Both the position numbers and the translations under genes were made by a program. From positions 1 through 64,000 of the IMG/VR virus record IMGVR_UViG_3300036892_000014: a DNA stretch of 64,000 bases; one strand, 5' to 3'. This DNA comes from a virus. The notes beneath the pieces were generated by a model. That model was not told the DNA's origin and did not search any database. It worked only from the letters and a program-made list of their open reading frames with translations. This document shows, piece by piece, positions 1 through 64,000 of the stretch (positions are counted from its first letter, which is position 1; each line of letters begins with the position of its first letter).

Positions 1-26
1 GTATTGCCACTAGTAAAAGGCTCACG

Positions 27-287
27 TTACTCTCCCTGTATAAATTCGCGTGCGGTCTTGCGGTTCTTCACATGCTTTGCAATCTTACCCGAGTCTGGGC
101 GCGGGCCGACGCCTAGACACAGTAGCGTGGTGCCCGCGAAGGTCTCCGTGAATTCCACAACGCTACGGTTCAGTACGCGTGCCGCTACCGTGTGCGCTGT
201 ACGGGCTGCCTCGCCTGCGTCGTTATTGGCGAAGGTGAACACGTCCAAGCCTGCCTTGCGTGCATCCTCGAATGTTTTGATCTCCAT
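27..287 (-). CDS. hypothetical early protein
   Basis: 86-aa ORF with GGAGG RBS upstream of ATG. Confidence 0.6.
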   Translation of the reverse strand: MEIKTFEDARKAGLDVFTFANNDAGEAARTAHTVAARVLNRSVVEFTETFAGTTLLCLGVGPRPDSGKIAKHVKNRKTAREFIQGE

Positions 288-416
288 TTTATCCTCCGAC
301 TAGTCGAATGCACTACTCACGGCTCAAAGGCTGGTGCTTATTATTGTGCCAGTCCAGCGGCAACGCTCTGAGTGCACTCGGCTAGTCGGGCTCGCTTGTA
401 TCGAGCCCTGTGCTAG

Positions 417-542
417 TCAATCCTTGTCCTGCTCGTTCAACTTCTTCGCTTCCTCAAATTCGAGTTCGCCTTCGGCGGTTTCCAGATTCAGCTTGGCTTC
501 CGCTTCGGCGTTCAGCTTCTTGAGTGTATCTAGGCTCCACAT
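417..542 (-). CDS. small acidic early protein (41 aa, MWSLDTLKKLNAEAEAKL...)
   Basis: Not in ORF track; GGAGG RBS, directly downstream of promoter cassette 567-610. Confidence 0.55.
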   Translation of the reverse strand: MWSLDTLKKLNAEAEAKLNLETAEGELEFEEAKKLNEQDKD

Positions 543-566
543 TTGATGCCTCCTGATTACTTGTAC

Positions 567-610
567 AGTGTATTCTGAGTCCGAAAGTTTGTCTATAGTA
601 CTTTTGGTAC
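567..610 (-). promoter_or_regulatory. early promoter cassette 1 (GTAC box + TAGACA-17-TACACT)
   Basis: Sigma70 -35/-10 with 17-bp spacer; paired GTAC directly upstream of -35. Confidence 0.8.
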
Positions 611-838
611 CTATTTGCGGTCCCTAATGAGCAGGTAGCAGACAACCACAACGATGGGCGAGACGCCCGCAAACAACGCTGGTACCCAGAACGGGATGCT
701 TATCAGAACCAGCACGAAGACGGTTATCAAGACTCCAATCCAAAATTTGTCGCTACGGGTAGCGGGCTTTTCGTGGTAGTAGCAGGAAGCAACGAAGGCG
801 TCCTGTTTGGCTTGGTCGGTGTTTTGTTCTACTCTCAT
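611..838 (-). CDS. small membrane protein (2 TM)
   Basis: Hydrophobic C-terminal half; ATG 7 nt from -10 box. Confidence 0.6.
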   Translation of the reverse strand: MRVEQNTDQAKQDAFVASCYYHEKPATRSDKFWIGVLITVFVLVLISIPFWVPALFAGVSPIVVVVCYLLIRDRK

Positions 839-844
839 GTAAAC

Positions 845-887
845 AGTTTACCAGAACGCTGGGATATGTCAATGGTACTAAAGTACT
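845..887 (-). promoter_or_regulatory. early promoter cassette 2 (TTGACA-16-TAAACT, extended -10)
   Basis: Same GTAC-N4-GTAC box upstream of -35. Confidence 0.8.
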
Positions 888-963
888 ACCCTCAAGAAAA
901 CAATCAGCCCTAGGAGCAGCCCGAGGACTATGAAAAATTTGACGCTGTTCTTGGCGCTCAGAG

Positions 964-1161
964 TCATAGTCGTATCCTCATTTCTCTCAACAACACAAGG
1001 TCGGCGGCGGTCAAGAACGGCTTGCCTGGAGTCCGTGGCGTAGGCGTCGAGAGCGTGAACGGCTGCTGACAGTGCCAGCACTTACCAGGGCGGCCCTCGA
1101 TATGGGTTTTCCTCGCGTGATTCATTACACCGCAGTATGGACACTTCGCGCTAAGCATCAT
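964..1161 (-). CDS. small zinc-ribbon protein
   Basis: CPYC...CWHC motif. Confidence 0.55.
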   Translation of the reverse strand: MMLSAKCPYCGVMNHARKTHIEGRPGKCWHCQQPFTLSTPTPRTPGKPFLTAADLVLLREMRIRL

Positions 1162-1339
1162 AGTCGGCCATCCACTTTATCTTGTGCTTCGCTGGCTTGC
1201 GGCGAGCGTCTGGAATAACTTTCACCGCAGTTGTTATGCAGACAGTACGCTGTTGGTGCTTCCTCGCACGACGGCGGGCATCCTTCGCTTTGTTCATTCT
1301 GCGTACGTTTCGCATGGTTCCTCGCCATTCGGTAGACAA
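1151..1339 (-). CDS. small basic hypothetical protein
   Basis: Arg/Lys-rich ORF in the leftward gene run. Confidence 0.4.
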   Translation of the reverse strand: MSTEWRGTMRNVRRMNKAKDARRRARKHQQRTVCITTAVKVIPDARRKPAKHKIKWMADYDA

Positions 1340-1514
1340 GATACAGTCCGCCCAAGATAGAATTAAATATCCAAAGTAGTCTAGGCATCAGCGTTACCAC
1401 AGCTTCAGAATGAAGTGGAACAGTACAACGCCTATCGCGCCGTAGATCAGAAATGGCAGCGAGAGCACGAACAAGACGATGGCCGTGAGCGTAACGACTC
1501 TTGCAGTCTGCATA

Positions 1515-1784
1515 CTACCTCCCTGTGCTTTCAACAAAAGCGTTATAATCTGCCTCCACCTCGATGGTCAGATTGTATAAGGTCCGCACGCGGCGGTTGT
1601 GCTGAGCGAGTGCGTTTCCAATTGCAAACGCGTCCTGCGGATAATAGTCGCGACCGTTAGGCGCAGCCTGCATCACGGCTAACTGAGCAGCACGCAACGC
1701 TTCTAGCACGTTCTCATACTGCTTGCAGAGTGTTCCTTCGTCGGTGCCGTTCAGGTGCGCGGTCGGAATAATTCTCTTGCTCAT
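1515..1784 (-). CDS. phage hypothetical protein (PNGRDYYP motif)
   Basis: GGAG RBS before ATG 1784; ORF track extends in frame to 1922. Confidence 0.6.
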   Translation of the reverse strand: MSKRIIPTAHLNGTDEGTLCKQYENVLEALRAAQLAVMQAAPNGRDYYPQDAFAIGNALAQHNRRVRTLYNLTIEVEADYNAFVESTGR

Positions 1785-1918
1785 TTTGTTCTCCGGTTCG
1801 AAGTCTGAATCAGTGTAGCGGTCGTCGGCCATAGTATGTGCAGCGTTGGGGACGTTCCACAGCGCGTGGAGGTTAGCTACCGCATAGTAGAGGCAGGTGA
1901 GACAGATAATCGCTTTAA

Positions 1919-2272
1919 TCATTGTACAGACCTTTCTGCGATGCCCAAGAATATACGAGTCGGATCGTAAGTCAAACGGCCTACCTCGCGGTTGTATTCC
2001 GCCGAGAAAGGGTTAGAATCAGAGAAGACCACGAAGTTGCTCTTCGGGTCGAGTTTGTCATGGGCGCACATCTTCACCCAGAGGTTCTTCAAGACGAAGC
2101 GTTGTGGGTTAGTGGCTTCGGGTTCGCCGGTTTCAGGGTTAACGGGCAGAATCGCGGTCTCGCCGTTCGAAGCGTACAGCACGCGAAACTCGACGCCAGA
2201 GTACTTGCGGGCGAGACGGTTCAGGTGACGCTTGATGACTGCTTGGCTTGGTCGCATTCCCATTGCCTCCAT
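1919..2272 (-). CDS. early protein, paralog family A
   Basis: LW-x3-C...FVVFS..NP...EYN motif shared with 2326-2631 and 4097-4360. Confidence 0.7.
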   Translation of the reverse strand: MEAMGMRPSQAVIKRHLNRLARKYSGVEFRVLYASNGETAILPVNPETGEPEATNPQRFVLKNLWVKMCAHDKLDPKSNFVVFSDSNPFSAEYNREVGRLTYDPTRIFLGIAERSVQ

Positions 2273-2278
2273 GTAAAG

Positions 2279-2322
2279 AGTGTACCGCAACACCAGAATT
2301 CTGTCTATAGTACTTTAGTACC
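2279..2322 (-). promoter_or_regulatory. early promoter cassette 3 (TAGACA-17-TACACT)
   Basis: GTAC box; 28 bp identical to cassette 7. Confidence 0.8.
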
Positions 2323-2325
2323 GAA

Positions 2326-2631
2326 TTATTCGTAGTACGTGCCGTCGAGTGAGCCTTTAACCCGGGTGAGACCGAGGTCGGTCATTGCAGCGTGCTTCGC
2401 ACGACGGGCTGCGTTGGCTTTGATGCGCTTCACCATTTTGAAGTACGCGGACATCCGGGTGTTGTACTCGTCGGCCTTCGGGTTGCCGTTCGAGAAGATG
2501 ATGCAAGTCGCCGAGGTATCGGTGATGCCGTCGATGGCGCACGCTTCCAACCAAAGGGCGCGGAGTTCCCGTTTCGCGAGCACGACTTGATTGTATTCTT
2601 TGACGGTGTAGTTTGACATTGTGTCCCTCAT
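2326..2631 (-). CDS. early protein, paralog family A
   Basis: LWLEAC..DG...IIFSNGNP...EYN. Confidence 0.7.
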   Translation of the reverse strand: MRDTMSNYTVKEYNQVVLAKRELRALWLEACAIDGITDTSATCIIFSNGNPKADEYNTRMSAYFKMVKRIKANAARRAKHAAMTDLGLTRVKGSLDGTYYE

Positions 2632-2637
2632 GAAACC

Positions 2638-2681
2638 AGTATCGCATGCGCTCCGAAATTGGTCAATGGTACTTTGGTACT
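2638..2681 (-). promoter_or_regulatory. early promoter cassette 4 (TTGACC-17-GATACT)
   Basis: GTAC box upstream of -35. Confidence 0.75.
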
Positions 2682-2877
2682 AAAGATTCATCGCCTTCGT
2701 GAAGTCAGGGAGTTCGTTGTTATCTTCCACGACTCGGAAACCGTGCCAACCGTCCTTAGACGCAGCTTCTTTGACCTTTTCAACTTGCTTCGCAGTCAAC
2801 GCCATGCTGGTGAGTGTTTTCTCATCCAGTCGGTCATTCGAGTTCTTCGGCATCGCCCAAACAATGTAGAGTTTCAT
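2680..2877 (-). CDS. hypothetical early protein
   Basis: 65-aa ORF with GAGG RBS, between two promoter cassettes. Confidence 0.65.
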   Translation of the reverse strand: MKLYIVWAMPKNSNDRLDEKTLTSMALTAKQVEKVKEAASKDGWHGFRVVEDNNELPDFTKAMNL

Positions 2878-2900
2878 GATATGCCTCGCTTTCTGAAACC

Positions 2901-2944
2901 ATCATCTCACGCATGCGGATGGTTGGCAATGGTACTTTAGTACC
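2901..2944 (-). promoter_or_regulatory. early promoter cassette 5 (TTGCCA-17-GATGAT)
   Basis: GTAC box upstream of -35. Confidence 0.7.
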
Positions 2945-2946
2945 GA

Positions 2947-3129
2947 TTATCGCAGGCCGATAAACTGACCGTACTCCGTCTTGTACCAGTTACCGATGCG
3001 AGAACGTACCTCGCCGATAAACTTCATTTTGCAGAACCGTAGAGGTACGAGGTACAGCTTGTCTCCGCTTGCTTGTCCGGATGCGACAGGGACTGCAGTC
3101 TTGCGGACTTCGAAGGGCGCTTTAACCAT
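2947..3129 (-). CDS. hypothetical early protein
   Basis: GGAG RBS, between cassettes. Confidence 0.55.
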   Translation of the reverse strand: MVKAPFEVRKTAVPVASGQASGDKLYLVPLRFCKMKFIGEVRSRIGNWYKTEYGQFIGLR

Positions 3130-3241
3130 TGAGTGTTCTCCCTACTAAGGGCCGCTGTAGTCGATTGCGACATATTGCGGGCCTTAGAAGGGGGGCGAGG
3201 TCTCTCAGGTCTCGCCCTGTGCTCTCTCTCAATCTGTAACC

Positions 3242-3286
3242 AGTGTACACCCGGCGCTCGATATCCGTCAATGGTACGTTGGTACT
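3242..3286 (-). promoter_or_regulatory. early promoter cassette 6 (TTGACG-18-TACACT)
   Basis: GTAC-N4-GTAC box upstream of -35. Confidence 0.7.
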
Positions 3287-3704
3287 AATCAGTGTATGCC
3301 GCAGACATACCATTCTCATTGAACAGCACACATCTAGCGCTGTGAATCGGTGATGCTAATTCTTTCACCCACTTGTTCATCACAACAGCCATAAACGATT
3401 TGTCATGAGGATTATATCCAATCTTAACCGGGAGGTCTTTACCATTACGGTCTATGCCGCAACAACTACCAACCAGCAGCCCGACAGCGAAAGCGTGAAC
3501 GTTCTTTCTGTTTTCGCGAAGCACGCGCTGCCTACCGGATTCTCGAACTTTAAAGGTTACATCTTTAAGAACGAGACGGTGACGACGTGCAACCACTTTC
3601 CCGTTTTGCATGATTGAATAAAGCAGACGAGTGCTGCGACCGTGTTTTAAATTACGATAAACCCAAATACGCTTTGTTTTATCAAGTTTGGAAGTCGTCT
3701 TCAT
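3285..3704 (-). CDS. conserved phage protein (VYRNL...KNVHAF family)
   Basis: Recognisable phage family motifs; GGAG RBS before ATG 3704. Confidence 0.7.
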   Translation of the reverse strand: MKTTSKLDKTKRIWVYRNLKHGRSTRLLYSIMQNGKVVARRHRLVLKDVTFKVRESGRQRVLRENRKNVHAFAVGLLVGSCCGIDRNGKDLPVKIGYNPHDKSFMAVVMNKWVKELASPIHSARCVLFNENGMSAAYTD

Positions 3705-4096
3705 ACTCCAATTCCTCCAGTAACTAATCTCGTCGGATACGAGCAGCGTGTAGTCGTTCCAGCACATCGATGGCCACATCGTGGTCCATTTTATGGTCAT
3801 CAACTACATGGGTGAGGAAACGTAAGCCGAATCGATTGTGCAGGTATTTGACGCACATTGGCAGTTGGCTATCTCCACGTGTGTTGGGACAGATACGATA
3901 TAGACAGCGGGGGTGCGGGTGAGCCATCGTCGGAGCATTGAGAGCATTATAGCCAACCATCTGACAGTGCAAGCCAATGTGCGATGCGAACAGGAAAGTT
4001 ATTCATAAATCACCTCGCTCAGTAACCACCAACCAATCGTGAGCAGCACGGTCAAGAGGACCAAGCTGACCGAGATTTGCACGATCGCTTGACTAT

Positions 4097-4360
4097 TCAT
4101 GATAGCCCGAGAGACTTCAAGGTAGCGTGGCGTTCGCGGCGAGCCTCATTCTTCCGGATGCGTGCTAGGCCCTTGTGAAACTCAGCCATCGCTTCATTGT
4201 GCGCCTTGCACGCGGCGCTAGATTGATCGAACACCACAAACTTGGAATCAACTGGCACACCAGCTTCGGTGCAGGCTGCGTTCCAGAGTACCTTGATGTT
4301 GGCCTTCCAGAGATTCAGTTGGCTGACTTCTCGCTTGGTGAGCATCGGTGTTGCCTCCAT
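4097..4360 (-). CDS. early protein, paralog family A
   Basis: LWNAAC...SKFVVF...HNE; C-terminus RHATLKSLGL resembles KHAAMTDLGL of 2326-2631. Confidence 0.7.
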   Translation of the reverse strand: MEATPMLTKREVSQLNLWKANIKVLWNAACTEAGVPVDSKFVVFDQSSAACKAHNEAMAEFHKGLARIRKNEARRERHATLKSLGLS

Positions 4361-4366
4361 GTAAAG

Positions 4367-4409
4367 AGTGTACCGCAAGCCTTGGAAACTGTCAATAGTA
4401 CTTTAGTCC
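4367..4409 (-). promoter_or_regulatory. early promoter cassette 7 (TTGACA-17-TACACT)
   Basis: GGAC/GTAC box upstream of -35. Confidence 0.8.
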
Positions 4410-4471
4410 TGTTCTGGCTGTCACCTGAGACTGTAAGCGTTCCTAGTTTCATATGTTCACCTCAATCTGAG

Positions 4472-4500
4472 AGATTATCAGGTTGGCGACAGAATGTCAA
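4472..4500 (-). promoter_or_regulatory. sigma70 promoter TTGACA-17-TAATCT
   Basis: Consensus match with A-rich upstream tract; spacer contains a TGGCGACA repeat. Confidence 0.65.
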
Positions 4501-5710
4501 GTGTTATTTTTCAACTATTTTGGCGACAGGTCGATTCGTCGTTTGTTCGCCCATCTATCTTAAGAGATGTAAGAGTCTTAGATATCCTGAAGTTCTTAAA
4601 GCTCTTCAGATTCATTATAGATATCTAGATATATTAGGGAAAGATGCCCCAAATGCTGTCGCCAAAGGGGCGGGGTCGGGAGAGAGAGCTAATTATAAGT
4701 CATATTTAAGTTATAATTAATTATCTCCTAAATAGCGTAAGTCATTTGTTTTTATAAACATGGAAAACCCCGCGATAAGTATATATTATCTTTTGGTCAA
4801 ATATTGTGTGTGTGTGTGTATGGACGACACCGCTTTGGCGACACCATTTTGTTAAACTCTTTATTATGTGTGGTTTACAAGCCAAAAAGGTGTCGCCGCC
4901 AATGGAATCAATGACTTACAAGATCGTGAAATGGCGACAGGATCGTGGCGACAGCTTCCGGCCTCAAATTGATAAGGGCGACGGTATACAGACATCTTAT
5001 GAGGACACTAGAGGCCGACATAGTCTCAACGATGATTCGCTCTCGTGAGACGATGTCAGACCAATTCTCATTTTGAGACAAGAGCGTTGTTTAGCCTAAG
5101 ACAGGCGATGAGACAGCGCAAGTCATTAATAACACAAGCGTTATACGCACACATCAGAATTGTGAGACGCGGATGGTTCATCTGGCGCACAAAAAGCGAG
5201 AAAATTACAAAATTTTTACGCTTTCGATGCAAATAAAAGCGATTTTACGCTAAAACGTTGAAAACACACAAGTTAGTAACACACAAAAGCCAGATAACAG
5301 GCGGAACACTGACGAAATGCTCGGACGAGGTAGCTTAGCCAACGACTCCGAGAGACCTGTGGCAACGTGAGCATAACTAATCATTAAGCGCATCAGCAGT
5401 AAGCGCAATCAAATCAAGGGTTTGCAACAAAGTGCAATGAATGTGTAATCGGCAATAGGTTGGCATTAGTCGTGCTTTTAGTAAACGTAAGTCATTGAAG
5501 ACGAATGAGTTGCTGCTATGTTATGTGCTATGTTGTAGATAGCCTTCGTCCTATAAGTCCTTTGGAATCATGAGGGTGCCGCCAGCCAGTAATCCGCCAA
5601 GACACCCACCCGCCCCTCCCGCACGTTGACGATGGCGACGGTAGCAGTTTCAGCGTACCCTCTGCTCTCGTAGCATCAGGATACCTAAGTCCTTTAGAAT
5701 CAGTTAGTTA
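4483..5710. repeat. non-coding region with about 8 TGGCGACA-like repeats and about 9 IHF-like TAAGTC...TTA sites
   Basis: Repeats in both orientations at 4483-4985; WATCARNNNNTTR matches near 4906, 5412, 5698. Confidence 0.6.
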
Positions 5711-5940
5711 CATAGTTGAGCGGTCTGGGTCGGGTCTGTCTGTCAGACCACCTCTGCTAACCTCTGTATCATCAGTGAGACTGGGTGTCAGACCACCTGA
5801 GACAGGAACAATGACAACGGCAATGGTTAACAGAATTTTCGAGGCCGACTCACGTTGGCTCGCCAGTCTTTGCGAAGAGGAGCTAAAGCAGAGAGAAGCG
5901 ACGGCACGGCGCAATAGAAAAGTTTTAAAGGAACCAGCCA

Positions 5941-6483
5941 ATGAGCAGTGAGACGATTGCGAACAAAGCGCCAGAGTCATTTGGCCAAAAGATTGAAAGG
6001 GAAGCACTTGGTCTACCTGACCCGCTAACAGACCGTGTTCGACCGAACGAGTCTCAGGGCGACGTGCCCATCCCGAAAGAATTCCGCACCGCTGTTGACC
6101 CCGCGCTGTACCCGAAGGATGGCGTTGCCGGGGATTCGTCCCAGGCCGCCGTCACCTCGAAGACGCTTTACGGCACTGTTACGCTACCATCCTCTACGAA
6201 AGAGGAATCGACATGGGAAGAAGAGGGCGGACACCCCGGCTACGATGTCTCGAAGACGCCCCAAGAAGTTTTGGACAAGATCGTCGAACAGGCCGCCATT
6301 GAGTTAGGCACATCTGCCGCCGCAGCATTTAGCGGAAAGTCAGAACCGCCGCGCATGGTCGCCGTACAGATCGACACGCTGTTGGAAGGTTCGACCGCAG
6401 GCGATCTAGCTAAGTTTAAGAAACAGGTCATCGCCGCATTTAAGCATTTGGGCCTTGACGTGAGGAAGCACTTTGGAGTATAG
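5941..6483 (+). CDS. hypothetical protein
   Basis: 180-aa ORF, first long gene of the rightward arm. Confidence 0.65.
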   Translation: MSSETIANKAPESFGQKIEREALGLPDPLTDRVRPNESQGDVPIPKEFRTAVDPALYPKDGVAGDSSQAAVTSKTLYGTVTLPSSTKEESTWEEEGGHPGYDVSKTPQEVLDKIVEQAAIELGTSAAAAFSGKSEPPRMVAVQIDTLLEGSTAGDLAKFKKQVIAAFKHLGLDVRKHFGV

Positions 6484-6484
6484 T

Positions 6485-6697
6485 ATGGATGCATACCCGC
6501 AGCGTGAACGACCGCCCGTCAGTGAAGTGAAGGATGCAACGTGCCGCGAGAATGCTTGCACGGATGCAGCGAAGAAACAGTGCGGACGCAACGGATTTCC
6601 TTTCATGGACGACCGCATCGACGAACCGAACAAGCCGCCTATGCTGGCCGAAGACACAAAGTACGACCGAGACAAGGCGACGCATAAGAACGGATAA
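6485..6697 (+). CDS. hypothetical protein
   Basis: GGAG RBS, follows previous stop. Confidence 0.5.
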   Translation: MDAYPQRERPPVSEVKDATCRENACTDAAKKQCGRNGFPFMDDRIDEPNKPPMLAEDTKYDRDKATHKNG

Positions 6698-6917
6698 GGA
6701 AAAGAAATGTACGCAATTATCTGTCTCGTTGTTACGTTGGCTGTCGGGGCTCTGTTTATCGCGGCCTTCAGAAAATCTTGGAATTAAGGGAAACGAAATG
6801 ATGAAAGCAGTCCTGCATTATTTGGATAAAGAGATTTTCAGGCTCTCAGCGCAGTTGCGCTATTTGAAGAACCTGCAAAAGTTTCTTTCATAAAGTTCTT
6901 GACAAACAGGAGATATC

Positions 6918-7145
6918 ATGGTAGAATTCGTATTAGCAATCGGGGCTGTCATCGCAACAGCCGTCGCGATCTCGAAGCACTTCTCCGCGGCGCAGCTTAA
7001 GGTTGACCTAGCCTCAGCGAAGGCAGCCGTGGTGAGCGAAGTGAACAAGGTCAAGGCTACAGTCATCGTCGAGTTGGCCAAGGTCGCTCCGAGCGCAAGC
7101 GCGGACGTTCAGGCACTCGTGGTTAAGATCAAAGCAGTGCTTTGA
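6918..7145 (+). CDS. small membrane-anchored Ala/Val-rich protein
   Basis: AGGAG RBS, N-terminal hydrophobic helix. Confidence 0.65.
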   Translation: MVEFVLAIGAVIATAVAISKHFSAAQLKVDLASAKAAVVSEVNKVKATVIVELAKVAPSASADVQALVVKIKAVL

Positions 7146-7188
7146 TGCCTCGCTCTCAAGAGCAGACAGAATTCTGTAAAGTTTCAAT

Positions 7189-7265
7189 GGTGAGCCAGGC
7201 GAAACAGGTGACGCGCTAGACTGTGAATCTGGTTACAGTGGGTTCGAGACCCACGGCCCACCCCA
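7189..7265 (+). tRNA. tRNA-His(GTG)
   Basis: Cloverleaf, G-1, encoded CCA. Confidence 0.9.
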
Positions 7266-7336
7266 ATTTTAAATCCACGACTACGGTCAGGTGCAAAGTT
7301 TGAAGTTGAAGTTGCCGAAAGAAAAAGTTTAGATAA

Positions 7337-7414
7337 CGCGCCTGTCCAGGCATTGGGGTCGCCCCAGAATTCGGACCATCTGGTCCCGAACGCTCGCGAG
7401 AGGATCGGGGCACA
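7337..7414 (+). ncRNA. putative cloverleaf-like ncRNA
   Basis: Outer stem plus hairpins TGGGG/CCCCA and TTCGG/CCGAA; ATTTT trailer like the tRNAs. Confidence 0.35.
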
Positions 7415-7432
7415 TTTTAGAAAGCAGGGTTT

Positions 7433-7708
7433 ATGGCCGGATACGAGATGGATGTTCCCGAGTATCCGCACAGAATGACGTACCGCGTCGTCGGAGGTTT
7501 CCACTTGCCTTACGACGTGTCAAAGACTCCCGAAGAAAAGAAGTCCAGCCCGCAGCGGCTTGAGCAGTTGATCTTGGCAGGCGAGCAAGCGAGTATAACG
7601 TTTCGCGTTCTTCCCGTGGACATACAGCAACTGTACGTGAAACAGTTCGCGATGTTACTGGCCGAGATCGAGAAGTTGAGATTGAAGTTGCCTAAAGAAA
7701 AAGTTTAG
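7433..7708 (+). CDS. hypothetical protein in tRNA array
   Basis: 91-aa ORF; shares YDVSKTP with 5941-6483. Confidence 0.55.
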   Translation: MAGYEMDVPEYPHRMTYRVVGGFHLPYDVSKTPEEKKSSPQRLEQLILAGEQASITFRVLPVDIQQLYVKQFAMLLAEIEKLRLKLPKEKV

Positions 7709-7782
7709 CCGCTCTAGCTCAGTGGTAGAGCGCCGGTCTGAAAAGCCGGGCGTCTGTGGTTCGATTCCCCAGTGCGGCACCA
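7708..7782 (+). tRNA. tRNA-Phe(GAA)
   Basis: Cloverleaf, CCA. Confidence 0.9.
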
Positions 7783-7788
7783 AGTTTT

Positions 7789-7855
7789 GGCTGAGTATGC
7801 TTCGCCGTGCAAACGGAATGAAGACCAACCAGCGGTCCTGTTACCAGGAGCCGCA
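7789..7855 (+). ncRNA. putative four-way-junction ncRNA
   Basis: GGCT/AGCC closing stem with three hairpins; AAGTTT trailer. Confidence 0.35.
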
Positions 7856-7861
7856 AAGTTT

Positions 7862-7972
7862 ATGAAAACTAGATGGTGTACGATTTGTCACTGGTGGTTA
7901 ACATTGCCGTGGTCTCACAACCACTGCTCTAAGTGTGGCTCGCGTCTAGTACAAGTAGCAAATCGGTTTTAG
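7862..7972 (+). CDS. 36-aa zinc-ribbon peptide
   Basis: CTIC...CSKC. Confidence 0.45.
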   Translation: MKTRWCTICHWWLTLPWSHNHCSKCGSRLVQVANRF

Positions 7973-8055
7973 CCCTGCTGGTGGAATGGCAGACGCGCCG
8001 CACTCAAAACGCGGTTCCTTCGGGAGTCTCAGTTCGAATCTGAGGCGGGGCACCA
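7972..8055 (+). tRNA. tRNA-Leu(CAA)
   Basis: Cloverleaf, long variable arm, CCA. Confidence 0.9.
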
Positions 8056-8060
8056 AAGAT

Positions 8061-8142
8061 TGGAGTGACTTCGAAAACGGTCAATAAGTTTCGAAGCTTG
8101 TTGAACCGCAGCCTCCGCCTAGAAAGCGCGGGCAGCACTCCA
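8061..8142 (+). ncRNA. putative structured ncRNA ending in CCA
   Basis: TGGAGTG/CACTCCA outer stem, CTTCGAAA/TTTCGAAG hairpin, possible loop pseudoknot CGGTCAA/TTGAACCG. Confidence 0.45.
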
Positions 8143-8159
8143 TAGTTTTAGTCCAAGTT

Positions 8160-8366
8160 TGACCGCGTGGAAGGATACCAAGGTTCTCTCGTGAACGATG
8201 AGGCCCAGAAACGCGAAACGTCGGCGGACGAGACTCCGCAGGTAGTCGTCAAAAAGTTCGTAGGCATGATAGCGCGGCTCCGCCGAATAAATCGGTAAAG
8301 ACGGGTACGCCGACCGAGATCACGCTACCGATGTTTGATTGACAAGGGCCGCTTAATCGCGGTCGG
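8160..8366 (+). ncRNA. putative ~205-nt multibranch ncRNA
   Basis: GACCGCG/CGCGGTC outer stem; nested AAACGTCGG/CCGATGTTT, GGTAG/CTACC, GCGGA/TCCGC. Confidence 0.5.
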
Positions 8367-8371
8367 AGATT

Positions 8372-8461
8372 ACCCCGCAGCGATGGTTCGCGGCAGAGTT
8401 CTATAAACTCTTCGGGCCAGATAAGCCTTGCTATGTCGTCCGATTCGACAGTGGGGTACCA
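8372..8461 (+). tRNA. atypical tRNA-Ile(TAT) with long variable arm
   Basis: ACCCCGC/GTGGGGT acceptor, AGAGT-TCTATAA-ACTCT anticodon arm, CCA. Confidence 0.7.
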
Positions 8462-8466
8462 ATTTT

Positions 8467-8552
8467 GCGCTGCTGATGGAATGGCAGACATGCGGGACTT
8501 AAACCCCCGTGGGAGAAATCCCATGAGCGTTCGACTCGCTCGCGGCGCACCA
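8467..8552 (+). tRNA. tRNA-Leu(TAA)
   Basis: Cloverleaf, CCA. Confidence 0.9.
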
Positions 8553-8576
8553 AGTTCTAGAAGTCATGGAGTCTTT

Positions 8577-8816
8577 ATGAGCAAGTCATATGGTGATAAC
8601 CGCGACGACCAAGCATCAGTGCCGTCGGCTGGCGGGGAAATTCGTGCCCGTGGTAAGAGCAGCGCCGAGCAGGATAAGGGTCGCGACGATCAGTCGGCTG
8701 TGGCTGTTGGCGGTGGTGTGAACCGCATGCGTGGTAAGTTGACAGCCGAACAGGACAACGGTCGCGATGACCAGTTTTCAAAGCCGTCAAGCGGCGGAAC
8801 GATCCGTAAGAAGTAA
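8577..8816 (+). CDS. 79-aa hydrophilic protein with three 27-aa RDDQ repeats
   Basis: GGAG RBS; repeats visible in the protein. Confidence 0.7.
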   Translation: MSKSYGDNRDDQASVPSAGGEIRARGKSSAEQDKGRDDQSAVAVGGGVNRMRGKLTAEQDNGRDDQFSKPSSGGTIRKK

Positions 8817-8911
8817 TGCTCACGGGAATAATTATCGGGCTGGCGATTGTGGTGGCTATAGAGTTGATCTCGGACCACCCGCTGTTCGTCCGTCGTAGAA
8901 AATAAGTTTAT

Positions 8912-8987
8912 GCGTTTGTAGCTCAATAGGCAGAGCACTCCCCTCTTAAGGGATAGGTTGCTGGATCATTGCCAGCCGGACGCACCA
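8912..8987 (+). tRNA. tRNA-Lys(CTT)
   Basis: Cloverleaf, CCA. Confidence 0.9.
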
Positions 8988-9004
8988 TTTTGTACGTACA
9001 TTAG

Positions 9005-9048
9005 TTGGGGAGTGCCCTAACACTCCCCGACATCCTTTAGGGAGGATG
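9005..9048 (+). promoter_or_regulatory. kissing-loop RBS-masking leader, copy A
   Basis: GGGGAGTG-CCCTAA-CACTCCCC then CATCCT-TTAGGG-AGGATG; loops complementary. Confidence 0.8.
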
Positions 9049-9050
9049 CC

Positions 9051-9557
9051 ATGATTTGTAAACTTTGTAGCGAGGTCTTTTCGTCGAAAGACAAGCGAAG
9101 ACTATTTTGTTCTAGGTCTTGTTCAGCAACGTACTCGAACAAGTTTGGTGATAGACCAGTTTCACAGAACAGACGACCGTGTCCAGATTGTGGGCAAGAG
9201 ATTAGAAATAAGAATACCAAGACTTGCATAGATTGCCGTGCTGGCAGGCAGCACAGAGAAACAGGATTTCTCAAAAAGAAAGACGTGAATCGTGAGAGGA
9301 TTAGCGCTCACGCTAGAAGGGTTATCAAAGAACACCTCTCGTCTTGTAAAGTTTGCGGGTACGACTTTGCTGTAGAAGCAGCGCACGTCAAACCCGTTAA
9401 AGAGTTTTCAGGTGACGCGACGATAGAAGAGATTAACAGAATAGAAAATCTGTTGCCTCTATGTCCTAATCACCACTTAGAGTTCGACCGAGGTAAGTTG
9501 ACTCTAGAAACAATCTTATCGGTTGCGGATGCGAGCGGCAGCAATGCGGCCTTTTAA
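9051..9557 (+). CDS. HNH homing endonuclease (Zn fingers + HNH)
   Basis: CxxC repeats, EAAHVKP...ENLLPLCPNHH. Confidence 0.9.
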   Translation: MICKLCSEVFSSKDKRRLFCSRSCSATYSNKFGDRPVSQNRRPCPDCGQEIRNKNTKTCIDCRAGRQHRETGFLKKKDVNRERISAHARRVIKEHLSSCKVCGYDFAVEAAHVKPVKEFSGDATIEEINRIENLLPLCPNHHLEFDRGKLTLETILSVADASGSNAAF

Positions 9558-9594
9558 GCCGAGTGTCAGGGTTCGAGCCCCTGGCGACCGACCA
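9520..9594 (+). tRNA. tRNA-Lys(TTT)
   Basis: Cloverleaf, CCA; overlaps HNH 3' end. Confidence 0.85.
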
Positions 9595-9600
9595 ATTTTG

Positions 9601-9692
9601 TGGGAATATAGTTCGGGATAATATCCGAATAGTCCTGGCAACGCATGCGAAACCAGGAAAGGGCGTCGTGAGAATCGGCGAGTTCCCAGCCA
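9601..9692 (+). ncRNA. tRNA-like RNA without a standard anticodon loop
   Basis: TGGGAAT/GTTCCCA acceptor + G + CCA, T-arm CGTCG-TGAGAAT-CGGCG, aberrant D and anticodon arms. Confidence 0.6.
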
Positions 9693-9700
9693 TTTTACGT

Positions 9701-9790
9701 GGAAGTGCGGCGAAGACGGCGGGTCGTATCTGTCTGTAAAACAGATTGCCCTTGTGGCACTAAGAGGTTCAAATCCTCTCGCTTCCACCA
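9701..9790 (+). tRNA. tRNA-Tyr(GTA)
   Basis: Cloverleaf, long variable arm, CCA. Confidence 0.9.
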
Positions 9791-9798
9791 TTTTCTAT

Positions 9799-9873
9799 AG
9801 TTCACTGGCGCAACAGCAGCGCAGTCTCTTGATAGGGGAACGGTTCGTGGTGCAAATCCACGGTGGACTACCA
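9799..9873 (+). tRNA. tRNA-Ile(GAT)
   Basis: Cloverleaf, CCA. Confidence 0.8.
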
Positions 9874-9877
9874 ACTT

Positions 9878-9980
9878 AGTGTTGAGTTCGACGTGTGCAA
9901 GCGTCGGATGTAGTACAGCACAATCAGTTCGTTCTCGGACGTAAACCGAATGGTGGATCAATAATTCCTGATGACACTCC
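9878..9980 (+). ncRNA. putative pseudoknotted ncRNA or leader upstream of HNH
   Basis: AGTGTTG/TGACACT outer stem, TTCGACG/CGTCGGA hairpin, loop TGTGC pairs with GCACA. Confidence 0.4.
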
Positions 9981-9997
9981 TGCCCAGGGAGAATCAC

Positions 9998-10489
9998 ATG
10001 ATTATTGTTTCCGATAGTTGGGACGGACAAATAAGAAAGCTGTCCTCTCATAGTTGTTTGCAATGCAGTGAAGAATTTTTCGCGCCGCTTAAAGCGCGAG
10101 CTAAGTATTGTAGTAGAGACTGCATGGGTTTTGCTACGCGGACTCGAATCAAGATTTCGTGTTCTAGGTGTCGTAAAGAGTTTGAACGACAACAGAACAA
10201 AGTTAAAGAGTTAAACTATTGTAGTAGGGAGTGCAAAGAGTTAGACCAGCAGATTGGCGGTCCTCTAGCGCTACCACACTACAAAGACGGCAGACACGAT
10301 TACAGAAATCGAGCGTTTCGCTTACAAGGAAAGAAGTGTAAGCAATGTAGCTTCGATGAAGACGAGCGAATGCTCGATGTTCATCACATAGATAGTAATC
10401 GAGATAACGGACGACCTGAGAACTTAGTTGTTCTTTGCGTTTGGTGTCACGCCGCCACCACAAGAAAAGTTTCTGGGGCTATCGCCTAA
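9998..10489 (+). CDS. HNH homing endonuclease
   Basis: CxxC/YCSRxC repeats, LDVHHIDSNRDN...ENLVVLCVWCH. Confidence 0.9.
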   Translation: MIIVSDSWDGQIRKLSSHSCLQCSEEFFAPLKARAKYCSRDCMGFATRTRIKISCSRCRKEFERQQNKVKELNYCSRECKELDQQIGGPLALPHYKDGRHDYRNRAFRLQGKKCKQCSFDEDERMLDVHHIDSNRDNGRPENLVVLCVWCHAATTRKVSGAIA

Positions 10490-10551
10490 TTGGGATGGCA
10501 CTTCCCTTGCAAGGAAGAACAATGTCGGATCGTCCCCGACTAGCTCCACCA
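10475..10551 (+). tRNA. tRNA-Ala(TGC)
   Basis: Cloverleaf, G3:U70, CCA; overlaps HNH stop. Confidence 0.9.
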
Positions 10552-10560
10552 AGTTTCAAT

Positions 10561-10635
10561 TCGCGGCTGGCAGATCGGCTCATGCATCGGTCCTACACAC
10601 CGACCAGCGAGGTTCAACTCCTCGGCGGCGAACCA
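10561..10635 (+). tRNA. tRNA-Val(TAC)
   Basis: Cloverleaf, C33, CCA. Confidence 0.8.
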
Positions 10636-10639
10636 TTTT

Positions 10640-10714
10640 GGCTCCTTGGTCCAACGAACAAGACTCAGCGCTACGAACGCTGCAATTTCGGTTTGAATCC
10701 GAAGGGGGCTTCCA
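10640..10714 (+). tRNA. tRNA-Arg(ACG)
   Basis: Cloverleaf, CCA. Confidence 0.85.
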
Positions 10715-10719
10715 ATCTT

Positions 10720-10795
10720 TGGGGATTCGTCTAAACGATAAGACATCTGGCCGTTAACCAGACCGATGAAGGTTTGAATCCTTTGTCCCCAGCCA
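10720..10795 (+). tRNA. tRNA-Asn(GTT)
   Basis: Cloverleaf, C33, CCA. Confidence 0.85.
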
Positions 10796-10803
10796 TTTTA
10801 CGA

Positions 10804-10879
10804 GCACGCATCATATAGCGGTCCAATATTCCGAGCTTGTACCTCGGTCACTTCCGTTCGAATCGGAATGTGTGCTCCA
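10804..10879 (+). tRNA. tRNA-Thr(TGT)
   Basis: Cloverleaf, CCA. Confidence 0.85.
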
Positions 10880-10884
10880 GTTTT

Positions 10885-10958
10885 GCTTTGCTCGTCTAGT
10901 GGTAAGACGACGGTTTCGTAAACCGCAAACGACTGTTCGATTCAGTCGCGAAGCTCCA
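10885..10958 (+). tRNA. tRNA-Thr(CGT)
   Basis: Cloverleaf, CCA. Confidence 0.9.
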
Positions 10959-10964
10959 GTTTAT

Positions 10965-11038
10965 GCTTTGTTCGTACAAAGGAAGTACACGTCTTTGGTA
11001 AAGACGAAACGATGGGTCAGTACCATCACGAAGCTCCA
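10965..11038 (+). tRNA. tRNA-Thr(GGT)
   Basis: Cloverleaf, CCA. Confidence 0.85.
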
Positions 11039-11043
11039 GTTTA

Positions 11044-11110
11044 CGCCCCGAGTCACGCAACACGTAGCCTACAAAACAGGTAGGAGCTAGTGGCCTTTTG
11101 AAAGGGGCGA
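11044..11110 (+). ncRNA. putative structured ncRNA
   Basis: CGCCCC/GGGGCG outer stem, GTCAC/GTGGC, CCTAC/GTAGG. Confidence 0.4.
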
Positions 11111-11119
11111 AAAATTTAC

Positions 11120-11198
11120 GGTCTCGTGGCCCAGCCTGGCCCACGGCGCTCCCCTGTCACGGGAGATTTCACGAGTTCAAATCTCGTCGAGACCGCCA
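11120..11198 (+). tRNA. tRNA-Asp(GTC)
   Basis: Cloverleaf, CCA. Confidence 0.9.
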
Positions 11199-11204
11199 AT
11201 TTAT

Positions 11205-11278
11205 GGCCCTGTCTTCTAATGGCAGGATTCTTGCTTCTCAGGCAGGCGGCAGCGGGTCAGTACCGCTCAGGGCTACCA
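11205..11278 (+). tRNA. tRNA-Glu(CTC)
   Basis: Cloverleaf, CCA. Confidence 0.85.
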
Positions 11279-11283
11279 ATTTT

Positions 11284-11358
11284 CGCGCAGTACGTTATGG
11301 GTTAGACAGCGTGCCTTTCAAGCACGCAGACAGAGTTCGAGTCTCTGCTACGCGACCA
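11284..11358 (+). tRNA. tRNA-Glu(TTC)
   Basis: Cloverleaf, CCA. Confidence 0.85.
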
Positions 11359-11448
11359 ATTATCGATGTGTGCGACAACTTTAGCGAAGTAGTTCTCGGA
11401 CACATTGCACGATGCGGTGCAAGTAGCAATTCCGCGTCGGAGTTTAAT

Positions 11449-11533
11449 GCCCTGCTGATGGAATTGGCAGACATATCCGTCTTAGAAACGGATGCCTTCG
11501 GGCGTACAGGTTCGACTCCTGTGTGGGGTACCA
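11449..11533 (+). tRNA. tRNA-Leu(TAG)
   Basis: Cloverleaf, long variable arm, CCA. Confidence 0.9.
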
Positions 11534-11541
11534 ATTTCAAT

Positions 11542-11629
11542 TGTGGGTTCGACTAGTGGCCGATGTCGCCTGTCTCATAAGCAGGTCAGCGAAAGCGCAC
11601 CGTTGGTTCAAATCCAACACCCGCAACCA
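11542..11629 (+). tRNA. tRNA-Met or Ile2 (CAT) with long variable arm
   Basis: Cloverleaf, CCA; Met versus lysidine-Ile cannot be resolved by eye. Confidence 0.8.
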
Positions 11630-11644
11630 ATTTGATGCATCATA

Positions 11645-11689
11645 GGCCGGGGTGCCCTTAACACCCCGACCAACTCTTTAAGGGAGAGT
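11645..11689 (+). promoter_or_regulatory. kissing-loop RBS-masking leader, copy B
   Basis: CGGGGTG-CCCTTAA-CACCCCG then ACTCT-TTAAGGG-AGAGT. Confidence 0.8.
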
Positions 11690-11692
11690 GCT

Positions 11693-12187
11693 ATGTTTAA
11701 CAAGGCAGAAAACCATAAGCGTTACATGCGGGAAGTTTGGTATCCGGCTAACAAGCGAAAACACCAGACGATGGTTCACCGACGTAAGGTAGCCATACTA
11801 GAATTTGTTCGAGCCGCTAAAGCAATCGGCTGTTCGAGGTGTCCAGAGAAAGAGATATGCTGTCTGGACTTTCATCACGCTAAAGGTAAGAAGAGCGCCA
11901 GCCTATCAAGGGTTCATACGTTGGGCTGGTCGTGGGCTAGGATTAAGCGAGAGATCGCAAAGTGCATTATATTGTGTTCTAACTGTCACAGGAAAGAACA
12001 TGCTAGAGGCCGTGGGCTCGTTTCCCACCCCTGCTACCAATTTATGAATCATAAACGCCGTCGCCCAAAGAATCGCCGTGCTGGATGTCTCATGTGCAAA
12101 GCGCATAAGATGAACGGTGCAAAAGGTGAAATGCTCGCGACCAAGGTCAAGGGCATCAAGGGTAAGATACGGCTTGAAGAAGTTTAA
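11693..12187 (+). CDS. HNH endonuclease fused in frame, through a tRNA remnant, to a small basic ORF (12044-12187)
   Basis: CSRC...LDFHH...EIAKCIILCSNCHRKEH, then reads through a tRNA 3' half. Confidence 0.8.
   Translation: MFNKAENHKRYMREVWYPANKRKHQTMVHRRKVAILEFVRAAKAIGCSRCPEKEICCLDFHHAKGKKSASLSRVHTLGWSWARIKREIAKCIILCSNCHRKEHARGRGLVSHPCYQFMNHKRRRPKNRRAGCLMCKAHKMNGAKGEMLATKVKGIKGKIRLEEV
12003..12039 (+). pseudogene. 3' half of a tRNA (T-arm, acceptor strand, CCA)
   Basis: GTGGG-CTCGTTT-CCCAC CCCTGCT A CCA ATTT; 5' half absent. Confidence 0.7.
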
Positions 12188-12261
12188 GCGATGTTGGTAT
12201 AGTGGTAGAACGATTCCTTGCCAAGGAATAGGCACCGTTTCGATTACGGTACGTCGCTCCA
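12188..12261 (+). tRNA. tRNA-Gly(GCC)
   Basis: Cloverleaf, CCA. Confidence 0.85.
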
Positions 12262-12475
12262 TAGCCGCGAGTGGTGAAAGCCACGGACGGCTCCAAGTTT
12301 CGTTAACCCCGCAATTATGGCGGGACAACCAAATCGTAGGTAGGTTGAAAACCCTACCCCAATTTTACCATATGCCTTGCGGCATGATCGGCATACATAG
12401 TAGAAGCCGCAGTCTTCGCTGCCCGTCAGTTGTTCAAGACTTTAAACATGGGCGACGGGCGAATTTAGGTGATCT

Positions 12476-12721
12476 ATGTTCACAGCCGTAGTGATGACAC
12501 TCGGACTTGTTGTAGACTTGGTCGCTCTGTATTTCTTAGTCGGCATTTGGCGCGATGACAGATTGATGAGAATCGCCGCAGAAGACACATTGAAGGTGCA
12601 GCAAGAATATCTCGGCCTCAGACGAAAGTGGTATGAGAGTCGCACAAAGAAGAAGACTGATGCTCAAGAACCGAAAGCCGCAACTGGAATTCCTGATGGC
12701 GGTAGTTCGAACCCTGTGTAA
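12476..12721 (+). CDS. small membrane protein
   Basis: AGGTG RBS, N-terminal TM helix. Confidence 0.6.
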   Translation: MFTAVVMTLGLVVDLVALYFLVGIWRDDRLMRIAAEDTLKVQQEYLGLRRKWYESRTKKKTDAQEPKAATGIPDGGSSNPV

Positions 12722-12785
12722 CGTGGCAGGCGTAATCATCAGCATCATTTACGTTCTTTGGCAAATGCATTTGTTACCTTTTTAA

Positions 12786-12859
12786 GCGGGCTTGACCGAA
12801 CGGCCAGGTACCTGCCTTCCAAGCAGAGGAAGCGATTTCGACTATCGCAGTCCGCTCCA
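12786..12859 (+). tRNA. tRNA-Gly(TCC)
   Basis: Cloverleaf, CCA. Confidence 0.85.
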
Positions 12860-12862
12860 GTA

Positions 12863-12943
12863 TTCGGGTAGAGGGGTTCGAATCCCACAGGCGTGAACGG
12901 GTAAGGCCGCACGTTGCTATAGTGTAATGGCAGCACACCCGAA
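12863..12943 (+). ncRNA. circularly permuted tRNA-like RNA (YrlA / Y RNA-like)
   Basis: T-loop TTCGAAT precedes D-arm AGTGTAATGGCAGCAC; ends pair TTCGGGT/ACCCGAA. Confidence 0.65.
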
Positions 12944-12954
12944 ATTAGTTCCGC

Positions 12955-13029
12955 GAGTCGCAAGTGTTATGGCTGCATCTCCGTCTCCAAAACGGTAGGG
13001 TGATAGTTCGAATCTATCGCGTCTCGCCA
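12955..13029 (+). tRNA. tRNA-Trp(CCA)
   Basis: Cloverleaf, CCA. Confidence 0.85.
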
Positions 13030-13036
13030 ATTTTAT

Positions 13037-13111
13037 GGGTCTCTCGTTCAATGGAGAGGACGCCACACTTCTAAGGTGGCTATGTCGGTTCGATTCCGAC
13101 GGGGCCTTCCA
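13037..13111 (+). tRNA. tRNA-Arg(TCT)
   Basis: Cloverleaf, CCA. Confidence 0.85.
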
Positions 13112-13117
13112 GTTTCT

Positions 13118-13192
13118 GAATGTATAGCTCAATGGAAAGAGCTAGGGTTTCCTAAACCCTCGATCCAGGTTCGACTCCTGGTACGTTCTCCA
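13118..13192 (+). tRNA. tRNA-Arg(CCT)
   Basis: Cloverleaf, CCA. Confidence 0.9.
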
Positions 13193-13206
13193 GTTCAAGG
13201 GGCAGT

Positions 13207-13605
13207 ATGAAACTCAGTAGGTTCCCATATTGGCAACTGCTAGCGATACCTGCTCTAGCGTGGTGCCTAGGACTCGGATTAAACCAGGCGGTATTGATTG
13301 CCAATCACGGGAAGTTCCCCGTGATGGTGAATGAAGTCCAGTATGAGATACATTGCACCGCGGATGAAGACTCAGATGACGCGCCGTCATCATCGTGTGT
13401 AAAAGGCGGTCAGTTCTTTGATAGAGAACATAGTGTTATGGGGCCGAACTCGCGTCTGAAACCATTAGCCGACATCCTTCCGATAGTCGGCGGCGTATAC
13501 AGTATCGGCGACACTCTACTCCTCGTGGGTGGAGAGTCATTTGCAATTTTGAAATTTATGTGGCTTGCTCTGGTAATCAGAAAGGCCTCACAGAACTTAG
13601 GGTAG
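13207..13605 (+). CDS. DUF5317-like membrane protein
   Basis: LNQAVLIANHGKFPV...HSVM...SRLKPLADIL...YSIGD motifs. Confidence 0.7.
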   Translation: MKLSRFPYWQLLAIPALAWCLGLGLNQAVLIANHGKFPVMVNEVQYEIHCTADEDSDDAPSSSCVKGGQFFDREHSVMGPNSRLKPLADILPIVGGVYSIGDTLLLVGGESFAILKFMWLALVIRKASQNLG

Positions 13606-13912
13606 GCTGGACGACCGCAGGAAACTGAGGAAGTTCGGGACTCTTCTAGACAGAAGACTGTGGAAGATGCAGGACGCGTAAGCGTACGGGTAAGGCCAGA
13701 TGCGGTGCAGATGCTATGGGAAACCAAATGCGGACATCGCCATTCAAGTCTGGGCACTCCCTCTTCGGAGCAATCTCAAATAGGACCTGAGCGCGTCTAG
13801 CGCGATGACGGTCGGGTTGAGAGCAAAGACGGATGGTCGTCAACTTATAACGTGACAATTCGAAAGATTTGTCAACTTATAACGTGACAGAATCCCGGCT
13901 ATAGGCCGACCC
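13600..13912 (+). ncRNA. rnpB: RNase P RNA (bacterial A-type-like, reduced)
   Basis: GAGGAAGTTCGGGA and ACAGAATCCCGGCTA form P4; P1, P2, P3, P6 (CTAGA/TCTAG), P8, P9 and P15-17 can be paired. Confidence 0.9.
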
Positions 13913-13923
13913 AAAGATATTAC

Positions 13924-14009
13924 GGATCAGTGGCGAAATGGTAGACGCACGAGTTTGCTAAACTCGCAACTGAAAGGTTGTGCCTGTTCAAGTCGGGCCT
14001 GATCCGCCA
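13924..14009 (+). tRNA. tRNA-Ser(GCT)
   Basis: Cloverleaf, long variable arm, CCA. Confidence 0.9.
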
Positions 14010-14017
14010 AATTTCAA

Positions 14018-14102
14018 GGAAGATTCCGCTCATGGTGGGCAATCCGGTTTGAACCCGGAGGCTGCTGAAAGGCAGGGGTTTCGATTACTCACTCTTCCTC
14101 CA
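14018..14102 (+). tRNA. tRNA-Ser(TGA)
   Basis: Cloverleaf, long variable arm, CCA. Confidence 0.8.
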
Positions 14103-14108
14103 TTTTAA

Positions 14109-14182
14109 CCACGAGTCGGCAAACGGCAAGCTGAATGTCTGCAAAACATTTACCGCTGGTTCGACTCCAGCCTCGTGGTCCA
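14109..14182 (+). tRNA. tRNA-Cys(GCA)
   Basis: Cloverleaf, U73, CCA. Confidence 0.9.
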
Positions 14183-14191
14183 AGTTTCTAC

Positions 14192-14266
14192 TGGGCGATG
14201 GTGTAACGGTAACATCACGGACTTTGAATCCGTTGGATGAACGTTCGAATCGTTCTTGCCCAGCCA
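14192..14266 (+). tRNA. tRNA-Gln(TTG)
   Basis: Cloverleaf, CCA. Confidence 0.9.
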
Positions 14267-14274
14267 ATTTCAAT

Positions 14275-14349
14275 TGCTCGGTCATCTAATTAGTAGGATG
14301 CGATCCTCTGAAGATTGTCATGCTGGTGCGAGTCCAGCCCAAGCAACCA
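14275..14349 (+). tRNA. tRNA-Gln(CTG)
   Basis: Cloverleaf, CCA. Confidence 0.85.
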
Positions 14350-14350
14350 A

Positions 14351-14426
14351 CACCCGATAGCTCAAAGCGATTAGAGCACCTGGCTTGACCAGAGAGATAC
14401 CGCCTAGCGAACGGTTTGGGTGACCA
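14351..14426 (+). ncRNA. tRNA-like RNA with 5-nt anticodon loop
   Basis: CACCCGA/TTGGGTG acceptor + ACCA, D-arm, CTGG-CTTGA-CCAG, non-canonical T-loop. Confidence 0.6.
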
Positions 14427-14433
14427 ATTTAAT

Positions 14434-14522
14434 CGGGTTATAGCTCCGTAATCTGGCAGCGGTCTGGTTTTGGAAACCAGTGACTAACGTCCTTCGAGGT
14501 CCGAATCCTCGTAGCCCGACCA
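14434..14522 (+). tRNA. tRNA-Pro(TGG) with extended variable arm
   Basis: Cloverleaf, CCA. Confidence 0.85.
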
Positions 14523-14542
14523 TTTTGTATGTACGTACATTT

Positions 14543-14590
14543 GACGGGACGAGCCTGTAACTCGTCCCGTCTACTCTTTACAGGAGAGTA
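14543..14590 (+). promoter_or_regulatory. kissing-loop RBS-masking leader, copy C
   Basis: GACGGGACGAG-CCTGTAA-CTCGTCCCGTC then TACTCT-TTACAGG-AGAGTA. Confidence 0.85.
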
Positions 14591-14592
14591 TC

Positions 14593-14973
14593 ATGATTAG
14601 TTCAGAAGCGCAGAAAGCGTGGAAGAGAAAAGACTATCTAGATAAGAAAGCATATAAGAAAGCATATTATTTAGCGCGAGACACCGAGCGATACTACAGG
14701 TTTCGAGAGATTTTGATTGAGGCGAAGAGAAAGCCTTGCATAGATTGCGGACACGAGTTTCCGACCTGTGCAATGGATTTGCATCATAGAAACCAGAGTG
14801 AGAAGATTCGAAACGTCTCTACCTTAAAAGACTTCTCTTCCGAGAAGAAATTGAGAGAAGAGATTGCCAAGTGTGATGTGATATGTGCTTGCTGTCATCG
14901 AATCCGCTCAGATAAAGACAAAGTTTACTTCGGGAATTCTGATAGTGGTAATCTACGCCCTTCGGATGGGTGA
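14593..14973 (+). CDS. HNH endonuclease
   Basis: CIDCG...MDLHH...EIAKCDVICACCHRIR; stop codon lies inside tRNA-Pro(CGG). Confidence 0.85.
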   Translation: MISSEAQKAWKRKDYLDKKAYKKAYYLARDTERYYRFREILIEAKRKPCIDCGHEFPTCAMDLHHRNQSEKIRNVSTLKDFSSEKKLREEIAKCDVICACCHRIRSDKDKVYFGNSDSGNLRPSDG

Positions 14974-15004
14974 GACAGAGTTTCGATTACTCTATTCCCG
15001 ACCA
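14931..15004 (+). tRNA. tRNA-Pro(CGG)
   Basis: Cloverleaf, CCA. Confidence 0.85.
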
Positions 15005-15013
15005 TATTAAAGT

Positions 15014-15050
15014 AAAGCCGCCTTCGCTTTAACAAGCAGGCGGCTTTTGT
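15014..15050 (+). terminator. rho-independent terminator ending the tRNA array
   Basis: AAAGCCGCCT...AGGCGGCTTTT hairpin with T-tract. Confidence 0.75.
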
Positions 15051-15068
15051 ATTTCTGGAGGTGTCGTC

Positions 15069-15542
15069 ATGTGGATGGGACAAGGGCAACTAAACTTCGA
15101 TGACGGCACTGTGCAGGTTACCGCAGCGGGTGGACCCGCAACCATTATTCAGACTGTGGCTATCGACCCCACAGCGCCAACAACCGGACAGGTTCTAACC
15201 GCGATCAGCGCCAGCGCAGCAAGTTGGCAAGCTGCTGGTGGTTCTTCATTGAACTACAAGACCATACGTTCTGCCCCGACGAGCTTTACTCAGGCAGGAA
15301 TTACCGGTCCTATCGTGATGTCTTTCTCTACACCTTTTGCGGACAACAACTACACCATACAGGTCACTGTATTAGGTGATGAAGTTGCTCCAGGCACACC
15401 CACAATCACTCAGTTCCCTTCAGTAGGAATTAGTTACATCGCGCTTCAGACAACCCCTGGCGCTGGTGTGAATGTGTGGATTGCAAATAACGATTCCATT
15501 GCGCACACGGGCATCATACACGTCACCGCAATTCACGACTAA
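15069..15542 (+). CDS. putative virion protein
   Basis: GGAGG RBS, Thr/Gly/Ala-rich beta-type sequence. Confidence 0.7.
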   Translation: MWMGQGQLNFDDGTVQVTAAGGPATIIQTVAIDPTAPTTGQVLTAISASAASWQAAGGSSLNYKTIRSAPTSFTQAGITGPIVMSFSTPFADNNYTIQVTVLGDEVAPGTPTITQFPSVGISYIALQTTPGAGVNVWIANNDSIAHTGIIHVTAIHD

Positions 15543-15557
15543 GATTCAGGAGACACG

Positions 15558-17087
15558 ATGGCCACAGTAACTGCACAACTAGCATCAGCGGCAAATTATG
15601 TGTTACTTGCGGCTGCTGGTATCACAAATTCGGGTTCGTCAATTATATCAGGTGGAAACATCGGCTCATACCCGACTACGTCTATCACTCCAGGCGCTTG
15701 GATTCTCATCCCGCCTAGCGTCATCGATAACGCCGACGCCCAGCAAGCGAACCTAGACGGGCTCGCAGCTTATAATTATTTTGCGGCACTTCCCTTCACT
15801 TCACTCTCAGCATCCTCTGTAAACCTTTCCGTTTCAGGAAACGGCGCAACACCCTTCACGTATACTCCCGGTAACTATTCCGCTGGAACAAGCATGGACA
15901 TCCCGACATCTATCACACTAGATGCGCAGGGAAACCCTCAAGCTGTGTTTATCTTCAAGGCGGGCAGCACTGTTACCCTTGAGAGCGGCGCTTCCATCAT
16001 TTTGGCTAACGGCGCGAATGCTGCGAATGTCGTTTGGTTGGTGGGCAGCTCATTGACGACCGTCTTCGCGGGCGTGTCTGTATTCAACGGACAGGTGCTC
16101 GCCGCTACATCTATCACACTCGGCGGTGGGAATTTTAATGGGCGTGCGCTAGCAGGATTGGTCAACAGTTCCGGCGCTATCACCATCGCAACAGCATTGA
16201 CCATGACAGGTTCTTCTGTCGCAGCCCAGCCGACTACGGCAGGCGGACAGGCGCAAGCATTGATCGCGTCTCAGCCAGGACAGACATTCCTACAGGCGTA
16301 TCCTCAAGTAACGCCGAACGGCATCGGCCCGCAGAATCTCGACCTGATGCACATCAAGGATGAGGGTGGATTTGATCTTGTAACTGTTGACTACACCGGA
16401 GCGGTACACGGCGGCGCAGGAAGCTACGCAACCAGTTTCGCATCGGCCTCTGTTGCAGTTTCCACGTTCGCTGTAACGAATGTGGTCGCTTCAACGGGCG
16501 TGTACACGGGAACATTCACGGGCGGCGCGGCTAACGCGTTCGCTGGTCAGAATGCAGTCATCCTCGGATTCACGAACGGCGGCAACAACGGCACGAAGCT
16601 TATCACGGCTTCATCTGCTACCACGATTACCGTATCGACCGCCGGTCTCGTAAATGAAACTGCGTCGGCTACCGCTTCGGTCTCAAACTTCAGCCTAGCG
16701 ACCTACACGGGAACCATTACGGGCGGCGCTAACAACGCCTACGCGGGACGTACGGTAACCTTCACGGGTTTCTTGGCGGGCACAGGCGCAAACAATGTGA
16801 CTGCGCTTGTTATCTCAAGCACGGCAACCACGTTGGTTGTTGCGTACTCCGATCAAGTCACCGAAACCCAAACAGGACTCGCAACGCTTCCGTCGGCCTT
16901 CGCGGCAGTGCCAGGTGGTACGCGTCTTGGAACGTATTACACCCGTCTAGGTCAGAGCGCAACCATCGCGCAGATATTCGCCGACGCCTTCACGAACCCG
17001 TCATTGCTTGACATCGTTCACATTGTTAATTTGGGAGGTAACATCAGTTACGTTTTGAATTACCAAGGTGTTGCGAGCGGAAGCTAA
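15558..17087 (+). CDS. DUF3494 ice-binding-domain protein, putative virion protein
   Basis: LDAQGNPQAVFIFK...LANGANAANVVWLVGSS...FNGQVLAATSITL...NGRALA matches DUF3494; two copies of a shared virion module follow. Confidence 0.85.
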   Translation: MATVTAQLASAANYVLLAAAGITNSGSSIISGGNIGSYPTTSITPGAWILIPPSVIDNADAQQANLDGLAAYNYFAALPFTSLSASSVNLSVSGNGATPFTYTPGNYSAGTSMDIPTSITLDAQGNPQAVFIFKAGSTVTLESGASIILANGANAANVVWLVGSSLTTVFAGVSVFNGQVLAATSITLGGGNFNGRALAGLVNSSGAITIATALTMTGSSVAAQPTTAGGQAQALIASQPGQTFLQAYPQVTPNGIGPQNLDLMHIKDEGGFDLVTVDYTGAVHGGAGSYATSFASASVAVSTFAVTNVVASTGVYTGTFTGGAANAFAGQNAVILGFTNGGNNGTKLITASSATTITVSTAGLVNETASATASVSNFSLATYTGTITGGANNAYAGRTVTFTGFLAGTGANNVTALVISSTATTLVVAYSDQVTETQTGLATLPSAFAAVPGGTRLGTYYTRLGQSATIAQIFADAFTNPSLLDIVHIVNLGGNISYVLNYQGVASGS

Positions 17088-17127
17088 ATCGGTTTAGCCC
17101 TCGGGGTTGCTCCCGAAGGTGAGACTT

Positions 17128-17179
17128 GGGGAGTGCCTACTCGCTCCCGTATTAAAACAAATCAGAAAGCGTAGGGAGC
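17128..17179 (+). promoter_or_regulatory. degenerate kissing-loop leader, copy F
   Basis: GGGAGTG-CCTACT-CGCTCCC with GTAGG partner at 17171; second stem lost. Confidence 0.45.
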
Positions 17180-17194
17180 AACAGGGGATTTAAA

Positions 17195-17575
17195 TTGGCA
17201 ATCACACAAGTAGAGTTAGCCACACCAGCGGGACTGTTTGTCTTTACGGATACGTCCATGGGGGCCTCTGTTGACGCAGTGAAGGCTTCTTCCGCTTTAG
17301 TGTATAGTATCAATATCAATAATTCTGCGAACAGTGTGCCGTCTTATGTTCGGCTGTTTAATCTGGCGTCAGGTTCGGTAATCGTCGGCACAACTGCCCC
17401 GGACTCAGTTTTGTATGTTCCTGCCAATGCAGTTGTTAGTTTTGCACTGTTCACGGGTGTACTGGCCGGAATAACTTTTGGTACGGCGCTATCTGCGTGC
17501 TGTGTCACGACAGGCGGAACGGCGGGCGTAACAGCGCCGTTGTCTTCCGTGGCCGTGACCATCACTTACGTTTAA
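17195..17575 (+). CDS. putative virion protein
   Basis: 126 aa, TTG start, beta-rich. Confidence 0.65.
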   Translation: MAITQVELATPAGLFVFTDTSMGASVDAVKASSALVYSININNSANSVPSYVRLFNLASGSVIVGTTAPDSVLYVPANAVVSFALFTGVLAGITFGTALSACCVTTGGTAGVTAPLSSVAVTITYV

Positions 17576-17708
17576 TATTCGCTATTTGCGAATCGAGAAC
17601 GGAGAAATTTAAAATTTTGTTAGCATCCAAAAGGGTGCTTCAATAAAGCGCAGCGTTTGCGTGCTAGAGTAATCGAAGCGCAGCGTTCGCGTTCATAGGG
17701 AGAAACAA

Positions 17709-18647
17709 ATGGGTGTTATCGCACAGTATCAAGTAAGCTTGGCATATCCGTCAACAGTCGGCGGAACGTCGGGCGTATTGCAGTATTTTTTCAGCAACAA
17801 CAGCCAGAACTTGTGGAACGTGGGCGCAACAGGCGTCAACACTCCGCAGAATAGCGCTCAGTTGGGCGCGGTTCCGTCAGCAACAAGTTCATTGGGTATG
17901 TTGCCATTCGACACCAGCGGATTCAAGTTGCAGGGCGGTCGTTTGTCTCTGTTTGTTTCCGGTGTGTTTTCATGCACGACTGGAACCCCGACGGTTACCC
18001 CGCTGATTCAGATTGTAACTCCGAATGCAACAACGGGTTCGATCTACACCAATCCGCAGTATACAGACTTCATGATAGGAGTCCCGTCTAGTGCATTGGT
18101 TGCAAACAGTCCGGTTGCGTTCTCAGCCGAAGCGGATATGGTTTTCGATCCGACCTCCGGAACGCTAGCTGGAATTCAGAACTACCAGATCGTGCCGAAG
18201 TCACCAGGGACGGCCTACGTATTGACGCAGGTAGCCGTTGCAGGAACCTCAACCACGTACACTGGAACCATCACGGGTGGTGCAGCGAATGCATACGCCG
18301 GTCAGACATTCCAGATTGCTGGATTCGCGGGCGCTGGCAACAACGTTAACGTGTTGGTTGTATCTTCAACCGCAACCACGTTGGTTGTAACGACCGCAAC
18401 CCAGGTTAACGAAACGCATGCTGCAACCGCAACGGGTGGTGGTGTGCCAGTTAACAACGGCCCAGGATTCTTCACTGCAATTCAGGGATTGGTTGCCGCA
18501 ACTCCGGTCAACCCGAACATCCCAGGACAGCAGACGAATTCTTACGGCATGAACCCGGGCTTTGGATTCGTAGCTGGAGTAACCTTCAGTTCAGGCAACG
18601 TTGGCAACAGCGCTAGCCTTTACGAGTTCAAGATCGTTCAGTTCTAA
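17709..18647 (+). CDS. putative virion protein with shared TGGAANAYAG module
   Basis: GGAG RBS, 312 aa. Confidence 0.75.
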   Translation: MGVIAQYQVSLAYPSTVGGTSGVLQYFFSNNSQNLWNVGATGVNTPQNSAQLGAVPSATSSLGMLPFDTSGFKLQGGRLSLFVSGVFSCTTGTPTVTPLIQIVTPNATTGSIYTNPQYTDFMIGVPSSALVANSPVAFSAEADMVFDPTSGTLAGIQNYQIVPKSPGTAYVLTQVAVAGTSTTYTGTITGGAANAYAGQTFQIAGFAGAGNNVNVLVVSSTATTLVVTTATQVNETHAATATGGGVPVNNGPGFFTAIQGLVAATPVNPNIPGQQTNSYGMNPGFGFVAGVTFSSGNVGNSASLYEFKIVQF

Positions 18648-18672
18648 TAAACCAATTTCGTTAGAGACTAAC

Positions 18673-18700
18673 GGGGCGCAGATACAGAACGCGCCCCTTG
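18673..18700 (+). terminator. possible terminator
   Basis: GGGGCGC/GCGCCCC hairpin, weak T-tract. Confidence 0.45.
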
Positions 18701-18769
18701 TCTGCTACGATACTGTGCAAACCAGGACCTGTCGGACGTTATAGTCGTTGACACCTTTTATAGGCTCCG

Positions 18770-19099
18770 ATGCTATTCCTAATTGCTCCCGCCGTCGAGG
18801 CGGTTCATTCTGTTGTTGAAATTCTCGGATGGCCTACGCTATTGGCAACGATAGTGTGGGTTGTACGCAAGTGGGACAAGCTGACAGGAGAATTGAGAAG
18901 CATTGATAAGCGCACGCAAGACAACTTGGTTACTACAACAGTCGTGAAGGCTGCCGTGGAAACGATTAGAGACAATCACCTGGCCCATGTCGAACAGGGC
19001 GTGAAAGATTTAGCGTCATCGCACGACAAGACTATTGAAGTATTGGGCAGCATCGACAAGAACATCGCACTTCTTGTGGACCGCTTCCCGAGGGCGTAA
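18770..19099 (+). CDS. membrane protein with coiled coil (possibly lysis-related)
   Basis: N-terminal TM, heptad-like C-terminus. Confidence 0.55.
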   Translation: MLFLIAPAVEAVHSVVEILGWPTLLATIVWVVRKWDKLTGELRSIDKRTQDNLVTTTVVKAAVETIRDNHLAHVEQGVKDLASSHDKTIEVLGSIDKNIALLVDRFPRA

Positions 19100-19100
19100 C

Positions 19101-19289
19101 ATGCCAGCCGTTTCTAAAGCGCAACAGATCGCTATGGCAATTGCCGAGCATCATCCAGAAGACCTTAACTCAGACAATGCGGGCTTGAAGAAGATGACAC
19201 ATCAGCAACTGCACGACTTCGCATCGACCCCGCGTAAGCATCTTCCTTCATATGTTCACGCGCATAAAGCACGTAAAGATGCTTCTTAA
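19101..19289 (+). CDS. DUF3008-like small protein
   Basis: MPAVSKAQQ...LHDFASTPRKHLP motif. Confidence 0.65.
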   Translation: MPAVSKAQQIAMAIAEHHPEDLNSDNAGLKKMTHQQLHDFASTPRKHLPSYVHAHKARKDAS

Positions 19290-19373
19290 TATTCGGATAC
19301 TTTGGAAGAGAATTCAACTTCATTGGCATTTGTTTAGACAAAAGTTGGGGCTTTACGATTAGGGAGACTGATA

Positions 19374-19592
19374 ATGGCTTTACTCCAACTTGAACCCTCC
19401 CTGCCGTTGGTAACGCCGAAAGGAAAGGGTCGCGCAGTCGTTTTGATTGACTACGGAATTGAAGAGAATTTGCTCTGGGTTGTTTTTATAGACGAGACAG
19501 GTGAGTGCTGGGCGTTCCAAAACAAAGATGTTCGTTTGGAGTCCAATATTACGATAGGGGCAAAGCGGGACTCATCACCATTGAGGAAGTAA
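19374..19592 (+). CDS. hypothetical phage protein
   Basis: GGAG RBS, 72 aa. Confidence 0.65.
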   Translation: MALLQLEPSLPLVTPKGKGRAVVLIDYGIEENLLWVVFIDETGECWAFQNKDVRLESNITIGAKRDSSPLRK

Positions 19593-20212
19593 TGAGACAG
19601 TTCTCAGATACCCCGTATAAGTTGGCTAGGATGACCAAGGAACCGATTCTCTATCTCGTTCGTCATGGCGCAACATTGGGTGATGATACATACAGTGGAC
19701 CACCGAATCCGCCCCTGACCGAACAGGGACGCAATGACGCCGCAGAAGTAGCGCAATTCTTTGTCGGCAGAAAGACGGGTGATATTGTTTCTTCTGAACT
19801 AGGTAGGACGCAAGCGACCGCTAATGAAATTGGAAAGGCACTCGGCAAGAAAGTCCAATTGAGTAAGGGACTAGATTCGCTCGACGTTGGGGATGTATCC
19901 AAGATCAAAGATAAAGACGAAGCGGATAAAGTAATTCATCACCACCAAGATAATCCGGATGAACCCATCCCTGGCGGCGAATCTATTAATCATTTTGACC
20001 GCAGGATTGAACCGGAGTTGATGAAGGGCATCGGCACTTACTACAAAACGGGGTTGCCGTCGATCTTCTCCATTCATCACAGTGTTCAGCACACAGCAGG
20101 AAAGATTTTTAATAATGACAAGGATTCCGCGTTGACTCATCCAGGTGGGGTAGTAGCAGTTTACAAAGATTCAAATGGCTTTCGGGCCGTTCCGATTTTT
20201 AAACCGGAATAA
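19592..20212 (+). CDS. histidine phosphatase superfamily protein
   Basis: LVRHG, LTEQG, SSxLxRTxxT, GGES and C-terminal His motifs. Confidence 0.85.
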   Translation: MRQFSDTPYKLARMTKEPILYLVRHGATLGDDTYSGPPNPPLTEQGRNDAAEVAQFFVGRKTGDIVSSELGRTQATANEIGKALGKKVQLSKGLDSLDVGDVSKIKDKDEADKVIHHHQDNPDEPIPGGESINHFDRRIEPELMKGIGTYYKTGLPSIFSIHHSVQHTAGKIFNNDKDSALTHPGGVVAVYKDSNGFRAVPIFKPE

Positions 20213-20227
20213 TTTTAGGAGTCAGTC

Positions 20228-20533
20228 ATGGCAAAGAAGCACCCGTTCAGTCATACTGTGGTTGAACACCACAAAGACGGAAGTCACACCGTCCACCACA
20301 TTCATGAGAAGCACGGTCATCAACACACCGCGCCTGTTCGTGAAGGCGATGTGAAGGGTGCGGCAGGCGGTCACGATGAGATGATGGATCACATGATGGA
20401 TCACACCTCTGAGCCGAACCCGGGCGAGGCAGAAGCGGCAGCGGGTCCAGCAGGCGCAGCACCAGCGGCAGCAGCCCCGGCAGCACCAGCGGCAGCACCG
20501 ATGGGCGCGTCGTCAACCGGCGCAGGACAGTAA
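20228..20533 (+). CDS. His-rich protein with Ala/Pro tail
   Basis: AGGAG RBS; HHKDGSHTVHHIHEKHGHQH. Confidence 0.7.
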   Translation: MAKKHPFSHTVVEHHKDGSHTVHHIHEKHGHQHTAPVREGDVKGAAGGHDEMMDHMMDHTSEPNPGEAEAAAGPAGAAPAAAAPAAPAAAPMGASSTGAGQ

Positions 20534-20572
20534 CATCGGACATTCCTCGGCCCATTACCGAGGCGCAGACTC

Positions 20573-20619
20573 GTGGGCGTGCCTAACTCACGCCCGCAGT
20601 CGCATTCTAGTTAGGAGAA
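20573..20619 (+). promoter_or_regulatory. kissing-loop RBS-masking leader, copy E
   Basis: GGGCGTG-CCTAACT-CACGCCC then TTCT-AGTTAGG-AGAA, ATG at 20624. Confidence 0.75.
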
Positions 20620-20623
20620 AGAT

Positions 20624-20755
20624 ATGCCTGTTAAGGGTCAGATTAATCCTGCGATTCGAGATCAGCGAACTATTTGGATGAGTCTAAGGAAATGAGATTA
20701 GAACCAACAACCGAGGATTTTACGGTTGCTTCGAAATTATTGCAGGAGCACTTAA
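20624..20755 (+). pseudogene. probable deletion remnant of an endonuclease gene
   Basis: 23-codon ORF after leader E; another frame has RSANYLDES, resembling EndoVII C-termini. Confidence 0.4.
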
Positions 20756-20944
20756 ATGGCAAAGCACAATGCGTCCCTATACAGGGCGATGCATCAACTT
20801 AGAAAAGGAAATTTGCATAAGCATCTTGGTATTCCTGAAGGTAACTCTATTCCCGCTGAGAAATTAGAAGTCTCTCCGAATGATAGTGAACACGTCAAGC
20901 ATATGAAGAATTTTGCAAAAACCATGTCAGGATTTAAACACTAA
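20756..20944 (+). CDS. small basic phage protein
   Basis: AGGAG RBS; KGNLHKHLGIPEG motif. Confidence 0.65.
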   Translation: MAKHNASLYRAMHQLRKGNLHKHLGIPEGNSIPAEKLEVSPNDSEHVKHMKNFAKTMSGFKH

Positions 20945-21171
20945 TGTGGAGTTTAATTAAGTCAACAGTCCTCGACAACGATGGCACTGTAAATCCAGCG
21001 CACATCATCACTATAGCATTGACTGCGGCAATCATCGCCTGGGGTACTCACGTGGCAATTCACACGCACGCAATGCCTGAACTAACCGGAGCAGCGGCTC
21101 TTCTAGGCGGGGGCGCAGCCGTGAACGTTGCGCACAAGGCTGAAGACATCGTCGCAAAGATCAAGGAGTAA
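20944..21171 (+). CDS. putative holin (2 TM)
   Basis: Two hydrophobic helices, charged C-terminus. Confidence 0.5.
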   Translation: MWSLIKSTVLDNDGTVNPAHIITIALTAAIIAWGTHVAIHTHAMPELTGAAALLGGGAAVNVAHKAEDIVAKIKE

Positions 21172-21173
21172 CC

Positions 21174-21440
21174 ATGCCACAGCAAGACGATGGCGGTGTA
21201 GCAGCAAAGCTTGCAGAAGCCAAGGCTGCTTTGACGGGCGCATCGAATTCTAACGTATCACCAACGAAGTCACCTTACGCACCGCCGCCGTCGTACGCAG
21301 CGCCGCACGCGATAAGGAAGGGTGGTGGCCCTAAGCCCCCAGCGCCTAAGCCAGGCGTATCGGGGGAAGTAGAGTCAGCCGCCGCAGGCCTAGCAGCAAA
21401 GCAAAAGAATGTTGACGACTACAAAGCCGCCAACCAATAA
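21174..21440 (+). CDS. hypothetical Pro/Ala-rich protein
   Basis: AGGAG RBS. Confidence 0.6.
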   Translation: MPQQDDGGVAAKLAEAKAALTGASNSNVSPTKSPYAPPPSYAAPHAIRKGGGPKPPAPKPGVSGEVESAAAGLAAKQKNVDDYKAANQ

Positions 21441-21452
21441 GTTGGAGGCTCA

Positions 21453-23729
21453 ATGCCTATTACAGGAATCGAAAAGGACCGCTTAAATTTTGTTGACGAG
21501 CGCGTTCGTACGCAGAAGGCTATATGGCCTGGAATCGTCGAGAAGTGGGATGCTGAAGCGAATGGAAAGCGCTACAAGTCCGAAGTCCTTTCGATGAAGG
21601 CGTTGTGGAACCTGTATGTGGGTGGCAATCCGGAACAGTTGACCGAGGAAGAAGAGGCTCGCGGTAAGAAGCCATTAAAGAAAAAAACCGGGTACGAAGT
21701 CATCCCGATCAAAGCGTTTGAGTTGCCTGGGCGATTTAACGAGAAGGGTCGCAAGCGCGACGACACCTTGATTCACACGGGTGTCAATGGCTATCTCCAC
21801 TTCAATCAGTGGTTGATGGCTCGCGATCAGGCGCGTAAGGATTTGTTCTGGTTCGGAAAAGAAGTCTTCCACATGGACTTCGAGCCTGAAGTGCATCAAG
21901 TAACCTGCAATCAGTTCGTGCAGAAAGATTTTGATGGCGTTTGGGTAGAAGATTATGGCCAGAAAGAATTTAAAGTAGCTATGGCAAGTCAGACTCGTAT
22001 TCCTAGAGTGTGGGTGCAGGCTGACGAGTACGAAAAGAATTCCTTGCGAGACATCGGGTACTATATGCCCGACCCAATAGAAGCGGAGAAAGGTCCTAAC
22101 CTTGCCCGCACTATGATTTTGTTGGACCCTCGTGGGTTCTTCAAGTCATACACAGACGCGCTAGATTGCGTCCAGTGGATTATCAACTGCCCAGACATTC
22201 GTATCCTCATCATGAGCGGTACGTATAAGTTGACATTGCAGTTCCTTGCCAACGCAAAGGGTAAGTTCTATCTTCCACGTGGACTACGTCCGACTTACTT
22301 TCATTTACTGTTCCCAGAATATGTTATTCGAGGGGTTGACGGTGATTCGAAAGAGCCTTTGATTCTCGACCCGACACTGCGCCGACTAGAGTCCCAAGAC
22401 CCGACGTTGGGAATCATGTCTATCGGATCGTCATTGTCCGGGTTCCACTGCGACGTGTTAAAGTTCGACGATATCGTCACAGACGAGAATTGCAACACGG
22501 ATGAGACCAGAGAAGGACTGAAGGACAAGGCCGACGGCGCGGTCAACTTGCGCATGCCGTGGGGCTGGACGGATATCATCGGGACGCGCTACTTCCCAGA
22601 TGACTATTACGGACTACTCTTGGACAAGTTCAAAGAAAGTCCAGAAGATTTTAACCTGAAGTTTTTTACCCGCGCTGCATGGGTAGTTAAGCCTGAGTTC
22701 AAAGACGTAGAAGAAAGAAGTTTGTTTGAACTGAAAGAGGATATGGTTGATCTGACCTTTCCACAGCATAAGTCATGGAAGAGTCTTCGTCAGGACTTGA
22801 AGAACGAGAAAAGTTTTCGCTGCCAGCAACTTAACCAACCTGTCTGGGGAAACGAGAACAGCGTCAAGTTTGATCGCGGCGTGTTGGAAGCGCACAGAGG
22901 TGTTAAACTATTGGCCGAAGTGGTCATGGCACCCGGAAAAGTTTACGGTGCTATTGACCTAGCGCGTGAGAACAAACAGTTCTCAGACTTCACGGCACTT
23001 GCTGTCGGAAAAGTCTATCAAGAAGGTTCGATCCCGATTCTTACACCAGAGCAAGCCGCAGCGTCAGTGCGGCTAGAAGGAAAGTGGATTCTGGTCGTCC
23101 TCGATGTGCAATTTGGGAAGTGGTCTCAGACGGAGATCGCGGCTAGGATTGCAAAGATGCATGACGTATGGCGTCCTTCGCAGTGGTACGGCGAGGATAC
23201 CGGCGGCATTCAGCTATTGAAGGAAAAGATTGTAGACGTATCCAAAACGACGTACGGCCATTGGCCGTATATTGATTGGAGAACGCCGGATAATTCCGAG
23301 AATGCAAAGCGAGGCCGCATCAAAGGCCTTGAGATGCTTCTTACCACCGATAGACTGTTCTTTTTGACGGGCGGGTGGAATTCGGAAGTGTTCGAACAAC
23401 TTGAGAAATATAAAGGACAGAAGAGTACGCGCTTCTTTAAGGATGACGTACCTGATGTTCTATCTCAGTTGGCTAATAAATATATTCCGAGCATCATTCA
23501 GAAGTCGAAAAAAGAATTGATCGAGGAAGCTAGTCAGAGGGAAGCCCAGTATAGGGAGTATCTTCGTCGCGAGGTCAAGAGACAGATTTACGGCGAGGAT
23601 AACGGGGGCTTCGGCATGGCAGCACCCAGTCAATCATATTGGTACAATGAGCCTCCCCCACAGCAGCCGTCATCGCCAGTGAGTGAGATTGCACGAAAGT
23701 TGTTTGGCGGCAATGGGATGAGGGGATAA
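21453..23729 (+). CDS. terL: terminase large subunit
   Basis: PRGFFKS Walker A, VLKFDD Walker B, GTRY motif III, nuclease AIDLA...DD. Confidence 0.9.
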   Translation: MPITGIEKDRLNFVDERVRTQKAIWPGIVEKWDAEANGKRYKSEVLSMKALWNLYVGGNPEQLTEEEEARGKKPLKKKTGYEVIPIKAFELPGRFNEKGRKRDDTLIHTGVNGYLHFNQWLMARDQARKDLFWFGKEVFHMDFEPEVHQVTCNQFVQKDFDGVWVEDYGQKEFKVAMASQTRIPRVWVQADEYEKNSLRDIGYYMPDPIEAEKGPNLARTMILLDPRGFFKSYTDALDCVQWIINCPDIRILIMSGTYKLTLQFLANAKGKFYLPRGLRPTYFHLLFPEYVIRGVDGDSKEPLILDPTLRRLESQDPTLGIMSIGSSLSGFHCDVLKFDDIVTDENCNTDETREGLKDKADGAVNLRMPWGWTDIIGTRYFPDDYYGLLLDKFKESPEDFNLKFFTRAAWVVKPEFKDVEERSLFELKEDMVDLTFPQHKSWKSLRQDLKNEKSFRCQQLNQPVWGNENSVKFDRGVLEAHRGVKLLAEVVMAPGKVYGAIDLARENKQFSDFTALAVGKVYQEGSIPILTPEQAAASVRLEGKWILVVLDVQFGKWSQTEIAARIAKMHDVWRPSQWYGEDTGGIQLLKEKIVDVSKTTYGHWPYIDWRTPDNSENAKRGRIKGLEMLLTTDRLFFLTGGWNSEVFEQLEKYKGQKSTRFFKDDVPDVLSQLANKYIPSIIQKSKKELIEEASQREAQYREYLRREVKRQIYGEDNGGFGMAAPSQSYWYNEPPPQQPSSPVSEIARKLFGGNGMRG

Positions 23730-25844
23730 ATGTCGGAACCGCTAAATAATCAGGCAGCGTTGATACTTGGGAATCGCGAGGTTACCGCTGCGGATCAGAT
23801 TACGTCAGAGAACATACACAAGGATAAGGATACTGGTACCTTCCTGTATGATGACCAAGCGGCTCTGAAGTTAGTTATTAACGATGCGGCAATGGCGGAC
23901 AACTACGCCAACGTCAATCAGTGGGCCAGCACTTGGACGCAGTCAGCGATTATTTTGCAGAGTCCAGCGAGCGCTTCGGCGTTCGACGGCGGCAACATAG
24001 CGCAGGCTAACGTTCCCAAGTTCACGTTATCGAACCACATAAGTGAGATAGTGCCGAAGATTATGGAAGGACTCTTTTATGAAGACCCTCCGTTTCTTCT
24101 TCGCCCGCGCCCGGGTACAAAACAGGAAATAGTCCGTTCAAAGACGGCACTGTTCTCTGCGCAATTGTGGGACATGCAGTTCAAGGTTGAGATGGAGCGT
24201 GGCCTTGAACAGATGGCGCTACTCGGCACCACAGTATTTAAGTGGGGCTACTTAGAGCGTCCCGTTAAATTGAAGCAGTTTCGCCGTAAGCAGGAACAGT
24301 TGCAACTTAATACATCTGTTCCAACTGACCCGATTAACACACCGGATTCTGACGCTTACGAAATGTTTATCCTCGACGAAGTGGAATCACGTCCGTGGAT
24401 AAAGTACTGTGATATTCGTACTGTATTGGTTGAGCCAGGATGCCGTTACGGCGATATCCGTCGCGCAAAGTGGGTAGTATATCGCGACTTTGCTACATAT
24501 GATGATTTGAACACGCTGCGCAATGTTCCAGGCTACGATATCCCCGACGAGAAAACGTTGAGGGCGTTGTTCATGTCTGGTGCGACAACGGGTGCTGACA
24601 ACATTACCATGACCATCCCAGAAGGGATGCGTGGTTATTTGCAGCAAGCGTTGCCACGTAGCTTCAGGAGTTCGACTGATGAGTTGCAGAACTCGTTGGA
24701 AATTCTTGAGCGCTGGGACAATGATAAGGTTATTGTCGCGCTTACCTTCAATGGTAAGCACATACTGATTCGTAACGAACTCAACCCGTACGGAAAGATT
24801 CCGTTCCTTTCGGCCAACTGGCGCAACCTGCCAGACAGTTTTTACGGACAAGGCCTAGGCCAGCTAATCGGAAGCGAGCAAATCGTGGAGCAGGGAGTTA
24901 CCAACCTTGCGCTCGATCTACTTGCTTATGGATTGCAGCCGACAGCCATTCGTAAGAAGGGCTTCAACGTTCCGACACAGATGACCCGTTGGAAGCAAGG
25001 CGGAATCATCGACGTTGACGACGACGTTGACAAGGCTTTTAAGTTTATGACCATGCCTCCCGTACCGAGCGAGGCTTGGCAATTCATTAACCAGGCAAAG
25101 CAGGATGCGGCTGGAACATCAGGTTCAAACGAAATCGTAGGCCAGGGCGGCACCGTCGGTGGTGGTCGCGGCACCGGAATGCGTTCGGGTACCGGAGCGG
25201 CAGCCGTTGTTCAGGCTAATGCTAGCCGACTTGACGGCCCGACCACACGCGTGATTGAGCAGGTTTTTGAACCGTGGCTTTACCAGATGGATCAGTTGAA
25301 TAATGAACTGCTTCCGACCAGTGTCCTCCGTCGTGTATTGGGCGAGGAAATGGGCAATGACTACTTGCAAGATCACATTGAATTTCGCAATGCGAAGTTT
25401 CAGTATGAAGTTCTTGCAGGAGCGCATCTCGGGGCCAAGAAAGAAATGGCTCAGGCGTTGCCAGTCATCATTCAACTTTTGAATAACCCGACGTTCGTGA
25501 AGAACGTTAATGACGGGCACTATCAGTTCGACGCGGTTGCAATCTTCAAGGCGTTTACGGATGCGGCAGGTTGGAAGTTCTCTCAAGAATTCCTACGCCC
25601 GATGACACCAGAAGAAACACAACGCTATGAAGCGAATTCGCCAGCGGCACTTCAGCAGCAACAGTTGAAGGCGCAGCAGAATCAGGCGCAGCAAAAGTTC
25701 CAACAGGAACAGCAATTAGAAGATCAAAAGCAACTCGGAAAGGCGGGAGCAGAAGTTCTTCGCGCAACAACTGAGCACAGCTTGTCTTCTGAAGATACGG
25801 GAGAACCGGGCAATCAAGGTTTCGGTTCGGAAGTTTCCGTTTAA
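23730..25844 (+). CDS. portal protein (P22-like)
   Basis: 704 aa after terL; NPYGKIPF, FYGQGLG, Gln-rich C-terminal barrel. Confidence 0.85.
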   Translation: MSEPLNNQAALILGNREVTAADQITSENIHKDKDTGTFLYDDQAALKLVINDAAMADNYANVNQWASTWTQSAIILQSPASASAFDGGNIAQANVPKFTLSNHISEIVPKIMEGLFYEDPPFLLRPRPGTKQEIVRSKTALFSAQLWDMQFKVEMERGLEQMALLGTTVFKWGYLERPVKLKQFRRKQEQLQLNTSVPTDPINTPDSDAYEMFILDEVESRPWIKYCDIRTVLVEPGCRYGDIRRAKWVVYRDFATYDDLNTLRNVPGYDIPDEKTLRALFMSGATTGADNITMTIPEGMRGYLQQALPRSFRSSTDELQNSLEILERWDNDKVIVALTFNGKHILIRNELNPYGKIPFLSANWRNLPDSFYGQGLGQLIGSEQIVEQGVTNLALDLLAYGLQPTAIRKKGFNVPTQMTRWKQGGIIDVDDDVDKAFKFMTMPPVPSEAWQFINQAKQDAAGTSGSNEIVGQGGTVGGGRGTGMRSGTGAAAVVQANASRLDGPTTRVIEQVFEPWLYQMDQLNNELLPTSVLRRVLGEEMGNDYLQDHIEFRNAKFQYEVLAGAHLGAKKEMAQALPVIIQLLNNPTFVKNVNDGHYQFDAVAIFKAFTDAAGWKFSQEFLRPMTPEETQRYEANSPAALQQQQLKAQQNQAQQKFQQEQQLEDQKQLGKAGAEVLRATTEHSLSSEDTGEPGNQGFGSEVSV

Positions 25845-25859
25845 CCAATAAGGAATAGC

Positions 25860-26195
25860 ATGCCTACACCACTAATGTTTGATGAACTAAATGCAACTGA
25901 GCGCGTTAATCTCGCGGGACTCCAACAGCATCCAGGATATGCAGTTCTGGAGAAGTTGATGATGTCCGCTTGCCGTCGCGCCACTGAATTAGTTATCGCA
26001 TTGGACCCGACCGCGGAGGACTACGAGCGTAAGCTACGAGTCCTTCAAAGTCTTGCTCGCGAACGAAGTCAATTTTGTACGTTGGTCTTGAAGTCTGTAG
26101 CCTGGCAAGTTGATTATGAAGCCGAGTTACAGAAGAAAGAGAAGCCAACAGACAAGCCAGAACGTAATCCAATACTGAAGGGGATGCCACAATGA
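25860..26195 (+). CDS. hypothetical protein (portal-adjacent)
   Basis: Helical 111 aa at a conserved position. Confidence 0.65.
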   Translation: MPTPLMFDELNATERVNLAGLQQHPGYAVLEKLMMSACRRATELVIALDPTAEDYERKLRVLQSLARERSQFCTLVLKSVAWQVDYEAELQKKEKPTDKPERNPILKGMPQ

Positions 26196-27412
26196 GTGAT
26201 CTAGCACCTACGCCACAAAGCATTGATATGGCCATGATCCGCGGATGGGACGCGGCGACCATGAAGAGATATATGGCTGGCCCGTTACGTGCTACCATAT
26301 TTGAAGTGATCTCGAACGCTGAGACTGCTAGGCAGGAACAAGCGGCTGCTGCACAGACGGAACTGGCGCAAGCCCCTCCTGTTGTCGGTGAGCCCGCAAC
26401 TACGGATGTTGCCGAAGTAGAGCGTGTTCGCGCACAGCGTGTTGCCGAAGAAGCGCAGCGCGTTGAAGCACAGCGTCTCGAAGCAGAAGCTGTCGCTGCG
26501 CAAGTACCAAAAAAGATCGTTCTTGAATATCAAGTGACAGATGAGAGCGGGAACGCCATCGGGCGTCCGACTCATCTTGAAGCCACCAGCCATGAAGAAA
26601 TGGTTGCGAAGGTTAAGGAAGCGCACATACAAGCAACGCGTGCGTTTAATCGCTTGAAGAGTCAGAAAGTACAATCCCTGAAAGAGGCAACCGCGTCAGG
26701 ACAGATCGTGACGCCTCCCCAGGCTGCTCCGAGCATGTCCGATGAGGAAATGATCGCAGCCATTAAGGCACTAAAGTCAGACGACCCGAAGGTCGCCTTG
26801 GAAGCTCACAGAAAGTTGCAAGCGGATGAACTAGCCAAGCAGAAGGCTGTATCCGATGCGGAACTCGCTAGAGTAAATGAAGATCGTCGCCAAGAAAAAG
26901 TCAGCCATGGTTTCTTGAACGATCACAAACACGATTTTAATCCGTGCGAAGCGAACATTAATCTGATTCGTGATTACTTCCAAGAAAATCAATTACCTTG
27001 GACACGCGATAATCTAGAAGTAGCTTTGCTCGCTAAGTCATCAGAGTTGGCTGGAGTTGTACAGCCAACAGCGCCTGTCGCCCCTAATCCGGTTCCGACA
27101 GCAACGCTACCCGCAGCAGCGGTAACAACTACAGTAGCGGTCCCGCCAGTGCAGGCGGCTCCGACTGCGACGGTCGCAGCAATTCCTCCGGCAAATCCGG
27201 CAGTGATTGTTCCGAGACCGGGCGTTAACGCAGGAGTAGTTCCCGGTGAGACCTCAGGGTCGCGCCCGACAGGAACGACTTCGAGCGGCATAACGGTAGC
27301 AGAGATTACTTCATGGGATGCTAAGACGATGCGTGAGAAGATGCGTAATCCGCAGCTTCGAGCCCAAATACAGGCAGTCATCGCAGCCAACCCCACGAAT
27401 AAGTTTCGCTAA
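26192..27412 (+). CDS. putative capsid scaffolding protein
   Basis: Ala/Glu/Gln-rich coiled coil before the capsid gene; WDAxTM motif at both ends. Confidence 0.65.
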   Translation: MSDLAPTPQSIDMAMIRGWDAATMKRYMAGPLRATIFEVISNAETARQEQAAAAQTELAQAPPVVGEPATTDVAEVERVRAQRVAEEAQRVEAQRLEAEAVAAQVPKKIVLEYQVTDESGNAIGRPTHLEATSHEEMVAKVKEAHIQATRAFNRLKSQKVQSLKEATASGQIVTPPQAAPSMSDEEMIAAIKALKSDDPKVALEAHRKLQADELAKQKAVSDAELARVNEDRRQEKVSHGFLNDHKHDFNPCEANINLIRDYFQENQLPWTRDNLEVALLAKSSELAGVVQPTAPVAPNPVPTATLPAAAVTTTVAVPPVQAAPTATVAAIPPANPAVIVPRPGVNAGVVPGETSGSRPTGTTSSGITVAEITSWDAKTMREKMRNPQLRAQIQAVIAANPTNKFR

Positions 27413-27459
27413 AGAGTCCCAGCGAAGTCTGAAGACTAAGGGGCACACGGAGGCTTGCT

Positions 27460-28701
27460 ATGGCAGGCTCACCGAATCCGTCAGCAGCAAATGTAGGAAA
27501 TATACTGACGGCGCAAAGCATTATGTTTGATAAGGAACTCATCCCGAACTTGAAGGGAGAAACGGATGCGTTCATCGTAGCAGCAGAAAAGCGTGTACAG
27601 CCGAACGGCGTTGGTATCAACCGCCAGTTCTTCCAGTACAACACTTTGACTGGTGATACGACACAGGTAGGAGACGGAGTTGTTGGCTCACCGGAATTCG
27701 TCGGTCAGATCAGCGCCCCGGCTCAGTTGGGCGAATGGAACAACTACACGAACTTCAGTTCGTTCGTAATTGCTTCAGCGCTTGACGACCTAGTGGGTAA
27801 TTCCGCAGTCGAACTAGCCTACCAGGCTGGTCAGAGCATTTCCGAGTTGTACAGCGCCGTAGCAGACAGTGCTGGTCTAGCCTCAGTGGACACACAGGTT
27901 AACCAGAGCGCTTTGCTAGCATCGCCTTACACATTGGACTTGGCAACTGTACGTGAATTGAAGCAGCAGCTTGTTTCAAAGAACGTACTGCCGAACCGCA
28001 ATGGTAAGTTCGCAGGCGTTGTATCTTCTAACGTGTTGGGCGACATCTTCAACGCAACGACAGTGAACAACTCAATCGTTGACTTGTGGAAGTACGCAAA
28101 CATCGAGAAGTTCGACAAGATCGCTGGTGCAGACCAGAAGATGGACATCGAACTCCCGGGAACGAACATCGTGCTTCGTCAGACGCCGTTCGTAACCACG
28201 ACCGCTAACTACGCTGGCTCAGGTAAGATTTCTTACCGTACCTACGTAATGGGACAGTATGCCTTGATCGGCATCTGGCAGCAAGTTGGTGGAGACACCG
28301 ACTTGGGTGACGGAGACTGGCGCACAATCGACTGCAAGGTCGTAGAGAGCGCACCGGCATCAGCATTTGATCCGACGGGAACAATCGGTGGATAAAGAGT
28401 ACTGTCCACTTTAAATTTTCTCTGATTGACTTGAACGCTGAAAAGCCAACAAGGGGCAAGCCGAAAGGCAGCCTGAACGACTAAGTGAGAAAACACCCTC
28501 TGACAAAAGGGTGATGCGATAGTCTGACCATACGGGAATCAAAACCGTATGAACCGAACAGAAATGATTCGGTACACTCTGGTGAGTGTTAACAAGAGCG
28601 GGTGCTCATATAAATTTCACCAAACAGTTTCATTGCCGCCAGCACGTGGGGCTAACACCCAGCGTATGCGCTACATTGACTCTGTCCCAGCAATTCAGTA
28701 A
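27460..28701 (+). CDS. major capsid protein, spliced (join 27460-28393, 28601-28701; 344 aa)
   Basis: Position after scaffold; splicing gives DPTGTIGG-W-CSYKFHQTV...DSVPAIQ. Confidence 0.85.
28394..28600 (+). mobile_element. group I intron without an ORF (207 nt)
   Basis: P1 GGTGGAT/GTCCACT with U:G, P10 GAGTAC/GTGCTC, R CTGAACGACTA, S GATAGTCTG, terminal G. Confidence 0.9.
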
Positions 28702-28730
28702 TAAACCTCTTCCCACGGGCTTATAATCCG

Positions 28731-28787
28731 TGGTATACTAATCAGGGGCATGCCAGAAACATGCCCCAGATTCTCTTTTCTGGAGAG
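28731..28787 (+). promoter_or_regulatory. extended -10 (TGGTATACT) plus kissing-loop leader, copy D
   Basis: GGGGCATG-CCAGAAA-CATGCCCC then CTCT-TTTCTGG-AGAG. Confidence 0.8.
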
Positions 28788-28792
28788 TACAC

Positions 28793-29284
28793 ATGTTCTA
28801 TGGATTTAAGTCAAGAAGTGCTAGACAAAAGTATTATAAGAAGTGGAATAAAAGAAACAAACATCGCACTAAGAAATATGCCAAGAAGTGGTATTTAAAC
28901 AATCGGGATAGGATTCTCAAGAGAGAAAAATCAAGGAAAGTCCGAACCCGAAAGTACAAGACTCGAAGACTGTGGAGAAGCCGTAATCGACTTCGAGAAC
29001 TATCATATGGTTTGAAAGCCAAGTACGACATGAGTCTTTCTGGGTATAGAAAGATGTTCAAACATCAGAAAGGAAGATGTGCGATTTGCGGGAAGAAAGA
29101 GTCTATGCGGGATTCAAACACCGGAAAGATTCGTCTTCTCTGTGTAGACCACAATCATAAAACTAAAAAGATTCGTAAACTCCTATGTTGGCACTGTAAC
29201 CTTGGCATAGGTATTTTCAAGGACGACTGGAGGCTATTGCAAATAGCATCTAGATATTTGAAAACGAATAAAGGAACTCGGTAA
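28793..29284 (+). CDS. free-standing endonuclease VII-family homing endonuclease
   Basis: CAICG...VDHNH...RKLLCWHCNLGIGIFKDD. Confidence 0.9.
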   Translation: MFYGFKSRSARQKYYKKWNKRNKHRTKKYAKKWYLNNRDRILKREKSRKVRTRKYKTRRLWRSRNRLRELSYGLKAKYDMSLSGYRKMFKHQKGRCAICGKKESMRDSNTGKIRLLCVDHNHKTKKIRKLLCWHCNLGIGIFKDDWRLLQIASRYLKTNKGTR

Positions 29285-29937
29285 TGGCACAATCTCAAAC
29301 GCCGCCGCTTCAGACGCTGACGAATCCCTGGGAAGGACGCAGTGACCTGAAAACCACAAGAGCCACAATAAAACAACTCTTAGCTGGTGGGACACCCTCG
29401 TGGGTCCGTTGGCCGAAGGACTATCGTAGCTTCGCCCAGGAATCGATTCTCGCCGACAAAGAAGTTAGTGATCGGATGACGTTGCGTTACAAAATGGAAG
29501 ACCAGGAACTGCTTCTAAATGAAGAGGCACGGAAGGTTAATCCATGGCGTACTCGGAACTTCGTAGAGAAGATGAGGAACTCGGGCATCAGATGCTATAC
29601 GATCTTCAATGGATTCCCTCCATCGACGGTCGCACTTTGGGCCTTCAGACCGGGAACAGACCATGTCGTACCCGTGTGTTATTTGCAGACCCCGGCGATG
29701 TACGAATGGAGCGTGTTAAGGCTCGATAAACGTGGTCTACCAGCGGGAGAATCCTTTCGCGGATGGCGAACCGTTGTCGGGCAATTGATTGAGAAAGGGA
29801 TTATTTCAGAGGCGCGAGCCAATGAAATTTTCGGACGACCGTGCGATGGCCCCGTTAGTCGCAGGTACAGAAGAAATATGTACTGGCTCCGCAATCGGCG
29901 TGAACTAGTGGCAACTCCCGAAGAGATAGAACTGTAA
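29284..29937 (+). CDS. hypothetical protein
   Basis: 217-aa ORF coupled to the previous stop. Confidence 0.7.
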   Translation: MAQSQTPPLQTLTNPWEGRSDLKTTRATIKQLLAGGTPSWVRWPKDYRSFAQESILADKEVSDRMTLRYKMEDQELLLNEEARKVNPWRTRNFVEKMRNSGIRCYTIFNGFPPSTVALWAFRPGTDHVVPVCYLQTPAMYEWSVLRLDKRGLPAGESFRGWRTVVGQLIEKGIISEARANEIFGRPCDGPVSRRYRRNMYWLRNRRELVATPEEIEL

Positions 29938-30025
29938 AACAGTAGTATCGTCCAGTGGACGTTAAACCATCGCCTAGGACTACTAGGACAAGCGCTGGGC
30001 TGTGCCCGATGCGCGAGGAAGTACA

Positions 30026-30553
30026 ATGACCGATCAAACACCGGGCGCAACCCCGCAGCCTGCATCATCCGATGCAGCTACGTTGCAAATGCTTGTCCAG
30101 TTGCTACTGGCCGAACGCCAGGATGCGATGACGGACAGACAGGAAAAGATTCGCGCCATTCAAGAGCGCGAAAAGCAACGCCGTATCAATTCTGAACATA
30201 CGCTGGCCGAGAAGAAGACCAGTCAGAAGTTCTGCACTCACAAGAAGAATCAGAAGGGCATTCGTGGTCCGCACGTGGACTACGCTGTCTCGTTCCATAC
30301 TTTTACCAGCGCTGAGAGCTACATACGTTGCTTGATTTGCGGTATGAAGTGGAAGAACAAGGACACCGATGAATACCTGGTTCGTCGCGGAGAGAAGGTG
30401 CCTAACCACACCGGAATGGGGTGGGCAGGCGCTTACAAGATGTTAAGTGAAAGCACCAACACGGCAACATCATCTGAAGTTCAGTTGACGACAAGTCCCG
30501 TTGTACATGCGGCACCGGACTTTGCGACCAACATACGCGCAGTCGAGATTTAA
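30026..30553 (+). CDS. hypothetical protein with putative Zn site
   Basis: CTH...H...CLIC. Confidence 0.65.
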   Translation: MTDQTPGATPQPASSDAATLQMLVQLLLAERQDAMTDRQEKIRAIQEREKQRRINSEHTLAEKKTSQKFCTHKKNQKGIRGPHVDYAVSFHTFTSAESYIRCLICGMKWKNKDTDEYLVRRGEKVPNHTGMGWAGAYKMLSESTNTATSSEVQLTTSPVVHAAPDFATNIRAVEI

Positions 30554-30704
30554 CCTAAAGTATCCGGCACGGCGGATTATACTCTCGGACTCCGATGCAA
30601 TTCCGAGATTCCCCAGGAGATAACTCTGTACATTCATTTCTAATCATCACTAGACTACGGGTAGCGAACGGGTCTGGTGACCCGCCGCCTTAGTCCTCTT
30701 AAAC

Positions 30705-30849
30705 ATGACTCACTCTACGAAGCCTCAAAACCTGATAGGAAAACGATTTGGAAAGTTACTTGTTCTCAAACAAACTGCGAGCAAAAATCGCGTTAGACGT
30801 TGATAAGTTTAAGGAGCATATCAAGAAGATTGCTTCTTACGTAGATTAA
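30705..30849 (+). pseudogene. internally deleted HNH endonuclease remnant
   Basis: N-terminus NLIGKRFGKLLVL joined out of frame to C-terminus RAKIALDVDKFKEHIKKI. Confidence 0.65.
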
Positions 30850-30853
30850 AAAT

Positions 30854-32197
30854 ATGGCTAACTTCCCTAATTCACAAGCGACATATACGTTGCAGAACAT
30901 GCTCGACAAGGTGCTCCCTCTTGGAGATGTGCGCCCAGTCTTGAGTGAAATTGCCGGTTACCAACTTGAACCATTCATTACGATCTGCACCGACGTTTAT
31001 CGCGAAATCGTAGGTGTGCCGTTTCCTCACAAGTGGAATGAAATCCAGTGCCCGCAATTTTATACGAACAGCCTTCAACAAGATTATGTGCTTTTGAATC
31101 CAGACGGTACCAGTTTTTATAATCTAGAATGGTTGGAGCGCGGCATGGCTGTCGAGATGACATCAAACGTGCTCCCGAAGCCATGGGGCTATGTTGAGTG
31201 CGGTCGTCAACTTCCTGCGGTAACGGGCACCATCGAACAGTTTGCCGGATGGGAAAATCCCACCTTCGTCTGCAACACCTTTCCAAATTACATGTTATAC
31301 TACGGAACCTGGGGCGCGAACAAGGCATCGGCATCGCAAGGAAATAACCCAGAGCCTGGAAGACCCATCTTCAATCCGCTAGGCGCGTCAGTCCTGGCCG
31401 CCACATACACTGCTGGCACAATCATTTTCACACTTAACTATGTTCCACAGGGTCTCATCGTTGGCGGTAACATGACCGTTGGTGCTGCGTTCCCGCGTAC
31501 GTATAACAACACGTACGTCATTACTGCTATCCTAGGAAACAATATTACTGTAACGTCTGTGATAAATCCGGGCGTATATGAAGCAGGTGGAATCATATCG
31601 GTTCTCGGAAACGACAACACGCCATACTTGTTCAGTCTGTCCCAACTTCAGAATCCAATTTGCCAAATCAAAGACACAAATGGAAACCTTCAGGTTGTGA
31701 CACAGTACGGAGTCTGTGGACTCAATCAACCAGCATGGCCTGCATCGAATGCTGCGCCAGGAACCCAAACGAATGACGGGACAGTCATATGGACGGTTGC
31801 CGATCCGAACGGCATGGGGGTTCGTATTCTTCCTGTTCCGAATCAAAGTGGGGTTGTGTTTCAGATTAATCTAGTCGGACAGATGCCAGCAATCCAGTTC
31901 ACGGATTTGTCAGACACGATTGCACCGCTCCCAAATAAGTACGAGAGTTACTTCCGTCAGGGTGTCATCGCGCAGTGTTACCGCTACAGCCCCGATCCGA
32001 AGATACGCGCAAAGTTTGATATAGAATTTAAGTTGTGGAAGTTGACGTTGAATGATCTTCGTGCTGCGGAAGATCGTGAACTCGAAGAGAACCGTTTCGT
32101 TCCTGAGCAGTCTATTTGGTCACGTGGCGGTTCACGTGGTGGTACTTGGCGCGGAGCAGGATATCCGTTCAACTATCCGGGTGGTACGGGATACTAA
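30854..32197 (+). CDS. putative head-tail adaptor protein
   Basis: Position; paralogous with 48096-49043 (P..WN...QDY...LE.G). Confidence 0.6.
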   Translation: MANFPNSQATYTLQNMLDKVLPLGDVRPVLSEIAGYQLEPFITICTDVYREIVGVPFPHKWNEIQCPQFYTNSLQQDYVLLNPDGTSFYNLEWLERGMAVEMTSNVLPKPWGYVECGRQLPAVTGTIEQFAGWENPTFVCNTFPNYMLYYGTWGANKASASQGNNPEPGRPIFNPLGASVLAATYTAGTIIFTLNYVPQGLIVGGNMTVGAAFPRTYNNTYVITAILGNNITVTSVINPGVYEAGGIISVLGNDNTPYLFSLSQLQNPICQIKDTNGNLQVVTQYGVCGLNQPAWPASNAAPGTQTNDGTVIWTVADPNGMGVRILPVPNQSGVVFQINLVGQMPAIQFTDLSDTIAPLPNKYESYFRQGVIAQCYRYSPDPKIRAKFDIEFKLWKLTLNDLRAAEDRELEENRFVPEQSIWSRGGSRGGTWRGAGYPFNYPGGTGY

Positions 32198-32367
32198 TGG
32201 ACATTAAGAATGTAGGCGCGGCAACGCCGGTAAACACATTAGACACGATGCCAAAACCGTTGACTGCGCACGAGCTAGTAGAACCGCCGATAGCGAACAC
32301 CACACCACCGGATTTATTTAAGGCAGCGAGTTATAAGACGGCTCGCAAGACTCGTCAGCAAGGATAA
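32197..32367 (+). CDS. small hypothetical protein
   Basis: Coupled start and stop with neighbours. Confidence 0.5.
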   Translation: MDIKNVGAATPVNTLDTMPKPLTAHELVEPPIANTTPPDLFKAASYKTARKTRQQG

Positions 32368-32369
32368 AG

Positions 32370-33443
32370 ATGGCACCAGCATTTGTACAAGCAGTCGGAT
32401 CAACCCAACTTAATCCTGCTTCGCCGACCGTATCATTCGGTTCAAATGTGTCTGCGGGTAACGCGATCATTGTGTATGGTGGTTCTTATCTCTCTGGAAC
32501 TACAATAAGTTCTGTAACCGATAACCTGGGTAATTTATACACTGAGATTCCAAATGGGTCAGGAATACATGCAAATATCACGTGGAGCATCTGGGCGACG
32601 TTCAGTATCACAGGCGGCGCTTGTACGGTAACCGTAAACTACGGCAGTGGTAGCAGCAACGCAAGAATCGCAATTGCAGAATATTCTGGTGTATCATCGT
32701 TCGATCAAACAAGTAACGAACAGGGACTTGCGTCAAGTGGGCCAACTGCGATCTCTTCGGGGAACGTCACCACAACATCAGCATCGGAGATGCTAGTCGG
32801 AATCGGTTTTATTAATAATGACGGGGCTGTTTTCACGCCAGGTACTGGGTTTTCTTTAGACCTGAATAACGTCGATACTACCTTGAGTACGTTACTCTTT
32901 ATCGAAGATATGGCGGTATCATCGATAGGAAGTTATGCAGCAACAGGGAGTTTCACCGGCTCATTTTTCGGTTGGAGCTTAGCACTTGTAACTCTTGTTG
33001 GAGCCGCCGTAATACCTCCAACAGGATCGTTTAATCTTCAAGGTAATGCGGGAGTCCCATTCGCCAGCGTATCGTTGACGGGGACTGCTACTGCAACAGT
33101 GACAGCGGATGCGAACGGCACGTACACGTTCGAGAACCAAACGACGGGCACGTATACGATCACGCCGACCTTGGCAACTTACACATTCACACCTACCACG
33201 CATAGCGAGACAATCACAACCGCCGACATCTACGGCATTAACTTCACGGCGGTGAATGCGTCGGCAGCCACGTCCGTTATCGATTCACGTCCCGCTCCGA
33301 ATTCAACCGTGGACATTGAAGATACGCAATTTTATATTCCTGCTAACCCACCGTCCCATCTACTACCCGTGGATTCGAGAGCAGCGGGCGCACCAGTTGA
33401 TTCGAGGATAAGCATTCCAGAGAATTCAAGGACAGAGGCATAA
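32370..33443 (+). CDS. virion protein with Ig/carboxypeptidase-regulatory-like domain
   Basis: TADANGTYTF...GTYTITPT...INFTA; C-terminal DSR repeats. Confidence 0.65.
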   Translation: MAPAFVQAVGSTQLNPASPTVSFGSNVSAGNAIIVYGGSYLSGTTISSVTDNLGNLYTEIPNGSGIHANITWSIWATFSITGGACTVTVNYGSGSSNARIAIAEYSGVSSFDQTSNEQGLASSGPTAISSGNVTTTSASEMLVGIGFINNDGAVFTPGTGFSLDLNNVDTTLSTLLFIEDMAVSSIGSYAATGSFTGSFFGWSLALVTLVGAAVIPPTGSFNLQGNAGVPFASVSLTGTATATVTADANGTYTFENQTTGTYTITPTLATYTFTPTTHSETITTADIYGINFTAVNASAATSVIDSRPAPNSTVDIEDTQFYIPANPPSHLLPVDSRAAGAPVDSRISIPENSRTEA

Positions 33444-33444
33444 C

Positions 33445-34134
33445 ATGGCTACCGAAGCAGAACTTTCGCAACAGATAGTGGCGCTACACAAGCGCCTACT
33501 GAAGATGGAACAGGAACACACCTCGCGCAGGGGTCTGCCTGGTGAGAGGGGCGAGGCTGGTGCGCCTTCTTTTATTCCCGGGCCGCAGGGAGTACAGGGA
33601 ATTCCCGGCCAATCTATTCGCGGTGAAAAAGGCGATTCAGTGCGCGGAGAAAAAGGTGAGCCAGGAATTTCTAATACACCGGGACCCCCTGGGGCGAACG
33701 GGGCAGACGGAAGAGATGGCATCGATGGAAAGAACGGTGTAGATGGAAAATCCGGCAGAGACGGAAAGAACGGAGCGGACGGGAAAAACGGCGTAGATGG
33801 AAAAGATGGTACCGATGGAAAGAACGGTGTAGACGGAAAGCCGGGCATAGACGGTAAGAACGGAGTAGACGGGAAAGATAGCATCGACGGAAAAGACGGT
33901 ATCAATGGAAAGAATGGCATCGACGGAAACCCCGGCACAAATGGGAAGAACGGTCTTGACGGCAAAGATGGTGTCAACGGTAAAGATGGTGTCGATGGCA
34001 AAGACGGCATCGGAACACCAGGCCCCCGTGGACCAGCTGGAGACATTTCTGCTGCCCTGTCCAACTGCGAAAAGTATGTACAGACAGAGTTAGCTGCTTT
34101 CAGAAAAGAAATTCTTAGTCTTTTAGCCAAGTGA
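33445..34134 (+). CDS. collagen-like triple-helix protein
   Basis: Long G-X-Y run (GKNGVD/GKDG). Confidence 0.85.
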   Translation: MATEAELSQQIVALHKRLLKMEQEHTSRRGLPGERGEAGAPSFIPGPQGVQGIPGQSIRGEKGDSVRGEKGEPGISNTPGPPGANGADGRDGIDGKNGVDGKSGRDGKNGADGKNGVDGKDGTDGKNGVDGKPGIDGKNGVDGKDSIDGKDGINGKNGIDGNPGTNGKNGLDGKDGVNGKDGVDGKDGIGTPGPRGPAGDISAALSNCEKYVQTELAAFRKEILSLLAK

Positions 34135-34251
34135 AAACAACTTCGATTCCTATCTTTTTCATGTTCTCAGCGAAGAGATACTGCTCCCGTCGTATCCCGT
34201 CATTCAAACTTTTGACTTCTTCTAGTAGAAGCTCTAGGGAAACAAATTCTC

Positions 34252-34279
34252 TTGACAATCGCTAGAATCTGAGTACAAT
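34252..34279 (+). promoter_or_regulatory. sigma70 promoter TTGACA-16-TACAAT
   Basis: Upstream of the XRE gene. Confidence 0.7.
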
Positions 34280-34306
34280 GTGTACAGCTGTTGGAGGTAG
34301 CTCACC

Positions 34307-34645
34307 ATGGCAACTGCTATGTCGACTCGTACCGATGAACTTCGAGCATTCAAGAAAGAGGTCGGCACCATTGACGTGAAGGTTGATGCGGAATTTCAGA
34401 GAGCACTGCGGACGGCTCAGGAGCTGCTGGAGATGTCGGATCAGGAGATTGGCGACGCGCTTTCGGTGAGCCACCCCACCGTGAATCGTTGGATAAACGG
34501 CACGAACCTTCCTTACAACGCGATGAGGAAAGTGGTGTTGAGTTGGATTTATGAAAAACTGGCCGCGAAGGTGCGGACAATTGAGGGATTCAGGCCCCAT
34601 TCAATGACCGCACAACTCTCGAATATAGCCCCTAGAATCTTTTAG
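34307..34645 (+). CDS. XRE-family HTH regulator
   Basis: MSDQEIGDALSVSHPTVNRWING HTH; GGAGG RBS. Confidence 0.8.
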   Translation: MATAMSTRTDELRAFKKEVGTIDVKVDAEFQRALRTAQELLEMSDQEIGDALSVSHPTVNRWINGTNLPYNAMRKVVLSWIYEKLAAKVRTIEGFRPHSMTAQLSNIAPRIF

Positions 34646-34750
34646 CCTTCTTCGAGTCGGTTCGAAGCCAAATACACGCAAAGCCCTGTGAATGTGTCCA
34701 GCGCTTTTTCCTAGTTGTTTTGCAATGCACATGCAGTTTACATAGTTCAT
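34601..34750 (-). CDS. 49-aa putative HTH protein (MNYVNCMCIAKQLGKSAGHIHRALRVFG...)
   Basis: Not in ORF track; GGAGG RBS and its own promoter. Confidence 0.6.
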   Translation of the reverse strand: MNYVNCMCIAKQLGKSAGHIHRALRVFGFEPTRRRLKDSRGYIRELCGH

Positions 34751-34770
34751 TTTGTAGTCCTCCACTCTGT

Positions 34771-34799
34771 ATAGTATCACAGTTGGAGGTGATTGTCAA
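34771..34799 (-). promoter_or_regulatory. sigma70 promoter TTGACA-17-TACTAT
   Basis: Consensus match; converges on the XRE gene. Confidence 0.75.
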
Positions 34800-34811
34800 G
34801 GACTAATTTTC

Positions 34812-37811
34812 ATGGCAACAGCACCCCCGAATTCAAGCAAGCCGACGACAGCAATTCCCGTTGCGGGAGACTACAACGTAACTGCACCCGTTCTTATTGA
34901 CGGGCAGGCTACTGCGCTGCAAGTCGATGTAAACGGTAACCTGAAGACGACGAGCACTGGCGGCGGCGGTGGAAATGTAAATCTTACGGGTATCAACGGC
35001 ACCGCTCCGTCACTGACGAATCCCCTCGCTGTAGAACTGAGCGACGGCACGAATCCGCTAGGCGTGTCGGGCAATCCTCTTTATGTTACAGGCACTATTA
35101 GTGCGTCGAACCCAAGCGTTGGTGCGACAGGTGTGGCTGCTCCGACATCTGCGACTGAGATAGGTATTATTGTTGCCGGTGATCTCGAAGGTGTGAGTTC
35201 TTCCAACCCTCTTCCGGTAAGCGGTACGGTAGCAGTTTCAAACTTCCCAGCGACGCAACCAGTCAGCGGAACGGTAACCGCCGTACAACCTACTGGAGCA
35301 AATCTTCACGTTGACGTGGATAACTCTGTTGCTGTTACCGGAACTTTCTTCCAGGCAACACAGCCTGTAAGTGGAACCGTAGCAGTTTCAAACTTCCCGG
35401 GAACACAACCTGTTTCAGGTACAGTCGTTGCAGAGATAGAAGGTCATGCAGGCGCGACACTGGACAGTGCTGCGGGCACTCCGAACGCTCAAGCGGTTAC
35501 CGTTCAAGGTAACGCTAGCGGCGTCCCTGTTCCGGTAAGTGGAAGCGTAACGGTAACGCAAGCAACGGGCGCAAATCTTCACGTTGATGTGGACAATTTC
35601 CCGGCAACGCAACCAGTCAGTGGAACGGTAGCCGTTTCGAACTTCCCAGCAACACAGCCTGTTAGCGGAACTGTCGTTGCAGAAATTGAAGGTCACGCTG
35701 GAGCAACATTGGACAGTGCTGCGGGTACCCCGAACGCTCAAGCAGTTACGATTCAAGGTAATGCGAGCGGTGTACCTGTTCCGATATCAGGAACTGTTAC
35801 GGCCACGGTCGCAAGCACGACGATCACAGGCAACGTTACGGTTGTTCAACCTACGGGAACCAATCTTCATACAGTTGTTGATTCGGGAACCATCACGGCT
35901 GTCACAGCGATCACGAACGCTCTACCTGCGGGTACGAACACCATCGGGAAGGTGGACATCCTCGGCAACGCGGGCGCGATTCTAGACGGGACAGCGGGAA
36001 CACCATCGGTTGGCGTCTTGACCGTTCAAGGTGTTTCAGGCGGAACAGCGCAGCCAGTTTCAGGAACGGTAGTCGCAGAAATCGAAGGTCACGCAGGAGC
36101 GACACTCGATAGCGCTGCGGGTACTCCGAACACACAGGCCGTAACGATTCAGGGTAATGCAAGCGGAGTCCCGGTTCCTATTTCTGGTAGCGTGACAGCT
36201 ACGGTAGCCAGCACCACGATCACAGGCAATGTAACAGTCGTACAGCCGACGGGTTCGAACCTTCACGTAGACATTGACAACACGGTTCCCGTAACCTTGG
36301 CATCAACGACGATCACCGGTACGGTCGCGGTAGACGGCGCACTCACGAATAATAACGCAGCACCAACCGCGACGCTTCAAGGAATTCTTGGAGCAATCGC
36401 GGAAACTGCGTACAGCACGGTTACTTATACGACAGGCGATATGGTTTTGCCTGTTACAGATTTGCACGGCGCACTCAACTTTGATCTACAAGCCTACGCG
36501 GGAACCGCGCTAGGTGCAGGTTCCAACTACGGAACATCACCGGGCGCTGTAAACGTCATGGGTGTAAACGCCTTCATTACGAACACACCAGCGTTTACGC
36601 TTGCTAGCACCACGATCACAGGTACGGTAGCCGTTGACGGGGCACTGACGAATAACAATGCTGCGCCTACCGCAACGCTTCAGGGCGTCCTAGCCGCGAT
36701 TGCGGAAACTGCGTACAGCACAGTCACCTACACGACGGGAGATATGGTTCTTCCGGTCACCGACTTGCATGGCGCTCTAAATCAAGACCTCCAAGCTGTT
36801 GCAGGTGTAGCACTCGGCGCAACGGCTGTAACCACTTATGGCGGCACCCCTGCTGCCGTGAACGTTCCTGCGGTGAACGCGGCGATTACGAACACGCCTG
36901 CGGTTACTCTGACGAGTACGACGATTACGGGAACGTCTACGATTGCGGGAAACAAGACGAACAACAACGCAGTCCCTGGCGCTACGAATCTCGGCGTGTT
37001 GCCAGCTATCGCTGCGACGGTGTATACGACCAACACTTATACCAACGCCGACCAAGTTGCGCTCGTAACGGATTTGAACGGCGCTATCAATACTGATTTA
37101 CAGGCTGTTGCTGGAAATGCCGTTGTTACGGCCACGACCGGCGTTCAGTTGGTGGGTATCGAAGGTCACGGCGGCGCAGCACTCGACGCGGTTACGACCG
37201 CAGCCACAGCCCCAGTGAACGGTCTCGCCGTACTTGACGTGTACACAGCAACCGTGCCCGTCTTGACCACGGGTCAGTCTCTCGCATTGCAAGCCGACAC
37301 AACTGGCGGACAGTACGTAAACCAAGAAGGTCGCAAGGCAACGTTTGCGTGCCAAATAATTTCTGGTACCGCAGTTTCAGGCGGTAACTTTGTTTTAGTT
37401 GGATCGGCCACTAAGGTCATTCGTATCACGCGTGTAGTATTTTCTGGTTATGCAACGGCTGCTGGGTCTACTTCTGTTGGCTGCCAAATCTCCACGCCGT
37501 ATACGGGTGGAACGTCATCTACAACCGGTACCCAAATTGGACCATTCGATAGTGCTAGTGCTGCGGCCACCGCCACGAGATTAGTATACACCGTAGCTCC
37601 CACTGGCGGGGGATCACCGCAGTCATATCCGATTACTTTTAATTACACTTTCGCGGCAGTTGCAACGGGGAACATCTATACTTGGGATTTTGGTAACCGC
37701 GCCGCGGGTTGTCCGGTCTTGCGCGGTACGTCGCAGATTTTTGCATTGTTTATTTCTGTTGCGCCAGCAACTTGCACGTATACTTGCGAATTCGAATGGA
37801 CAGAGGAATAA
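34812..37811 (+). CDS. Thr/Val/Ala-rich repetitive fibre protein
   Basis: Nested repeats NFPATQPVSGTV, EIEGHAGATLDSAAGTPN, TNNNAAP...TDLHGALN. Confidence 0.8.
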   Translation: MATAPPNSSKPTTAIPVAGDYNVTAPVLIDGQATALQVDVNGNLKTTSTGGGGGNVNLTGINGTAPSLTNPLAVELSDGTNPLGVSGNPLYVTGTISASNPSVGATGVAAPTSATEIGIIVAGDLEGVSSSNPLPVSGTVAVSNFPATQPVSGTVTAVQPTGANLHVDVDNSVAVTGTFFQATQPVSGTVAVSNFPGTQPVSGTVVAEIEGHAGATLDSAAGTPNAQAVTVQGNASGVPVPVSGSVTVTQATGANLHVDVDNFPATQPVSGTVAVSNFPATQPVSGTVVAEIEGHAGATLDSAAGTPNAQAVTIQGNASGVPVPISGTVTATVASTTITGNVTVVQPTGTNLHTVVDSGTITAVTAITNALPAGTNTIGKVDILGNAGAILDGTAGTPSVGVLTVQGVSGGTAQPVSGTVVAEIEGHAGATLDSAAGTPNTQAVTIQGNASGVPVPISGSVTATVASTTITGNVTVVQPTGSNLHVDIDNTVPVTLASTTITGTVAVDGALTNNNAAPTATLQGILGAIAETAYSTVTYTTGDMVLPVTDLHGALNFDLQAYAGTALGAGSNYGTSPGAVNVMGVNAFITNTPAFTLASTTITGTVAVDGALTNNNAAPTATLQGVLAAIAETAYSTVTYTTGDMVLPVTDLHGALNQDLQAVAGVALGATAVTTYGGTPAAVNVPAVNAAITNTPAVTLTSTTITGTSTIAGNKTNNNAVPGATNLGVLPAIAATVYTTNTYTNADQVALVTDLNGAINTDLQAVAGNAVVTATTGVQLVGIEGHGGAALDAVTTAATAPVNGLAVLDVYTATVPVLTTGQSLALQADTTGGQYVNQEGRKATFACQIISGTAVSGGNFVLVGSATKVIRITRVVFSGYATAAGSTSVGCQISTPYTGGTSSTTGTQIGPFDSASAAATATRLVYTVAPTGGGSPQSYPITFNYTFAAVATGNIYTWDFGNRAAGCPVLRGTSQIFALFISVAPATCTYTCEFEWTEE

Positions 37812-37812
37812 A

Positions 37813-38766
37813 ATGGCAATTATATCGGAAAATATTCAATCCTACATTCTTAAAGGTGACGGCGTAAGTACGGTAGGTACCATCAATCTTGGATACGGTC
37901 CCCCGTTCGCCACCTTCGTGCAGGCGATTCAGCAGAACGGCAGTGTAGATGTTTCCTCTAACGTGTCGTCCATCGTTCTAACTGGCAGCACCATAACTGT
38001 CAATTTCGTTGCAACATTTTCTTACACTGTTGTGATATTTATAAATACCGTACCTGAGACACTTGTTGTTTCTGGCAGCGTAGCCGCTACAGGGTCTTCG
38101 GGCGGGGTTATGGATACCGTTATAACACCTGCCACTGCTCCGACGAATGCTTTGGCGACTCTAGGGGTTTACTATTCTACCCCTCCCGTTCTAACTACGG
38201 GTCAATCTGTGGTGGATCAGACAGACACCACGGGCTCGCACTATGTGAACGTTGAAGGCAGAAAGGCTACGTATCGTGCGGCTACATTCAGTTACCAACC
38301 GACAGGCAGCGGAACCCAACCTATGTTATCGATTAGGGGTTCCGCGACAAAAACAATTCGTGTCACGCGACTTCAGTTTTCAATCGGATATACTACGGGA
38401 CTTATCGGTGGAACGTTACTCATACTCCAGAGATTTAGTGTACTATCTGGCGGAACGCCTACCGCCCTTACCGCGGGTTCGAATGATATCAATAATCCTG
38501 CGGCTACTGCACTGGTGCAGACTTGGTCACCGCTGGCTACGACGGCCACGACGGTTGGCGGGCAACTTCAGATTCAGAAATATAACCTCGCTACCGAAGC
38601 CGTAGGCGCAGGCGACAACACGATGCCGCCGTATGAGTGGCAGTTCGGAGATCACTCTGCACAGAGCATTGTTCTGCGTGGCACGAGCGATTACTTCGGA
38701 CTGATGATGCTCAGTGTTCCTACAGCGCCCCTAGTTAATTTTACGATTGAGTGGACAGAAGAATGA
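37813..38766 (+). CDS. virion protein sharing the C-terminal domain of 34812-37811
   Basis: EGRKAT...GSATK.IR.TR...LRGTS...EWTEE in both. Confidence 0.75.
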   Translation: MAIISENIQSYILKGDGVSTVGTINLGYGPPFATFVQAIQQNGSVDVSSNVSSIVLTGSTITVNFVATFSYTVVIFINTVPETLVVSGSVAATGSSGGVMDTVITPATAPTNALATLGVYYSTPPVLTTGQSVVDQTDTTGSHYVNVEGRKATYRAATFSYQPTGSGTQPMLSIRGSATKTIRVTRLQFSIGYTTGLIGGTLLILQRFSVLSGGTPTALTAGSNDINNPAATALVQTWSPLATTATTVGGQLQIQKYNLATEAVGAGDNTMPPYEWQFGDHSAQSIVLRGTSDYFGLMMLSVPTAPLVNFTIEWTEE

Positions 38767-39185
38767 TGAAACTAACTACAGTCAGCGAATCAGATCGGGA
38801 ATTGATCCAGTCATTTATAGATGCAGACACTCTGTCGCGTCCGTCAACCCCCGACTTCTGGTTCACGAGGGACGACGCTCTTCTTTCTTTTGCAGTAGAG
38901 GACAACCTGGGCGTTGTTTTGTTTGCACGATTCGACCAACCCGTGGACGGCCAGGTTCGTTTCCACACCTTGTTTATGCCGGAAGACGGAACCAGTCGCA
39001 AGCGTGTTGCAATCGTTTTGATTAAGGGTTTTCAATCTGTTATCGATAAGATTAAAGAGTCATGCAGTAGCGTGATCTTTGAAAGTATTAGTGCCGACCT
39101 GACTCACTTCATGGTTGGGCACTTCAGTTTTGTCCCGGTAGACGGGACTAAGGATTACGTTTTGTACTTCGGAGCACAGCAATGA
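38763..39185 (+). CDS. hypothetical protein, possibly GNAT-like
   Basis: Size and position before the ejection proteins. Confidence 0.5.
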   Translation: MMKLTTVSESDRELIQSFIDADTLSRPSTPDFWFTRDDALLSFAVEDNLGVVLFARFDQPVDGQVRFHTLFMPEDGTSRKRVAIVLIKGFQSVIDKIKESCSSVIFESISADLTHFMVGHFSFVPVDGTKDYVLYFGAQQ

Positions 39186-41302
39186 CGATTCAATTGACAC
39201 CAGGCCAACAGGCTCTTGTCCCGGGATTTGGTACTCCCCCGGCAACGACAGGCGCTCCCGCCGAACAGACGGATGATAACACGGCAGGAGCAGCGGCGCT
39301 CCAACCTGCGCCCGTGAATGGCGGCGCAACTATCGGACAGCGCATGGTCGCGAAGGGAAGTCCCAAATTGGACGCCTTCACTGCTGGCTTAAATGCTATA
39401 GCTCAAACCAATCCGGCTCCAGCCGCCCCAGGCGCGTGGGCAAAGAATCTAGTCGCTGCTGTTCCACATTTGCTTGGTAATGCAAGCTCGGCATTCGGTG
39501 ATGCAGCCGCTGCGGGTGAGGGCCTTCGCCCTGGACAGGGCTGGCTGGCAGGAGCCGAGAAGACGGCGTCAGCGCACAGCGAACGTGTGGGTAAAGAGAA
39601 ACAGCAACAGTTCGCGAACAGCCAAGAAGCCCAGAAGACTGCGGCACAGGTAGCATACAACCAAGCTGAGACGATGCAAATTTCACGTAATATCCAGAGG
39701 CAAGATGCGGAGGCTCGCACGTCATCCGCTAACATAGGAAAGGCTGCCATTGATGCAGGAAGGGCGACTCACGATACAAAAGACAACATTCCAGATTCTG
39801 CGTTTCAGGACATGGTAAAGAAGAATCCAGATTACATGCAAACGCACTATGCGCAGATCACTGCGTACGAGCCCATGATCGGTCCAGATGGTAAGCAGAT
39901 GATTGACCCGAAGACCAAACAACCAATCGAGAATCCTACTTGGTCAGTTCAGGAGCGTGCCCCGAAAGCGAATACGACGGCTCCAGTGACGATGACCAAG
40001 GCAGTTCACGATGACTGGGTAGCTGCTGGGATGAAAAACGTCCCCGACGTTGGCGTAGAGGTTCCGTACGACTCATTTCATGATCTAGCTGGCACGGCGC
40101 ATACTGTAGCAAATACGGTTCACCTAGCTAATCAAGACCGTAATGAGCAGCTAACGGATGAACAGATTCAGCAGAATCATGACCTCTTTGCAAAGCCAGC
40201 CGTGGCAAACGCGATAGCTGCGGACCCGGCGCATGGTGCTATCGGCGGAATTCAGAAGTCATTGGACATTGCCAAACAGCACGATCAGGCTTTGACTGCT
40301 CAGCTTGCGCTTGCACAAAAGAAGGGCGACACAGCAGCGGTCCAGAAGTTGCAAAGCACGCTTGCGGACGTGAAGCAACAAGAGGCCGATATAAACAAGG
40401 CTTATAGTACTTTTACGGCGAAAGACAAGCAAGACTATGCGAAAGACCTTGAGAAAGAGCGTGTAGACAACGCTGATATTCGTCAGAAGAATGCTGCGGC
40501 AGACAAAGACCAGGCGGATGCGCTAAAGACAAAGAATGATGCAGCGATGGAAGGCACGCTGAATCCCGCCGGGGCTAATGACCTAACGGGTGAAACGTAC
40601 TTGAATGCGCTGCCAGTTGGTCCGCGGAATGTGATAAAAGCAATCGCAGAGGGTCGTGAGACTCGCTCGTCTCGTCAGTTACAAGACAAGAATGGCAACC
40701 CGTCGCCCCTAGCGATATCGTTACATCGTGCATATCCAGACCTCGACATTACAAATCTGACCGCCTATTCAAAACTTCGCGAGAAGTTTGAGACAGGTAA
40801 GGAATCAATTGCCCTGAACGGTGGTGGTACTGCATTGAAGCACTTGAGTGAACTACAGCAGTTAAACACGAATAAATCTCGTATCCCGGGCACTGATGAT
40901 TACAACGCTTACAACAACAAACTAGACACACTTGCGGGTGAGTTGCTCACTTTCTACGGCACACCTCTAACCAATGAAAACATAGCGGGAATAAAGAAGA
41001 CCCTCGGGGCCACTTTCAACAGGGACTCAGCTATCAAAACCCAGATAGGTTCTATGGGCGACAAACTTGTGAGCTATGAACAGACTTGGAAGAATGGTCA
41101 ACCCCGCCCTTCGTACACTCCACCGATGCCGAGCATTGACCCAGAAGCCAAGGCTGCGCTGATTCGTTTGGACCCACAGTTTGCGAAGGCGCATCCGTCT
41201 CTTTCAACCGTCAACATGAAGGCACCGGACGGCACAATCCAACCTGTTTCAGCCGATCAAGTCGATCACTTTAAGTCTCTAGGAGCCACGGTAGATAAGT
41301 AA
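39182..41302 (+). CDS. putative DNA ejection / internal virion protein
   Basis: Ala/Gln/Lys-rich helical 706 aa. Confidence 0.65.
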   Translation: MTIQLTPGQQALVPGFGTPPATTGAPAEQTDDNTAGAAALQPAPVNGGATIGQRMVAKGSPKLDAFTAGLNAIAQTNPAPAAPGAWAKNLVAAVPHLLGNASSAFGDAAAAGEGLRPGQGWLAGAEKTASAHSERVGKEKQQQFANSQEAQKTAAQVAYNQAETMQISRNIQRQDAEARTSSANIGKAAIDAGRATHDTKDNIPDSAFQDMVKKNPDYMQTHYAQITAYEPMIGPDGKQMIDPKTKQPIENPTWSVQERAPKANTTAPVTMTKAVHDDWVAAGMKNVPDVGVEVPYDSFHDLAGTAHTVANTVHLANQDRNEQLTDEQIQQNHDLFAKPAVANAIAADPAHGAIGGIQKSLDIAKQHDQALTAQLALAQKKGDTAAVQKLQSTLADVKQQEADINKAYSTFTAKDKQDYAKDLEKERVDNADIRQKNAAADKDQADALKTKNDAAMEGTLNPAGANDLTGETYLNALPVGPRNVIKAIAEGRETRSSRQLQDKNGNPSPLAISLHRAYPDLDITNLTAYSKLREKFETGKESIALNGGGTALKHLSELQQLNTNKSRIPGTDDYNAYNNKLDTLAGELLTFYGTPLTNENIAGIKKTLGATFNRDSAIKTQIGSMGDKLVSYEQTWKNGQPRPSYTPPMPSIDPEAKAALIRLDPQFAKAHPSLSTVNMKAPDGTIQPVSADQVDHFKSLGATVDK

Positions 41303-44300
41303 TGGCACAAGACTGGTTCGCACAGAACGCTCCGACCGCAACGGCAACCGCACCTGCGCCGCAGGCACAACCAGCGGCTCCAGCGCCTGCGCAAGCTGCG
41401 TCGGCACCAGCGGGCGGTGATTGGTTTACGAAGAATGCTCCGAAGCCGCAAGCAGCCCAGGCTAATGTAGAAGGTGCTCCGACGCACATTCTTGAAGGCG
41501 GTGTCATTAAGCGTTTCGGGGAACGTCTCGGGCAGAGTCTCGGAATGCCGACGAACCAGGCAGAACTTCAGGCTGCGGCACCGACAACGGGCGATTACGC
41601 TGAACTAGCAACAGGCACCAAGCCGCTGATTGACGCTGGCAAGATGCTGTACAATTATGGCAAGACGGCTCTTCAAGGCGCACACGAGGCGGGTCAGGAA
41701 ATCGGAGAAGCCGGAACGAACATCGCCGAAGGCGGCCCAGTCGGCGCAAACATCGGCAAGGCTGCGGGCGGCGTTCTACATGGCGCATTGTCCGCTGTGC
41801 CATTCGTTGGCGCTCCGTTAGAGCAGGCCGGGGTAGACGTTCACGCCGGAAATTATGCCGGAACTATCGGCGGAATGCTTGGTGTGTTGGCACAGATCGA
41901 GGGACCGCATGCCGTTGACGAAGTTCTTCAATCACGAGCAGTGAAGTTGGCAGAGACAAATCACGCGTCTGCGGAAGCACAACACAATATTCGTGTCAAG
42001 GAACTCGATACTCATCTAAACCAGGCGCAGGCGGCCTCCGCGGCAGCCGATCAAGCTGTGGCAGCCGAACAAGCCGGAACAGGAACCAGACAGCAAACCA
42101 TTGACGCCAAGAATTACGCCAGCGAGGCGGCAGCCCAGGCTAAGAAGTCTCAGCAGGCCCTGGCCGAAGCTACCGTAGCAAAGAATACAGCGGCGTATGA
42201 GCGCGATAAGGTTGTGCGCAAAACAGTGGATGATGTGCAGAAGTCTAAGCCCGTCGTAGATCAGAAGCAGACGAAGGCACAAGCAGGGGCACTCGAAGAC
42301 TCAATGAAGAGCGCACCTCCGGCAGCAAATGGTCCCGCTGCATATACAGTAGATGACGCTAAGATCGCCCGCGGTTACGAAGAACAAGAACACGCGAAGA
42401 AGCCAGTTACAACAATTCAGGGACGTGCCGAAGCACTTCAGAATATCTCGGACAGAATTGATGACCGAGTCGGTGAGTACGTTCAGGACTACGCGAACGA
42501 ACCTATCTCCACAAATGTTAATATGGATGTACGCGGCGAACTCGCCAAGAGCCCGAAGGCAGACTTCGTTGAAAAGGGCATGGCGGAATTGGAGAACTGG
42601 AATCTGACTGACCCGAGTATGGCAGAGGCTCAGAAGCTGGTTACGGATTTGAACGCGGAGAATCGTGCCACTCTTAAGAAGAACTTCTGGGATGTTGCGA
42701 CTGCGCTCAAGGTCGATCCAGCCTTTGCAGCACGTCAGGCTGCACTGGATTCGCTGCGCAAGGGCATAGACGGAACGCTCGTGGATCACGGTGTCGATGG
42801 CGTGCGTCAACTTCGCAATGACCAAGCATCTATCATTCGCGTGAAGAGTGCCGTCGAGAAGCAAGCACTGAACGGCGATCAAGTTGTACGTGGTAGCGGC
42901 CAAGCTGGTAGATTGCGTAATTTCGCAGCTAGGAGCGCTGACAAGGTAGGGGCAGTCGGGGGCGGTATCAGTGGTGGAGTCGCTGGTGCTGCTTATGGCC
43001 CTGCTGCTAGCGTATATGGTATAATATCCGGCGCACGCATGGGCGAAGAACTTGGAAGGTGGGTCGGGAAGAAAATTCAGCCTGGTGATGTGACCAGAGA
43101 TGCGCTCATAGAACGTAGTAACAAGACGACGGGCGCGGGCCGTGCGATTACAGATATCAAGGACAATAATGCAAGGCCGAGTAATCCCCCAGGCTTTCCA
43201 ACGCCGCCTGCACCGACGGACGCATTATCGCAGCGCGACATACTTCAAATTCAACGTGAGCAGTCACCACTTCACGGCGAGCTAGCGACACACTTAAACA
43301 AGTCAGTTAACGATCCGAAGGCGTCATATGCTGCGTTAGAGAAGCAGTTCATGGACGATTATGAAGATAAGGTACGCAACGGTGTCAAGATTGAACCCGC
43401 CGACAAGCAACTATTCGGTAAGATAAACCAGCAAGACCTTTCCGACAATCAGGCTGTACAGAAGATGCAGCAAGAGCAAGCGGAGAAGGTAGCCGCCGGG
43501 CAGAAGCTTCTACCGACAGCAACCTTACCCGAGAATGCCGAGCCTGCGATGCAGATGCGCGGCAGAATGCAGAAGGGCATGAACACGCAGAACGCCCTCG
43601 TTCACGATATGGCGCACGCCGTGGTAGCTGATGAGATCATGGGCGACAAGCTTCCGAGCCTAGGTATTAACTCTCACCTACACCCAGAGAATGCAGGCAC
43701 GAGCGCCGTCGCAACCGCGGCATTCGACTGGAGCAAGTTTGTAGACGAAGACGGCAATATGGACCCGAAGAAATTCGCACCAGCGATTGACGATCTTGCG
43801 ACGGTCTTCGTATCGGGTGGCATTGCAAACGATTTGTTCCACGATATCCCGTTCACTGAGAACCATCACCTAGGAGCGGACCTACATATTCTTCGCCGTT
43901 TGATGAATGCAATCGATATAGACAAGCCTACGCAGCAAGCTATTGTCACGCGTGCGGGCCAGAGAGCAGCAGAAATCCTAAGCCGTCCTGGTGTGGAAGA
44001 CGTACTCCACGAACATGCGGCAGTCCGTGAGCCGGGGCTTGATTCACATATGCACGTTAGCCCAGAGAGAATGCAGCAAATAATTCAAGACGTAAAGGGT
44101 GGAGACAATGAAGTCGGAAATGAGCCTGCAAGCGGCAATGGAAAGCCTAATCGGAACCCTGAACAAGGAGCCGAAGAACGAAGAGGAAAAGGAGCAGCAG
44201 AAGGCGCTAAAGCTGCAACTAAAGACGATGTGGGTAAAGTCGTCGGCAAAGAACGCGAAGGAAGCGCAGAAGGAACTGGAAAAGAAACAGGAAGCAAGCA

Positions 44301-47244
44301 AGCCGAAGGAATCAAGCCAGTCAACCCCTCGCTCGAAGAAAAGCCCGAGCTAACGCACCGCAAGACTCCGCAAGGTGGGGAAGTTAGCCTAGACAGCGAA
44401 CAGAATGGGTTGATAAAGAACCGTGGCTGGTTGACGTATGCCAACGAGGGCGACACCGCGCACGTACGAGTATCCGACATGGACCAAGCGTTCCGTGGTC
44501 AGGGACACGGACAGAAGATGTATGAGCGTGCTGCGGACGAGGCTCGTGCAAATGGCTCGAAGGTTCTAGCCAGCGACGTGCCCGACCAGATGTCTACGGA
44601 TGCTGTCCGCGTCTGGGACAAGCTATCTGAGAAGCACCCAGGCGAGATCGAGAAGACGCCGACGGGATACCGTTGGAACCTAGAAGCGAAGCCTGAGATC
44701 AAGCCAGAGAATCCTGCGCTAAGCGATTATCAAGTTCCAACTAGAAAACATTTAAGTACACCAGATGAGGCGTCGAACCCTGGTGCAACAGTAAAAACCA
44801 TGCAGCACGAGTTGGGTCACTACATGGTCGGGCACAATGAGGGCTTAGAAGCGAAGGGGATATTGAGGCACACTCATCCAGATGTGCCGAGCGGCACAAA
44901 TGCGGCGGTATCGTGGGACACATCTATTCTCGACCAAAACACGGGTCGAGTTAAGCCGGAAAAGGTTCCAAGCGTGGTTCGAATGGCGATGGGCGGGATT
45001 GCTCAAGATGAAATCTTAGGCATTCCGAGAGCCGAGAATCGTAACTTCAATACCAAATTCTCAATTGGTGACGGGCGTCTTGCTAGGAAAATTCTCCACG
45101 ACGCGGGCTACACACCCGAACAGATTGAACCGATGTTGCATCAGGCTATAGATGATGCAAAAGCGCACTTGACAAAGCCTGCGGTTTCTGATATTCTCAG
45201 GGAGAATGCAGGTACGAGAGAGAATGGTCTTTCGAACCAGTATCATTACAGCCCAGAACGCCTAAAGGCGATGGGAGACGAGGCAGCAAGGAGGATAGCA
45301 AATGAGCCTAACAACGGAGCAGCTATTACAGAAGGTGGCAGAGGACGTGCAGAAAATGTCGCCGGAAGAGAAGGCGAGGCTCAGGGAGCAGTTGGACAAG
45401 GAGTTCCTAAAGAAGGGATAAAGCCAGAGAATCCTGCGCTATCCAATGAAGATTTACAACGTGGCTTGAAAGAGACTACCACAGGCAACCCCGACCACGA
45501 TCAGATGATTCGAAACGCTGGCGGAATTCCTGCGGGCAACATGGGCGGCAAGCTGCCACTGTATCACGACCCGACATCTGGTTCAACGCTCGCCACAGAA
45601 GCGCACAACATGAGTGAGGCAGAGGTTCGCAGAAATTTACACGAATCTAGAGCAGCGTTTGCGCCGCAGAATGCCGTCGCAGAACAAGCGAAGTCTGGCG
45701 GCTTCAGTTTCAACCCGAAGGACGGTAGCGTCCCGAAGGACGGATACATGGTTGAGACCCATCTCGACCGCGGCAAGGACCTAGGTCACCCTCCGACAAC
45801 GGACGACATCAAACAGTTTATCGCAGACAATAAGGACGTTCTGGACAAGAATCCGAACCTCCACGTCGGCGGTTGGGGTAACACGCTAGGAATCTCAGAA
45901 CGTATCGCTGACCAAGATGCTGCAATCAAGGCAGGCACAGACAGGAATCAGAAGGCTATCTTCGACGTGAAGAGCGGCAAGGACATCCAGACAGGCGGTA
46001 CGGGCGCAGTGCCGATCAAACCCGCGAACCCAGCGCTTTCGAAGGCTCAGTACCCAGAAAATCCAGAGGGATTTGAGAATATCCACCCCGACTTGTTGAA
46101 GAGCATGGAGCCGGACGAGAAGGAATTCGTAAAGGGTGACAAGCGTAAGCAGACTGCAATCGAAAAGTCTTACAATGACATCAAGCCTACCATCGATGAA
46201 ACCAAGGCAGCCATGCAAGCGGGTGGTGCTCTGGGCGGTTGGTGGCAGAGATTCATGGACACGTTCAAGGCACTCGGCGAGCCCACAGAGGCCGCGAAGA
46301 TCGAGCAACTCGGCCCAGAGCATGCGGAGGCTTTGAAGGCTTGGCACTCAGCGGTATCGGGTAACAAATCAGTCTCGGACGCTAATAGAACTGCATGGGG
46401 CACCTACGCCGACTGGCTAGACCAGGGTCGCCCGAAGGATCGCGAATCAATTAACAAGATCGTTGCGGCGAATGGGAAGCCAAAAGGCAATGCTGCAATA
46501 TCAGATACCATCAAGAACGGTAAGGTCATCAACAAGGGATTGGATACGACGAAGCTGCACAGCTTAATCAACTCTCCGCAGATGCGCGACGTGAATCCTG
46601 AGCCGTTTCACGGCGGTATATTCAATCCGAACAACCCGAGTCCAATAGCGGGTGTGTCGAACGGTGCTAGGAAGATTCCGTCAATGGGCGCTACCGTAGC
46701 TGGCGAGGGAAACCTGAATCGCTTGGTGCTCGACGCTCACATGCTCGACTTTTACGGCGAGAACGGTTGGACGGATAATAAGTACATTGCGCATTCTATT
46801 CACCTTCGTCAGGCTGCCGAGGAACTAGGCTTGAAGGCTGGAGAAGGGCAAGAGCAGATATGGGGCACTGTTCTAGGTATTAAGAAGTTGTTACGTGAGG
46901 GTGTGCCTACTAGCGACATACCGCACGAGCTAACAAATGATGTTGTAAATTCTATCGGAAAGGACTATGCTGATATCATCAGGGAAGACCCAGAGCTGAA
47001 TACGATATTTGAACAGCTCAAGAAGCATGGGATCGACCCGGGAGGCACACGTGCTCAATCAAGACTCGCAGAAATTACCAACAAGCCAGCAGTTAAAGAA
47101 ACGGGAGCTAATCAAGACCTTCTTACAAATGTTGCTGAAAGAATCAAAGGAAGGCTCAAGAACCTCCCAGAAGCCGACGACTCCAGCTTCAACTTTGGAG
47201 CAAACGTAAAGTCGAAGGCAGGACTCGCTGCGCTCAGGCATTAA
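41302..47244 (+). CDS. large polyvalent ejection protein (metallopeptidase-like x2, GNAT, glycosylase-like)
   Basis: HDMAH and HELGH motifs, FRGQGHG acetyl-CoA motif, LVLDAHM...GQEQIW. Confidence 0.75.
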   Translation: MAQDWFAQNAPTATATAPAPQAQPAAPAPAQAASAPAGGDWFTKNAPKPQAAQANVEGAPTHILEGGVIKRFGERLGQSLGMPTNQAELQAAAPTTGDYAELATGTKPLIDAGKMLYNYGKTALQGAHEAGQEIGEAGTNIAEGGPVGANIGKAAGGVLHGALSAVPFVGAPLEQAGVDVHAGNYAGTIGGMLGVLAQIEGPHAVDEVLQSRAVKLAETNHASAEAQHNIRVKELDTHLNQAQAASAAADQAVAAEQAGTGTRQQTIDAKNYASEAAAQAKKSQQALAEATVAKNTAAYERDKVVRKTVDDVQKSKPVVDQKQTKAQAGALEDSMKSAPPAANGPAAYTVDDAKIARGYEEQEHAKKPVTTIQGRAEALQNISDRIDDRVGEYVQDYANEPISTNVNMDVRGELAKSPKADFVEKGMAELENWNLTDPSMAEAQKLVTDLNAENRATLKKNFWDVATALKVDPAFAARQAALDSLRKGIDGTLVDHGVDGVRQLRNDQASIIRVKSAVEKQALNGDQVVRGSGQAGRLRNFAARSADKVGAVGGGISGGVAGAAYGPAASVYGIISGARMGEELGRWVGKKIQPGDVTRDALIERSNKTTGAGRAITDIKDNNARPSNPPGFPTPPAPTDALSQRDILQIQREQSPLHGELATHLNKSVNDPKASYAALEKQFMDDYEDKVRNGVKIEPADKQLFGKINQQDLSDNQAVQKMQQEQAEKVAAGQKLLPTATLPENAEPAMQMRGRMQKGMNTQNALVHDMAHAVVADEIMGDKLPSLGINSHLHPENAGTSAVATAAFDWSKFVDEDGNMDPKKFAPAIDDLATVFVSGGIANDLFHDIPFTENHHLGADLHILRRLMNAIDIDKPTQQAIVTRAGQRAAEILSRPGVEDVLHEHAAVREPGLDSHMHVSPERMQQIIQDVKGGDNEVGNEPASGNGKPNRNPEQGAEERRGKGAAEGAKAATKDDVGKVVGKEREGSAEGTGKETGSKQAEGIKPVNPSLEEKPELTHRKTPQGGEVSLDSEQNGLIKNRGWLTYANEGDTAHVRVSDMDQAFRGQGHGQKMYERAADEARANGSKVLASDVPDQMSTDAVRVWDKLSEKHPGEIEKTPTGYRWNLEAKPEIKPENPALSDYQVPTRKHLSTPDEASNPGATVKTMQHELGHYMVGHNEGLEAKGILRHTHPDVPSGTNAAVSWDTSILDQNTGRVKPEKVPSVVRMAMGGIAQDEILGIPRAENRNFNTKFSIGDGRLARKILHDAGYTPEQIEPMLHQAIDDAKAHLTKPAVSDILRENAGTRENGLSNQYHYSPERLKAMGDEAARRIANEPNNGAAITEGGRGRAENVAGREGEAQGAVGQGVPKEGIKPENPALSNEDLQRGLKETTTGNPDHDQMIRNAGGIPAGNMGGKLPLYHDPTSGSTLATEAHNMSEAEVRRNLHESRAAFAPQNAVAEQAKSGGFSFNPKDGSVPKDGYMVETHLDRGKDLGHPPTTDDIKQFIADNKDVLDKNPNLHVGGWGNTLGISERIADQDAAIKAGTDRNQKAIFDVKSGKDIQTGGTGAVPIKPANPALSKAQYPENPEGFENIHPDLLKSMEPDEKEFVKGDKRKQTAIEKSYNDIKPTIDETKAAMQAGGALGGWWQRFMDTFKALGEPTEAAKIEQLGPEHAEALKAWHSAVSGNKSVSDANRTAWGTYADWLDQGRPKDRESINKIVAANGKPKGNAAISDTIKNGKVINKGLDTTKLHSLINSPQMRDVNPEPFHGGIFNPNNPSPIAGVSNGARKIPSMGATVAGEGNLNRLVLDAHMLDFYGENGWTDNKYIAHSIHLRQAAEELGLKAGEGQEQIWGTVLGIKKLLREGVPTSDIPHELTNDVVNSIGKDYADIIREDPELNTIFEQLKKHGIDPGGTRAQSRLAEITNKPAVKETGANQDLLTNVAERIKGRLKNLPEADDSSFNFGANVKSKAGLAALRH

Positions 47245-47303
47245 AACTTAAATCTTCTTCAGGGCGTCCGTAGTTCGGGCGCTCGTTGTATTTTCGGAGC
47301 ACT

Positions 47304-48083
47304 ATGTACAGCACAAAGATAATTCTGGAAATTCAGGACAAAATCGGAGAGTACGTCGTCATCGAGAAGGATTCTCATGACTATGACGGTCCAGTCGATC
47401 TGTGCTGCGGACCATCTGGCTCGGAAGAAAACATAGCGAATCAGCAAGCAGGACTCGGCAGCGCCCTGACTGGTTATCTGAATTCGAGCTTCGCCAACCA
47501 GCAAGATGTCTTGTCTAATTTGAATTCACAGCTTAACCCAATCCTGGCGCAGGGGCCATCACAGGCTGGATTCTCCCCGACCGAAACTGCACAACTAAAT
47601 ACACAGAATATTAACTCTAATGCAGCGGCAGCATCTAATGCAGAACGCAGCGTTGATTCTAAGTTGGCAGGACAGGGCGGGGGGCAGAACGGAGTTTCTA
47701 GTGGCATCAAGAATCAGATCGACGCCAGTCTAGCGTCTACGGCTGCGGGCAATACGGCAGCAGGCCAGACACAGATCGGGCTCGCTAGTGAAGCGCAAGG
47801 GAACGCGAACTGGAAGACTGCGGCTGCGGGCTTGAACGCTCTTGGGCAGCAGTATGGAAGTTCGGCACAGACCTTCGGTGGACAAGCTGATACAGCAGAA
47901 GCTAATGCATTCGGTTCAGCTAACCAGATTCAAACACAGAAGAATCAAGAGCAGGCGGACATTGCTGGCGCAGTTACAAGTTTGCCAGGTATGATTGCCC
48001 CAGGGGCGGGCATGCTGTCAGCAGGTATATCAGCGTTGAGCCCGAATGCCGATACCGGATTCTTAGACGCTATTGCCGGTTAG
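47304..48083 (+). CDS. putative DNA ejection protein
   Basis: Gly/Ala/Asn/Gln-rich; GGAG RBS before ATG 47304. Confidence 0.6.
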   Translation: MYSTKIILEIQDKIGEYVVIEKDSHDYDGPVDLCCGPSGSEENIANQQAGLGSALTGYLNSSFANQQDVLSNLNSQLNPILAQGPSQAGFSPTETAQLNTQNINSNAAAASNAERSVDSKLAGQGGGQNGVSSGIKNQIDASLASTAAGNTAAGQTQIGLASEAQGNANWKTAAAGLNALGQQYGSSAQTFGGQADTAEANAFGSANQIQTQKNQEQADIAGAVTSLPGMIAPGAGMLSAGISALSPNADTGFLDAIAG

Positions 48084-48095
48084 CAAGGAAGCTAA

Positions 48096-49043
48096 ATGAG
48101 TTTACTAAATAATTTATCAACGAGTGTAGCATTTTCCAAGCCATTTCTTGCGGGCGTATCTCTCTTCGCATGGAACAACTCGGAACCTGCGTGCAGCGTC
48201 CAGCAGTTGGTACGCAATATAATTCTAGGTGCCCCGTATATATGGCCATGGAATCGCTCAAATTTTCCACTGACTATCACAACCGCCAACCAAGATTATC
48301 CAGTCTCTATTCCAAATTTCGGATTCTTAGAGAAGGGTTCGCTTCAAGACAGCACAGGAAAATTCTATCAAATTCCGACCGTGTATAATACAACTGGGTT
48401 GGCTGTAAGTACGACCAAGGCCCGTCCTATGACGATATCGATAGAAACAAATGATGGGAATGGGAATCTCTTACTGCGTTTCAGTGCCGTACCCGACCAA
48501 AGTTATACCGTAAATCTTGTCTATCTGAGGGCATCTGCGCCCGAGGGCATCGGTGTTCAGCCAAATGGAATCGCCAGTGCAGCAGCCGCATCACAGGGGA
48601 ATACGGCCTATACAGGTTCATTTAACCCCGCGGCGCTTCCTGCGTTGTCATACACAGTCATATCTGGATTTGTCAACGCGGGGAACAACGGAACATTTGT
48701 GATCGTCTCCTGCTCAGCTACAACACTAGTCGTAGCCAATGAGAATGGTGTTGTGGAAACGCCGCTTACCACGGCAAGTGCATTTCCAAATGCATGGGCT
48801 CCGATTCCAGATCAATTCTCGGATATCTTCAACCCACTGTTTTTGGCAGAAATGGCTGCACCCTATGACCCGCAATTATCCGCGGAGTACCGTAAGCGTG
48901 GTATGGCGGCATTGATCGCACGTCAGGATGGGTTGCTAGCAACGGCGAAAAATGTATTCGCTGAAACGTCGCAAGACAAGGAAGCTGAGAAGCAGCGTGA
49001 AGCGCTTGAAGTAACTCAGGCCGTTCAGGCTCGCGGAGTTTAA
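48096..49043 (+). CDS. putative tail adaptor (tail tubular A-like)
   Basis: Paralog of 30854-32197; precedes the large tail protein. Confidence 0.6.
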   Translation: MSLLNNLSTSVAFSKPFLAGVSLFAWNNSEPACSVQQLVRNIILGAPYIWPWNRSNFPLTITTANQDYPVSIPNFGFLEKGSLQDSTGKFYQIPTVYNTTGLAVSTTKARPMTISIETNDGNGNLLLRFSAVPDQSYTVNLVYLRASAPEGIGVQPNGIASAAAASQGNTAYTGSFNPAALPALSYTVISGFVNAGNNGTFVIVSCSATTLVVANENGVVETPLTTASAFPNAWAPIPDQFSDIFNPLFLAEMAAPYDPQLSAEYRKRGMAALIARQDGLLATAKNVFAETSQDKEAEKQREALEVTQAVQARGV

Positions 49044-52000
49044 ATGGGACAGCAACTATTTGGAAAGGAAGGGGCGCAAACAGGGAAGGGGCCGAAGTGG
49101 ACTCCTCTGCTTGCGGACAGACTCTTCACAGGTTTGTTCACGAATCGTGCGCCGCTCGGGGACACTGCGGATTCGTTTGCTGCGAAGCTTTACTATGGCG
49201 GACGCAAAGATACATTGTGGGATGACGGAACCGGAGACTATTCTAAGAACGTAGAACTCACAAATAAGTTGACGCTGCAACGACGTTTCGGACTTTCTGA
49301 ATTTTCTAGTTTCTTGTATCCGACACCTCCTAATCGAGCATATAGGTTCGAACTATCTACCGGAGATATTCAGGTAATCATTGATACTCCGTCTGGTGTG
49401 TATTGGGATCAGCAAGACGGTAATGTCGTATTATTGTATTCAAAGGTTGGCGCACCGATCACAGCGGATGCCCTTTTCGCGGGGTTGCCGGGGAATCCTG
49501 CGGTAGCAGTCGTTTCCGCTGCGAATGATTTTGAGAACGGGCAGAGGGTTTACCTCAGCGGCACTATAAACGGAAGCGGTGAACTAAACGGGTGGCAGAC
49601 GGTACTTATCGCAAACCCAGTAACCGGGCAGTTTCAGTTCGATTTTCCTGTTACAGGCGATATAGAATATTTTAATGGGACGCCCGATGTGGGTTTTGTT
49701 AGCACGTCAGGGCCTGCTTATTTTCAGTCTGTGGGCGATATTCTTTATATCGGAGATGGGCCCAACCTTTACGCCTATACCCCGTTGAACACGAACGTTT
49801 CCGGCATAGGAAATAATCAAATTTGGCTATGGGGTATCCAACCTCCAACGAACCAACCACTTTTGACAGTTACGCCATCTGGTAGCGCTGCTGTTGCATG
49901 GCAGGCGGATACCGCATTTACGACCATGGGTCTAGTTATCGACGCGGGCGCGGGTGGTACAGGTGATATCTTTCAATTAGTCAATGTGAACGCTGCATTG
50001 ACAAATTCTACACAGTTCGCGACGACGGGAAACGGTCAGCCAGCATGGAACCAAATTCCGGGCGGGACAACTACAGATAACACCATCACATGGACGAACA
50101 AGGGACCTATCGTCGCCTGGACTCCGGACACTGCGTACAACAATGCGACTCTCGGTGGAACTTTGGCGCAACCTTGTATTATTTACGATCCAGGTTGTTC
50201 CGCATGCTATATTTCAACCAGTTCATCGGTGGGAACCAGCAGCCAAAATAAACCAAAATTCACTGGGGCATTTGGCCAAAAGATTTTAGATGGAACGGAC
50301 TTTAGCGGTGTCTTCTGGTTCTGCCTGGGCTCGCCGAAGATTATGGGAATCTGGCAGCCAAGTACGGCATATCCTGCGCTCGGTTCTGTTCATGATAACG
50401 ACTCAGTCTCGGGTATTTCCGAACCCGTTGGCCCTGTTGCTGCGGGCATCGGCGGCGCAACGCCTCAGCAAATTTTCTGGCAGACATCAGCGGGCGGAAC
50501 ATCGGGCACGGGTGGCACGGGTCCGTTTCAAATGGGGACGGCGGTGGGCACGCTTACGACTGACAACAATAACATTCAGTGGCTGGCGTTAGGAAGCCCG
50601 ACATGGACAGCCGGTCGCACCATCTTGGGCTACACGACCTTCGGCGCAGTCTTCACTGCGATCAAGGACTCTAACGGAAACTTCCAGGTCGCGCTGACTT
50701 CAGGAACGGCGGGAACGGTGCAGCCGGTATGGCTGACGGAATACGGTCAGGTCACGACCGAGACAGGCGGAACGCTTGTCCAGTGGGTTAACGTTGGTCC
50801 TAGCATGAACTGGGTAGCGTCTACAATCTTCTACCTACCAGTCGGGGGCTTTGCTCCTCCAACGGGTGCAGGCGCAGGAACGGATAACCCGTACCCCGGT
50901 TCAATCGTAGTTGATACGAACGGGAACCTACAAGCGGTAATAGCTTCTGGCGTCAGTGCAGGCTCTCACCCAGTTTGGGCAACCATCTTAAACAATTCAA
51001 CAACGGATGGTACAATCACATGGCGAATGGTCGGAACACAGTCTGTGGAAAGTCTTTCTTGGCTTACATCGCATACCTGGGCAGTAAGTTACAAGGCACG
51101 TTCGACTGACGATTATTACTCAACCAAATTGACCACGACGAGCGCAACAGGTGTTAGCACGACTGCGCTACCGATTCCACCAGGACGTAAGCAACCGCTA
51201 CCAGCAATCACAGGTTCAGGGACGGGAGATATTTCATCTGCATCTCCAGTTACAACACTGACAGGAGCAAATGCAGGAGCAGTCGTACAACTTCAAATTC
51301 TAGGCAGCACGAACCCAGCCGTTGACACGATTGTAATCTGGCGCGATGCGGATGGCGGCGGTCTCGATAATATGTTTGAGTTAACCGAAATTCCGAACGT
51401 ACCGCCAATTAACGGTGTAGCACAATTCGCTTATTTCAATGACTACTTGCCAGATATTCCGACGACAGTCAGTGGAGTATTGTTGCCCGGATTGGACAAT
51501 CTAAGTCCAGCTCCGATTGACGATGTGAACGATCCGCCTCCTGCGGGCTATCTCCCGATGGCGTTCTACTATGAGCGCATCTGGGGGTCGGTAGGAAATA
51601 CCGCTTACATTTCTGGCGGCCCAGACACCTTGGTGGGTAATCCGAATTCTTGCTTTAATCCGTCGGACAATTTCTCATTCTCAAGTCAAATTACGAGAAT
51701 TCAACCGAATCCGTCTGTGATGCTTTGCTTCACTACGTCCGATATAGACGGTGTTTATGGCGGCCCGCAGACTGCGTCATTTTACCCGGGCAATGTATCA
51801 CCTGGTATCGGGTTACGCTCATTCAATGCATTGGACACGTACGGTGGGGAAGTTTACTTCTTCAGTTCTGGAAGGCAGTTCATGACACTGTCTCCGAATC
51901 TAAGCGTTGCTGAACTAGGATTTCCGGTTCAAAATGTTCTAGCAAATATTGACCCGACTAATGCATATGTTGCGGTTCTGCAAGCAGAGGGAGATAACTC

Positions 52001-53339
52001 AATCTACGTGGGTACTGGCTTGAGTCCTTCTGCCGTTGGAATCGGAACGATTACGCCGGGAACAGATGCGCTAAAGGCTGCCCTAGGAATTGCGGCAACT
52101 TACGCGTTACTAGCAGCCGCAGGCATCACGAATTCGGGTGCCACATTAATCACAGGCGGAAATATCGGCTCATTCCCGACCACGAGCATCACGGGATTCG
52201 TCGGAAGCAACTTCACTCCACCTGCGACAACGGACAATACAGATGCTGCGGCAGCCCAGACGGCAGCATTAAGTGTATACAATTTGTATTCTGGGTTGAC
52301 GTTCGTATCGTTGAGCGCGTCATCCGCTGATTTGTCTGTTCTAGGTAACGGAGCTACGGCTTCGACTTATAATGCAGGAAATTACTCAGCGGGAACGAGT
52401 ATGGATATTCCTACAAGCATCACGCTAGACGCTCAAGGCAACCCAAACGCAGTCTTTGTATTCAAGGCTGGTAGCACGTTGGTTCTAGAGAGCGGGGCAT
52501 CAATCATCTTAGCCAATGGCGCTCAAGCTGAAAACGTTGTGTGGCTCGTGGGCAGTTCAGCCACGACTGTAGGCACCGTAGGCGTATTCAATGGAAACAT
52601 TCTAGCTAACACGAGCATCAGTCTCGGCGGTGGAACCTTGAACGGTCGTGCTCTAGCAGGCATCGTAACCAGTTCGGGGGCAATCACTATCGCGACAGCT
52701 ACAAATATCACGGTTCCGAGTATCGCTACGGTATTGACTCCTGGTGGAGGAACCGGAACAGGTTGGTACAGATTAAATCCTCGCCAGATGCCCGAGCAGA
52801 CTGCGGTATGGTCTCCGTTTGCTGCGCCGGTCACGGGTTGCAAGATGCTTCAGACGATTGAAATATCCACTGGCGTGCATAAACTTCTAGTCGGCAGTAC
52901 ATTAGTCAATGAGCCAATTGGGGAGCGCAACACATCAATATTCACCGATCTAGGCGCATCTTATCCTTCATACTTCACAATCGGTTCTCTAGTGTTGTGT
53001 CCGCCGTCGCAGATTGCCGTTCTCGGTTTCATTGAGGGTGATTATGCTGCGCTAGGCGATCATCCACAGGTCAGTGTTCTTTTGAATGAAGTCTCGGGGG
53101 ATTTCACGAACGTGCCATTTACAGGAATCTATGATTCTCCATCGGTCTACGGAGACAGTGGAACCATAATTCCTACAAGCTATTATCCGCTGCGCTATGA
53201 ATTTAGCGGCATCTTAGATGATAACACCGAACCTAGGGTAGCTCGTCACTTGATGATGCAGTTTGATTTTGGCGTCCAGCCCGTAGGTTCAGAACTTTGG
53301 GATTTCACTTTGTATGGGCATGTCATGCAGGAAAAGTAA
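49044..53339 (+). CDS. tail tubular B / nozzle-like protein with inserted DUF3494 ice-binding domain
   Basis: YYERIWG-type propeller blades, WT-rich repeats, DUF3494 at about 52083-52715. Confidence 0.75.
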   Translation: MGQQLFGKEGAQTGKGPKWTPLLADRLFTGLFTNRAPLGDTADSFAAKLYYGGRKDTLWDDGTGDYSKNVELTNKLTLQRRFGLSEFSSFLYPTPPNRAYRFELSTGDIQVIIDTPSGVYWDQQDGNVVLLYSKVGAPITADALFAGLPGNPAVAVVSAANDFENGQRVYLSGTINGSGELNGWQTVLIANPVTGQFQFDFPVTGDIEYFNGTPDVGFVSTSGPAYFQSVGDILYIGDGPNLYAYTPLNTNVSGIGNNQIWLWGIQPPTNQPLLTVTPSGSAAVAWQADTAFTTMGLVIDAGAGGTGDIFQLVNVNAALTNSTQFATTGNGQPAWNQIPGGTTTDNTITWTNKGPIVAWTPDTAYNNATLGGTLAQPCIIYDPGCSACYISTSSSVGTSSQNKPKFTGAFGQKILDGTDFSGVFWFCLGSPKIMGIWQPSTAYPALGSVHDNDSVSGISEPVGPVAAGIGGATPQQIFWQTSAGGTSGTGGTGPFQMGTAVGTLTTDNNNIQWLALGSPTWTAGRTILGYTTFGAVFTAIKDSNGNFQVALTSGTAGTVQPVWLTEYGQVTTETGGTLVQWVNVGPSMNWVASTIFYLPVGGFAPPTGAGAGTDNPYPGSIVVDTNGNLQAVIASGVSAGSHPVWATILNNSTTDGTITWRMVGTQSVESLSWLTSHTWAVSYKARSTDDYYSTKLTTTSATGVSTTALPIPPGRKQPLPAITGSGTGDISSASPVTTLTGANAGAVVQLQILGSTNPAVDTIVIWRDADGGGLDNMFELTEIPNVPPINGVAQFAYFNDYLPDIPTTVSGVLLPGLDNLSPAPIDDVNDPPPAGYLPMAFYYERIWGSVGNTAYISGGPDTLVGNPNSCFNPSDNFSFSSQITRIQPNPSVMLCFTTSDIDGVYGGPQTASFYPGNVSPGIGLRSFNALDTYGGEVYFFSSGRQFMTLSPNLSVAELGFPVQNVLANIDPTNAYVAVLQAEGDNSIYVGTGLSPSAVGIGTITPGTDALKAALGIAATYALLAAAGITNSGATLITGGNIGSFPTTSITGFVGSNFTPPATTDNTDAAAAQTAALSVYNLYSGLTFVSLSASSADLSVLGNGATASTYNAGNYSAGTSMDIPTSITLDAQGNPNAVFVFKAGSTLVLESGASIILANGAQAENVVWLVGSSATTVGTVGVFNGNILANTSISLGGGTLNGRALAGIVTSSGAITIATATNITVPSIATVLTPGGGTGTGWYRLNPRQMPEQTAVWSPFAAPVTGCKMLQTIEISTGVHKLLVGSTLVNEPIGERNTSIFTDLGASYPSYFTIGSLVLCPPSQIAVLGFIEGDYAALGDHPQVSVLLNEVSGDFTNVPFTGIYDSPSVYGDSGTIIPTSYYPLRYEFSGILDDNTEPRVARHLMMQFDFGVQPVGSELWDFTLYGHVMQEK

Positions 53340-54638
53340 ATGACAAAGAATTCAAAACAACCACCCGATAACTATGGATTGGACCCGAAGAGATGGGAAC
53401 CCGTAGAGACGAAGGTCATTCAGCCGTTTGCTTCACAGACGACTGCGCAAATTCCCCCTCCTGCGAATGACGTTCGTCCAGACAATCTAAGAAGCAGCTT
53501 GCCATTGGCGCTAGGACTACAGTCTGATTTGGTTGCCACTCAGGCTGCTGGAGGGCCGGTAACCCGCTTGATGCCGCCCAGACCGTCCGGTGTTTCGCCG
53601 GTGAACGCTGCGACAGCTAGCACCAGCAAGCCGTTAACGCAGGCCGCGGTTGCGGGTGTCGTGGATACAATTCTACCGGGCTCTGTTTCTAAGGTCGGTG
53701 ACCCAAATTTTTATTTCGTTCGTACGAGTCTAGGAAACGGAACGAGCAAGGGCGTTGCGGACAGCCAAGCTAACAACCGTTATGCAAGGACGGCAACGCA
53801 TTCTAGTAACTTACCCTTGACCAATCCGCTCACCAGCACAGACGCTGGAACGAGTGCTACGGTTACGATTGCGCCCTACCTCTTACAGACGCCGGACACT
53901 TCTCTGAATTTTGACGGAGGCCAGGTTAGTTACTTAGGCGGAACGATTGTAGGACTTTCTTATGGTACGCTTTATTATATCTGGCAGACGCAATTACCTG
54001 AACTACCTGTGTTCTCTGGCGGCGCAACGAACTACTTCTCGTCTCTAGCCAAGGCGGCGACACTAGCCCCGGGCACGACCGAGAATTCGTCTACCAATCT
54101 TTTTGTTGGCTCGATCACAACTGCGACAATGGGCGGCGGCCCTACTGTCGGGAATGGGGATGGCGGTTCAGCGTCCAACCAGACAGGGTTGACTGCAAAC
54201 TTCGGGCCGACAACTCAGATTAATCCGTATTACACCCCTAATTATAACGCCTATGTTGGTGTAACAAATTCGGGCGGACAGACAACTATATCGAGTGCTA
54301 GCCTTCACCCGCAATCAGCCTGTGTTTGGAATGGCTTTGTTAACCCAGTGGTCGCAGTCCCATCGTCCATAACATTGAATGTAACCAGTGTGTTTACGCT
54401 TACGGGAGCCACAGGCAATGCGCAATTAGAATATTCAACTAACGCGGGAACCAGCTTCAACGTCATATACAGTGCTACAGCCAACAGAGCGACGACGACA
54501 GATCGAGTGTCTATTCCCCCAAGTACTCCGTTTGGAAATATTTACATATTGGCCCAGGCCGCGGCAACCGGGGCACTTGGGCCGGGGGATTCAGTGTTTC
54601 AACAATTAACTGCTATAAGTCTGACGGTTGTATATTAA
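53340..54638 (+). CDS. putative tail protein
   Basis: Thr/Ser/Gly-rich 432 aa. Confidence 0.65.
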   Translation: MTKNSKQPPDNYGLDPKRWEPVETKVIQPFASQTTAQIPPPANDVRPDNLRSSLPLALGLQSDLVATQAAGGPVTRLMPPRPSGVSPVNAATASTSKPLTQAAVAGVVDTILPGSVSKVGDPNFYFVRTSLGNGTSKGVADSQANNRYARTATHSSNLPLTNPLTSTDAGTSATVTIAPYLLQTPDTSLNFDGGQVSYLGGTIVGLSYGTLYYIWQTQLPELPVFSGGATNYFSSLAKAATLAPGTTENSSTNLFVGSITTATMGGGPTVGNGDGGSASNQTGLTANFGPTTQINPYYTPNYNAYVGVTNSGGQTTISSASLHPQSACVWNGFVNPVVAVPSSITLNVTSVFTLTGATGNAQLEYSTNAGTSFNVIYSATANRATTTDRVSIPPSTPFGNIYILAQAAATGALGPGDSVFQQLTAISLTVVY

Positions 54639-54646
54639 GAGGAAGC

Positions 54647-54925
54647 ATGCGTTCGAAAACAATCACAGTAAATAATAACGCGATCTCGGTAGCGCATGAG
54701 GTTACTACCAGAGACGATCATCAGACAGTGATAAAATTGTCTGCTCGCCATGCTGCGAGCAAGACTACAGTCGAGCATAGGTTCACAATTGGTAGCGTTG
54801 AGGGATTGCCAGCGGGATATGGGGCGGAACAATTGCAGAAGGATTTCGATGCTGCCAGACAGAAACTCGCAGAGCTTTGTGAGTCGAGGGCACGTGGAAA
54901 GAAACTAGCCAAGGAGTTAGTCTAA
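54647..54925 (+). CDS. hypothetical protein
   Basis: GAGG RBS. Confidence 0.6.
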   Translation: MRSKTITVNNNAISVAHEVTTRDDHQTVIKLSARHAASKTTVEHRFTIGSVEGLPAGYGAEQLQKDFDAARQKLAELCESRARGKKLAKELV

Positions 54926-55476
54926 TGCCTCAAGATATCGACGGGGTACCACATGTAATCATGCCTGTTCTTCACCCATCAGGTGACGTTGACAGAATCG
55001 CCGTGCCTGCGGACACGCCGCTAGCCGACGTGCATAGCGCTTTAAGCGACTACTATCACCAAGCACAACCAGACGCTCAAGGGAGTGTTGAGAATAATCC
55101 CGTCTTTAAGAATGCCGCGGCTCAAGCCGTGGCTGCGATGCACGCCAGTGAAATGCGAGGACGTGGTGGTCACGAAGCAGGCTTCTCGATGAGCCGCACA
55201 GGTCAGGCGAGCAAGGTTGATATACAGCCCGACGAGGAAGCATCCGGCAAGGGTCATATGACGCAGACCTTTCCCGCGAATACGATAGGAAGCTTACATA
55301 CGCATGATTCTGGTCACAAGGATATTCCGAGCCAAGGCGATGTGAACGCAGCGAAGCAGGCCAAGACAACCATTTATGTGGCGTCAAGAACCGGACTCCA
55401 CGCAGTTGACCCAGGCGGAAATGTTACACAAGTTTTTAAGAGTCCGACCTGGGCGACAGACAAAATTTCGAAGTGA
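54925..55476 (+). CDS. JAB/MPN-like metalloprotease domain protein
   Basis: E...HTH...PSQGD motif. Confidence 0.65.
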   Translation: MPQDIDGVPHVIMPVLHPSGDVDRIAVPADTPLADVHSALSDYYHQAQPDAQGSVENNPVFKNAAAQAVAAMHASEMRGRGGHEAGFSMSRTGQASKVDIQPDEEASGKGHMTQTFPANTIGSLHTHDSGHKDIPSQGDVNAAKQAKTTIYVASRTGLHAVDPGGNVTQVFKSPTWATDKISK

Positions 55477-55485
55477 GGAAATAAT

Positions 55486-57873
55486 ATGCCAGCAGTGCCA
55501 GCATTCGTATTGACAGGTACATTCAGTTCGTTGACTTCGACGGATACAGGTTATGTGACAATTGAACTTCAGAACTTTCGTCCGTTCATTCCGCGCTCAG
55601 GCGGTTACGTAATCGAGCCCACGAATGTATCTACCGCGCCTCCTGCGGCGACTTTCTCGGTAACGGTATACGGCAATGATGTTATAACTCCTGGGAATAC
55701 ATTTTACTTGATAACTGTGTTCGACGCGAACGGGCGACCAGTATCTTCGGGTAAGTATTTCTTGGCAGGAACGAGCGGCGATCTTTCAACTTTGCTTCCT
55801 GCTGGGGTAACTCCTGCGCCGACTCCGAGTCCTGCGCTCGTCGGTGCGGGCGAAGTTCTTATTGGGCCTGTTACGGGCACTGGTGCGCCCACTTTCCGAA
55901 ATTTACAGATCACTGATCTTCCTACGACTGGGAATTACGATTTCAACGGAACCTTCACGGGAAATACTGGCTTCTCAGGTTCTCTGACATTCCCAGGAGA
56001 TGCAACCATTATAATGGGCGGAGCCAGCGATCCTTACGCTGGATTAATTTCCGCGGCTATCACGGCTCTGCCTTCGAGTGGGGGTGTTATCGACGCCCGC
56101 TCTAGCAACGTGGCCAGCATCCCGCAAGGCTCTGTCGATCCTGGCTCAAAGTCGGTCACGATCTTGCTCGGCCCATGGACATACACCTTCACGCAAGTCA
56201 AGGTTCGCTCTGGTCTTAGAATTTATGGTTCAGACGAACAAAGAACGCTCGTGCAGGCTTCTTTGACGGCCAGCGGTTCCTTGTTTACAGGCCCTGCGCC
56301 AACGGAAGTCGCAGCCTTCTCCGTAGCCTTTCAAGACTTTTCTGTTATCGGTCCTGGCGGGAATACACAGACGCCTGCTACGCCTAACTATCTAGACGCA
56401 TTTCATTTTGATGCATCCAACGTTCTCTCTGCAAACTATCCGAATGCTAATCTACTCAACTGCGTCTGGAACCGAATATCCGTCAACGGATTCGGTGGAA
56501 GTGCTTGGAAGTTTCTTGGCGCTCAAACCGCAGGGAACGCTGGGGCACACCAGTTTCTTTCATTCTACGACTGCGCAGGTATTGCAAACATTGGTCCTGG
56601 TTCTGGCGCCATATCTGGATTCACTTTGACTTCAGTGGCTGTGACAGGAGTGACGACAACCTACAACGGCACCATCACGGGCGGGGCTGCGAATGCTTAT
56701 GCAGGATTCCAGTTCACTGTGGCAGGATTTGTGAATGCTGGAAACAACGTAACCTTTACCGTCACGTCATCGACAGCTACGACGTTGGTTACCACGACTA
56801 CGACCCAGGTCAATGAGACTCATGCGGCTACCTCAACCGGCATCGGTATGAGCCCAGTTTTGATGATCGTAGGCTCTAACTTCCAGCACTTCTGGTGGAA
56901 TTCTCAAATTAACGGATACCTTGAGAACGCGGCGACGGACAGCACTAATGGTTCTATCCCGTTGGTCTATATCGGAAACTCTGGCTCGATTGGCAGTGAG
57001 GGAAACCCATTCATCATCGGATTCAAAGGACTGACCGTCCAGGGCAGACAGAATGCCGTTCAACTGGACGGTTGCACGGACGTAACCTTCAATAAAATTC
57101 ACATGGAGCGTAACTTCGTCTGCTTCGATGTTTCTTATGCTGCTGGCGTGCCAGGGATCGTGCCATCTGGTGGAACGAACTCTTTTAACTCCGGACTCAC
57201 CGTAGACGCGTCATCCTTCGATACGGATACTGCGGTTAACTCAGGCAGCGGCGCAATCATCGCAGTAAATACCACGAAGCTGTACGGGATGACGCTACAA
57301 AACTCTGTTTACAACTCTCCGCTATTTGGGCAGACGGGGGCAGGAAGTCCAGACCACTGGCTACTGCTGAACTCTACACCAGCGGTTCCGGTGAGCTTAC
57401 TGAACAACATCGATGTAAACGCAGCATCCGATGCCTCTTTCTCATCAGCCGTGATGCTGTACCCGAATGCGCCAACGACTGCGATACGTGGGGGCACGGC
57501 GAACGGTACGAACTACACGACCACATCAACCAGTCTCACTCCAGTGGACGCAACGAATCTTAAGTATGTGATCGGAATCCCGCTGGGTTGGAAACTATTA
57601 GTACAGGTTTCAGGCTCATCCCAGTCCGATACCGCCGCAACCACGGATCAGATTGCTATCGTTGACGGCGTGACCACGGTCGCAAGCACAATCGTAAACT
57701 ACACCGCTGGTGCTGGGGGAGCATTCTCTCTAAGCGCGTTGATAACGGGGAACGAGGCTCCTCATACGATTGAACTACAGTTTGCAACCGGCAACGCTGG
57801 AGATAAGCTTGAAATTGTGAACCAGCCAACGGGTTGGGTAAACATGACCTTCTTGCTCACCCCGTCTAACTAA
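55486..57873 (+). CDS. tailspike / receptor-binding protein (beta-helix)
   Basis: AAITALPSSGGVID neck, pectate-lyase-like repeats. Confidence 0.75.
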   Translation: MPAVPAFVLTGTFSSLTSTDTGYVTIELQNFRPFIPRSGGYVIEPTNVSTAPPAATFSVTVYGNDVITPGNTFYLITVFDANGRPVSSGKYFLAGTSGDLSTLLPAGVTPAPTPSPALVGAGEVLIGPVTGTGAPTFRNLQITDLPTTGNYDFNGTFTGNTGFSGSLTFPGDATIIMGGASDPYAGLISAAITALPSSGGVIDARSSNVASIPQGSVDPGSKSVTILLGPWTYTFTQVKVRSGLRIYGSDEQRTLVQASLTASGSLFTGPAPTEVAAFSVAFQDFSVIGPGGNTQTPATPNYLDAFHFDASNVLSANYPNANLLNCVWNRISVNGFGGSAWKFLGAQTAGNAGAHQFLSFYDCAGIANIGPGSGAISGFTLTSVAVTGVTTTYNGTITGGAANAYAGFQFTVAGFVNAGNNVTFTVTSSTATTLVTTTTTQVNETHAATSTGIGMSPVLMIVGSNFQHFWWNSQINGYLENAATDSTNGSIPLVYIGNSGSIGSEGNPFIIGFKGLTVQGRQNAVQLDGCTDVTFNKIHMERNFVCFDVSYAAGVPGIVPSGGTNSFNSGLTVDASSFDTDTAVNSGSGAIIAVNTTKLYGMTLQNSVYNSPLFGQTGAGSPDHWLLLNSTPAVPVSLLNNIDVNAASDASFSSAVMLYPNAPTTAIRGGTANGTNYTTTSTSLTPVDATNLKYVIGIPLGWKLLVQVSGSSQSDTAATTDQIAIVDGVTTVASTIVNYTAGAGGAFSLSALITGNEAPHTIELQFATGNAGDKLEIVNQPTGWVNMTFLLTPSN

Positions 57874-58070
57874 AATTCACCAATCGCCCCGGTCGGGCGT
57901 TGGGCGGTCGAACGACTCGCGGGCAGAATCCTGCAAGCGGAACCCTTATTTGCGCGGTTCGCTACCTCTATCTCGGCGACCCGCTTAGAGGGAACTTGCT
58001 TCCAAAGGTACCACGTGCCATGATCCAGGTATTCGATGGCGTAGGGTTCTGTGAATTTTGTGATCGTCAT
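57870..58070 (-). CDS. hypothetical protein
   Basis: AGGAG RBS. Confidence 0.5.
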   Translation of the reverse strand: MTITKFTEPYAIEYLDHGTWYLWKQVPSKRVAEIEVANRANKGSACRILPASRSTAQRPTGAIGEF

Positions 58071-58285
58071 GGCGTATCTCCTGAGTGTACAACCCCAGCC
58101 AGACGGTCGGTGTAGTAGTCTTCGTCCTCGACCGCCGTGACTTCGATGATATCGGAGCACGGGTACTTAGGGTGAATAGTATCCTGCTTAACCAAGGTGC
58201 GTGCGGTCTGTTCGCCGTTCTTAGCACGATCCAACTTGGATAGTAGCGTCAAAAGATTGCGTCTTGTTAGATAAACTTTTTGCAT
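58067..58285 (-). CDS. hypothetical phage protein
   Basis: GGAGG RBS; LTRRNLLTLLSKLD motif. Confidence 0.65.
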   Translation of the reverse strand: MQKVYLTRRNLLTLLSKLDRAKNGEQTARTLVKQDTIHPKYPCSDIIEVTAVEDEDYYTDRLAGVVHSGDTP

Positions 58286-58330
58286 TGGTTCCTCCTGTTA
58301 TCGAGGGTCATCTGACACAGCCGCTTCTGG

Positions 58331-59326
58331 TCAGGAGAAGCCGACAGCATTCCCGCTCTCGTTCGTCTTCTGCTTCGGATGAACCTTCATCGTCTTGAGT
58401 CGCTGAATGACTTCCTCGTAAGGCTGATCCAGGCACGTCACGGCGATCACGAGTTCCTTCACGTGAGAAATGCTCAGCTTCTCTGTGTCCTTGATGGCCT
58501 TCTCGAAAGGGAATGTGGTATCCCCGTGAAGGATATGAGTCAAATACTGGCGGCGCATCCCCTCCGCGGGCATGTCGATCTTGATGACTTCATCGAATCG
58601 GCTCGGGCGGTTGACGATTCTAGCGCCAAGTTCCTCGGGGTAGTTGGTCGTCGCCAGTGAGACGATGTTCTCTGTCTGGTTCTCGCCGTCGAGCAGCGCG
58701 AGTAGTTCATGCTCGCCAGAGTTACGGATGATTTCGTCGATGTCTTCAAAGATGATGATAATGGGGCGGTCGGGCTCGATACTTCGAAACTGGCGCAAGG
58801 CCGCCTTGATGAAACCAGGCTGCTTCACAATGAACACGATCCCGCCCATCTTGACGAGCTGGTTCATTAACAGAATCAGAGTGACCGTCTTGCCGCTACC
58901 TGGAGGCCCCCAGAGCAGAATCCCGCGCTTGTAAATGACTTCACGCTTTACGTACTCTTCTCTACGAGTCCAGAACTTCTTGATGCCTTCGATGACTCGT
59001 TTAGAGTTCGAATCATGAAGATCGACTAGGTTATCCGTGACGATGTTCTTCAAGACGAAGACGATACTTCCCTCCTGATCCTGGGAGATTTCGTACACCG
59101 CGGGCGGTAGAATCGGGACCGTCATGCTCGCCGCGGAGAATGTTTCATCCGGTCGAACGATCCACTGTGCAACATCCGTGGAAAGCTTCTCTATTTTTTC
59201 AAGCTTCTCTATTTTTTCAAGCTTCTTTTTTCCTGTAACGGCCTCAAACAAATCTCCCACGCTGAATTTTCGCTTGAACTTCGGTGGTCGCCCAGGCTTA
59301 TTCAACTGTTTCTGTAGGTCATCCAT
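58331..59326 (-). CDS. AAA+ ATPase
   Basis: GPPGSGKT, IIFEDID, TTN, RPSRFD. Confidence 0.9.
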   Translation of the reverse strand: MDDLQKQLNKPGRPPKFKRKFSVGDLFEAVTGKKKLEKIEKLEKIEKLSTDVAQWIVRPDETFSAASMTVPILPPAVYEISQDQEGSIVFVLKNIVTDNLVDLHDSNSKRVIEGIKKFWTRREEYVKREVIYKRGILLWGPPGSGKTVTLILLMNQLVKMGGIVFIVKQPGFIKAALRQFRSIEPDRPIIIIFEDIDEIIRNSGEHELLALLDGENQTENIVSLATTNYPEELGARIVNRPSRFDEVIKIDMPAEGMRRQYLTHILHGDTTFPFEKAIKDTEKLSISHVKELVIAVTCLDQPYEEVIQRLKTMKVHPKQKTNESGNAVGFS

Positions 59327-59430
59327 GATTGCCTCCCTGTTTTGCTCTCTTTAGAATCCACAAGCACGCGTCGCAACGTCCCATCCAATACATCCTAGCC
59401 AATGCTGTCTTACTCGACTTCAAGAAGTAC

Positions 59431-59703
59431 CTAGCTAGTCGAAGTTGTAATCTGACAGTCTGTGCAGTTTGCATTTAGGTCCAGTAGAAAAGATAAAATT
59501 TTTGCCATCGAGACCGGGCGCAGGAAAGCTATGCTGTCTATGCTGTCTATGCTGTCTAGTTGACGAAACTGATATTCCTTGCTATATTCGTCGTACCCGA
59601 TCTCGCCGATCTTGCAGTACTCTTGCTTGTGGAGCACCGTCCCCATAGTATAAGACGTGGTGTTACTTACGTTGTAGCCTTTTTCTGTTTTGACAAAGTT
59701 CAT
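59431..59703 (-). CDS. hypothetical protein
   Basis: AGGAG RBS. Confidence 0.5.
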   Translation of the reverse strand: MNFVKTEKGYNVSNTTSYTMGTVLHKQEYCKIGEIGYDEYSKEYQFRQLDSIDSIDSIAFLRPVSMAKILSFLLDLNANCTDCQITTSTS

Positions 59704-59711
59704 GTTTTCTC

Positions 59712-60389
59712 CTATTCCAAAACGCACGGCACGCAGAATCCGCCGTTCGCGTGATTGTACAACTCGCCACAAATGCCGCACGGTCTCATATCCGTTAAAT
59801 TGTCCCAACGCTTGCCAGGCAGTGGTTCTAGGTCGCCTTGCATCTGCTCGCTGAGACTCGGGCCGGATGGCTCGCTCGCGGTGCGTGCCAGCTCGGCCCT
59901 CGCGGCTATAGCCAGCTCACAGTCGTGTTGTGCGTGCACGCCAATCTTTCCGCAGTGCTCGCAAACATACTCAGGATCATCAACGCGCAGCGGGCCGGTG
60001 CGTGCTAGTTCGGCTTTCAGCTCATCAGAACACCCTTTCAGCAAATCCCCTATTGTGTAGTTGGGCAAAACATCATATTCCTTTGCCTCTTTATGCCACT
60101 TCGCCGCCAGCCCCTCCAGCCTCTTGTGCAGGTCAGTCATCGAACTTCCACTCCGCTTTCTCGTGCGTACGTGCGAGTAATATTCACCGGTCGTAGGACT
60201 AATCTGCATCTTATCGGCTTCTACCTCTAACCCATCCTCAAGTAGTTTTTTTACTTGTCGGAAAAGTTTTTCCTTGAAAAGGGTGCGGTCTCGATGAAAA
60301 ACAAGATATTCGTTAGTCCATCGTCCGCCCCCTCGATCTTGCTCGTGCTGGCTCATCCGGTCCCGCAACCGTTCGTTCGGTACGCTCAT
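59712..60389 (-). CDS. hypothetical protein with CxxC motifs
   Basis: ORF track; possible internal start at 60140. Confidence 0.5.
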   Translation of the reverse strand: MSVPNERLRDRMSQHEQDRGGGRWTNEYLVFHRDRTLFKEKLFRQVKKLLEDGLEVEADKMQISPTTGEYYSHVRTRKRSGSSMTDLHKRLEGLAAKWHKEAKEYDVLPNYTIGDLLKGCSDELKAELARTGPLRVDDPEYVCEHCGKIGVHAQHDCELAIAARAELARTASEPSGPSLSEQMQGDLEPLPGKRWDNLTDMRPCGICGELYNHANGGFCVPCVLE

Positions 60390-60580
60390 CGGCCCCTCCG
60401 CGTGTAGTCAACTCGCTTGTGACATTTTTGATTTTCGTGTAACCAAAGTGCCCCAGCATCGACGTACGGCTTACCGCAATATCTGCACCATTGTTGGCAT
60501 TGAGTGATTTTTTCGTTATGAGTGAGTAGGTGCCACGGCTTGCGCCCTTGGTTCGGTACGTGGCTGGCGGCGATGTTCAT
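60386..60580 (-). CDS. small C2H2-like zinc-finger protein
   Basis: CRYC...LWLHENQKCH; promoter TTGACA-17-GACAAT at 60605-60633. Confidence 0.6.
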   Translation of the reverse strand: MNIAASHVPNQGRKPWHLLTHNEKITQCQQWCRYCGKPYVDAGALWLHENQKCHKRVDYTRRGR

Positions 60581-60646
60581 GATGTTATATCCCTCAGTGA
60601 GAACATTGTCTCAATTTTCCGATTCCTTGTCAAGAAAAATCGACAC

Positions 60647-61000
60647 CTATTTTCCAGTTGGGCTGCCTTCCTTCTCAATGGCGAGATCATAAATTTTCAG
60701 GATGCGTGAGTGCCCACGCCAGCCTATATTGAGACCAATGATATCTCGCGTATGGTACAATTCTTTGGCCGCATCCTCCAGGGCGATGAGAGCTGACCTA
60801 CAATAAGGCGATGAGTACAAGGCCCCAAATGAGTACAAGGCCCCAAATGCACACCAACAAGTAGCCTCTGGATCATTGCACTGCTCCATTCTCATTCCAT
60901 GCAACGACCACCACGATCTCTTCGCCCATGCCATCCGACACCAATGGCGTCGTTTGGTGATCTTCGCTCGTGCTGCCTTCAAAATTTCTAGCTTTGTCAT
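60647..61000 (-). CDS. DUF6197-like phage protein
   Basis: ARAKI...W.R.AWA...CWCAFGAL pattern. Confidence 0.55.
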   Translation of the reverse strand: MTKLEILKAARAKITKRRHWCRMAWAKRSWWSLHGMRMEQCNDPEATCWCAFGALYSFGALYSSPYCRSALIALEDAAKELYHTRDIIGLNIGWRGHSRILKIYDLAIEKEGSPTGK

Positions 61001-61233
61001 CCCTTGACTCCTTGAACGATTCTGCGTTTTACTTCTTTAAATGCACGGCAATGACGGCAAATGCGATTGGTAGGGAGTAGGGCGCGCTGCCAGCAGGGAT
61101 AAGAACTATCCTTGAACTCTGAACTGGTGCAAGATTCCTTAGCAAGAATCTCACCTAATTCAGCATTGCTCAATTCTTCTACTTGCCTTTGTTGCAGGTG
61201 AAAGAAAGTCGATTCATGTATGTACGTGGTCAT
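60997..61233 (-). CDS. hypothetical protein
   Basis: GGAGG RBS; promoter TTGACA-17-GATAAT at 61263-61291. Confidence 0.55.
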   Translation of the reverse strand: MTTYIHESTFFHLQQRQVEELSNAELGEILAKESCTSSEFKDSSYPCWQRALLPTNRICRHCRAFKEVKRRIVQGVKG

Positions 61234-61379
61234 GGGTGTTACCTCCATACTTCACATTATACATTATCGGATAATTACCGGAAAATGTCAAGAACAATTT
61301 AGTACAGGCCCATTTCCCCTTGCCAAAGAGCACGCCTTGTGCCATACTTCCTTTCGCGGAACAAGCTCGTGCTTCCCGC

Positions 61380-61727
61380 TCACCTCCGGCCCGGGGGATG
61401 CCATGAACGTCCTCCGGCGCCGGATACCCCTCCCATCGCAGCGTAGCAGGCTCGCAGATACTGCAGTTCCGCCCCGCTAGCTCTCTCCATACGCTTGCGC
61501 TGATAATCCAGGACCGCGTAGCATTGCGGACGCGAAGCGGGACGATACCGCAGATCGAAATTGGTAAACCGGAAACCGAAACTGCGGGCCGGTGGTTCAT
61601 TCGCAGCAGGCGGCTCCTGCGATTCCAGCGCGTCTCTCCAACCGTGGAGATAGTAAATCAATTGGCCTGCATCGAATATTAGGCGCTTCTCTGCTGCTTG
61701 CTTTGCTCGCTTAATTTCGTCGGTCAT
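61380..61727 (-). CDS. hypothetical protein
   Basis: GGAGG RBS. Confidence 0.5.
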   Translation of the reverse strand: MTDEIKRAKQAAEKRLIFDAGQLIYYLHGWRDALESQEPPAANEPPARSFGFRFTNFDLRYRPASRPQCYAVLDYQRKRMERASGAELQYLRACYAAMGGVSGAGGRSWHPPGRR

Positions 61728-61917
61728 CTTTCCCTCCGTAGTCGTTCCAGTGCGGACAGCCGTCCTTCGACTTCGCGCACATTTCATAGCACTTGTAATC
61801 GTGTCCGCACTGACCGTGGCAGTCCGACTTGTGTCGAGCGTCGCGGAGGTAGATTATCCCCAAAACCCCAATAAGTCCGAGTATAAAGATCAAGATCATC
61901 TTCTCCATATTCTCCAT
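61711..61917 (-). CDS. small membrane protein with Cys-rich tail
   Basis: TM helix followed by four Cys. Confidence 0.5.
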   Translation of the reverse strand: MENMEKMILIFILGLIGVLGIIYLRDARHKSDCHGQCGHDYKCYEMCAKSKDGCPHWNDYGGKDDRRN

Positions 61918-61935
61918 AAATCCCTCCTAGAAGCT

Positions 61936-62169
61936 TTAGAACTTCCACCAAGGCTTCTTGAGTCTCGATGGAGTAATCATCAAAGTGATTAACTGATACA
62001 GCCCGAGCAGGGAGTCTATCGTCATGTTGACGCGGAGAACGCCGTCCTTGATGAAGGCGAAGTCTTCAACCTTTGTCTCGGGTGCGGGCGTGATGCCGAA
62101 TTCCACGATCAATGACCCATCCTTGACGACCACGTCTACCGTGGCACCGCAGCTAAGTTGTGCCTTCAT
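61936..62169 (-). CDS. hypothetical protein
   Basis: Coupled to the upstream gene. Confidence 0.55.
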   Translation of the reverse strand: MKAQLSCGATVDVVVKDGSLIVEFGITPAPETKVEDFAFIKDGVLRVNMTIDSLLGLYQLITLMITPSRLKKPWWKF

Positions 62170-62504
62170 GATCGTTCCTTCAACCCCAAGACACGGAGCA
62201 AATCTTTGCGCATATCCTTTATCTTACGCTCTAACCACGCGGACTCAGCCATGTCGGCAGCATGCGCGATATCCTGCGCTAAATCCTTATCCATATTTAA
62301 TTCTTCCGCGGCCTCAATAAAACCAGAGTTAGTGTGTTCGAATCCCTGAACAGCGCAGATCGGACAGAAGTCATACCCGATCCCATACTCGATCCTAGTA
62401 CCACGTTCGAAAAAGTCCGTGCACCGAATGTTGCCGCCCGGGAAAATTTCCCACCGCTTGTCCTTCAACTTGCCGAGCGCTTCTAGAAATTGTTCGTAGG
62501 TCAT
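62166..62504 (-). CDS. hypothetical protein
   Basis: GGAGG RBS, CPIC. Confidence 0.6.
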   Translation of the reverse strand: MTYEQFLEALGKLKDKRWEIFPGGNIRCTDFFERGTRIEYGIGYDFCPICAVQGFEHTNSGFIEAAEELNMDKDLAQDIAHAADMAESAWLERKIKDMRKDLLRVLGLKERS

Positions 62505-63391
62505 GACGCCTCCAGTTGGAACCCGAGTCCCGCCTGCTCCGCGAAAGCCTTGCGCTTCTGAATCTCTTCGCCAACCATGGTGTAGCGATCAGAGATTGTA
62601 CTATCCGCGTGTCCAGCCCAGTAGTGAACCACTGGCTCTGGTATCCCAAGCATTCGCAGGTGGGTGACACGGAACCTGCGCAGGCTATGGAATCCACCGA
62701 TTATACCATACTTCACTAACGCTTGTCTATAGAAACTTTCAGACTTCGAAAAGATCACCCCGCCGCCGAAGAGGTGCTTCTGTACGAAGGCACACAACGT
62801 AGAGTGCATATCCACTTCCCGAACACCCGCCGGGGTCTTCGGGCTGTCCTCTCCCCGCTGGCGAGATACTAAGACTTTACACCCATCGAAGTGATTTGCC
62901 ACGTCCGACCGGCTGTTCGAGATATCCAGTGCCTCATTCACACGGAGGCCGGTCCCAGCCAATAAGGCGATCAAACAGGCGGTTTCAGTGTCCGAAGCCT
63001 CTAGAGCCAGTTTGATGGCTCCTGCGACCGCTGTAGCGTTTGCTATGGGTCTTCGCTGATTCTCTACGACCGGCAAGTCAATAAAGTCTGAATTCCACGT
63101 CCTAGGGTACATCTGGTTCCCGTTTTCGTCTACCGCCGATGCGATAATCTGTTTTAAGATATTGATAACAAGGGAGATAGTTGCCGCCGAAAGCCTCTTT
63201 TCAGACAGTGAAGCGATCAGAGACTTAACTGCCCCATTATCAATGACTTCAACTTTCTTCTTCCCGAGCACTGGAACTAAGTGCTTATTTATCATCATCT
63301 TATACGTGTACGCCGTGCTTGAGCGGATCGGGTTCCGCTTGCGGTTCGTGCTCTGTTTGAGAAACGTGTCGGCCTGTTCCTTGAATGTCAT
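62501..63391 (-). CDS. int: tyrosine recombinase / integrase
   Basis: GLRVNE, KT, HSLRR, GH and Y catalytic residues; promoter TTGACA-17-TAGTAT at 63412-63440. Confidence 0.9.
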   Translation of the reverse strand: MTFKEQADTFLKQSTNRKRNPIRSSTAYTYKMMINKHLVPVLGKKKVEVIDNGAVKSLIASLSEKRLSAATISLVINILKQIIASAVDENGNQMYPRTWNSDFIDLPVVENQRRPIANATAVAGAIKLALEASDTETACLIALLAGTGLRVNEALDISNSRSDVANHFDGCKVLVSRQRGEDSPKTPAGVREVDMHSTLCAFVQKHLFGGGVIFSKSESFYRQALVKYGIIGGFHSLRRFRVTHLRMLGIPEPVVHYWAGHADSTISDRYTMVGEEIQKRKAFAEQAGLGFQLEAS

Positions 63392-63577
63392 GTTTTCAAC
63401 CTCTGGACTTAATACTAACTTAAGCGCAGGGATTTGTCAAGTCTTTTCTTTTCTTCATCGCCAGAATCAGGTCGTCCGCGCACTTTCTGCACCCGCCGAG
63501 CCCGTTCAAGAAGATGATAATGCGCCGACCGTGGGCACGGCAGTACACGGGCGGCTTCTTGCTAACCCACTCGGCCT

Positions 63578-63910
63578 TCACTTCACCGCCCAAGCGAGCA
63601 GCGCCGCCTTGTTGAGGCCGCTGAACCGCATGCAGCCCACTAAGAAGTCGCCCTCGTAGAAGTAAGCGTTCCAGCCGAACTTTCCCCAGCCCGTTACAGG
63701 GAGTCCGAAAAGTCTTTCTTCGATGACGTTGGAATAAGCGAAACGAACGTACTGCCCTAAGAGTTCTCTCGGCTGTCCACTTAGGATCACCCGCTTCAAT
63801 TCCCTCCGACGAACGCGGCGGTACACCCTACCGTCATCAGTCAATTGGGAGAGATAGAGCCACCCGAGTTTAAACGTCTTGCCGCCTTCGGCTGTGATAT
63901 ATTCGCTCAT
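63578..63910 (-). CDS. hypothetical protein
   Basis: AAGGA RBS, 110 aa. Confidence 0.55.
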   Translation of the reverse strand: MSEYITAEGGKTFKLGWLYLSQLTDDGRVYRRVRRRELKRVILSGQPRELLGQYVRFAYSNVIEERLFGLPVTGWGKFGWNAYFYEGDFLVGCMRFSGLNKAALLAWAVK

Positions 63911-64000
63911 GTTGTTTTCCTTTCGAGCGGGTCAACCCAAACCCCAGGCTTCCTCGCTTCGATGATTCGTTTCGTGTACTCACGCACCGACTCGCGTTCC

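Follow-up and report, generated by a model that had tools for sequence, protein, structure and literature searches.

The tRNA array of an uncultured peat phage contains, as judged from sequence comparison, a member of a small, mobile and conserved RNA family (positions 7334-7416) and, probably, five lineage-specific folded modules in tRNA-sized slots (8061-8142, 11044-11110, 11361-11441, 12263-12295 and 12305-12361). The array comprises about 33 tRNA genes and lies in a window of 64,000 nt (positions 1 to 64,000 of IMG/VR record IMGVR_UViG_3300036892_000014), to which all coordinates refer. A preliminary description had flagged nine stretches between these genes as non-coding, structured RNAs, namely the five modules together with 7337-7414, 7789-7855, 9878-9980 and 12658-12747. 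All nine lie on the plus strand, like every feature described below, and inside one apparent operon. The observation holds in part, and the stretches are heterogeneous. They do not form one class: one is coding, one is the leader of an HNH gene, and one carries a predicted hairpin over a ribosome-binding site.

The best promoter-like site between 6700 and 15300 is found at 6899-6927 (TTGACA, 17 nt, TAGAAT, with TG; 11 of 12 consensus matches), and it likely drives the whole array. At the other end, a terminator scan identifies a terminator-like hairpin with a T-run at 15024-15043, 3' of the last tRNA. Four HNH genes are present within the array, as is an RNase P RNA-like gene at 13599-13917 (RF00010, 93.6 bits, E 4.5e-28, slightly below the gathering score of 100). 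A stretch homologous to the latter occurs in all eight related arrays, and its product could be an enzyme that processes the modules. Debris is also seen near the modules: the 3' part of a tRNA lies at 12003-12047, and 7290-7336 repeats the end of an ORF. Contigs assembled from a single metatranscriptome cover 7804-7973 and 11212-11528 (library X10; this contig includes 11361-11441), solely within longer pieces, and leave 7337-7414, 8061-8142 and 12263-12747 uncovered. The long contigs could represent precursor or contaminating DNA.

The stretches share the punctuation of the tRNAs. The preliminary description had reported a common A(A/G)TTT trailer and CCA ends on some stretches, and both features hold. 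CCA is encoded by all 33 tRNAs, and in 23 of them RTTT starts at most 5 nt from it. RTTT is also found within positions -9 to -1 of 27 of the 33 tRNA 5' ends, including some leaders inside ORF ends, against a background of 4-5% (P ~1e-25 to 1e-30). It lies 3' of eight of the nine stretches, a count that is not an unbiased test because the stretch boundaries were picked by eye. The copies after 7411, 7854, 8142, 12292 and 12358 are not merely the leader of a following tRNA. Encoded CCA ends are located at 8140-8142, 12293-12295 and 12359-12361. The resulting spacer consensus is short and U-rich: CCA, then 0-2 purines, then TTT.

Folding stability was expressed as a z-score against 200 dinucleotide shuffles. 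Stable helices, claimed for every stretch, are supported in six: 7786-7855 (z -2.85), 8059-8146 (-3.84), 11044-11112 (-2.75), 11361-11443 (-3.40), 12262-12298 (-3.58) and 12303-12363 (-2.42). The remaining three, 7337-7414 (-0.27), 9875-9980 (-0.56) and 12658-12747 (-1.51), cannot be told apart from chance by the same measure. In a separate rerun, the mean z of 96 coding sequences of this genome, used as controls, was -0.13; 3% of them scored lower than -2.4, and no control scored lower than -2.75. An end-to-end closing stem, said to be present in most stretches, occurs in only four (8061-8142, 11044-11110, 12263-12295 and 12658-12747, the last being coding), and 7789-7855, 11361-11441 and 12305-12361 form tandem hairpins instead. 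The loop-to-strand complementarities that had been pointed out do exist, but they are just 5-8 nt long, and CGGTCAA/TTGAACCG in 8061-8142 merely represents both strands of a predicted hairpin. Inter-tRNA gaps are structured as a class in the related phage group: 54 gaps of 40-135 nt from eight arrays have a median z of -1.38, compared with 0.04 in 110 coding controls (Mann-Whitney P 2e-8), and minimum-free-energy closing stems are found in 61% of gaps versus 38% of controls. Compensatory changes preserve helices in several gap families of the related arrays.

The sole flagged stretch kept as RNA in related arrays is 7334-7416, though its fold z is only -0.27 (scored for 7337-7414). This g1 motif, proposed here as a new RNA family, is modelled as a 4-bp helix P1 around hairpin P2, followed by hairpin P3 with GC(C/U)CG(C/U)GAG-GG in its loop; the 3' end of 7334-7416 is ACATTTTAG. 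The features that define the family, P1/P2/P3 and the loop motif GCCCGCGAGG inside a phage tRNA array, are all found in it. Homologues were detected at L040:1949-2032, L045:4135-4216 (the same as L042:831-912) and L007:3583-3663, which gives four members in tRNA arrays of related peat phages, at positions that differ between arrays. In the alignment, which was fitted to the model and comprises four sequences only, 92.7% of cells pair and both sides have changed in 5 of 14 pairs, values reached by 1-2 of 500 shuffles. Selection on the three helices is indicated by this pattern. No match to g1 was obtained in Rfam or among GenBank phage records. The idea of conserved structured RNAs, for which homologue and covariation checks had been suggested, is supported for 7334-7416; for the five modules, no homologue was found in the eight related arrays (no close relative is among these).

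The module at 8061-8142 is predicted to form a three-way junction with a 7-bp closing stem (UGGAGUG/CACUCCA) and two arms, followed by TAGTTTTAG. Its z-score is -3.84 (-3.14 on rerun), and the minus strand folds less stably (z -2.05). Model R2, built from the same-slot element of L039 and L045, does not match it. The stand-alone module at 11044-11110, between tRNA-Thr(ggt) and tRNA-Asp, has a 6-bp closing stem (CGCCCC/GGGGCG) without an NCCA tail and an inner hairpin (z -2.75, rerun -2.58); the same slot holds unrelated elements of 71 and 112 nt in L039 and L045. Between tRNA-Glu(ttc) and tRNA-Leu(tag), 11361-11441 also stands alone and forms two tandem hairpins (z -3.40, rerun -4.11; minus strand -2.21), and this slot is empty in L039 and occupied by a 49-nt hairpin in L045. 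The hairpin at 12263-12295 (z -3.58) begins 1 nt 3' of the CCA of tRNA-Gly(gcc) and consists of 5 bp, a 3x3 internal loop, 5 bp and a GAAA loop, with its own CCA end followed by AGTTTC. An analogous hairpin with GCCA and AGTTTC lies directly 3' of tRNA-Ser(tga) at L037:8891-8927, and CCA-ended non-tRNA hairpins recur in other arrays. Finally, 12305-12361 contains two small hairpins (z -2.42, borderline), the second of which has 6 bp and the loop UUGAAAAC and runs directly into CCA and ATTTTA. Since syntenic slots contain unrelated elements or nothing, selection on the particular sequences of the five modules is unproven.

The gene-linked stretches are of a different nature. Two tandem hairpins at 7789-7855 (z -2.85, rerun -2.87; no homologue in the related arrays) precede a 36-codon ORF at 7862-7972, which encodes a zinc-ribbon-like protein with two CxxC pairs (weak tblastn match in L037, E 2e-4) and whose stop codon runs into the first nucleotide of tRNA-Leu(caa). 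The second hairpin, 7832-7854, pairs AGGAG at 7845-7849, 12 nt upstream of the ATG at 7862. A DNA contig of run X3 retains the 5' part of this stretch to 7838 and is then joined to tRNA-Leu(tag). The stretch 9878-9997 aligns with HNH gene leaders of L037, L038 and L040; the downstream ORF has a Pfam HNH match and likely starts at ATG 9998. This leader has a conserved hairpin at 9935-9949 and a further one over GGGAG at 9987-9991, and its 3' half is conserved together with the gene. Both 9878-9997 and hairpin 7832-7854 are candidate cis-acting 5' leaders of embedded genes, whose ribosome-binding sites they would cover by folding. Structured 5' leaders mask the ribosome-binding sites of T4 e, soc, 49 and I-TevI (PMC3014915), and here the Shine-Dalgarno-like purines of the following ORF are likewise predicted to be paired within 7832-7854 and 9980-9991, although the distance from AGGAG to ATG 7862 is long (12 nt). 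The stretch 12658-12747 was rejected as an RNA gene: two small ORFs overlap here, one of 81 codons (12476-12721) with its 3' end and one of 29 codons for a membrane peptide (12696-12785), and the proteins of both are conserved in at least seven related loci (best tblastn E values 3e-31 and 1e-12). Of the nine stretches, this is the one for which the label non-coding is wrong.

None of the nine stretches is recognised as a tRNA cloverleaf. RF00005 gives no hit at E up to 10, and ARAGORN calls none at 80% thresholds, a setting that produces 51 false calls in 68.7 kb of control sequence. An origin as tRNA pseudogenes is not supported, as sensitive blastn against nine arrays and the whole genome returned no tRNA match for any of them; the same search matched 10961-11040, 11203-11278 and 12786-12860 to Thr(ggt), Glu(ctc) and Gly(tcc) genes. 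Six gap queries found no match among 50,697 GenBank phage records (blastn 'distant' mode), and the recommended Rfam check assigned no family to any of the nine.

Known tRNA-like processing signals include mascRNA of MALAT1 and plant mitochondrial t-elements, and acceptor-T-arm minihelices have been made synthetically. The hairpin 12263-12295 presumably resembles such signals, with a stack of about 13 layers, a CCA end and a position flush with the upstream RNA, so that an RNase P cut would define the 3' end of that RNA. It possesses the stack length and CCA of a minihelix, but it has a GAAA loop rather than a T-loop, a 3x3 internal loop rather than a continuous 12-bp helix, and an ambiguous discriminator. 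A T-loop is also lacking in 12340-12361, which has only 6 bp, an 8-nt U-U-G-A-A-A-A-C loop and a CCA without discriminator.

In the explanation favoured here, to which about an even chance is given, the modules would be released along with the tRNAs through cleavage by an RNase E-type enzyme and RNase P, and their main role would be local. The array from about 6900 to 15050 would be transcribed as one operon of tRNAs, small ORFs, HNH genes, RNase P RNA and non-tRNA hairpin modules. An RNase E-type enzyme would cut the precursor in the single-stranded RTTT spacers, which fit the RN|WUU motif preferred by RNase E, an enzyme that cleaves near tRNA 3' ends (PMC5222698); its presence in the host is assumed. 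RNase P, from the host and perhaps also with the phage RNA, would cut on the 5' side of acceptor-like closing stems, for which the 6-bp stem before the CCA of 12305-12361 is short. The modules may keep neighbouring tRNAs and embedded small mRNAs independently folded, may cap small mRNA ends, and may define ends, as cleavage at 12262/12263 would bring the 3' end of tRNA-Gly(gcc) to within one base of its CCA. It is difficult to separate such a role in processing and insulation from having no role at all. Of the earlier proposal of co-processed small RNAs, the single operon and shared punctuation fit the sequence, but the stretches are not all of one kind.

The nearest precedents are T4 RNAC and RNAD, which are made from the T4 tRNA region and have no known function (PMC3014915), and whose expression was confirmed by Northern blot (PMC9697503). 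By analogy, the modules would be of a kind already known: small non-tRNA RNAs amid phage tRNA genes, on the tRNA strand, which is also favoured by the strand asymmetry of the z-scores of 8061-8142 and 11361-11441. Unlike RNAC and RNAD, with which they have no sequence homology, the modules are more numerous and smaller. GOLLD and ROOL, which are structured non-coding RNAs encoded next to phage tRNA clusters and have no known function (PMC12286853), are ornate and several hundred to more than 800 nt long, in contrast to 33-88 nt here, and neither has an Rfam match in the array. As far as the account in PMC5222698 goes, leuZ-3'ETS is likewise a spacer RNA from a polycistronic tRNA precursor, released by RNase E cuts at U-rich sites; the spacers of the array fit the same motif. 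However, leuZ-3'ETS acts as an Hfq-bound sponge for known sRNA partners, whereas neither an Hfq site nor a partner is known for the phage modules.

Other readings of the modules must be weighed against processing and local insulation. GC-rich hairpins followed by short T-runs (e.g., 12340-12366 and 7832-7861) could attenuate or terminate transcription and so set expression levels along the array, but this is very unlikely: the array scan predicts no promoter or terminator at any of the nine stretches, none combines a GC-rich stem with 5 or more T among the next 8 positions, the T-runs span just 3-4 nt and follow CCA or purines, and the same motif stands before nearly every tRNA. Self-cleaving ribozymes punctuating the transcript, a reading already raised in the preliminary description, are recommended only by their position between units. 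They are extremely improbable, as no Rfam ribozyme (hammerhead, twister, pistol, hatchet, HDV-like or others) matches 6800-15400 at E up to 10, none of the folds has a known catalytic core, and the conserved spacer and encoded CCA point to processing by protein or RNase P.

The five orphan modules may instead be functionless scars of turnover, such as decayed tRNA genes or remnants of the insertion and deletion of homing endonucleases. The tRNA-like size of the modules (67-88 nt), the varying slot contents of syntenic arrays, the four HNH genes, the nearby tRNA fragment and duplicated ORF end, and the failure to find homologues agree with this reading, which is unlikely but still credible. Decay would be expected to erode stems, yet the z-scores range from -2.4 to -3.8 and gaps are structured as a class; moreover, no leftover similarity to any tRNA of nine arrays is seen, and relatives show compensatory changes in gap families. 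It is also rather unlikely that the modules, once excised, act in trans as decoys or sponges for RNase P or for host factors that attack or bind tRNA ends or bodies, which develops the decoy idea of the preliminary description. This reading centres on the CCA-ended hairpins, which lie flush against tRNAs, and on the conserved RNA at 7334-7416, whose retention in four phage lineages at differing positions speaks for a separate function; leuZ-3'ETS, as cited in PMC5222698, is a precedent for a functional spacer RNA from a tRNA operon. On the other hand, no Rfam antitoxin or defence-associated RNA matches at E up to 10, the five modules are not kept even among syntenic arrays, and the one RNA library shows only long contigs and no sign of accumulation.

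A broader reading, which is regarded as doubtful, is that tRNA arrays of this group of peat and soil phages are RNA toolkits that supply fast-evolving, processed non-tRNA RNAs working in trans. Next to tRNAs and the phage's own RNase P RNA, such toolkits would contain g1, minihelices ending in CCA, and RNAs of tRNA shape in which the anticodon arm is rebuilt. If this were true, the RNAs may, for example, divert host nucleases or transferases from tRNA ends by acting as decoys, or may regulate phage RNase P, and their rapid turnover would reflect an arms race rather than drift.

The virus record is 83.9 kb long and the window is its first 64 kb; the public runs that contain it are peat, permafrost and freshwater metagenomes. 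Between 7190 and 15004, ARAGORN places 28 tRNA genes, all on the plus strand, and a further five come from relaxed thresholds, Rfam and homology, for a total of 33. The additional genes are Ile(tat) at 8372-8465, Thr(ggt) at 10965-11038, Glu(ctc) at 11205-11278, Gly(tcc) at 12786-12859 and Ser(tga) at 14018-14102, each missed by default ARAGORN and represented by orthologues in related arrays; two of the five have an odd GGGTCAGTACC T arm. The array also contains four HNH endonuclease ORFs, several small ORFs and an RNase P RNA-like gene at 13599-13917 (RF00010, 93.6 bits, E 4.5e-28), which is kept in all eight related arrays at varying array positions. A near-consensus promoter-like site occupies 6899-6927, a terminator-like hairpin occupies 15024-15043, and the nine stretches between the tRNA genes that had been singled out as structured are all free of predicted promoters and terminators. 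The simplest reading is that the array is one long transcript that needs to be cut up.

Several features point to rearrangement or to tRNA-like shapes elsewhere in the array. A tRNA 3' fragment (T arm, acceptor strand and CCA, then ATTTATG) lies at 12003-12047 within a '164-aa HNH ORF' and is homologous to L039:8349-8393 in a related phage; 3' of it, 12045-12188 encodes a 47-codon basic CxxC peptide with relatives in 68 IMG/VR loci, all of them distant homologues in the IMG/VR search. This ORF probably comprises two genes that meet at a tRNA remnant. The terminal ~35 nt of a 91-codon ORF (7676-7708, ending in ...AAAAAGTTTAG) are duplicated at 7290-7336, immediately upstream of 7337, and the duplicate resembles what a segmental duplication or insertion would leave behind. 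The RNA at 9601-9697, located between tRNA-Lys(ttt) and tRNA-Tyr, is tRNA-shaped with an anticodon arm that is enlarged and non-decoding, and its architecture is identical in three phages (the window, L039:5249-5348 and L040:4944-5044). At 12862-12950 a T-arm-like hairpin, a small hairpin and a D-arm-like hairpin follow one another inside a terminal stem that closes all of them (z -1.95), an order that resembles a permuted tRNA.

The tRNA genes are punctuated by a short U-rich spacer motif, RTTT (R, purine). CCA is encoded in all 33 tRNAs; RTTT starts within 5 nt of it in 23, and lies no more than 9 nt upstream of the 5' end in 27, compared with 4-5% as background (P about 1e-25 and 4e-30). 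Where a tRNA is preceded by an ORF or a gap rather than by another tRNA, the leader motif is present in 11 of 16 cases and is embedded in the last codons of the ORF. The preliminary description had proposed that most of the nine stretches share this trailer, and it does follow eight of them, in five cases not as the mere leader of the next tRNA, counts that are not taken as an unbiased test because the boundaries of the stretches were picked by eye. RNase E prefers RN↓WUU and is known to cut near tRNA 3' ends (PMC5222698). The spacer (CCA, A, then G↓UUU or A↓UUU) fits this preference; the presence of RNase E in the host is assumed.

The stable helices attributed to all nine stretches were compared with dinucleotide shuffles, and the attribution holds in part. 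Five stretches are significantly stable, namely 7786-7855 (z -2.85), 8059-8146 (z -3.84), 11044-11112 (z -2.75), 11361-11443 (z -3.40) and 12262-12298 (z -3.58), and 12303-12363 is borderline (z -2.42), but the folds of 7337-7414 (z -0.27), 9875-9980 (z -0.56) and 12658-12747 (z -1.51) cannot be told apart from chance. A rerun on the exact coordinates of the preliminary description agrees, and 96 coding windows from the same genome have a mean of -0.13; 3% of them lie under -2.4 and none under -2.75. The plus strand folds better than the minus strand at 8061-8142 and 11361-11441. An end-to-end closing stem, said to be present in most stretches, is found in only four of the nine; three are tandem hairpins. 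The suggested Rfam check assigned none of the nine to a family, either in a gathering scan or in a scan at E up to 10. Their identity as tRNAs or pseudo-tRNAs is rejected, with none called at 80% ARAGORN thresholds, and the phage's own genome contains no paralogue of any of them. A common 5' motif at module starts, ACGC(G/C)CC, showed no enrichment and was dropped.

Related arrays were collected with two anchors: a DUF5317-like ORF (13207-13605), which gave 12 IMG/VR and 21 metagenome loci, and an 81-codon ORF (12476-12721), which gave four further loci. Large arrays are present in L008, L014, L037, L038, L039, L040 and L045 (the contig of L042), and the tRNA order of the window is kept in L037, L039 and L045. 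A cluster look-up also yielded JGI contigs of 1,763 and 6,760 nt with near-identical variants of two in-array proteins. In eight arrays, the 54 gaps of 40-135 nt have a median z of -1.38, versus 0.04 in 110 coding controls (P 2e-8), and closing stems in the minimum free energy (MFE) fold occur in 61% of such gaps versus 38% (P 0.007). In several gap families common to relatives, compensatory changes preserve the stems, and the end is marked by the same (A)RTTT. Inter-tRNA gaps are thus structured as a class in this phage lineage. An all-against-all comparison of non-tRNA gaps found four items of the window conserved in related arrays (the RNase P RNA, the 81-codon ORF with its downstream sequence, the HNH genes with their leaders, and 7332-7414) and no other. 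The relatives' arrays also encode conserved, structured non-tRNA RNAs of at least five other families, several with covarying stems, all bounded by (A)RTTT and none occurring in the window: L038:5894-5978/L040:4781-4865, L039:9297-9392/L040:6336-6432, L008:7820-7881/L038:8549-8610, L014:6329-6423/L040:9349-9443 and L007:3700-3815/L040:2183-2297.

The homologue search proposed for the stretches succeeded at 7334-7416, where conservation is accompanied by covariation, but not for five modules referred to here as orphans. Comparison of four sequences, in an alignment leaning towards the model, indicates that 7334-7416 is a conserved structured RNA, designated g1. Matches are found at L040:1947-2030 (79% identity), at L042:828-915 (75% identity) and, with a profile of these two and the window member, at L007:3588-3663 (E 1.5e-4). 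The flanking sequences are unrelated among members, and the array position differs in each (His to Phe, His to Pro, Gly(gcc) to Gly(tcc), and upstream of Asn). Helix P1 is GUCC/GGAC in the window and GUCA/UGAC in all three relatives; P2 is UUGGGG-UCG-CCCCAG in the window, L040 and L042 and CGUC-UAG-GACG in L007; P3 is CCCGA/UCGGG in the window and CCUAUCC/GGAUAGG, CUAGU/ACUAG or ACGGG/CCCGU in the relatives, with the loop motif GC(C/U)CG(C/U)GAG-GG. In this model-fitted alignment of four sequences, 92.7% of cells pair, 5 of 14 pairs show two-sided changes, 1-2 of 500 shuffles match the observed values, and slid partners reach at most 59% pairing. An alternative long-range helix between 5' CCUGUC and the 3' strand of P3 appears in the MFE structure of two members and is not kept in all four. 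Indels in the motif have lengths that are not divisible by three, so it is not coding. Three of the four members have a small ORF beginning 4-17 nt downstream; nevertheless, g1 is not called a leader, because the L007 copy is followed by further RNA-like elements instead of a small ORF. An exact 22-mer search for more members returned L040 and L042 only, and a looser gapped pattern, run on two collections, gave no true member among the matches listed (232 loci), chance matches being so abundant that this second search does not bear on absence. The g1 family matches nothing in Rfam or in GenBank phages and is new.

Three of the remaining stretches are associated with genes. The stretch 9878-9997 is the leader of an HNH gene and part of a mobile HNH cassette: its 3' half aligns with the sequence upstream of HNH homologues in L037, L038 and L040. 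One of its hairpins (9935-9949) is conserved, and another covers GGGAG before the likely start at 9998. The stretch 12658-12747, described earlier as non-coding, is coding, since the end of the 81-codon ORF overlaps there with a 29-codon hydrophobic ORF (12696-12785) that is conserved at the protein level in seven relatives (E down to 1e-12). This ORF stops at the first base of tRNA-Gly(tcc). Within 7789-7855, the second hairpin (7832-7854) pairs AGGAG, 12 nt before the ATG of a 36-codon CxxC...CxxC ORF (7862-7972), and could plausibly be a translational leader of that ORF. The whole element is not tied to the ORF, because a relative in sequencing run X3 keeps it to 7838, though with another inner hairpin, before running straight into tRNA-Leu(tag). 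No homologue of 7789-7855 was found in the 40+ related loci, the phage's own genome or GenBank phages.

Identical contigs in a metatranscriptome (X10) cover 7804-7973 and 11212-11528, the latter spanning two tRNA-Glu genes, 11361-11441 and tRNA-Leu. This contig is compatible with a precursor; such contigs give no ends or strand, and DNA carry-over is possible. The run data are contigs with few variant positions listed. Lack of RNA cover over parts of the array does not show absence. The evidence bearing on a mechanism comprises the operon layout, the CCA encoded in the tRNAs, the spacer motif, folds of significant stability, a single conserved family, hairpins in leaders that cover ribosome-binding sites, and the RNase P RNA gene. 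On the reading given an even chance here, RTTT spacers would be endonuclease sites and acceptor-like closing stems RNase P sites, the modules would be cut out together with the tRNAs, and their main role would be to insulate their neighbours and define the neighbours' ends.

The two main rival readings concern the modules themselves, five of which (8061-8142, 11044-11110, 11361-11441, 12263-12295 and 12305-12361) are the orphans, with no homologue in the 40+ related loci, the phage's own genome or GenBank phages. In relatives, the slot between Leu(caa) and Ile(tat) holds elements of 98-143 nt that differ in sequence; that between Thr(ggt) and Asp holds 71 or 112 nt; that between Glu(ttc) and Leu(tag) holds nothing, 49 nt or 376 nt; and that after Gly(gcc) is either empty or occupied by a copy of g1 or by a tRNA-like RNA carrying a large insert. 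That the five orphans are debris of array turnover is considered rather unlikely. It is unlikely, too, that the modules act in trans as decoys. In the Leu(caa) to Ile(tat) slot, L039:4806-4906 and L045:204-306 encode a cloverleaf-like RNA with a canonical T arm, kissing loops (CGGUAA/UUACCG versus CGUCAA/UUGACG) and two compensatory pair changes between the phages. The loop/strand complementarity of 8061-8142 is similar; homology could not be shown, because a covariance model built from the L039/L045 element (R2) did not match 8061-8142. Syntenic to 12263-12361, L037:5873-5985 is a tRNA-like gene in which the D and T arms are normal and the anticodon region carries an insert of ~55 nt. The module 12263-12295 starts one base past the CCA of tRNA-Gly(gcc), has ~13 stacked layers and terminates with CCA, after which comes AGTTTC; in L037, a similarly built hairpin directly follows tRNA-Ser(tga).

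Non-tRNA RNAs in a tRNA array are of a known kind, because precedents exist: T4 RNAC and RNAD, whose roles are still unknown, likewise come from inside a phage tRNA region (PMC3014915, PMC9697503), GOLLD and ROOL are situated near phage tRNA islands (PMC12286853), and spacer RNAs of tRNA operons can be functional (PMC5222698). The phenomenon itself is already known, and its new members are g1 and the set of modules described here. The value of the system is limited by an uncultured host and a sequence-only view of RNA ends. Phage tRNA clusters are usually annotated as tRNAs and 'intergenic' DNA; here the intergenic slots are structured and carry tRNA-type punctuation. With its own RNase P RNA, the array is a compact natural system for asking how polycistronic tRNA/mRNA transcripts get cut and whether the by-products function, the latter a question that dates from T4 RNAC and RNAD.

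What the first reader, a model, noticed from the sequence alone, without database searches (positions are those of the whole stretch)
9005..28787. Covarying kissing-loop RNA leader that masks the RBS of different homing endonuclease genes
Seen: the same ~45-nt architecture precedes four endonuclease genes and two orphan sites, with different primary sequence. Hairpin 1's loop is exactly complementary to hairpin 2's loop: 9005 CCCTAA/TTAGGG, 11645 CCCTTAA/TTAAGGG, 14543 CCTGTAA/TTACAGG, 28745 CCAGAAA/TTTCTGG, 20573 CCTAACT/AGTTAGG; 17128 CCTAC/GTAGG is degenerate. Loop 1 always starts CC and loop 2 ends GG followed by AG, so the GGAG Shine-Dalgarno is split between the loop-loop helix and stem 2. 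The ATG follows 2-5 nt after stem 2. The genes belong to different families (two HNH subtypes and EndoVII). A -10-like hexamer (TACATT, TATACT) lies just upstream in several copies. Known: T4 homing endonuclease genes use single RBS-sequestering hairpins. Inference: a portable structured translational switch that travels with homing endonucleases and limits their toxicity. I do not recognise it as a described motif.
Basis: partly seen in the sequence, partly recalled or inferred. Interest (0 to 1): 0.92.

Follow-up and report, generated by a model that had tools for sequence, protein, structure and literature searches.

The report
Loop-pairing leader RNA of phage nucleases
Five selfish DNA-cutting-enzyme genes (one now decayed) of this uncultured peat phage start behind the same small two-hairpin RNA, whose two loop tips are always exact complements and bury the ribosome-binding site; the leader is a widespread RNA family absent from Rfam that most likely keeps nuclease production low.

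Summary
Five clean copies lie at 9004-9050, 11645-11692, 14543-14592, 20568-20623 and 28740-28792, and a decayed one at 17128. They belong to a large family. An 18-base pattern that leaves three loop bases free hit 85 sites in viral contigs, and 78 had complementary triplets; in prokaryote genomes only 3 of 120 did. A covariance model found about 30 further copies outside the pattern, all with exactly complementary loops. Of 58 genes downstream, 56 encode GIY-YIG, EndoVII, HNH or related endonucleases. Rfam and the paper library hold nothing like it.

New here:
- Hairpin 1 has a covarying lower stem and abuts hairpin 2, usually with 0-3 nt between them. A coaxial kissing complex within one molecule is therefore sterically excluded.
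- The loop pairing must form either as an alternative pseudoknot or between molecules.
- Hairpin 2 alone already pairs the whole Shine-Dalgarno sequence.
- The "orphan" at 20575 is followed by an out-of-frame remnant of an EndoVII gene.

Translational repression is inferred, not shown. This scan has reported the same family before on other phage DNA (e1-6022528, e1-5993448, e1-6047847 and others). I rate it a new variant of the known RBS-sequestering control of homing endonucleases.

The parts
9004..9050 (+). Leader copy S1. H1 is 9004-9031 with loop CCCTAA at 9015-9020. H2 is 9031-9048 with loop TTAGGG at 9037-9042. SD is GGGAGG at 9040-9045. It heads the HNH_2 gene 9051-9557.
   Evidence: 37 bits; MFE -25.9, z -4.3
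11645..11692 (+). Leader copy S2. H1 is 11648-11668 with loop CCCTTAA at 11655-11661, and 11645-46 pairs with 11670-71 as a lower stem. H2 is 11673-11689 with loop TTAAGGG at 11678-11684. It heads the HNH-type gene 11693-12187.
   Evidence: (50 bits)
14543..14592 (+). Leader copy S3. H1 is 14543-14571 (11 bp) with loop CCTGTAA at 14554-14560. H2 is 14572-14590 with loop TTACAGG at 14578-14584, and there is no linker. It heads the HNH-type gene 14593-14973.
   Evidence: 57 bits; z -6.2
20568..20623 (+). Leader copy S5. The lower stem pairs 20568-71 with 20598-601. The upper stem is 20573-81/20589-97 with loop CCTAACT at 20582-88. H2 is 20605-19 with loop AGTTAGG at 20609-15. The ATG at 20624 opens only a 23-codon frame.
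   Evidence: (39 bits)
20659..20769 (+). Out-of-frame remnant of the C-terminus of an EndoVII-type endonuclease. It shows that copy S5 once headed a nuclease gene that has since suffered an internal deletion.
   Evidence: tblastn 54% identity over 37 aa, E = 2e-11, to the nuclease behind the same leader type in L079
28740..28792 (+). Leader copy S4. The lower stem pairs 28740-43 with 28769-72. The upper stem is 28745-52/28760-67 with loop CCAGAAA at 28753-59. H2 is 28773-87 with loop TTTCTGG at 28777-83, and there is no linker. It heads the EndoVII gene 28793-29284.
   Evidence: (46 bits); RNA contig 28731-28975 in run X10
28712..28739 (+). Upstream module of S4. Hairpin H0 is 28713-18/28728-33 with the 9-nt loop GC-UUAUAA-U. 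It is followed by the extended -10-like TGGTATACT at 28731-39.
20545..20563 (+). Upstream hairpin H0 of S5 (CCTCGG-cccatta-CCGAGG).
17098..17178 (+). Decayed cassette. It keeps an H0-like hairpin (17098-17119, with 15 nt identical to H0 of L079) and an H1-like hairpin (17128-17148, loop CCTACT). GTAGG lies at 17171-75. There is no H2 and no nuclease gene.
   Evidence: 5 bits; z -0.6
8988..9001 (+). Palindrome TTGTACGTACA with -10-like TACATT, between the 3' end of tRNA-Lys (8987) and S1. The same element lies at 14528-14541 before S3 and before leaders in other contigs.

Best explanation
The sites are copies of one uncatalogued leader-RNA family that heads free-standing homing-endonuclease genes in uncultured phages, here mostly 65-110-kb contigs; this one is from peat.

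**Anatomy**
- H1 is a G-rich hairpin. Its upper stem is 7-9 bp. Its lower stem is made from the upstream flank and the apparent 'linker'. Its loop is 6-7 nt and usually reads CCxxxAA.
- H2 is a weak hairpin that directly abuts H1. It reads CUCU|UUxxxGG|AGAG, so its loop and 3' arm contain the GGAG Shine-Dalgarno sequence.
- The AUG lies 2-7 nt further on.

**How it most likely works**
- H2 alone can pair the whole Shine-Dalgarno sequence, through UU.GG wobbles plus CU/AG.
- The strictly Watson-Crick loop 1:loop 2 helix adds a second lock on the same bases.
- The element most likely acts in cis on the mRNA to keep nuclease translation low. The transcripts concerned are abundant: the tRNA cluster, read-through from the capsid gene, or the cassette's own strong promoter.
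- The full H1, H2 and the loop-loop helix cannot coexist in one chain. The loop pairing therefore forms as an alternative conformer: an H-type pseudoknot of the upper stem plus the loop helix, with the lower stem and H2 open.

**Shown:** sequence anatomy, covariation of all helices, gene association.
**Inferred:** RNA-level action, repression, the conformers.
For: **Loop-loop covariation**
- 78 of 85 viral pattern hits have the three free loop bases complementary, where chance gives 1 in 64.
- The same pattern in prokaryote genomes gives 3 of 120.
- 10 of 10 and 43 of 43 (one of these by eye after the automatic parser failed on its H1) covariance-model hits are complementary. These include changes at positions the pattern had fixed: CCGCAAT/ATTGCGG, CCTTATA/TATAAGG, CCTAAAC/GTTTAGG.
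- On hits from 16 whole genomes the loop helix is 99.1% paired and 5 of 7 pairs change on both sides. H1 is 98.4% paired with 8 of 8 pairs covarying. H2 is 91% paired with 3 of 5 covarying. 0 of 500 shuffles reach these values.

**Structure**
- The lower stem averages -5.1 kcal/mol against -2.0 for permuted partners, p = 4e-16.
- MFE folds give H1 plus H2 with GGAG paired, z = -2.2 to -6.2.

**Gene association**
- 56 of 58 downstream ORFs are nucleases of the GIY-YIG, EndoVII, HNH and phrog_3322 types. A PD-(D/E)XK-like one was seen, judged by eye only.
- The decayed copy S5 keeps a nuclease remnant.

**Other**
- RNA libraries from peat contain the leaders.
- Precedent: RBS-sequestering helices control I-TevI, I-TevII, I-TevIII, mobE and probably segB (PMC3014915).
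Against: - No experiment or read-level data here shows reduced translation.
- The cis pseudoknot must pay for melting the lower stem and H2, so by nearest-neighbour reasoning the two-hairpin state should dominate. That leaves the perfect loop complementarity under-explained by a purely cis model.
- In the pseudoknot, L1 would be 0 nt unless the near-invariant G-C closing pair opens.
- If H2 alone suffices to hide the Shine-Dalgarno sequence, the second lock needs a separate reason.
- RNA contigs cannot show 5' ends, so which transcript isoforms exist is unknown.
Confidence: 0.6

Rival explanations
1. The complementary loops pair between molecules. Each leader is a rigid two-hairpin unit whose loops cannot reach each other. 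Loop 1 of one mRNA therefore kisses loop 2 of another, and vice versa, giving closed dimers or chains. The RBS is locked only when the mRNA is abundant, so the element works as a dose-limiting brake. An upstream hairpin with a self-complementary loop may nucleate the dimer in read-through transcripts.
For: - H1 (11-16 bp) abuts H2 with 0-3 nt between them in 65 of 78 copies, and the lower stem covaries. That arrangement prevents cis pairing.
- The 7-nt loops are fully complementary, closed by G-C and almost free of G.U: 1 wobble in roughly 230 variable cells, against about 5% in H1. This matches the ColE1 RNA I/RNA II kissing pair (established knowledge).
- A closed antiparallel dimer closes geometrically for any stem lengths (my inference).
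- The apex of the upstream hairpin H0 is often a 4-6-nt palindrome: UUGCAA, GGCC, GAUC, UGCA, UUAUAA, UCAUGA, AGCU.
- phi29 pRNA and bicoid mRNA are precedents for same-molecule complementary loops that pair in trans (my knowledge, not checked here).
- No genome among 16 repeats a loop code. This is only a weak hint: 0 duplicates against 1.9 expected, P = 0.11.
Against: - There is no physical evidence.
- In-cell mRNA concentrations may be too low for bimolecular kissing.
- Not all H0 loops are palindromic (CCCATTA at 20551-57).
- In copies with a full promoter, H0 lies in the promoter spacer and may not be transcribed with the gene.
- The within-genome uniqueness test is not significant.
Confidence: 0.25
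2. The fold is mainly a recognition or stability element, and RBS occlusion is secondary. It could be a 5'-terminal hairpin that protects the mRNA, a target for an RNase or a phage or host protein (RNase III on the stacked H1/H2 helix, or a Rop-like binder), or an insulator on polycistronic tRNA and late transcripts.
For: - Predicted transcription starts fall at or just before the G-run of H1. -10-like hexamers peak 4-7 and 10-11 nt upstream of the 7-bp core, against 0.8 per bin expected. H1 would then be the 5' terminal hairpin.
- Three window copies sit directly behind tRNA 3' ends, where processing occurs.
- The G-C closing pair and the CC/GG and AA/UU loop ends are strongly conserved in sequence, not just in pairing.
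Against: - This does not explain why the loop partner is always the SD-containing loop.
- It does not explain why the element is almost exclusive to nuclease genes.
- No candidate protein is conserved next to it.
- Stability elements do not need loop-loop covariation.
Confidence: 0.1
3. The element acts at DNA level, as part of a promoter or operator, a cruciform, or a recombination or homing signal of the nuclease cassette. The RNA folds would be by-products.
For: - It adjoins promoters at fixed spacing.
- Upstream palindromes run through their centres, like protein-binding or cruciform sites.
- The loop helix is Watson-Crick only.
Against: - Interleaved inverted repeats (H1 arms around loop 1, H2 arms around loop 2) have no known DNA-level meaning.
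- G.U pairs occur in H1, H2 and H0 on the coding strand only.
- The fixed relation to the SD and AUG, and strand specificity (all copies on the gene's sense strand), point to RNA.
Confidence: 0.05

Closest known systems
RBS-sequestering hairpins of T-even-type homing-endonuclease genes (I-TevI, I-TevII, I-TevIII, Aeh1 mobE, T4 segB; PMC3014915)
   Same: An mRNA helix hides the SD or AUG of a phage homing-endonuclease gene and limits its translation. segB also sits in a tRNA gene cluster.
   Different: Those are single, gene-specific hairpins, relieved by a late promoter inside the hairpin. They have no shared sequence family and no second hairpin whose loop covaries with the SD loop. Here one conserved fold serves four or more nuclease families, and the promoter-like hexamers lie upstream of the whole fold.
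ColE1 RNA I / RNA II kissing loops (7-nt fully complementary loops; my knowledge)
   Same: Both have two stable hairpins with 7-nt loops that are complementary over their full length and closed by strong pairs.
   Different: In ColE1 the two loops are on two different RNAs (antisense control of replication). Here they are on one mRNA and one of them contains the SD.
   Same: Complementary loops in the same molecule cannot pair in cis for steric reasons and therefore pair between molecules.
   Different: Their functions are a packaging-motor ring and mRNA localisation. Loop pairing is 4-6 nt and no RBS is involved. Trans pairing is not shown here.
Leader pseudoknots of T2/T4 gene 32 and the E. 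coli rpsO (S15) operator (my knowledge)
   Same: A hairpin loop in a 5' leader pairs with downstream bases near the RBS. rpsO alternates between a two-hairpin form and a pseudoknot.
   Different: Those are operators for the gene's own protein product. No autoregulatory protein is implied here, because the products differ in family.

Membership tests
Any Rfam 15 family | Score at or above the family's gathering threshold | tested here: not met
   Across the whole window only tRNAs pass. With relaxed thresholds on two leaders, the best hits are 17 bits against 55 (R1162 antisense) and 14 against 43 (ROSE_3), all with E > 0.3.
T-even-type RBS-sequestering hairpin of homing endonucleases | SD and/or AUG lies inside an mRNA helix upstream of a homing-endonuclease ORF | tested here: met
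   The MFE folds pair GGAG in H2 in four of the five copies (partly in S5); z = -2.2 to -6.2. The downstream ORFs are nucleases.
T-even-type RBS-sequestering hairpin of homing endonucleases | A promoter inside the 5' half of the hairpin yields transcripts with a free RBS | tested here: not met
   The -10-like hexamers lie 4-11 nt upstream of H1. None lies between H1 and the SD. Transcript 5' ends could not be read from contigs.
Kissing-loop complex | Two hairpin loops with Watson-Crick complementarity maintained by covariation | tested here: met
   99% paired, 5 of 7 pairs with double changes, and 31 distinct loop codes among 48 copies.
Kissing-loop complex | Both stems and the loop helix can coexist in the same molecule | tested here: not met
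   H1 is 11-16 bp and H2 4-6 bp, joined by 0-3 nt in 65 of 78 copies. A coaxial stack of 22-29 bp would need a linker of roughly 60-80 A. This is geometric inference; no 3D model was run.
H-type pseudoknot | A hairpin loop pairs with downstream single strand, and the connecting loops are long enough | tested here: inconclusive
   There are 13-22 nt between the loops. That leaves L3 of 6 nt or more if the lower stem and H2 open. L1 is 0 nt unless the G-C closing pair opens. Energetics were not computed with a pseudoknot model.
Sigma-70 promoter plus leader cassette | -35 and -10 elements at 16-18 bp spacing, at fixed distance from the leader | tested here: inconclusive
   35 of 78 copies have TTGACA-like/N16-18/TANNNT. 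In the window only S4 has an extended -10 (TGGTATACT) with a weak -35 (TTCCCA). S1 and S3 have TACATT only. No TSS data are available.

The most novel reading that the evidence does not exclude
The leader is built so that its two complementary loops cannot meet in cis. They kiss between mRNA molecules, possibly nucleated by an upstream hairpin with a palindromic loop. The resulting closed dimers or chains bury the ribosome-binding site only when the transcript is abundant. This would be a protein-free, concentration-sensing brake on selfish nuclease genes, with a different orthogonal loop code for each gene copy.
Probability: 0.25. Interest if true: 0.9.

Novelty: new variant of a known kind. 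Interest (0 to 1): 0.78.

Why it matters
Homing endonucleases must be expressed enough to spread but not enough to harm the phage or host. Until now the known controls were gene-specific hairpins in T4-like phages. This is a modular leader of roughly 50 nt that accompanies at least four unrelated nuclease families across many uncultured phages. Its comparative support is among the clearest possible: dozens of loop codes, all exactly matched.

It offers three things:
- a ready-made annotation marker for mobile nuclease cassettes and their decayed remnants;
- a natural set of orthogonal 7-nt kissing or pseudoknot pairs for RNA engineering;
- a testable case of whether mRNAs use loop-loop pairing, in cis or between molecules, to cap translation.

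Tried and rejected
- **Searches for relatives that gave little.** Relatives of the HNH_2 gene: none found. Relatives of the terminase: only two short contigs. GenBank phage BLAST of the window and of two related loci: only a tRNA-sized match or nothing. The phage group therefore has no named relative in that set.
- **Metatranscriptome contigs.** They show that the leaders occur in peat RNA libraries, but they cannot give 5' ends, strand or level. I draw no TSS or expression conclusion. One contig starts at 28731, which is not evidence of a start.
- **Within-genome uniqueness of loop codes.** 0 duplicates in 16 genomes against 1.9 expected, P = 0.11. Not significant.
- **Loop 1 (CCxxxAA) as an anticodon-loop mimic tied to the neighbouring tRNA.** The triplets do not match the adjacent tRNA anticodons. 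Dropped.
- **61393-61415.** An H1-like hairpin only (14 bits), with no partner loop. Chance.
- **H1 as an intrinsic terminator.** There is no U-tract after the stem.
- **Host inference.** One copy lies in a contig binned as Bryobacterales (L147), but its neighbouring genes gave no PHROG hits. No host claim is made.
- **Literature.** Four full-text searches found no description. The library lacks most subscription journals, so absence there is not proof.


Full report
**1. Observation**

Reading the six sites and running a blind script scan for two hairpins with complementary loops confirms five clean copies on the + strand. Each has these parts:
- a G-rich hairpin H1 with a 6-7-nt loop that begins CC;
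- a weak hairpin H2 whose loop ends GG and whose 3' arm begins AG, so GGAG is split between loop and stem;
- an ATG 2-5 nt after H2.

The loop pairs are exact:

| Site | Loop 1 | Loop 2 |
|---|---|---|
| S1 (9007) | CCCTAA | TTAGGG |
| S2 (11648) | CCCTTAA | TTAAGGG |
| S3 (14543) | CCTGTAA | TTACAGG |
| S5 (20575) | CCTAACT | AGTTAGG |
| S4 (28745) | CCAGAAA | TTTCTGG |

The scan of the whole 83.9-kb contig found no further copy. A specific pattern gave 3 window hits against 0 in 100 shuffles.

Four copies head nuclease genes: HNH_2 at 9051, PHROG 'HNH endonuclease' at 11693 and 14593, and EndoVII at 28793. Three of them sit directly behind tRNA genes in a 28-tRNA cluster.

**2. It is a large family with very strong covariation**

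- I scanned IMG/VR with CTCTCCNNNAAAGAGN{8,20}GTTNNNGGC, which leaves the three central loop bases free on both sides. It returned 85 matches in 83 stretches.
- In 78 of the 85 the free triplets are exact complements, where chance gives 1 in 64. Nearly all also have the H1 stem and a start codon.
- The same pattern in 596 Gb of prokaryote genomes served as a control. Two of those look like true copies.
- A covariance model of the two hairpins does not encode the loop-loop pairing (R1). In the fetched loci it found 10 further unique copies that do not fit the pattern, and all 10 have perfectly complementary loops.
- In 15 whole related virus records the model found 43 copies, all complementary; one of them was confirmed by eye after the automatic parser failed on its H1.
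- These hits include changes at positions the pattern had fixed: CCGCAAT/ATTGCGG, CCTTATA/TATAAGG, CCTAAAC/GTTTAGG and CCACTAT/ATAGTGG.

Formal counts on the whole-genome hits:

| Helix | Cells paired | Pairs changed on both sides |
|---|---|---|
| H1 upper stem | 98.4% | 8 of 8 |
| Loop-loop helix | 99.1% | 5 of 7 |
| H2 | 91% | 3 of 5 |

No shuffle out of 500 reached the observed values. Sliding the 3' partners by 1-3 columns drops pairing to 42-56%. The 48 copies in 16 genomes carry 31 different loop codes.

**3. Association with homing endonucleases**

- Of 58 complete ORFs directly behind leaders, Pfam finds GIY-YIG in 21, Endonuclease_7 in 14, and HNH or HNH_2 in 3.
- PHROGs adds endonuclease VII, HNH and 'endonuclease' families.
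- BLAST clustering puts 54 ORFs into four nuclease clusters.
- Two of the four singletons are also HNH, so 56 of 58 are nucleases. The exceptions are a primase/helicase-like protein and one unknown.
- A further copy heads what looks by eye like a PD-(D/E)XK-type protein (not run against a family library).
- The window's 'orphan' S5 is followed by an out-of-frame stretch at 20659-20769. That stretch is 54% identical (E = 2e-11) to the C-terminal tail of the EndoVII-type nuclease that follows the same leader subtype in L079. S5 is therefore a cassette whose gene suffered an internal deletion.
- The site at 17128 keeps an upstream hairpin with 15 nt identical to that of L079, and an H1-like hairpin. 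It has lost H2 and scores only 5 bits. It is a remnant.
- One HNH gene in the window (9971-10489) has no leader.

**4.

(a) The apparent linker is not free.
- It pairs with the bases upstream of H1 to form a lower stem, often across a 1-nt mismatch or bulge. In S4, AATC at 28740-43 pairs with GATT at 28769-72. In S5, GACT pairs with AGTC. In relatives, GATTGA pairs with TCAATC.
- Duplex energies of true flank/linker pairs average -5.1 kcal/mol, against -2.0 for permuted partners (p = 4e-16).
- H1 is thus typically 11-16 bp. Its base is 0-3 nt from the base of H2 in 65 of 78 copies.

(b) H2 alone can hide the SD.
- In the MFE folds H2 extends into its own loop through U.G wobbles (CUCUUU-xxx-GGAGAG). 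The whole SD is then paired by H2 alone. z-scores are -2.2 to -6.2.

(c) The loop-loop helix is almost purely Watson-Crick.
- It holds 1 wobble in roughly 230 variable cells. About 5% of H1 cells are G.U (the cell totals are my tally of its table).

(d) Upstream modules recur.
- Many relatives carry a near-consensus promoter, TTGACA-N17-TGnTAAGAT, whose spacer is itself a covarying palindrome with centres TTGCAA, GGCC, GATC or TGCA.
- S4 and its relatives have TTCCCA-N18-TGGTATACT around a hairpin with the loop GC-UUAUAA-U or CC-UCAUGA-A.
- S1-S3 and their relatives have the palindrome TTGTACGTACAA or TTGTAGCTACAA.
- S5 and 17128 have a CCTCGG-7nt-CCGAGG hairpin.
- -10-like hexamers peak 4-7 and 10-11 nt upstream of the 7-bp core (0.8 per bin expected). 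That puts predicted starts at or just before the G-run of H1.

**5. Mechanism**

Shown: all helices are under selection, the element is on the sense strand at a fixed distance from the SD and AUG, and it is nearly exclusive to nuclease genes. G.U pairs occur on the coding strand only, which argues for RNA.

Inferred: it limits translation initiation.

The steric argument is my inference from A-form geometry.
- In a kissing complex the loop helix stacks between the two stems, so the stem bases lie at opposite ends of a 22-29-bp rod, roughly 60-80 A apart.
- A 0-3-nt connection cannot span that distance.
- The three helices therefore cannot coexist in one chain, and two readings remain.

Reading (i): alternative conformers.
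- The two-hairpin form alternates with an H-type pseudoknot made of the upper stem plus the loop helix. The melted lower-stem strand and CUCU then serve as loop 3, which would be 6 nt or more in every copy.
- This form resembles the gene 32 and rpsO leaders.
- It is easier in transcripts that start at the G-run and so lack the 5' strand of the lower stem.

Reading (ii): pairing between molecules.
- The design fits this reading: rigid stems, preformed 7-nt loops closed by G-C, no wobbles, and cis pairing blocked.
- A closed antiparallel dimer closes for any stem lengths.

I give 0.6 to a cis-acting RBS lock with conformer exchange, 0.25 to trans pairing, 0.1 to a mainly stability or processing or protein-recognition role, and 0.05 to a DNA-level role.

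**6. Comparison with what is known**

- Rfam 15 has no matching family.
- Four full-text searches found no description.
- The closest known systems are the RBS-sequestering hairpins of I-TevI, I-TevII, I-TevIII, Aeh1 mobE and T4 segB (PMC3014915). The purpose is the same, but those are single, gene-specific hairpins relieved by an internal late promoter. That feature was tested here and is not met.

**7. Context**

- The contig recurs in peat, permafrost and freshwater metagenomes by word share.
- Near-identical contigs occur in four peat metatranscriptome runs that I laid, including pieces over leaders S2 and S4.
- This scan has reported the same leader family before on other phage DNA: e1-6022528, e1-5993448, e1-5993437, e1-6047847, e1-5999179 and e1-5610869. 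My tests were run independently on this window and on public contigs, and they agree with those notes.

**Verdict**

This is a new RNA family, a new variant of a known kind of control, with an unresolved and interesting structural question.

Noticed in passing
window 28393-28601: RNA contigs from two peat metatranscriptome runs of different studies (X10, X12) join 28393 directly to 28601, skipping 207 nt. This fits a spliced intron in the major capsid gene (27460-28395 plus a second exon), as other notes of this scan proposed (e1-6065692, e1-6065699).
   Followed up: partly
window 28712-28733, 20545-20563, 17098-17119; relatives L017-L099: A third hairpin or palindrome (H0) precedes the leader. 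In many relatives it fills the spacer of a near-consensus TTGACA-N17-TGnTAAGAT promoter, and its arms covary. Its apex is often a 4-6-nt palindrome (TTGCAA, GGCC, GATC, TGCA, TTATAA, TCATGA, AGCT). Two 9-nt loops have the layout of the HIV-1 dimerisation loop.
   Followed up: partly
window 8988-9001 and 14528-14541: The palindrome TTGTACGTACA lies directly after the 3' ends of tRNA-Lys and tRNA-Pro and before leaders S1 and S3. The same element, or TTGTAGCTACAA or TTGTGCACAA, precedes leaders in unrelated contigs. Its role is unknown: promoter, RNase site or dimerisation element.
   Followed up: no
window 20659-20769: An out-of-frame remnant of an EndoVII-type endonuclease C-terminus lies behind leader S5. 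It is 54% identical over 37 aa to the intact gene in L079. The cassette lost most of its ORF by deletion.
   Followed up: yes
window 9971-10489: An HNH endonuclease gene in the tRNA cluster has no leader of this family. Not every nuclease gene of the phage uses it.
   Followed up: partly
L147:5532-5570 (contig binned as a Bryobacterales MAG, 209 kb): A true-looking copy of the leader precedes a 249-aa ORF with no PHROG match, in a contig binned with an Acidobacteriota genome. This is either a host hint or a mis-binned phage.
   Followed up: partly
alignment A4, columns 16-22 with 52-58: The loop-loop helix contains almost no G.U pairs: 1 in roughly 230 variable cells, against about 5% in hairpin 1. 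Selection on it is stricter than on an ordinary stem.
   Followed up: no
window 61393-61415: An isolated H1-like hairpin (GGGGGATG-CCATGAA-CGTCCTCC, 14 bits) has no complementary partner nearby. Probably chance.
   Followed up: partly

Follow-up and report, generated by a model that had tools for sequence, protein, structure and literature searches.

The tRNA array in the window (the whole stretch of DNA analysed, 64,000 nucleotides) raises the question of why ORFs for HNH nucleases end inside tRNA genes, and whether such an overlap is a selected control on the nucleases or a trace of how they came to lie there. The source of the array is an uncultured peat phage. The array (7190..15004) comprises 28 tRNAs called by ARAGORN and 3 further ones found by Rfam, all on the + strand, as are all features described below, and the order of its tRNAs is syntenic with that in two relatives, L055 and L056. 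Upstream of the entire array lies a sigma-70-like promoter (6899..6927; TTGACA, 17 nt, TAGAAT, with TG), which matches the consensus at 11 of 12 positions and was the sole strong + strand candidate before the array in a consensus scan. Directly after the last tRNA is an intrinsic-terminator-like hairpin followed by a T-run (15016..15054); the scan matched 15024-15043, and the element was extended by reading the sequence. The same scan for promoters and terminators returned no good site at the HNH genes. Both calls are consensus matches only; read in this way, the array has the look of a single operon. Further, a contig from an RNA library, which might stem from contaminating DNA, spans the junction between the second HNH gene and tRNA-Ala (10266-10544) with 0 mismatches. 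The array also encodes a reduced RNase P RNA of bacterial class A (13599..13917; Rfam RF00010, 93.6 bits against a gathering score of 100, E 5e-28, full model span), copies of which are syntenic in L054, L055, and L056.

The four nucleases belong to three families, with HNH identity given by Pfam and PHROGs in 4/4 cases, and a search of the four ORFs for a GIY-YIG domain gave no match. Each gene is flanked by tRNA genes on its own strand and takes up the spacer between them, with the ATG 63-124 nt past the upstream CCA and the stop codon 0-43 nt beyond +1 of the downstream tRNA. In the predicted folds, all four leaders place the SD sequence in a hairpin, and the leaders of HNH1, HNH3, and HNH4 carry complementary loops that covary. 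HNH1 and HNH2 have complete HNH domains by Pfam, and HNH3 and HNH4 retain the family invariants C49, C52, H65, C94, C98, C101, and H102; the tails 3' of the CxxCH motif are not conserved in the alignment of the HNH3/4 family.

The sequence-only reading had all four ORFs entering the downstream tRNA, which holds for HNH1, HNH2, and HNH4 (by 38, 15, and 43 nt), whereas HNH3 stops before tRNA-Gly; the positions that it gave for the three embedded stops agree between ARAGORN, the ORF list, and the sequence. HNH1 (9051..9557; 168 amino acids; Pfam PF13391, 1.2e-11, and PHROG HNH families) has its HNH_2 domain at residues 99-152 and follows tRNA-Lys(CUU) (8912..8987; ARAGORN; Rfam 53.9 bits). Its leader (8988..9050) contains the palindrome TGTACGTACA (8991-9000) and a hairpin with the loop CCCUAA, then a second hairpin with the SD and UUAGGG; it folds at -25.9 kcal/mol (z -3.0) and has a homologue in L056 at 3933-3998. 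The final 12 codons and the stop of HNH1 lie inside tRNA-Lys(UUU) (9520..9594; ARAGORN), and the TAA (9555-9557) occupies tRNA positions 36-38, i.e. the third anticodon base and two loop bases. HNH2 (9998..10489; Pfam PF01844; phrog_1271, 2.1e-20) has 163 amino acids from the ATG at 9998, with an alternative ATG at 9971. Its leader (9874..9997) is predicted to differ from the others in architecture, with a local hairpin pairing with the SD, and the z-score of the fold is not significant. Here tRNA-Ala(UGC) (10475..10551; ARAGORN; Rfam 48.8 bits) contains the final 4 codons and the stop of the ORF, with the TAA (10487-10489) at positions 13-15 in the D-arm.

HNH4 (14593..14973; 126 amino acids; phrog_3106, 4.9e-23, and family alignment) has a conserved block that ends at residue 103 and lies to the right of tRNA-Pro(UGG) (14434..14522; ARAGORN and Rfam). 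The leader between them (14523..14592; -29.7 kcal/mol, z -4.7) again has the palindrome TGTACGTACA (14530-14539), a hairpin with the loop CCUGUAA, and then an SD hairpin with UUACAGG. The final 14 codons and the stop of HNH4 are inside tRNA-Pro(CGG) (14931..15004; ARAGORN), with the TGA (14971-14973) at positions 41-43 in the anticodon stem. HNH3 (11693..12187; 164 amino acids; phrog_2255 and phrog_3106) is preceded by a leader recognized from fold and sequence (11630..11692; z -1.75), with the palindrome TGATGCATCA (11633-11642), the hairpin loop CCCUUAA, and an SD hairpin with UUAAGGG. Its core ends at about residue 105, and the phrog_2255 and phrog_3106 matches stop at residues 105-117. Beyond the core, as had been noted from the sequence, the ORF reads across an orphan tRNA 3' half (12010..12043; T-arm, acceptor 3' strand, CCA, and ATTT), a diverged copy with 74% identity to the tRNA-Met 3' end at 11600-11633, where neither ARAGORN nor Rfam called a full tRNA. 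It continues into a 47-codon basic tail and ends at a spacer TAA (12187), one base before tRNA-Gly(GCC) (12188..12261; ARAGORN; Rfam 56.7 bits), with an overlap of 0 nt. A read-through of 59 codons has a chance of about 6% of remaining open by luck, and the HNH3 tail may be genuine coding sequence rather than incidental read-through.

Alignment with relatives that lack the genes mapped the junctions at sites 3 and 4 of L055 and site 2 of L056. L055 is without all four HNH genes, and L056 is without HNH2 and HNH4, carries a different HNH gene at site 3, and keeps a remnant of HNH1 at site 1. The empty spacers measure 6 nt (site 3) and 8 nt (site 4) in L055 and 7 nt (site 2) in L056, which places the right edge of the cassettes about 9-10 nt before the next tRNA +1 and bears out the earlier suggestion that they insert just 5' of tRNAs. 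A CCA-(A/G)TTTnnnn spacer before the tRNAs is conserved in alleles with and without HNH genes, and the ORFs read through it. At site 1, L056 has leader 1 and a 60-codon in-frame remnant of HNH1 that ends at the same anticodon-loop TAA, and in L055 a 70-nt vestige alone is left; the full gene, the remnant, and the vestige read as a typical homing-endonuclease decay series. By presence/absence polymorphism and this series, the four ORFs are free-standing homing-endonuclease genes with putative homing activity.

The overlaps would dissolve if the tRNAs concerned were pseudogenes or false calls, for which one could cite the score of tRNA-Lys(UUU) (25.9 bits, under the Rfam gathering score of 29) and the lack of any Rfam match to tRNA-Pro(CGG) at E<0.1. 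We give this almost no credence, and it is contradicted by covariation in syntenic orthologues: both tRNAs have such orthologues in 2-3 relatives with conserved D-arms, compensatory changes affect 12/19 stem pairs of tRNA-Lys(UUU) against L055 and L056 and 15/21 stem pairs of tRNA-Pro(CGG) across four phages, and tRNA-Ala scores 48.8 bits in any case. Because this cloverleaf covariation is present with or without an HNH gene and is thus kept in relatives with empty sites, we judge the overlapped tRNAs to be genuine and older than the nucleases.

To see what an ORF lacking its own stop would do, a frame without a stop was extended into the 28 tRNAs, each taken in all three frames. Under this null, stops fall in the spacer in 7%, within the tRNA in 50%, and beyond the tRNA in 43% of cases, with a median overlap of 43.5 nt, and the observed overlaps of 38, 15, 0, and 43 nt are consistent with it. 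The stop positions are thus ordinary, given an ORF without its own stop; what is non-random is that the ORFs have no stops of their own and that their ends are flush with the tRNA that follows. Of the four ORFs, none extends past the tRNA, compared with 43% of null frames (probability about 0.06, n=4), which could indicate selection on tail length. Other ORFs behave in a similar way: in relatives, a PD-(D/E)XK nuclease ends 1 nt short of a tRNA and non-nuclease ORFs end with gaps of -1 to 7 nt, and among 69 ORFs of at least 90 amino acids within the fetched IMG/VR arrays, 15 run into the tRNA that follows and 11 end at most 10 nt from it. In the HNH3/4 family, most homologues in tRNA arrays have a stop before the tRNA (10/13), and the remaining 3/13 overlap it, a result that goes partly against the sequence-only reading by the standard it had set for itself. 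In tails, overlap lengths, and the ends of non-HNH ORFs, we found no evidence for a selected as opposed to a tolerated overlap.

The reading we favor, with a probability of roughly 70%, is that compact, stop-less HNH cassettes invaded the spacers of a tRNA operon, that the overlap is mainly a by-product, and that the nuclease is kept low. Of its elements, the layout of the genes, the empty sites, the decay series, and the genuine nature of the tRNAs are shown by the sequences, and co-transcription, cleavage, the fate of the message as non-stop mRNA, and its influence on nuclease dose are inferred. Four free-standing cassettes would have entered the very short spacers of a single-operon array, each beginning only a few bases past the CCA of the tRNA upstream, in three of four cases hiding the ribosome-binding site in leader hairpins, and each ending about 9-10 nt 5' of the next tRNA with neither stop codon nor 3' UTR. 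Since the cassette brings no stop, translation would end at the first in-frame stop of the resident DNA, which for HNH3 would be the conserved-spacer TAA and for the others a tRNA triplet in the D-arm, anticodon loop, or anticodon stem. The overlap would thus result mainly from cassette insertion and compaction at a place where only tRNAs and processing signals are protected. The earlier claim that 5' maturation of the tRNA parts the ORF from its stop follows from the operon-like array: if the array is one operon, we infer that a downstream tRNA that is functional can be matured only by cutting the ORF away from its stop, with RNase P acting at the tRNA +1. For any one transcript, a mature tRNA and the release of full-length HNH protein would then be mutually exclusive, and the loss of the stop, together with occlusion of the ribosome-binding site, should hold nuclease levels low. 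In animal mitochondria, mRNA 3' ends are likewise set by the excision of tRNAs, and the encoded stop of some ORFs is incomplete; there, polyadenylation completes the stop and genes are normally expressed in this way, whereas cleavage in the HNH cassettes would remove the stop with no known restoration.

The sequence-only reading went further and took the overlap as a coupling of nuclease output to tRNA processing. On the adaptive form of that account, the absence of a stop was itself selected: RNase P cleavage would yield a non-stop HNH mRNA whose product is tagged by tmRNA and degraded, and the rate of tRNA processing, perhaps tuned by the phage RNase P RNA, would set the nuclease dose. Overlaps are indeed seen again in phages that are unrelated and across several families of HNH (L046 at -38, three in L047 at -15, L032 at -10, and, from another family, L056 at -44 and -10) and in hegC and hegD of phage T5. 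Further, the decayed L056 remnant still has its tRNA-embedded stop, the array of all relatives keeps the RNase P RNA, the coupling would add to the occluding leaders, and the literature has proposed it for T4 segB. Nevertheless, we regard it as unlikely, because the tails are unconserved, the overlap lengths agree with the stop-less null, non-nuclease ORFs and the PD-(D/E)XK nuclease are equally flush with tRNAs, and 10/13 family homologues stop before the tRNA. The stop in tRNA-Lys(UUU) is moreover dictated by the anticodon loop sequence, and its conservation is therefore uninformative about selection on the ORF. Broader still, and in our view quite improbable, would be the view that homing-endonuclease cassettes without a stop represent an adaptive design found widely among phage tRNA arrays, with a dose inverse to RNase P activity. 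If this were true, full-length nuclease would come only from precursor not yet processed, a phage of this clade could set RNase P activity by its own RNase P RNA, and processed messages would feed ribosome rescue.

At the other extreme, the four could be dying or dead homing-endonuclease genes that lost their 3' ends and stops by deletion, the read-through being decay without expression or function. Compared with the PHROG profiles of their families, all four fall well short at each end (residues 5-110 of HNH4 match profile positions 118-225 of 252), HNH3 is fused to the orphan tRNA fragment, and site 1 shows later stages of decay in L056 and L055. But HNH3 and HNH4 retain all the invariant Cys, His, and Glu/Lys positions, the Pfam domains found in HNH1 and HNH2 are whole, the genes keep intact start codons, SD sequences, and covarying leaders, and no internal stop interrupts the ORFs of 126-168 codons; we consider death of the genes very unlikely.

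The invasion of tRNA spacers by stop-less cassettes has close precedents. T4 segB, located in the tRNA cluster of that phage, encodes a GIY-YIG homing endonuclease and is made as part of a tRNA precursor. Two brakes have been proposed for it: a hairpin that would occlude its SD and AUG, and tRNA maturation that would cut the message after the last sense codon but ahead of the stop (Brok-Volchanskaya et al. 2008, PMC2330249). The same pair of brakes was put forward at that time for T5 F-TflI/II/III, with processing of the primary transcript suggested to lower expression (PMC2330249). Control by leader and processing was thus already proposed in 2008; both the layout and control by tRNA processing are on record for T4 and T5, and what is new is further HNH cases. 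Like the HNH cassettes, segB is free-standing and fills the spacer between same-strand tRNAs; it lies 41 nt from tRNA-Ile, and its stop is 5 nt before tRNA-Arg, just outside the tRNA, as opposed to up to 43 nt inside. Given GIY-YIG as opposed to HNH, we propose that the cassettes are segB-like in working but not members of its family. T4 has no RNase P RNA gene, in contrast to the phage-encoded one here, and SegB has been demonstrated to cleave a tRNA T-loop DNA motif, whereas the present nucleases are known from sequence alone. Among phrog_3106/phrog_2255 HNHs from IMG/VR loci and Salmonella phage NINP13076, which are of one family with HNH3 and HNH4 and share up to 51% identity with them, many have a CxxC...CxxC module at the N-terminus, which is absent from HNH3 and HNH4. 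The genes of this family are frequently flanked by tRNAs on the same strand, with stops -38 to +23 nt from the next tRNA (-10 nt in NINP13076), but mostly, unlike HNH3 and HNH4, with their own stop a few bases before it. In the T5 tRNA array, hegC, hegD (HNH), and T5.069 overlap the downstream tRNA by 14, 23, and 24 nt, and other small ORFs end 0-15 nt from the next tRNA. The sequence families differ (the tblastn match of HNH2 to T5 is weak, E 0.006), and the T5 tRNA region has several annotated promoters inside it, as opposed to the single upstream candidate here. The tRNA overlapped by hegD is annotated as a pseudogene, whereas the overlapped tRNAs here are conserved and covary.

The tRNA array of the window occupies positions 7190-15004, with all genes on the same strand, and comprises 28 tRNAs called by ARAGORN and 3 further tRNAs detected by Rfam. 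Four HNH nuclease ORFs lie between these tRNAs: HNH1 (9051-9557; match to PF13391), HNH2 (9998-10489; PF01844 and phrog_1271), and HNH3 (11693-12187) and HNH4 (14593-14973), which both match phrog_3106 and phrog_2255. The parent record is 83.9 kb long and an estimated ~79% complete (the window is its first 64 kb). Near-identical DNA is present in peat, permafrost, and freshwater metagenomes, and a megablast search with 8900-15100 revealed no close kin among cultured phages, returning only an 85-nt tRNA match. Relatives were found via a 509-aa protein encoded beside the array, to which the counterparts in three relatives, L054, L055, and L056, are 74%, 56%, and 68% identical, respectively; the tRNA order of the window is matched in L055 and L056. 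A metagenome scan with this protein added only one short array (L077), which is without the tRNA-Pro site, and a pattern search of IMG/VR yielded no relatives of HNH1 and HNH2.

We read the ends of the four ORFs directly from the sequence. The TAA of HNH1 consists of anticodon base 36 of tRNA-Lys(UUU) and the two bases that follow it (37-38), a 38-nt overlap, the TAA of HNH2 occupies positions 13-15 of tRNA-Ala (15-nt overlap), and the TGA of HNH4 occupies positions 41-43 of tRNA-Pro(CGG) (43-nt overlap); the final base of the HNH3 TAA abuts +1 of tRNA-Gly. The sequence-only reading had described each ORF correctly, and all four are HNH nucleases, but its heading, that all four run into the downstream tRNA, was overstated because the next tRNA is entered by HNH1, HNH2, and HNH4 and not by HNH3, which ends before tRNA-Gly. 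The orphan tRNA 3' half that it saw in HNH3 is real because the interior segment 12010-12043 repeats, at 74% identity, the part of the neighboring tRNA-Met that runs from T-arm and acceptor strand to CCA and ATTT. In the family of HNH3 and HNH4, the conserved block ends at a CxxCH motif, and the tails beyond it vary and are unconserved. The tail of HNH3, its last 47 codons (12044-12187), begins at an in-frame ATG directly past the CCA of the orphan tRNA and is very basic, with a CxxC; it had no Pfam or PHROG hits, and tblastn matched it to none of the fetched loci. Because an open read-through of 59 codons, as seen in HNH3, would arise by luck in only ~6% of cases, this basic tail may be a captured small gene.

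Comparison with empty sites defined the inserted unit, a cassette consisting of the HNH ORF and a leader that runs from the upstream tRNA CCA to the ATG and holds the SD. L055 is without all four HNH genes and has spacers of 70, 76, 6, and 8 nt at sites 1-4 (the respective insertion spacers of HNH1-HNH4), and site 2 of L056 is a 7-nt spacer. A short conserved spacer, CCA-(A/G)TTTnnnn, stands ahead of each tRNA and recurs throughout 7190-15004 of the window and the arrays of L055 and L056. It persists directly 5' of the overlapped tRNAs of the window, where the HNH ORFs read through it, and the cassette therefore extends, stop-free, from ~4 nt past the upstream CCA to ~9-10 nt before the next tRNA. 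The alignment with the empty sites of L055 and L056 thus bore out the earlier proposal that the right boundary of the cassette lies just 5' of the tRNAs. The stop of HNH3 is supplied by the TTTAA of the spacer itself; HNH1, HNH2, and HNH4 are in frames that have no stop in the spacer. At site 1, L056 retains 60 codons of HNH1, in frame, behind a leader homologous to that of the window; the catalytic core of this remnant is gone, and it ends in ...LEFDRGK.SLE.IL..., followed by the same TAA of the tRNA-Lys anticodon loop; L055 has nothing but the 70-nt vestige. The site 1 alleles form a decay series from the window through L056 to L055, which, with the pattern of presence and absence, is the mark that free-standing homing endonuclease genes typically leave. 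In DNA sequencing runs X2-X4, joints and loose ends occur past tRNA-Met (11631-11638), which could represent variant alleles or tRNA-Met genes of other organisms.

We considered whether the overlapped tRNAs are authentic. Rfam scores tRNA-Lys(UUU) at 25.9 bits and gives no match to tRNA-Pro(CGG). The orthologues of the overlapped tRNAs in L055 and L056 retain their unusual D-arms, and compensatory changes in the relatives' orthologues affect 15 of 21 stem pairs of tRNA-Pro(CGG) and 12 of 19 of tRNA-Lys(UUU). On this comparative evidence, the overlapped tRNAs are functional, evolve under tRNA constraints, and are older than the nucleases. A cassette that brings its own copy of the 5' part of the tRNA was rejected, as tRNA-Lys(UUU) and tRNA-Pro(CGG) have 5' halves orthologous to those of relatives without the HNH in question. 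The flanking Lys/Lys and Pro/Pro pairs were also rejected as recent duplications made by insertion: the members of each pair are dissimilar in sequence, and in L055, which is HNH-free, both pairs are nonetheless adjacent.

The overlap lengths of 38, 15, 0, and 43 nt did not prove special against chance, being those expected of a stop-less cassette: when each of the 28 tRNAs was entered by a stop-less frame starting 12 nt upstream, with all three frames read, 7% ended in the spacer, 50% within the tRNA, and 43% past it, with a median overlap of 43.5 nt. Flush ends are also found in other ORFs. Within the window itself, an ORF of 91 aa reaches 1 nt into tRNA-Phe, and a 132-aa membrane-protein ORF (13207-13605; DUF5317, PF17248) reaches 7 nt into the RNase P RNA, a flush end against a non-tRNA RNA gene; at the corresponding position of L054 (4976-5392), the C-terminal sequence is similar by eye. 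HNH genes of a third family (phrog_23251) in the relatives either extend 44 and 10 nt into the tRNA or fall 7 nt short of it, and a PD-(D/E)XK endonuclease in the array of L054 (4337-4720; PF11645, 2.8e-19) stops 1 nt short of tRNA-Tyr; the same niche is colonized by nucleases of a different fold. Among 69 array ORFs of 90 aa or longer in the fetched IMG/VR arrays, 15 run into the following tRNA and another 11 stop at most 10 nt away, counts that pool HNH and non-HNH ORFs, the HNH-motif regular expression being too crude to separate them. The sequence-only reading had held that homologues stopping before the tRNA would speak against it; 10 of the 13 array homologues of the HNH3/4 family do so, most of them 4-23 nt ahead, and the other 3 overlap the tRNA by 38, 15, and 10 nt. 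Because flush ends are not HNH-specific, we conclude that the non-random feature is general compaction, in which array ORFs have no 3' UTR, and not a special relation of the HNH stops to tRNA structure. We note that L047, an unrelated IMG/VR phage of 188 kb, has three paralogous HNH3/4-family genes (854-1273, 3513-3938, and 5977-6603; one is a tandem double-HNH fusion), each overlapping the following tRNA by exactly 15 nt, with a TAG or TAA at tRNA positions 13-15.

The sole strong promoter-like site 5' of the array is at 6899-6927, and past the last tRNA (~15016-15054) lies a terminator-like hairpin trailed by a T-run; a scan ahead of the HNH genes revealed nothing comparable. A contig from an RNA library (10266-10544) crosses the HNH2/tRNA-Ala junction with zero mismatches; as carried-over DNA could account for this contig, the evidence is weak. 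Several RNA-library contigs end near tRNA 5' ends (7713 and 7973), and RNA contigs cover the array only in part; neither pattern is taken as evidence here, as both come from assembled Logan contigs, from which strand, transcript ends, and levels are not readable. If the array is transcribed as one precursor and its tRNAs undergo maturation, which their conservation implies, cleavage at +1 would strip the stop from HNH1, HNH2, and HNH4 and leave that of HNH3 at the extreme 3' end of its message, and normally released full-length nuclease would come only from unprocessed precursor. The sequence-only reading had proposed that RNase P cuts before the stop and that the resulting non-stop message couples nuclease output to tRNA processing. 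Its geometry stands, as does its cassette boundary; the severing of the stops follows only if the tRNAs are processed, and adaptive coupling is unproven, being neither needed for the data nor new. A reduced RNase P RNA of bacterial class A lies inside the array (13599-13917; Rfam 93.6 bits, E 5e-28), with syntenic copies in L054 (5715-5974), L055 (6746-7041), and L056 (8281-8577); at 78-94 bits, scores are slightly below the Rfam gathering score of 100, and a literature search for phage-encoded RNase P RNA found no descriptive paper. RNase E prefers to cleave at R-N-cut-W-U-U, which the AG/UUU core of the spacer resembles; such a cut, if real, would also part the HNH ORFs from their stops, that of HNH3 included.

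Brok-Volchanskaya et al. (2008) suggested that segB, located among the clustered tRNA genes of T4, is subject to two controls, a hairpin occluding the SD and AUG and a cleavage between the last sense codon and the stop during tRNA maturation, and mentioned a similar proposal for F-TflI/II/III of T5 (PMC2330249). The coupling logic is thus already published for T4 segB and T5, and our finding is no new kind of system; how homing endonucleases associate with tRNA clusters has recently been quantified for SegB (PMC13096335). In T4, the segB stop is 5 nt ahead of tRNA-Arg. In T5 (ARAGORN on the reference record), hegD overlaps tRNA-Gln by 23 nt, hegC tRNA-Ser by 14 nt, and T5.069 tRNA-Asn by 24 nt, and other ORFs of that array end 0-15 nt from the following tRNA; in Salmonella phage NINP13076, an HNH3/4-family member overlaps tRNA-Lys by 10 nt. 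Compared with T4 and T5, the window has deeper overlap, with one stop within an anticodon loop, one solution common to three HNH families, and an RNase P RNA in the same putative operon, conserved in all three relatives. The 2008 hypothesis, that phages restrain selfish nucleases of tRNA clusters by making their messages depend on tRNA processing, has in the window a natural and unusually clean test set: the four cassettes belong to three families and have stops 0-43 nt into functional tRNAs, relatives offer both empty and decayed alleles, and the putative operon includes an RNase P RNA encoded by the phage. Further, overlap between ORFs and tRNAs is a real and frequent feature of phage arrays (about one-fifth of the surveyed array ORFs of 90 aa or longer), and gene callers that bar them will shorten or overlook such genes.

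Two other features of the array were noted. A 33-nt direct repeat (7300-7332 and 7676-7708; 91% identical), in which the 91-aa ORF's 3' end and the spacer are copied to just past tRNA-His, looks like the trace of a segmental duplication or deletion. A conserved RNA of ~95 nt, called by neither ARAGORN nor Rfam, lies between tRNA-Lys(UUU) and tRNA-Tyr (9600-9697; about 4196-4282 in L056), with an acceptor-like closing stem, a 3' CCA/ACA (GTGGGAA...TTCCCAGCCA), and flanking spacers as for tRNAs.

The leaders of HNH1, HNH3, and HNH4 (8988-9050, 11630-11692, and 14523-14592) are predicted to fold into two hairpins, with the SD in the second. Their loops are complementary through a different pair in each copy (CCCUAA/UUAGGG, CCCUUAA/UUAAGGG, and CCUGUAA/UUACAGG), so that one architecture with covarying loops precedes two HNH families; in L056, the leader (3933-3998) survives ahead of the gutted HNH1 remnant. 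Each leader starts, 3-8 nt past the upstream CCA, with a perfect 10-nt palindrome (8991-9000, 11633-11642, and 14530-14539, with the sequences TGTACGTACA and TGATGCATCA; about 3938-3947 in L056, as TGTAGCTACA), which might serve as an operator for a protein or as a processing signal.
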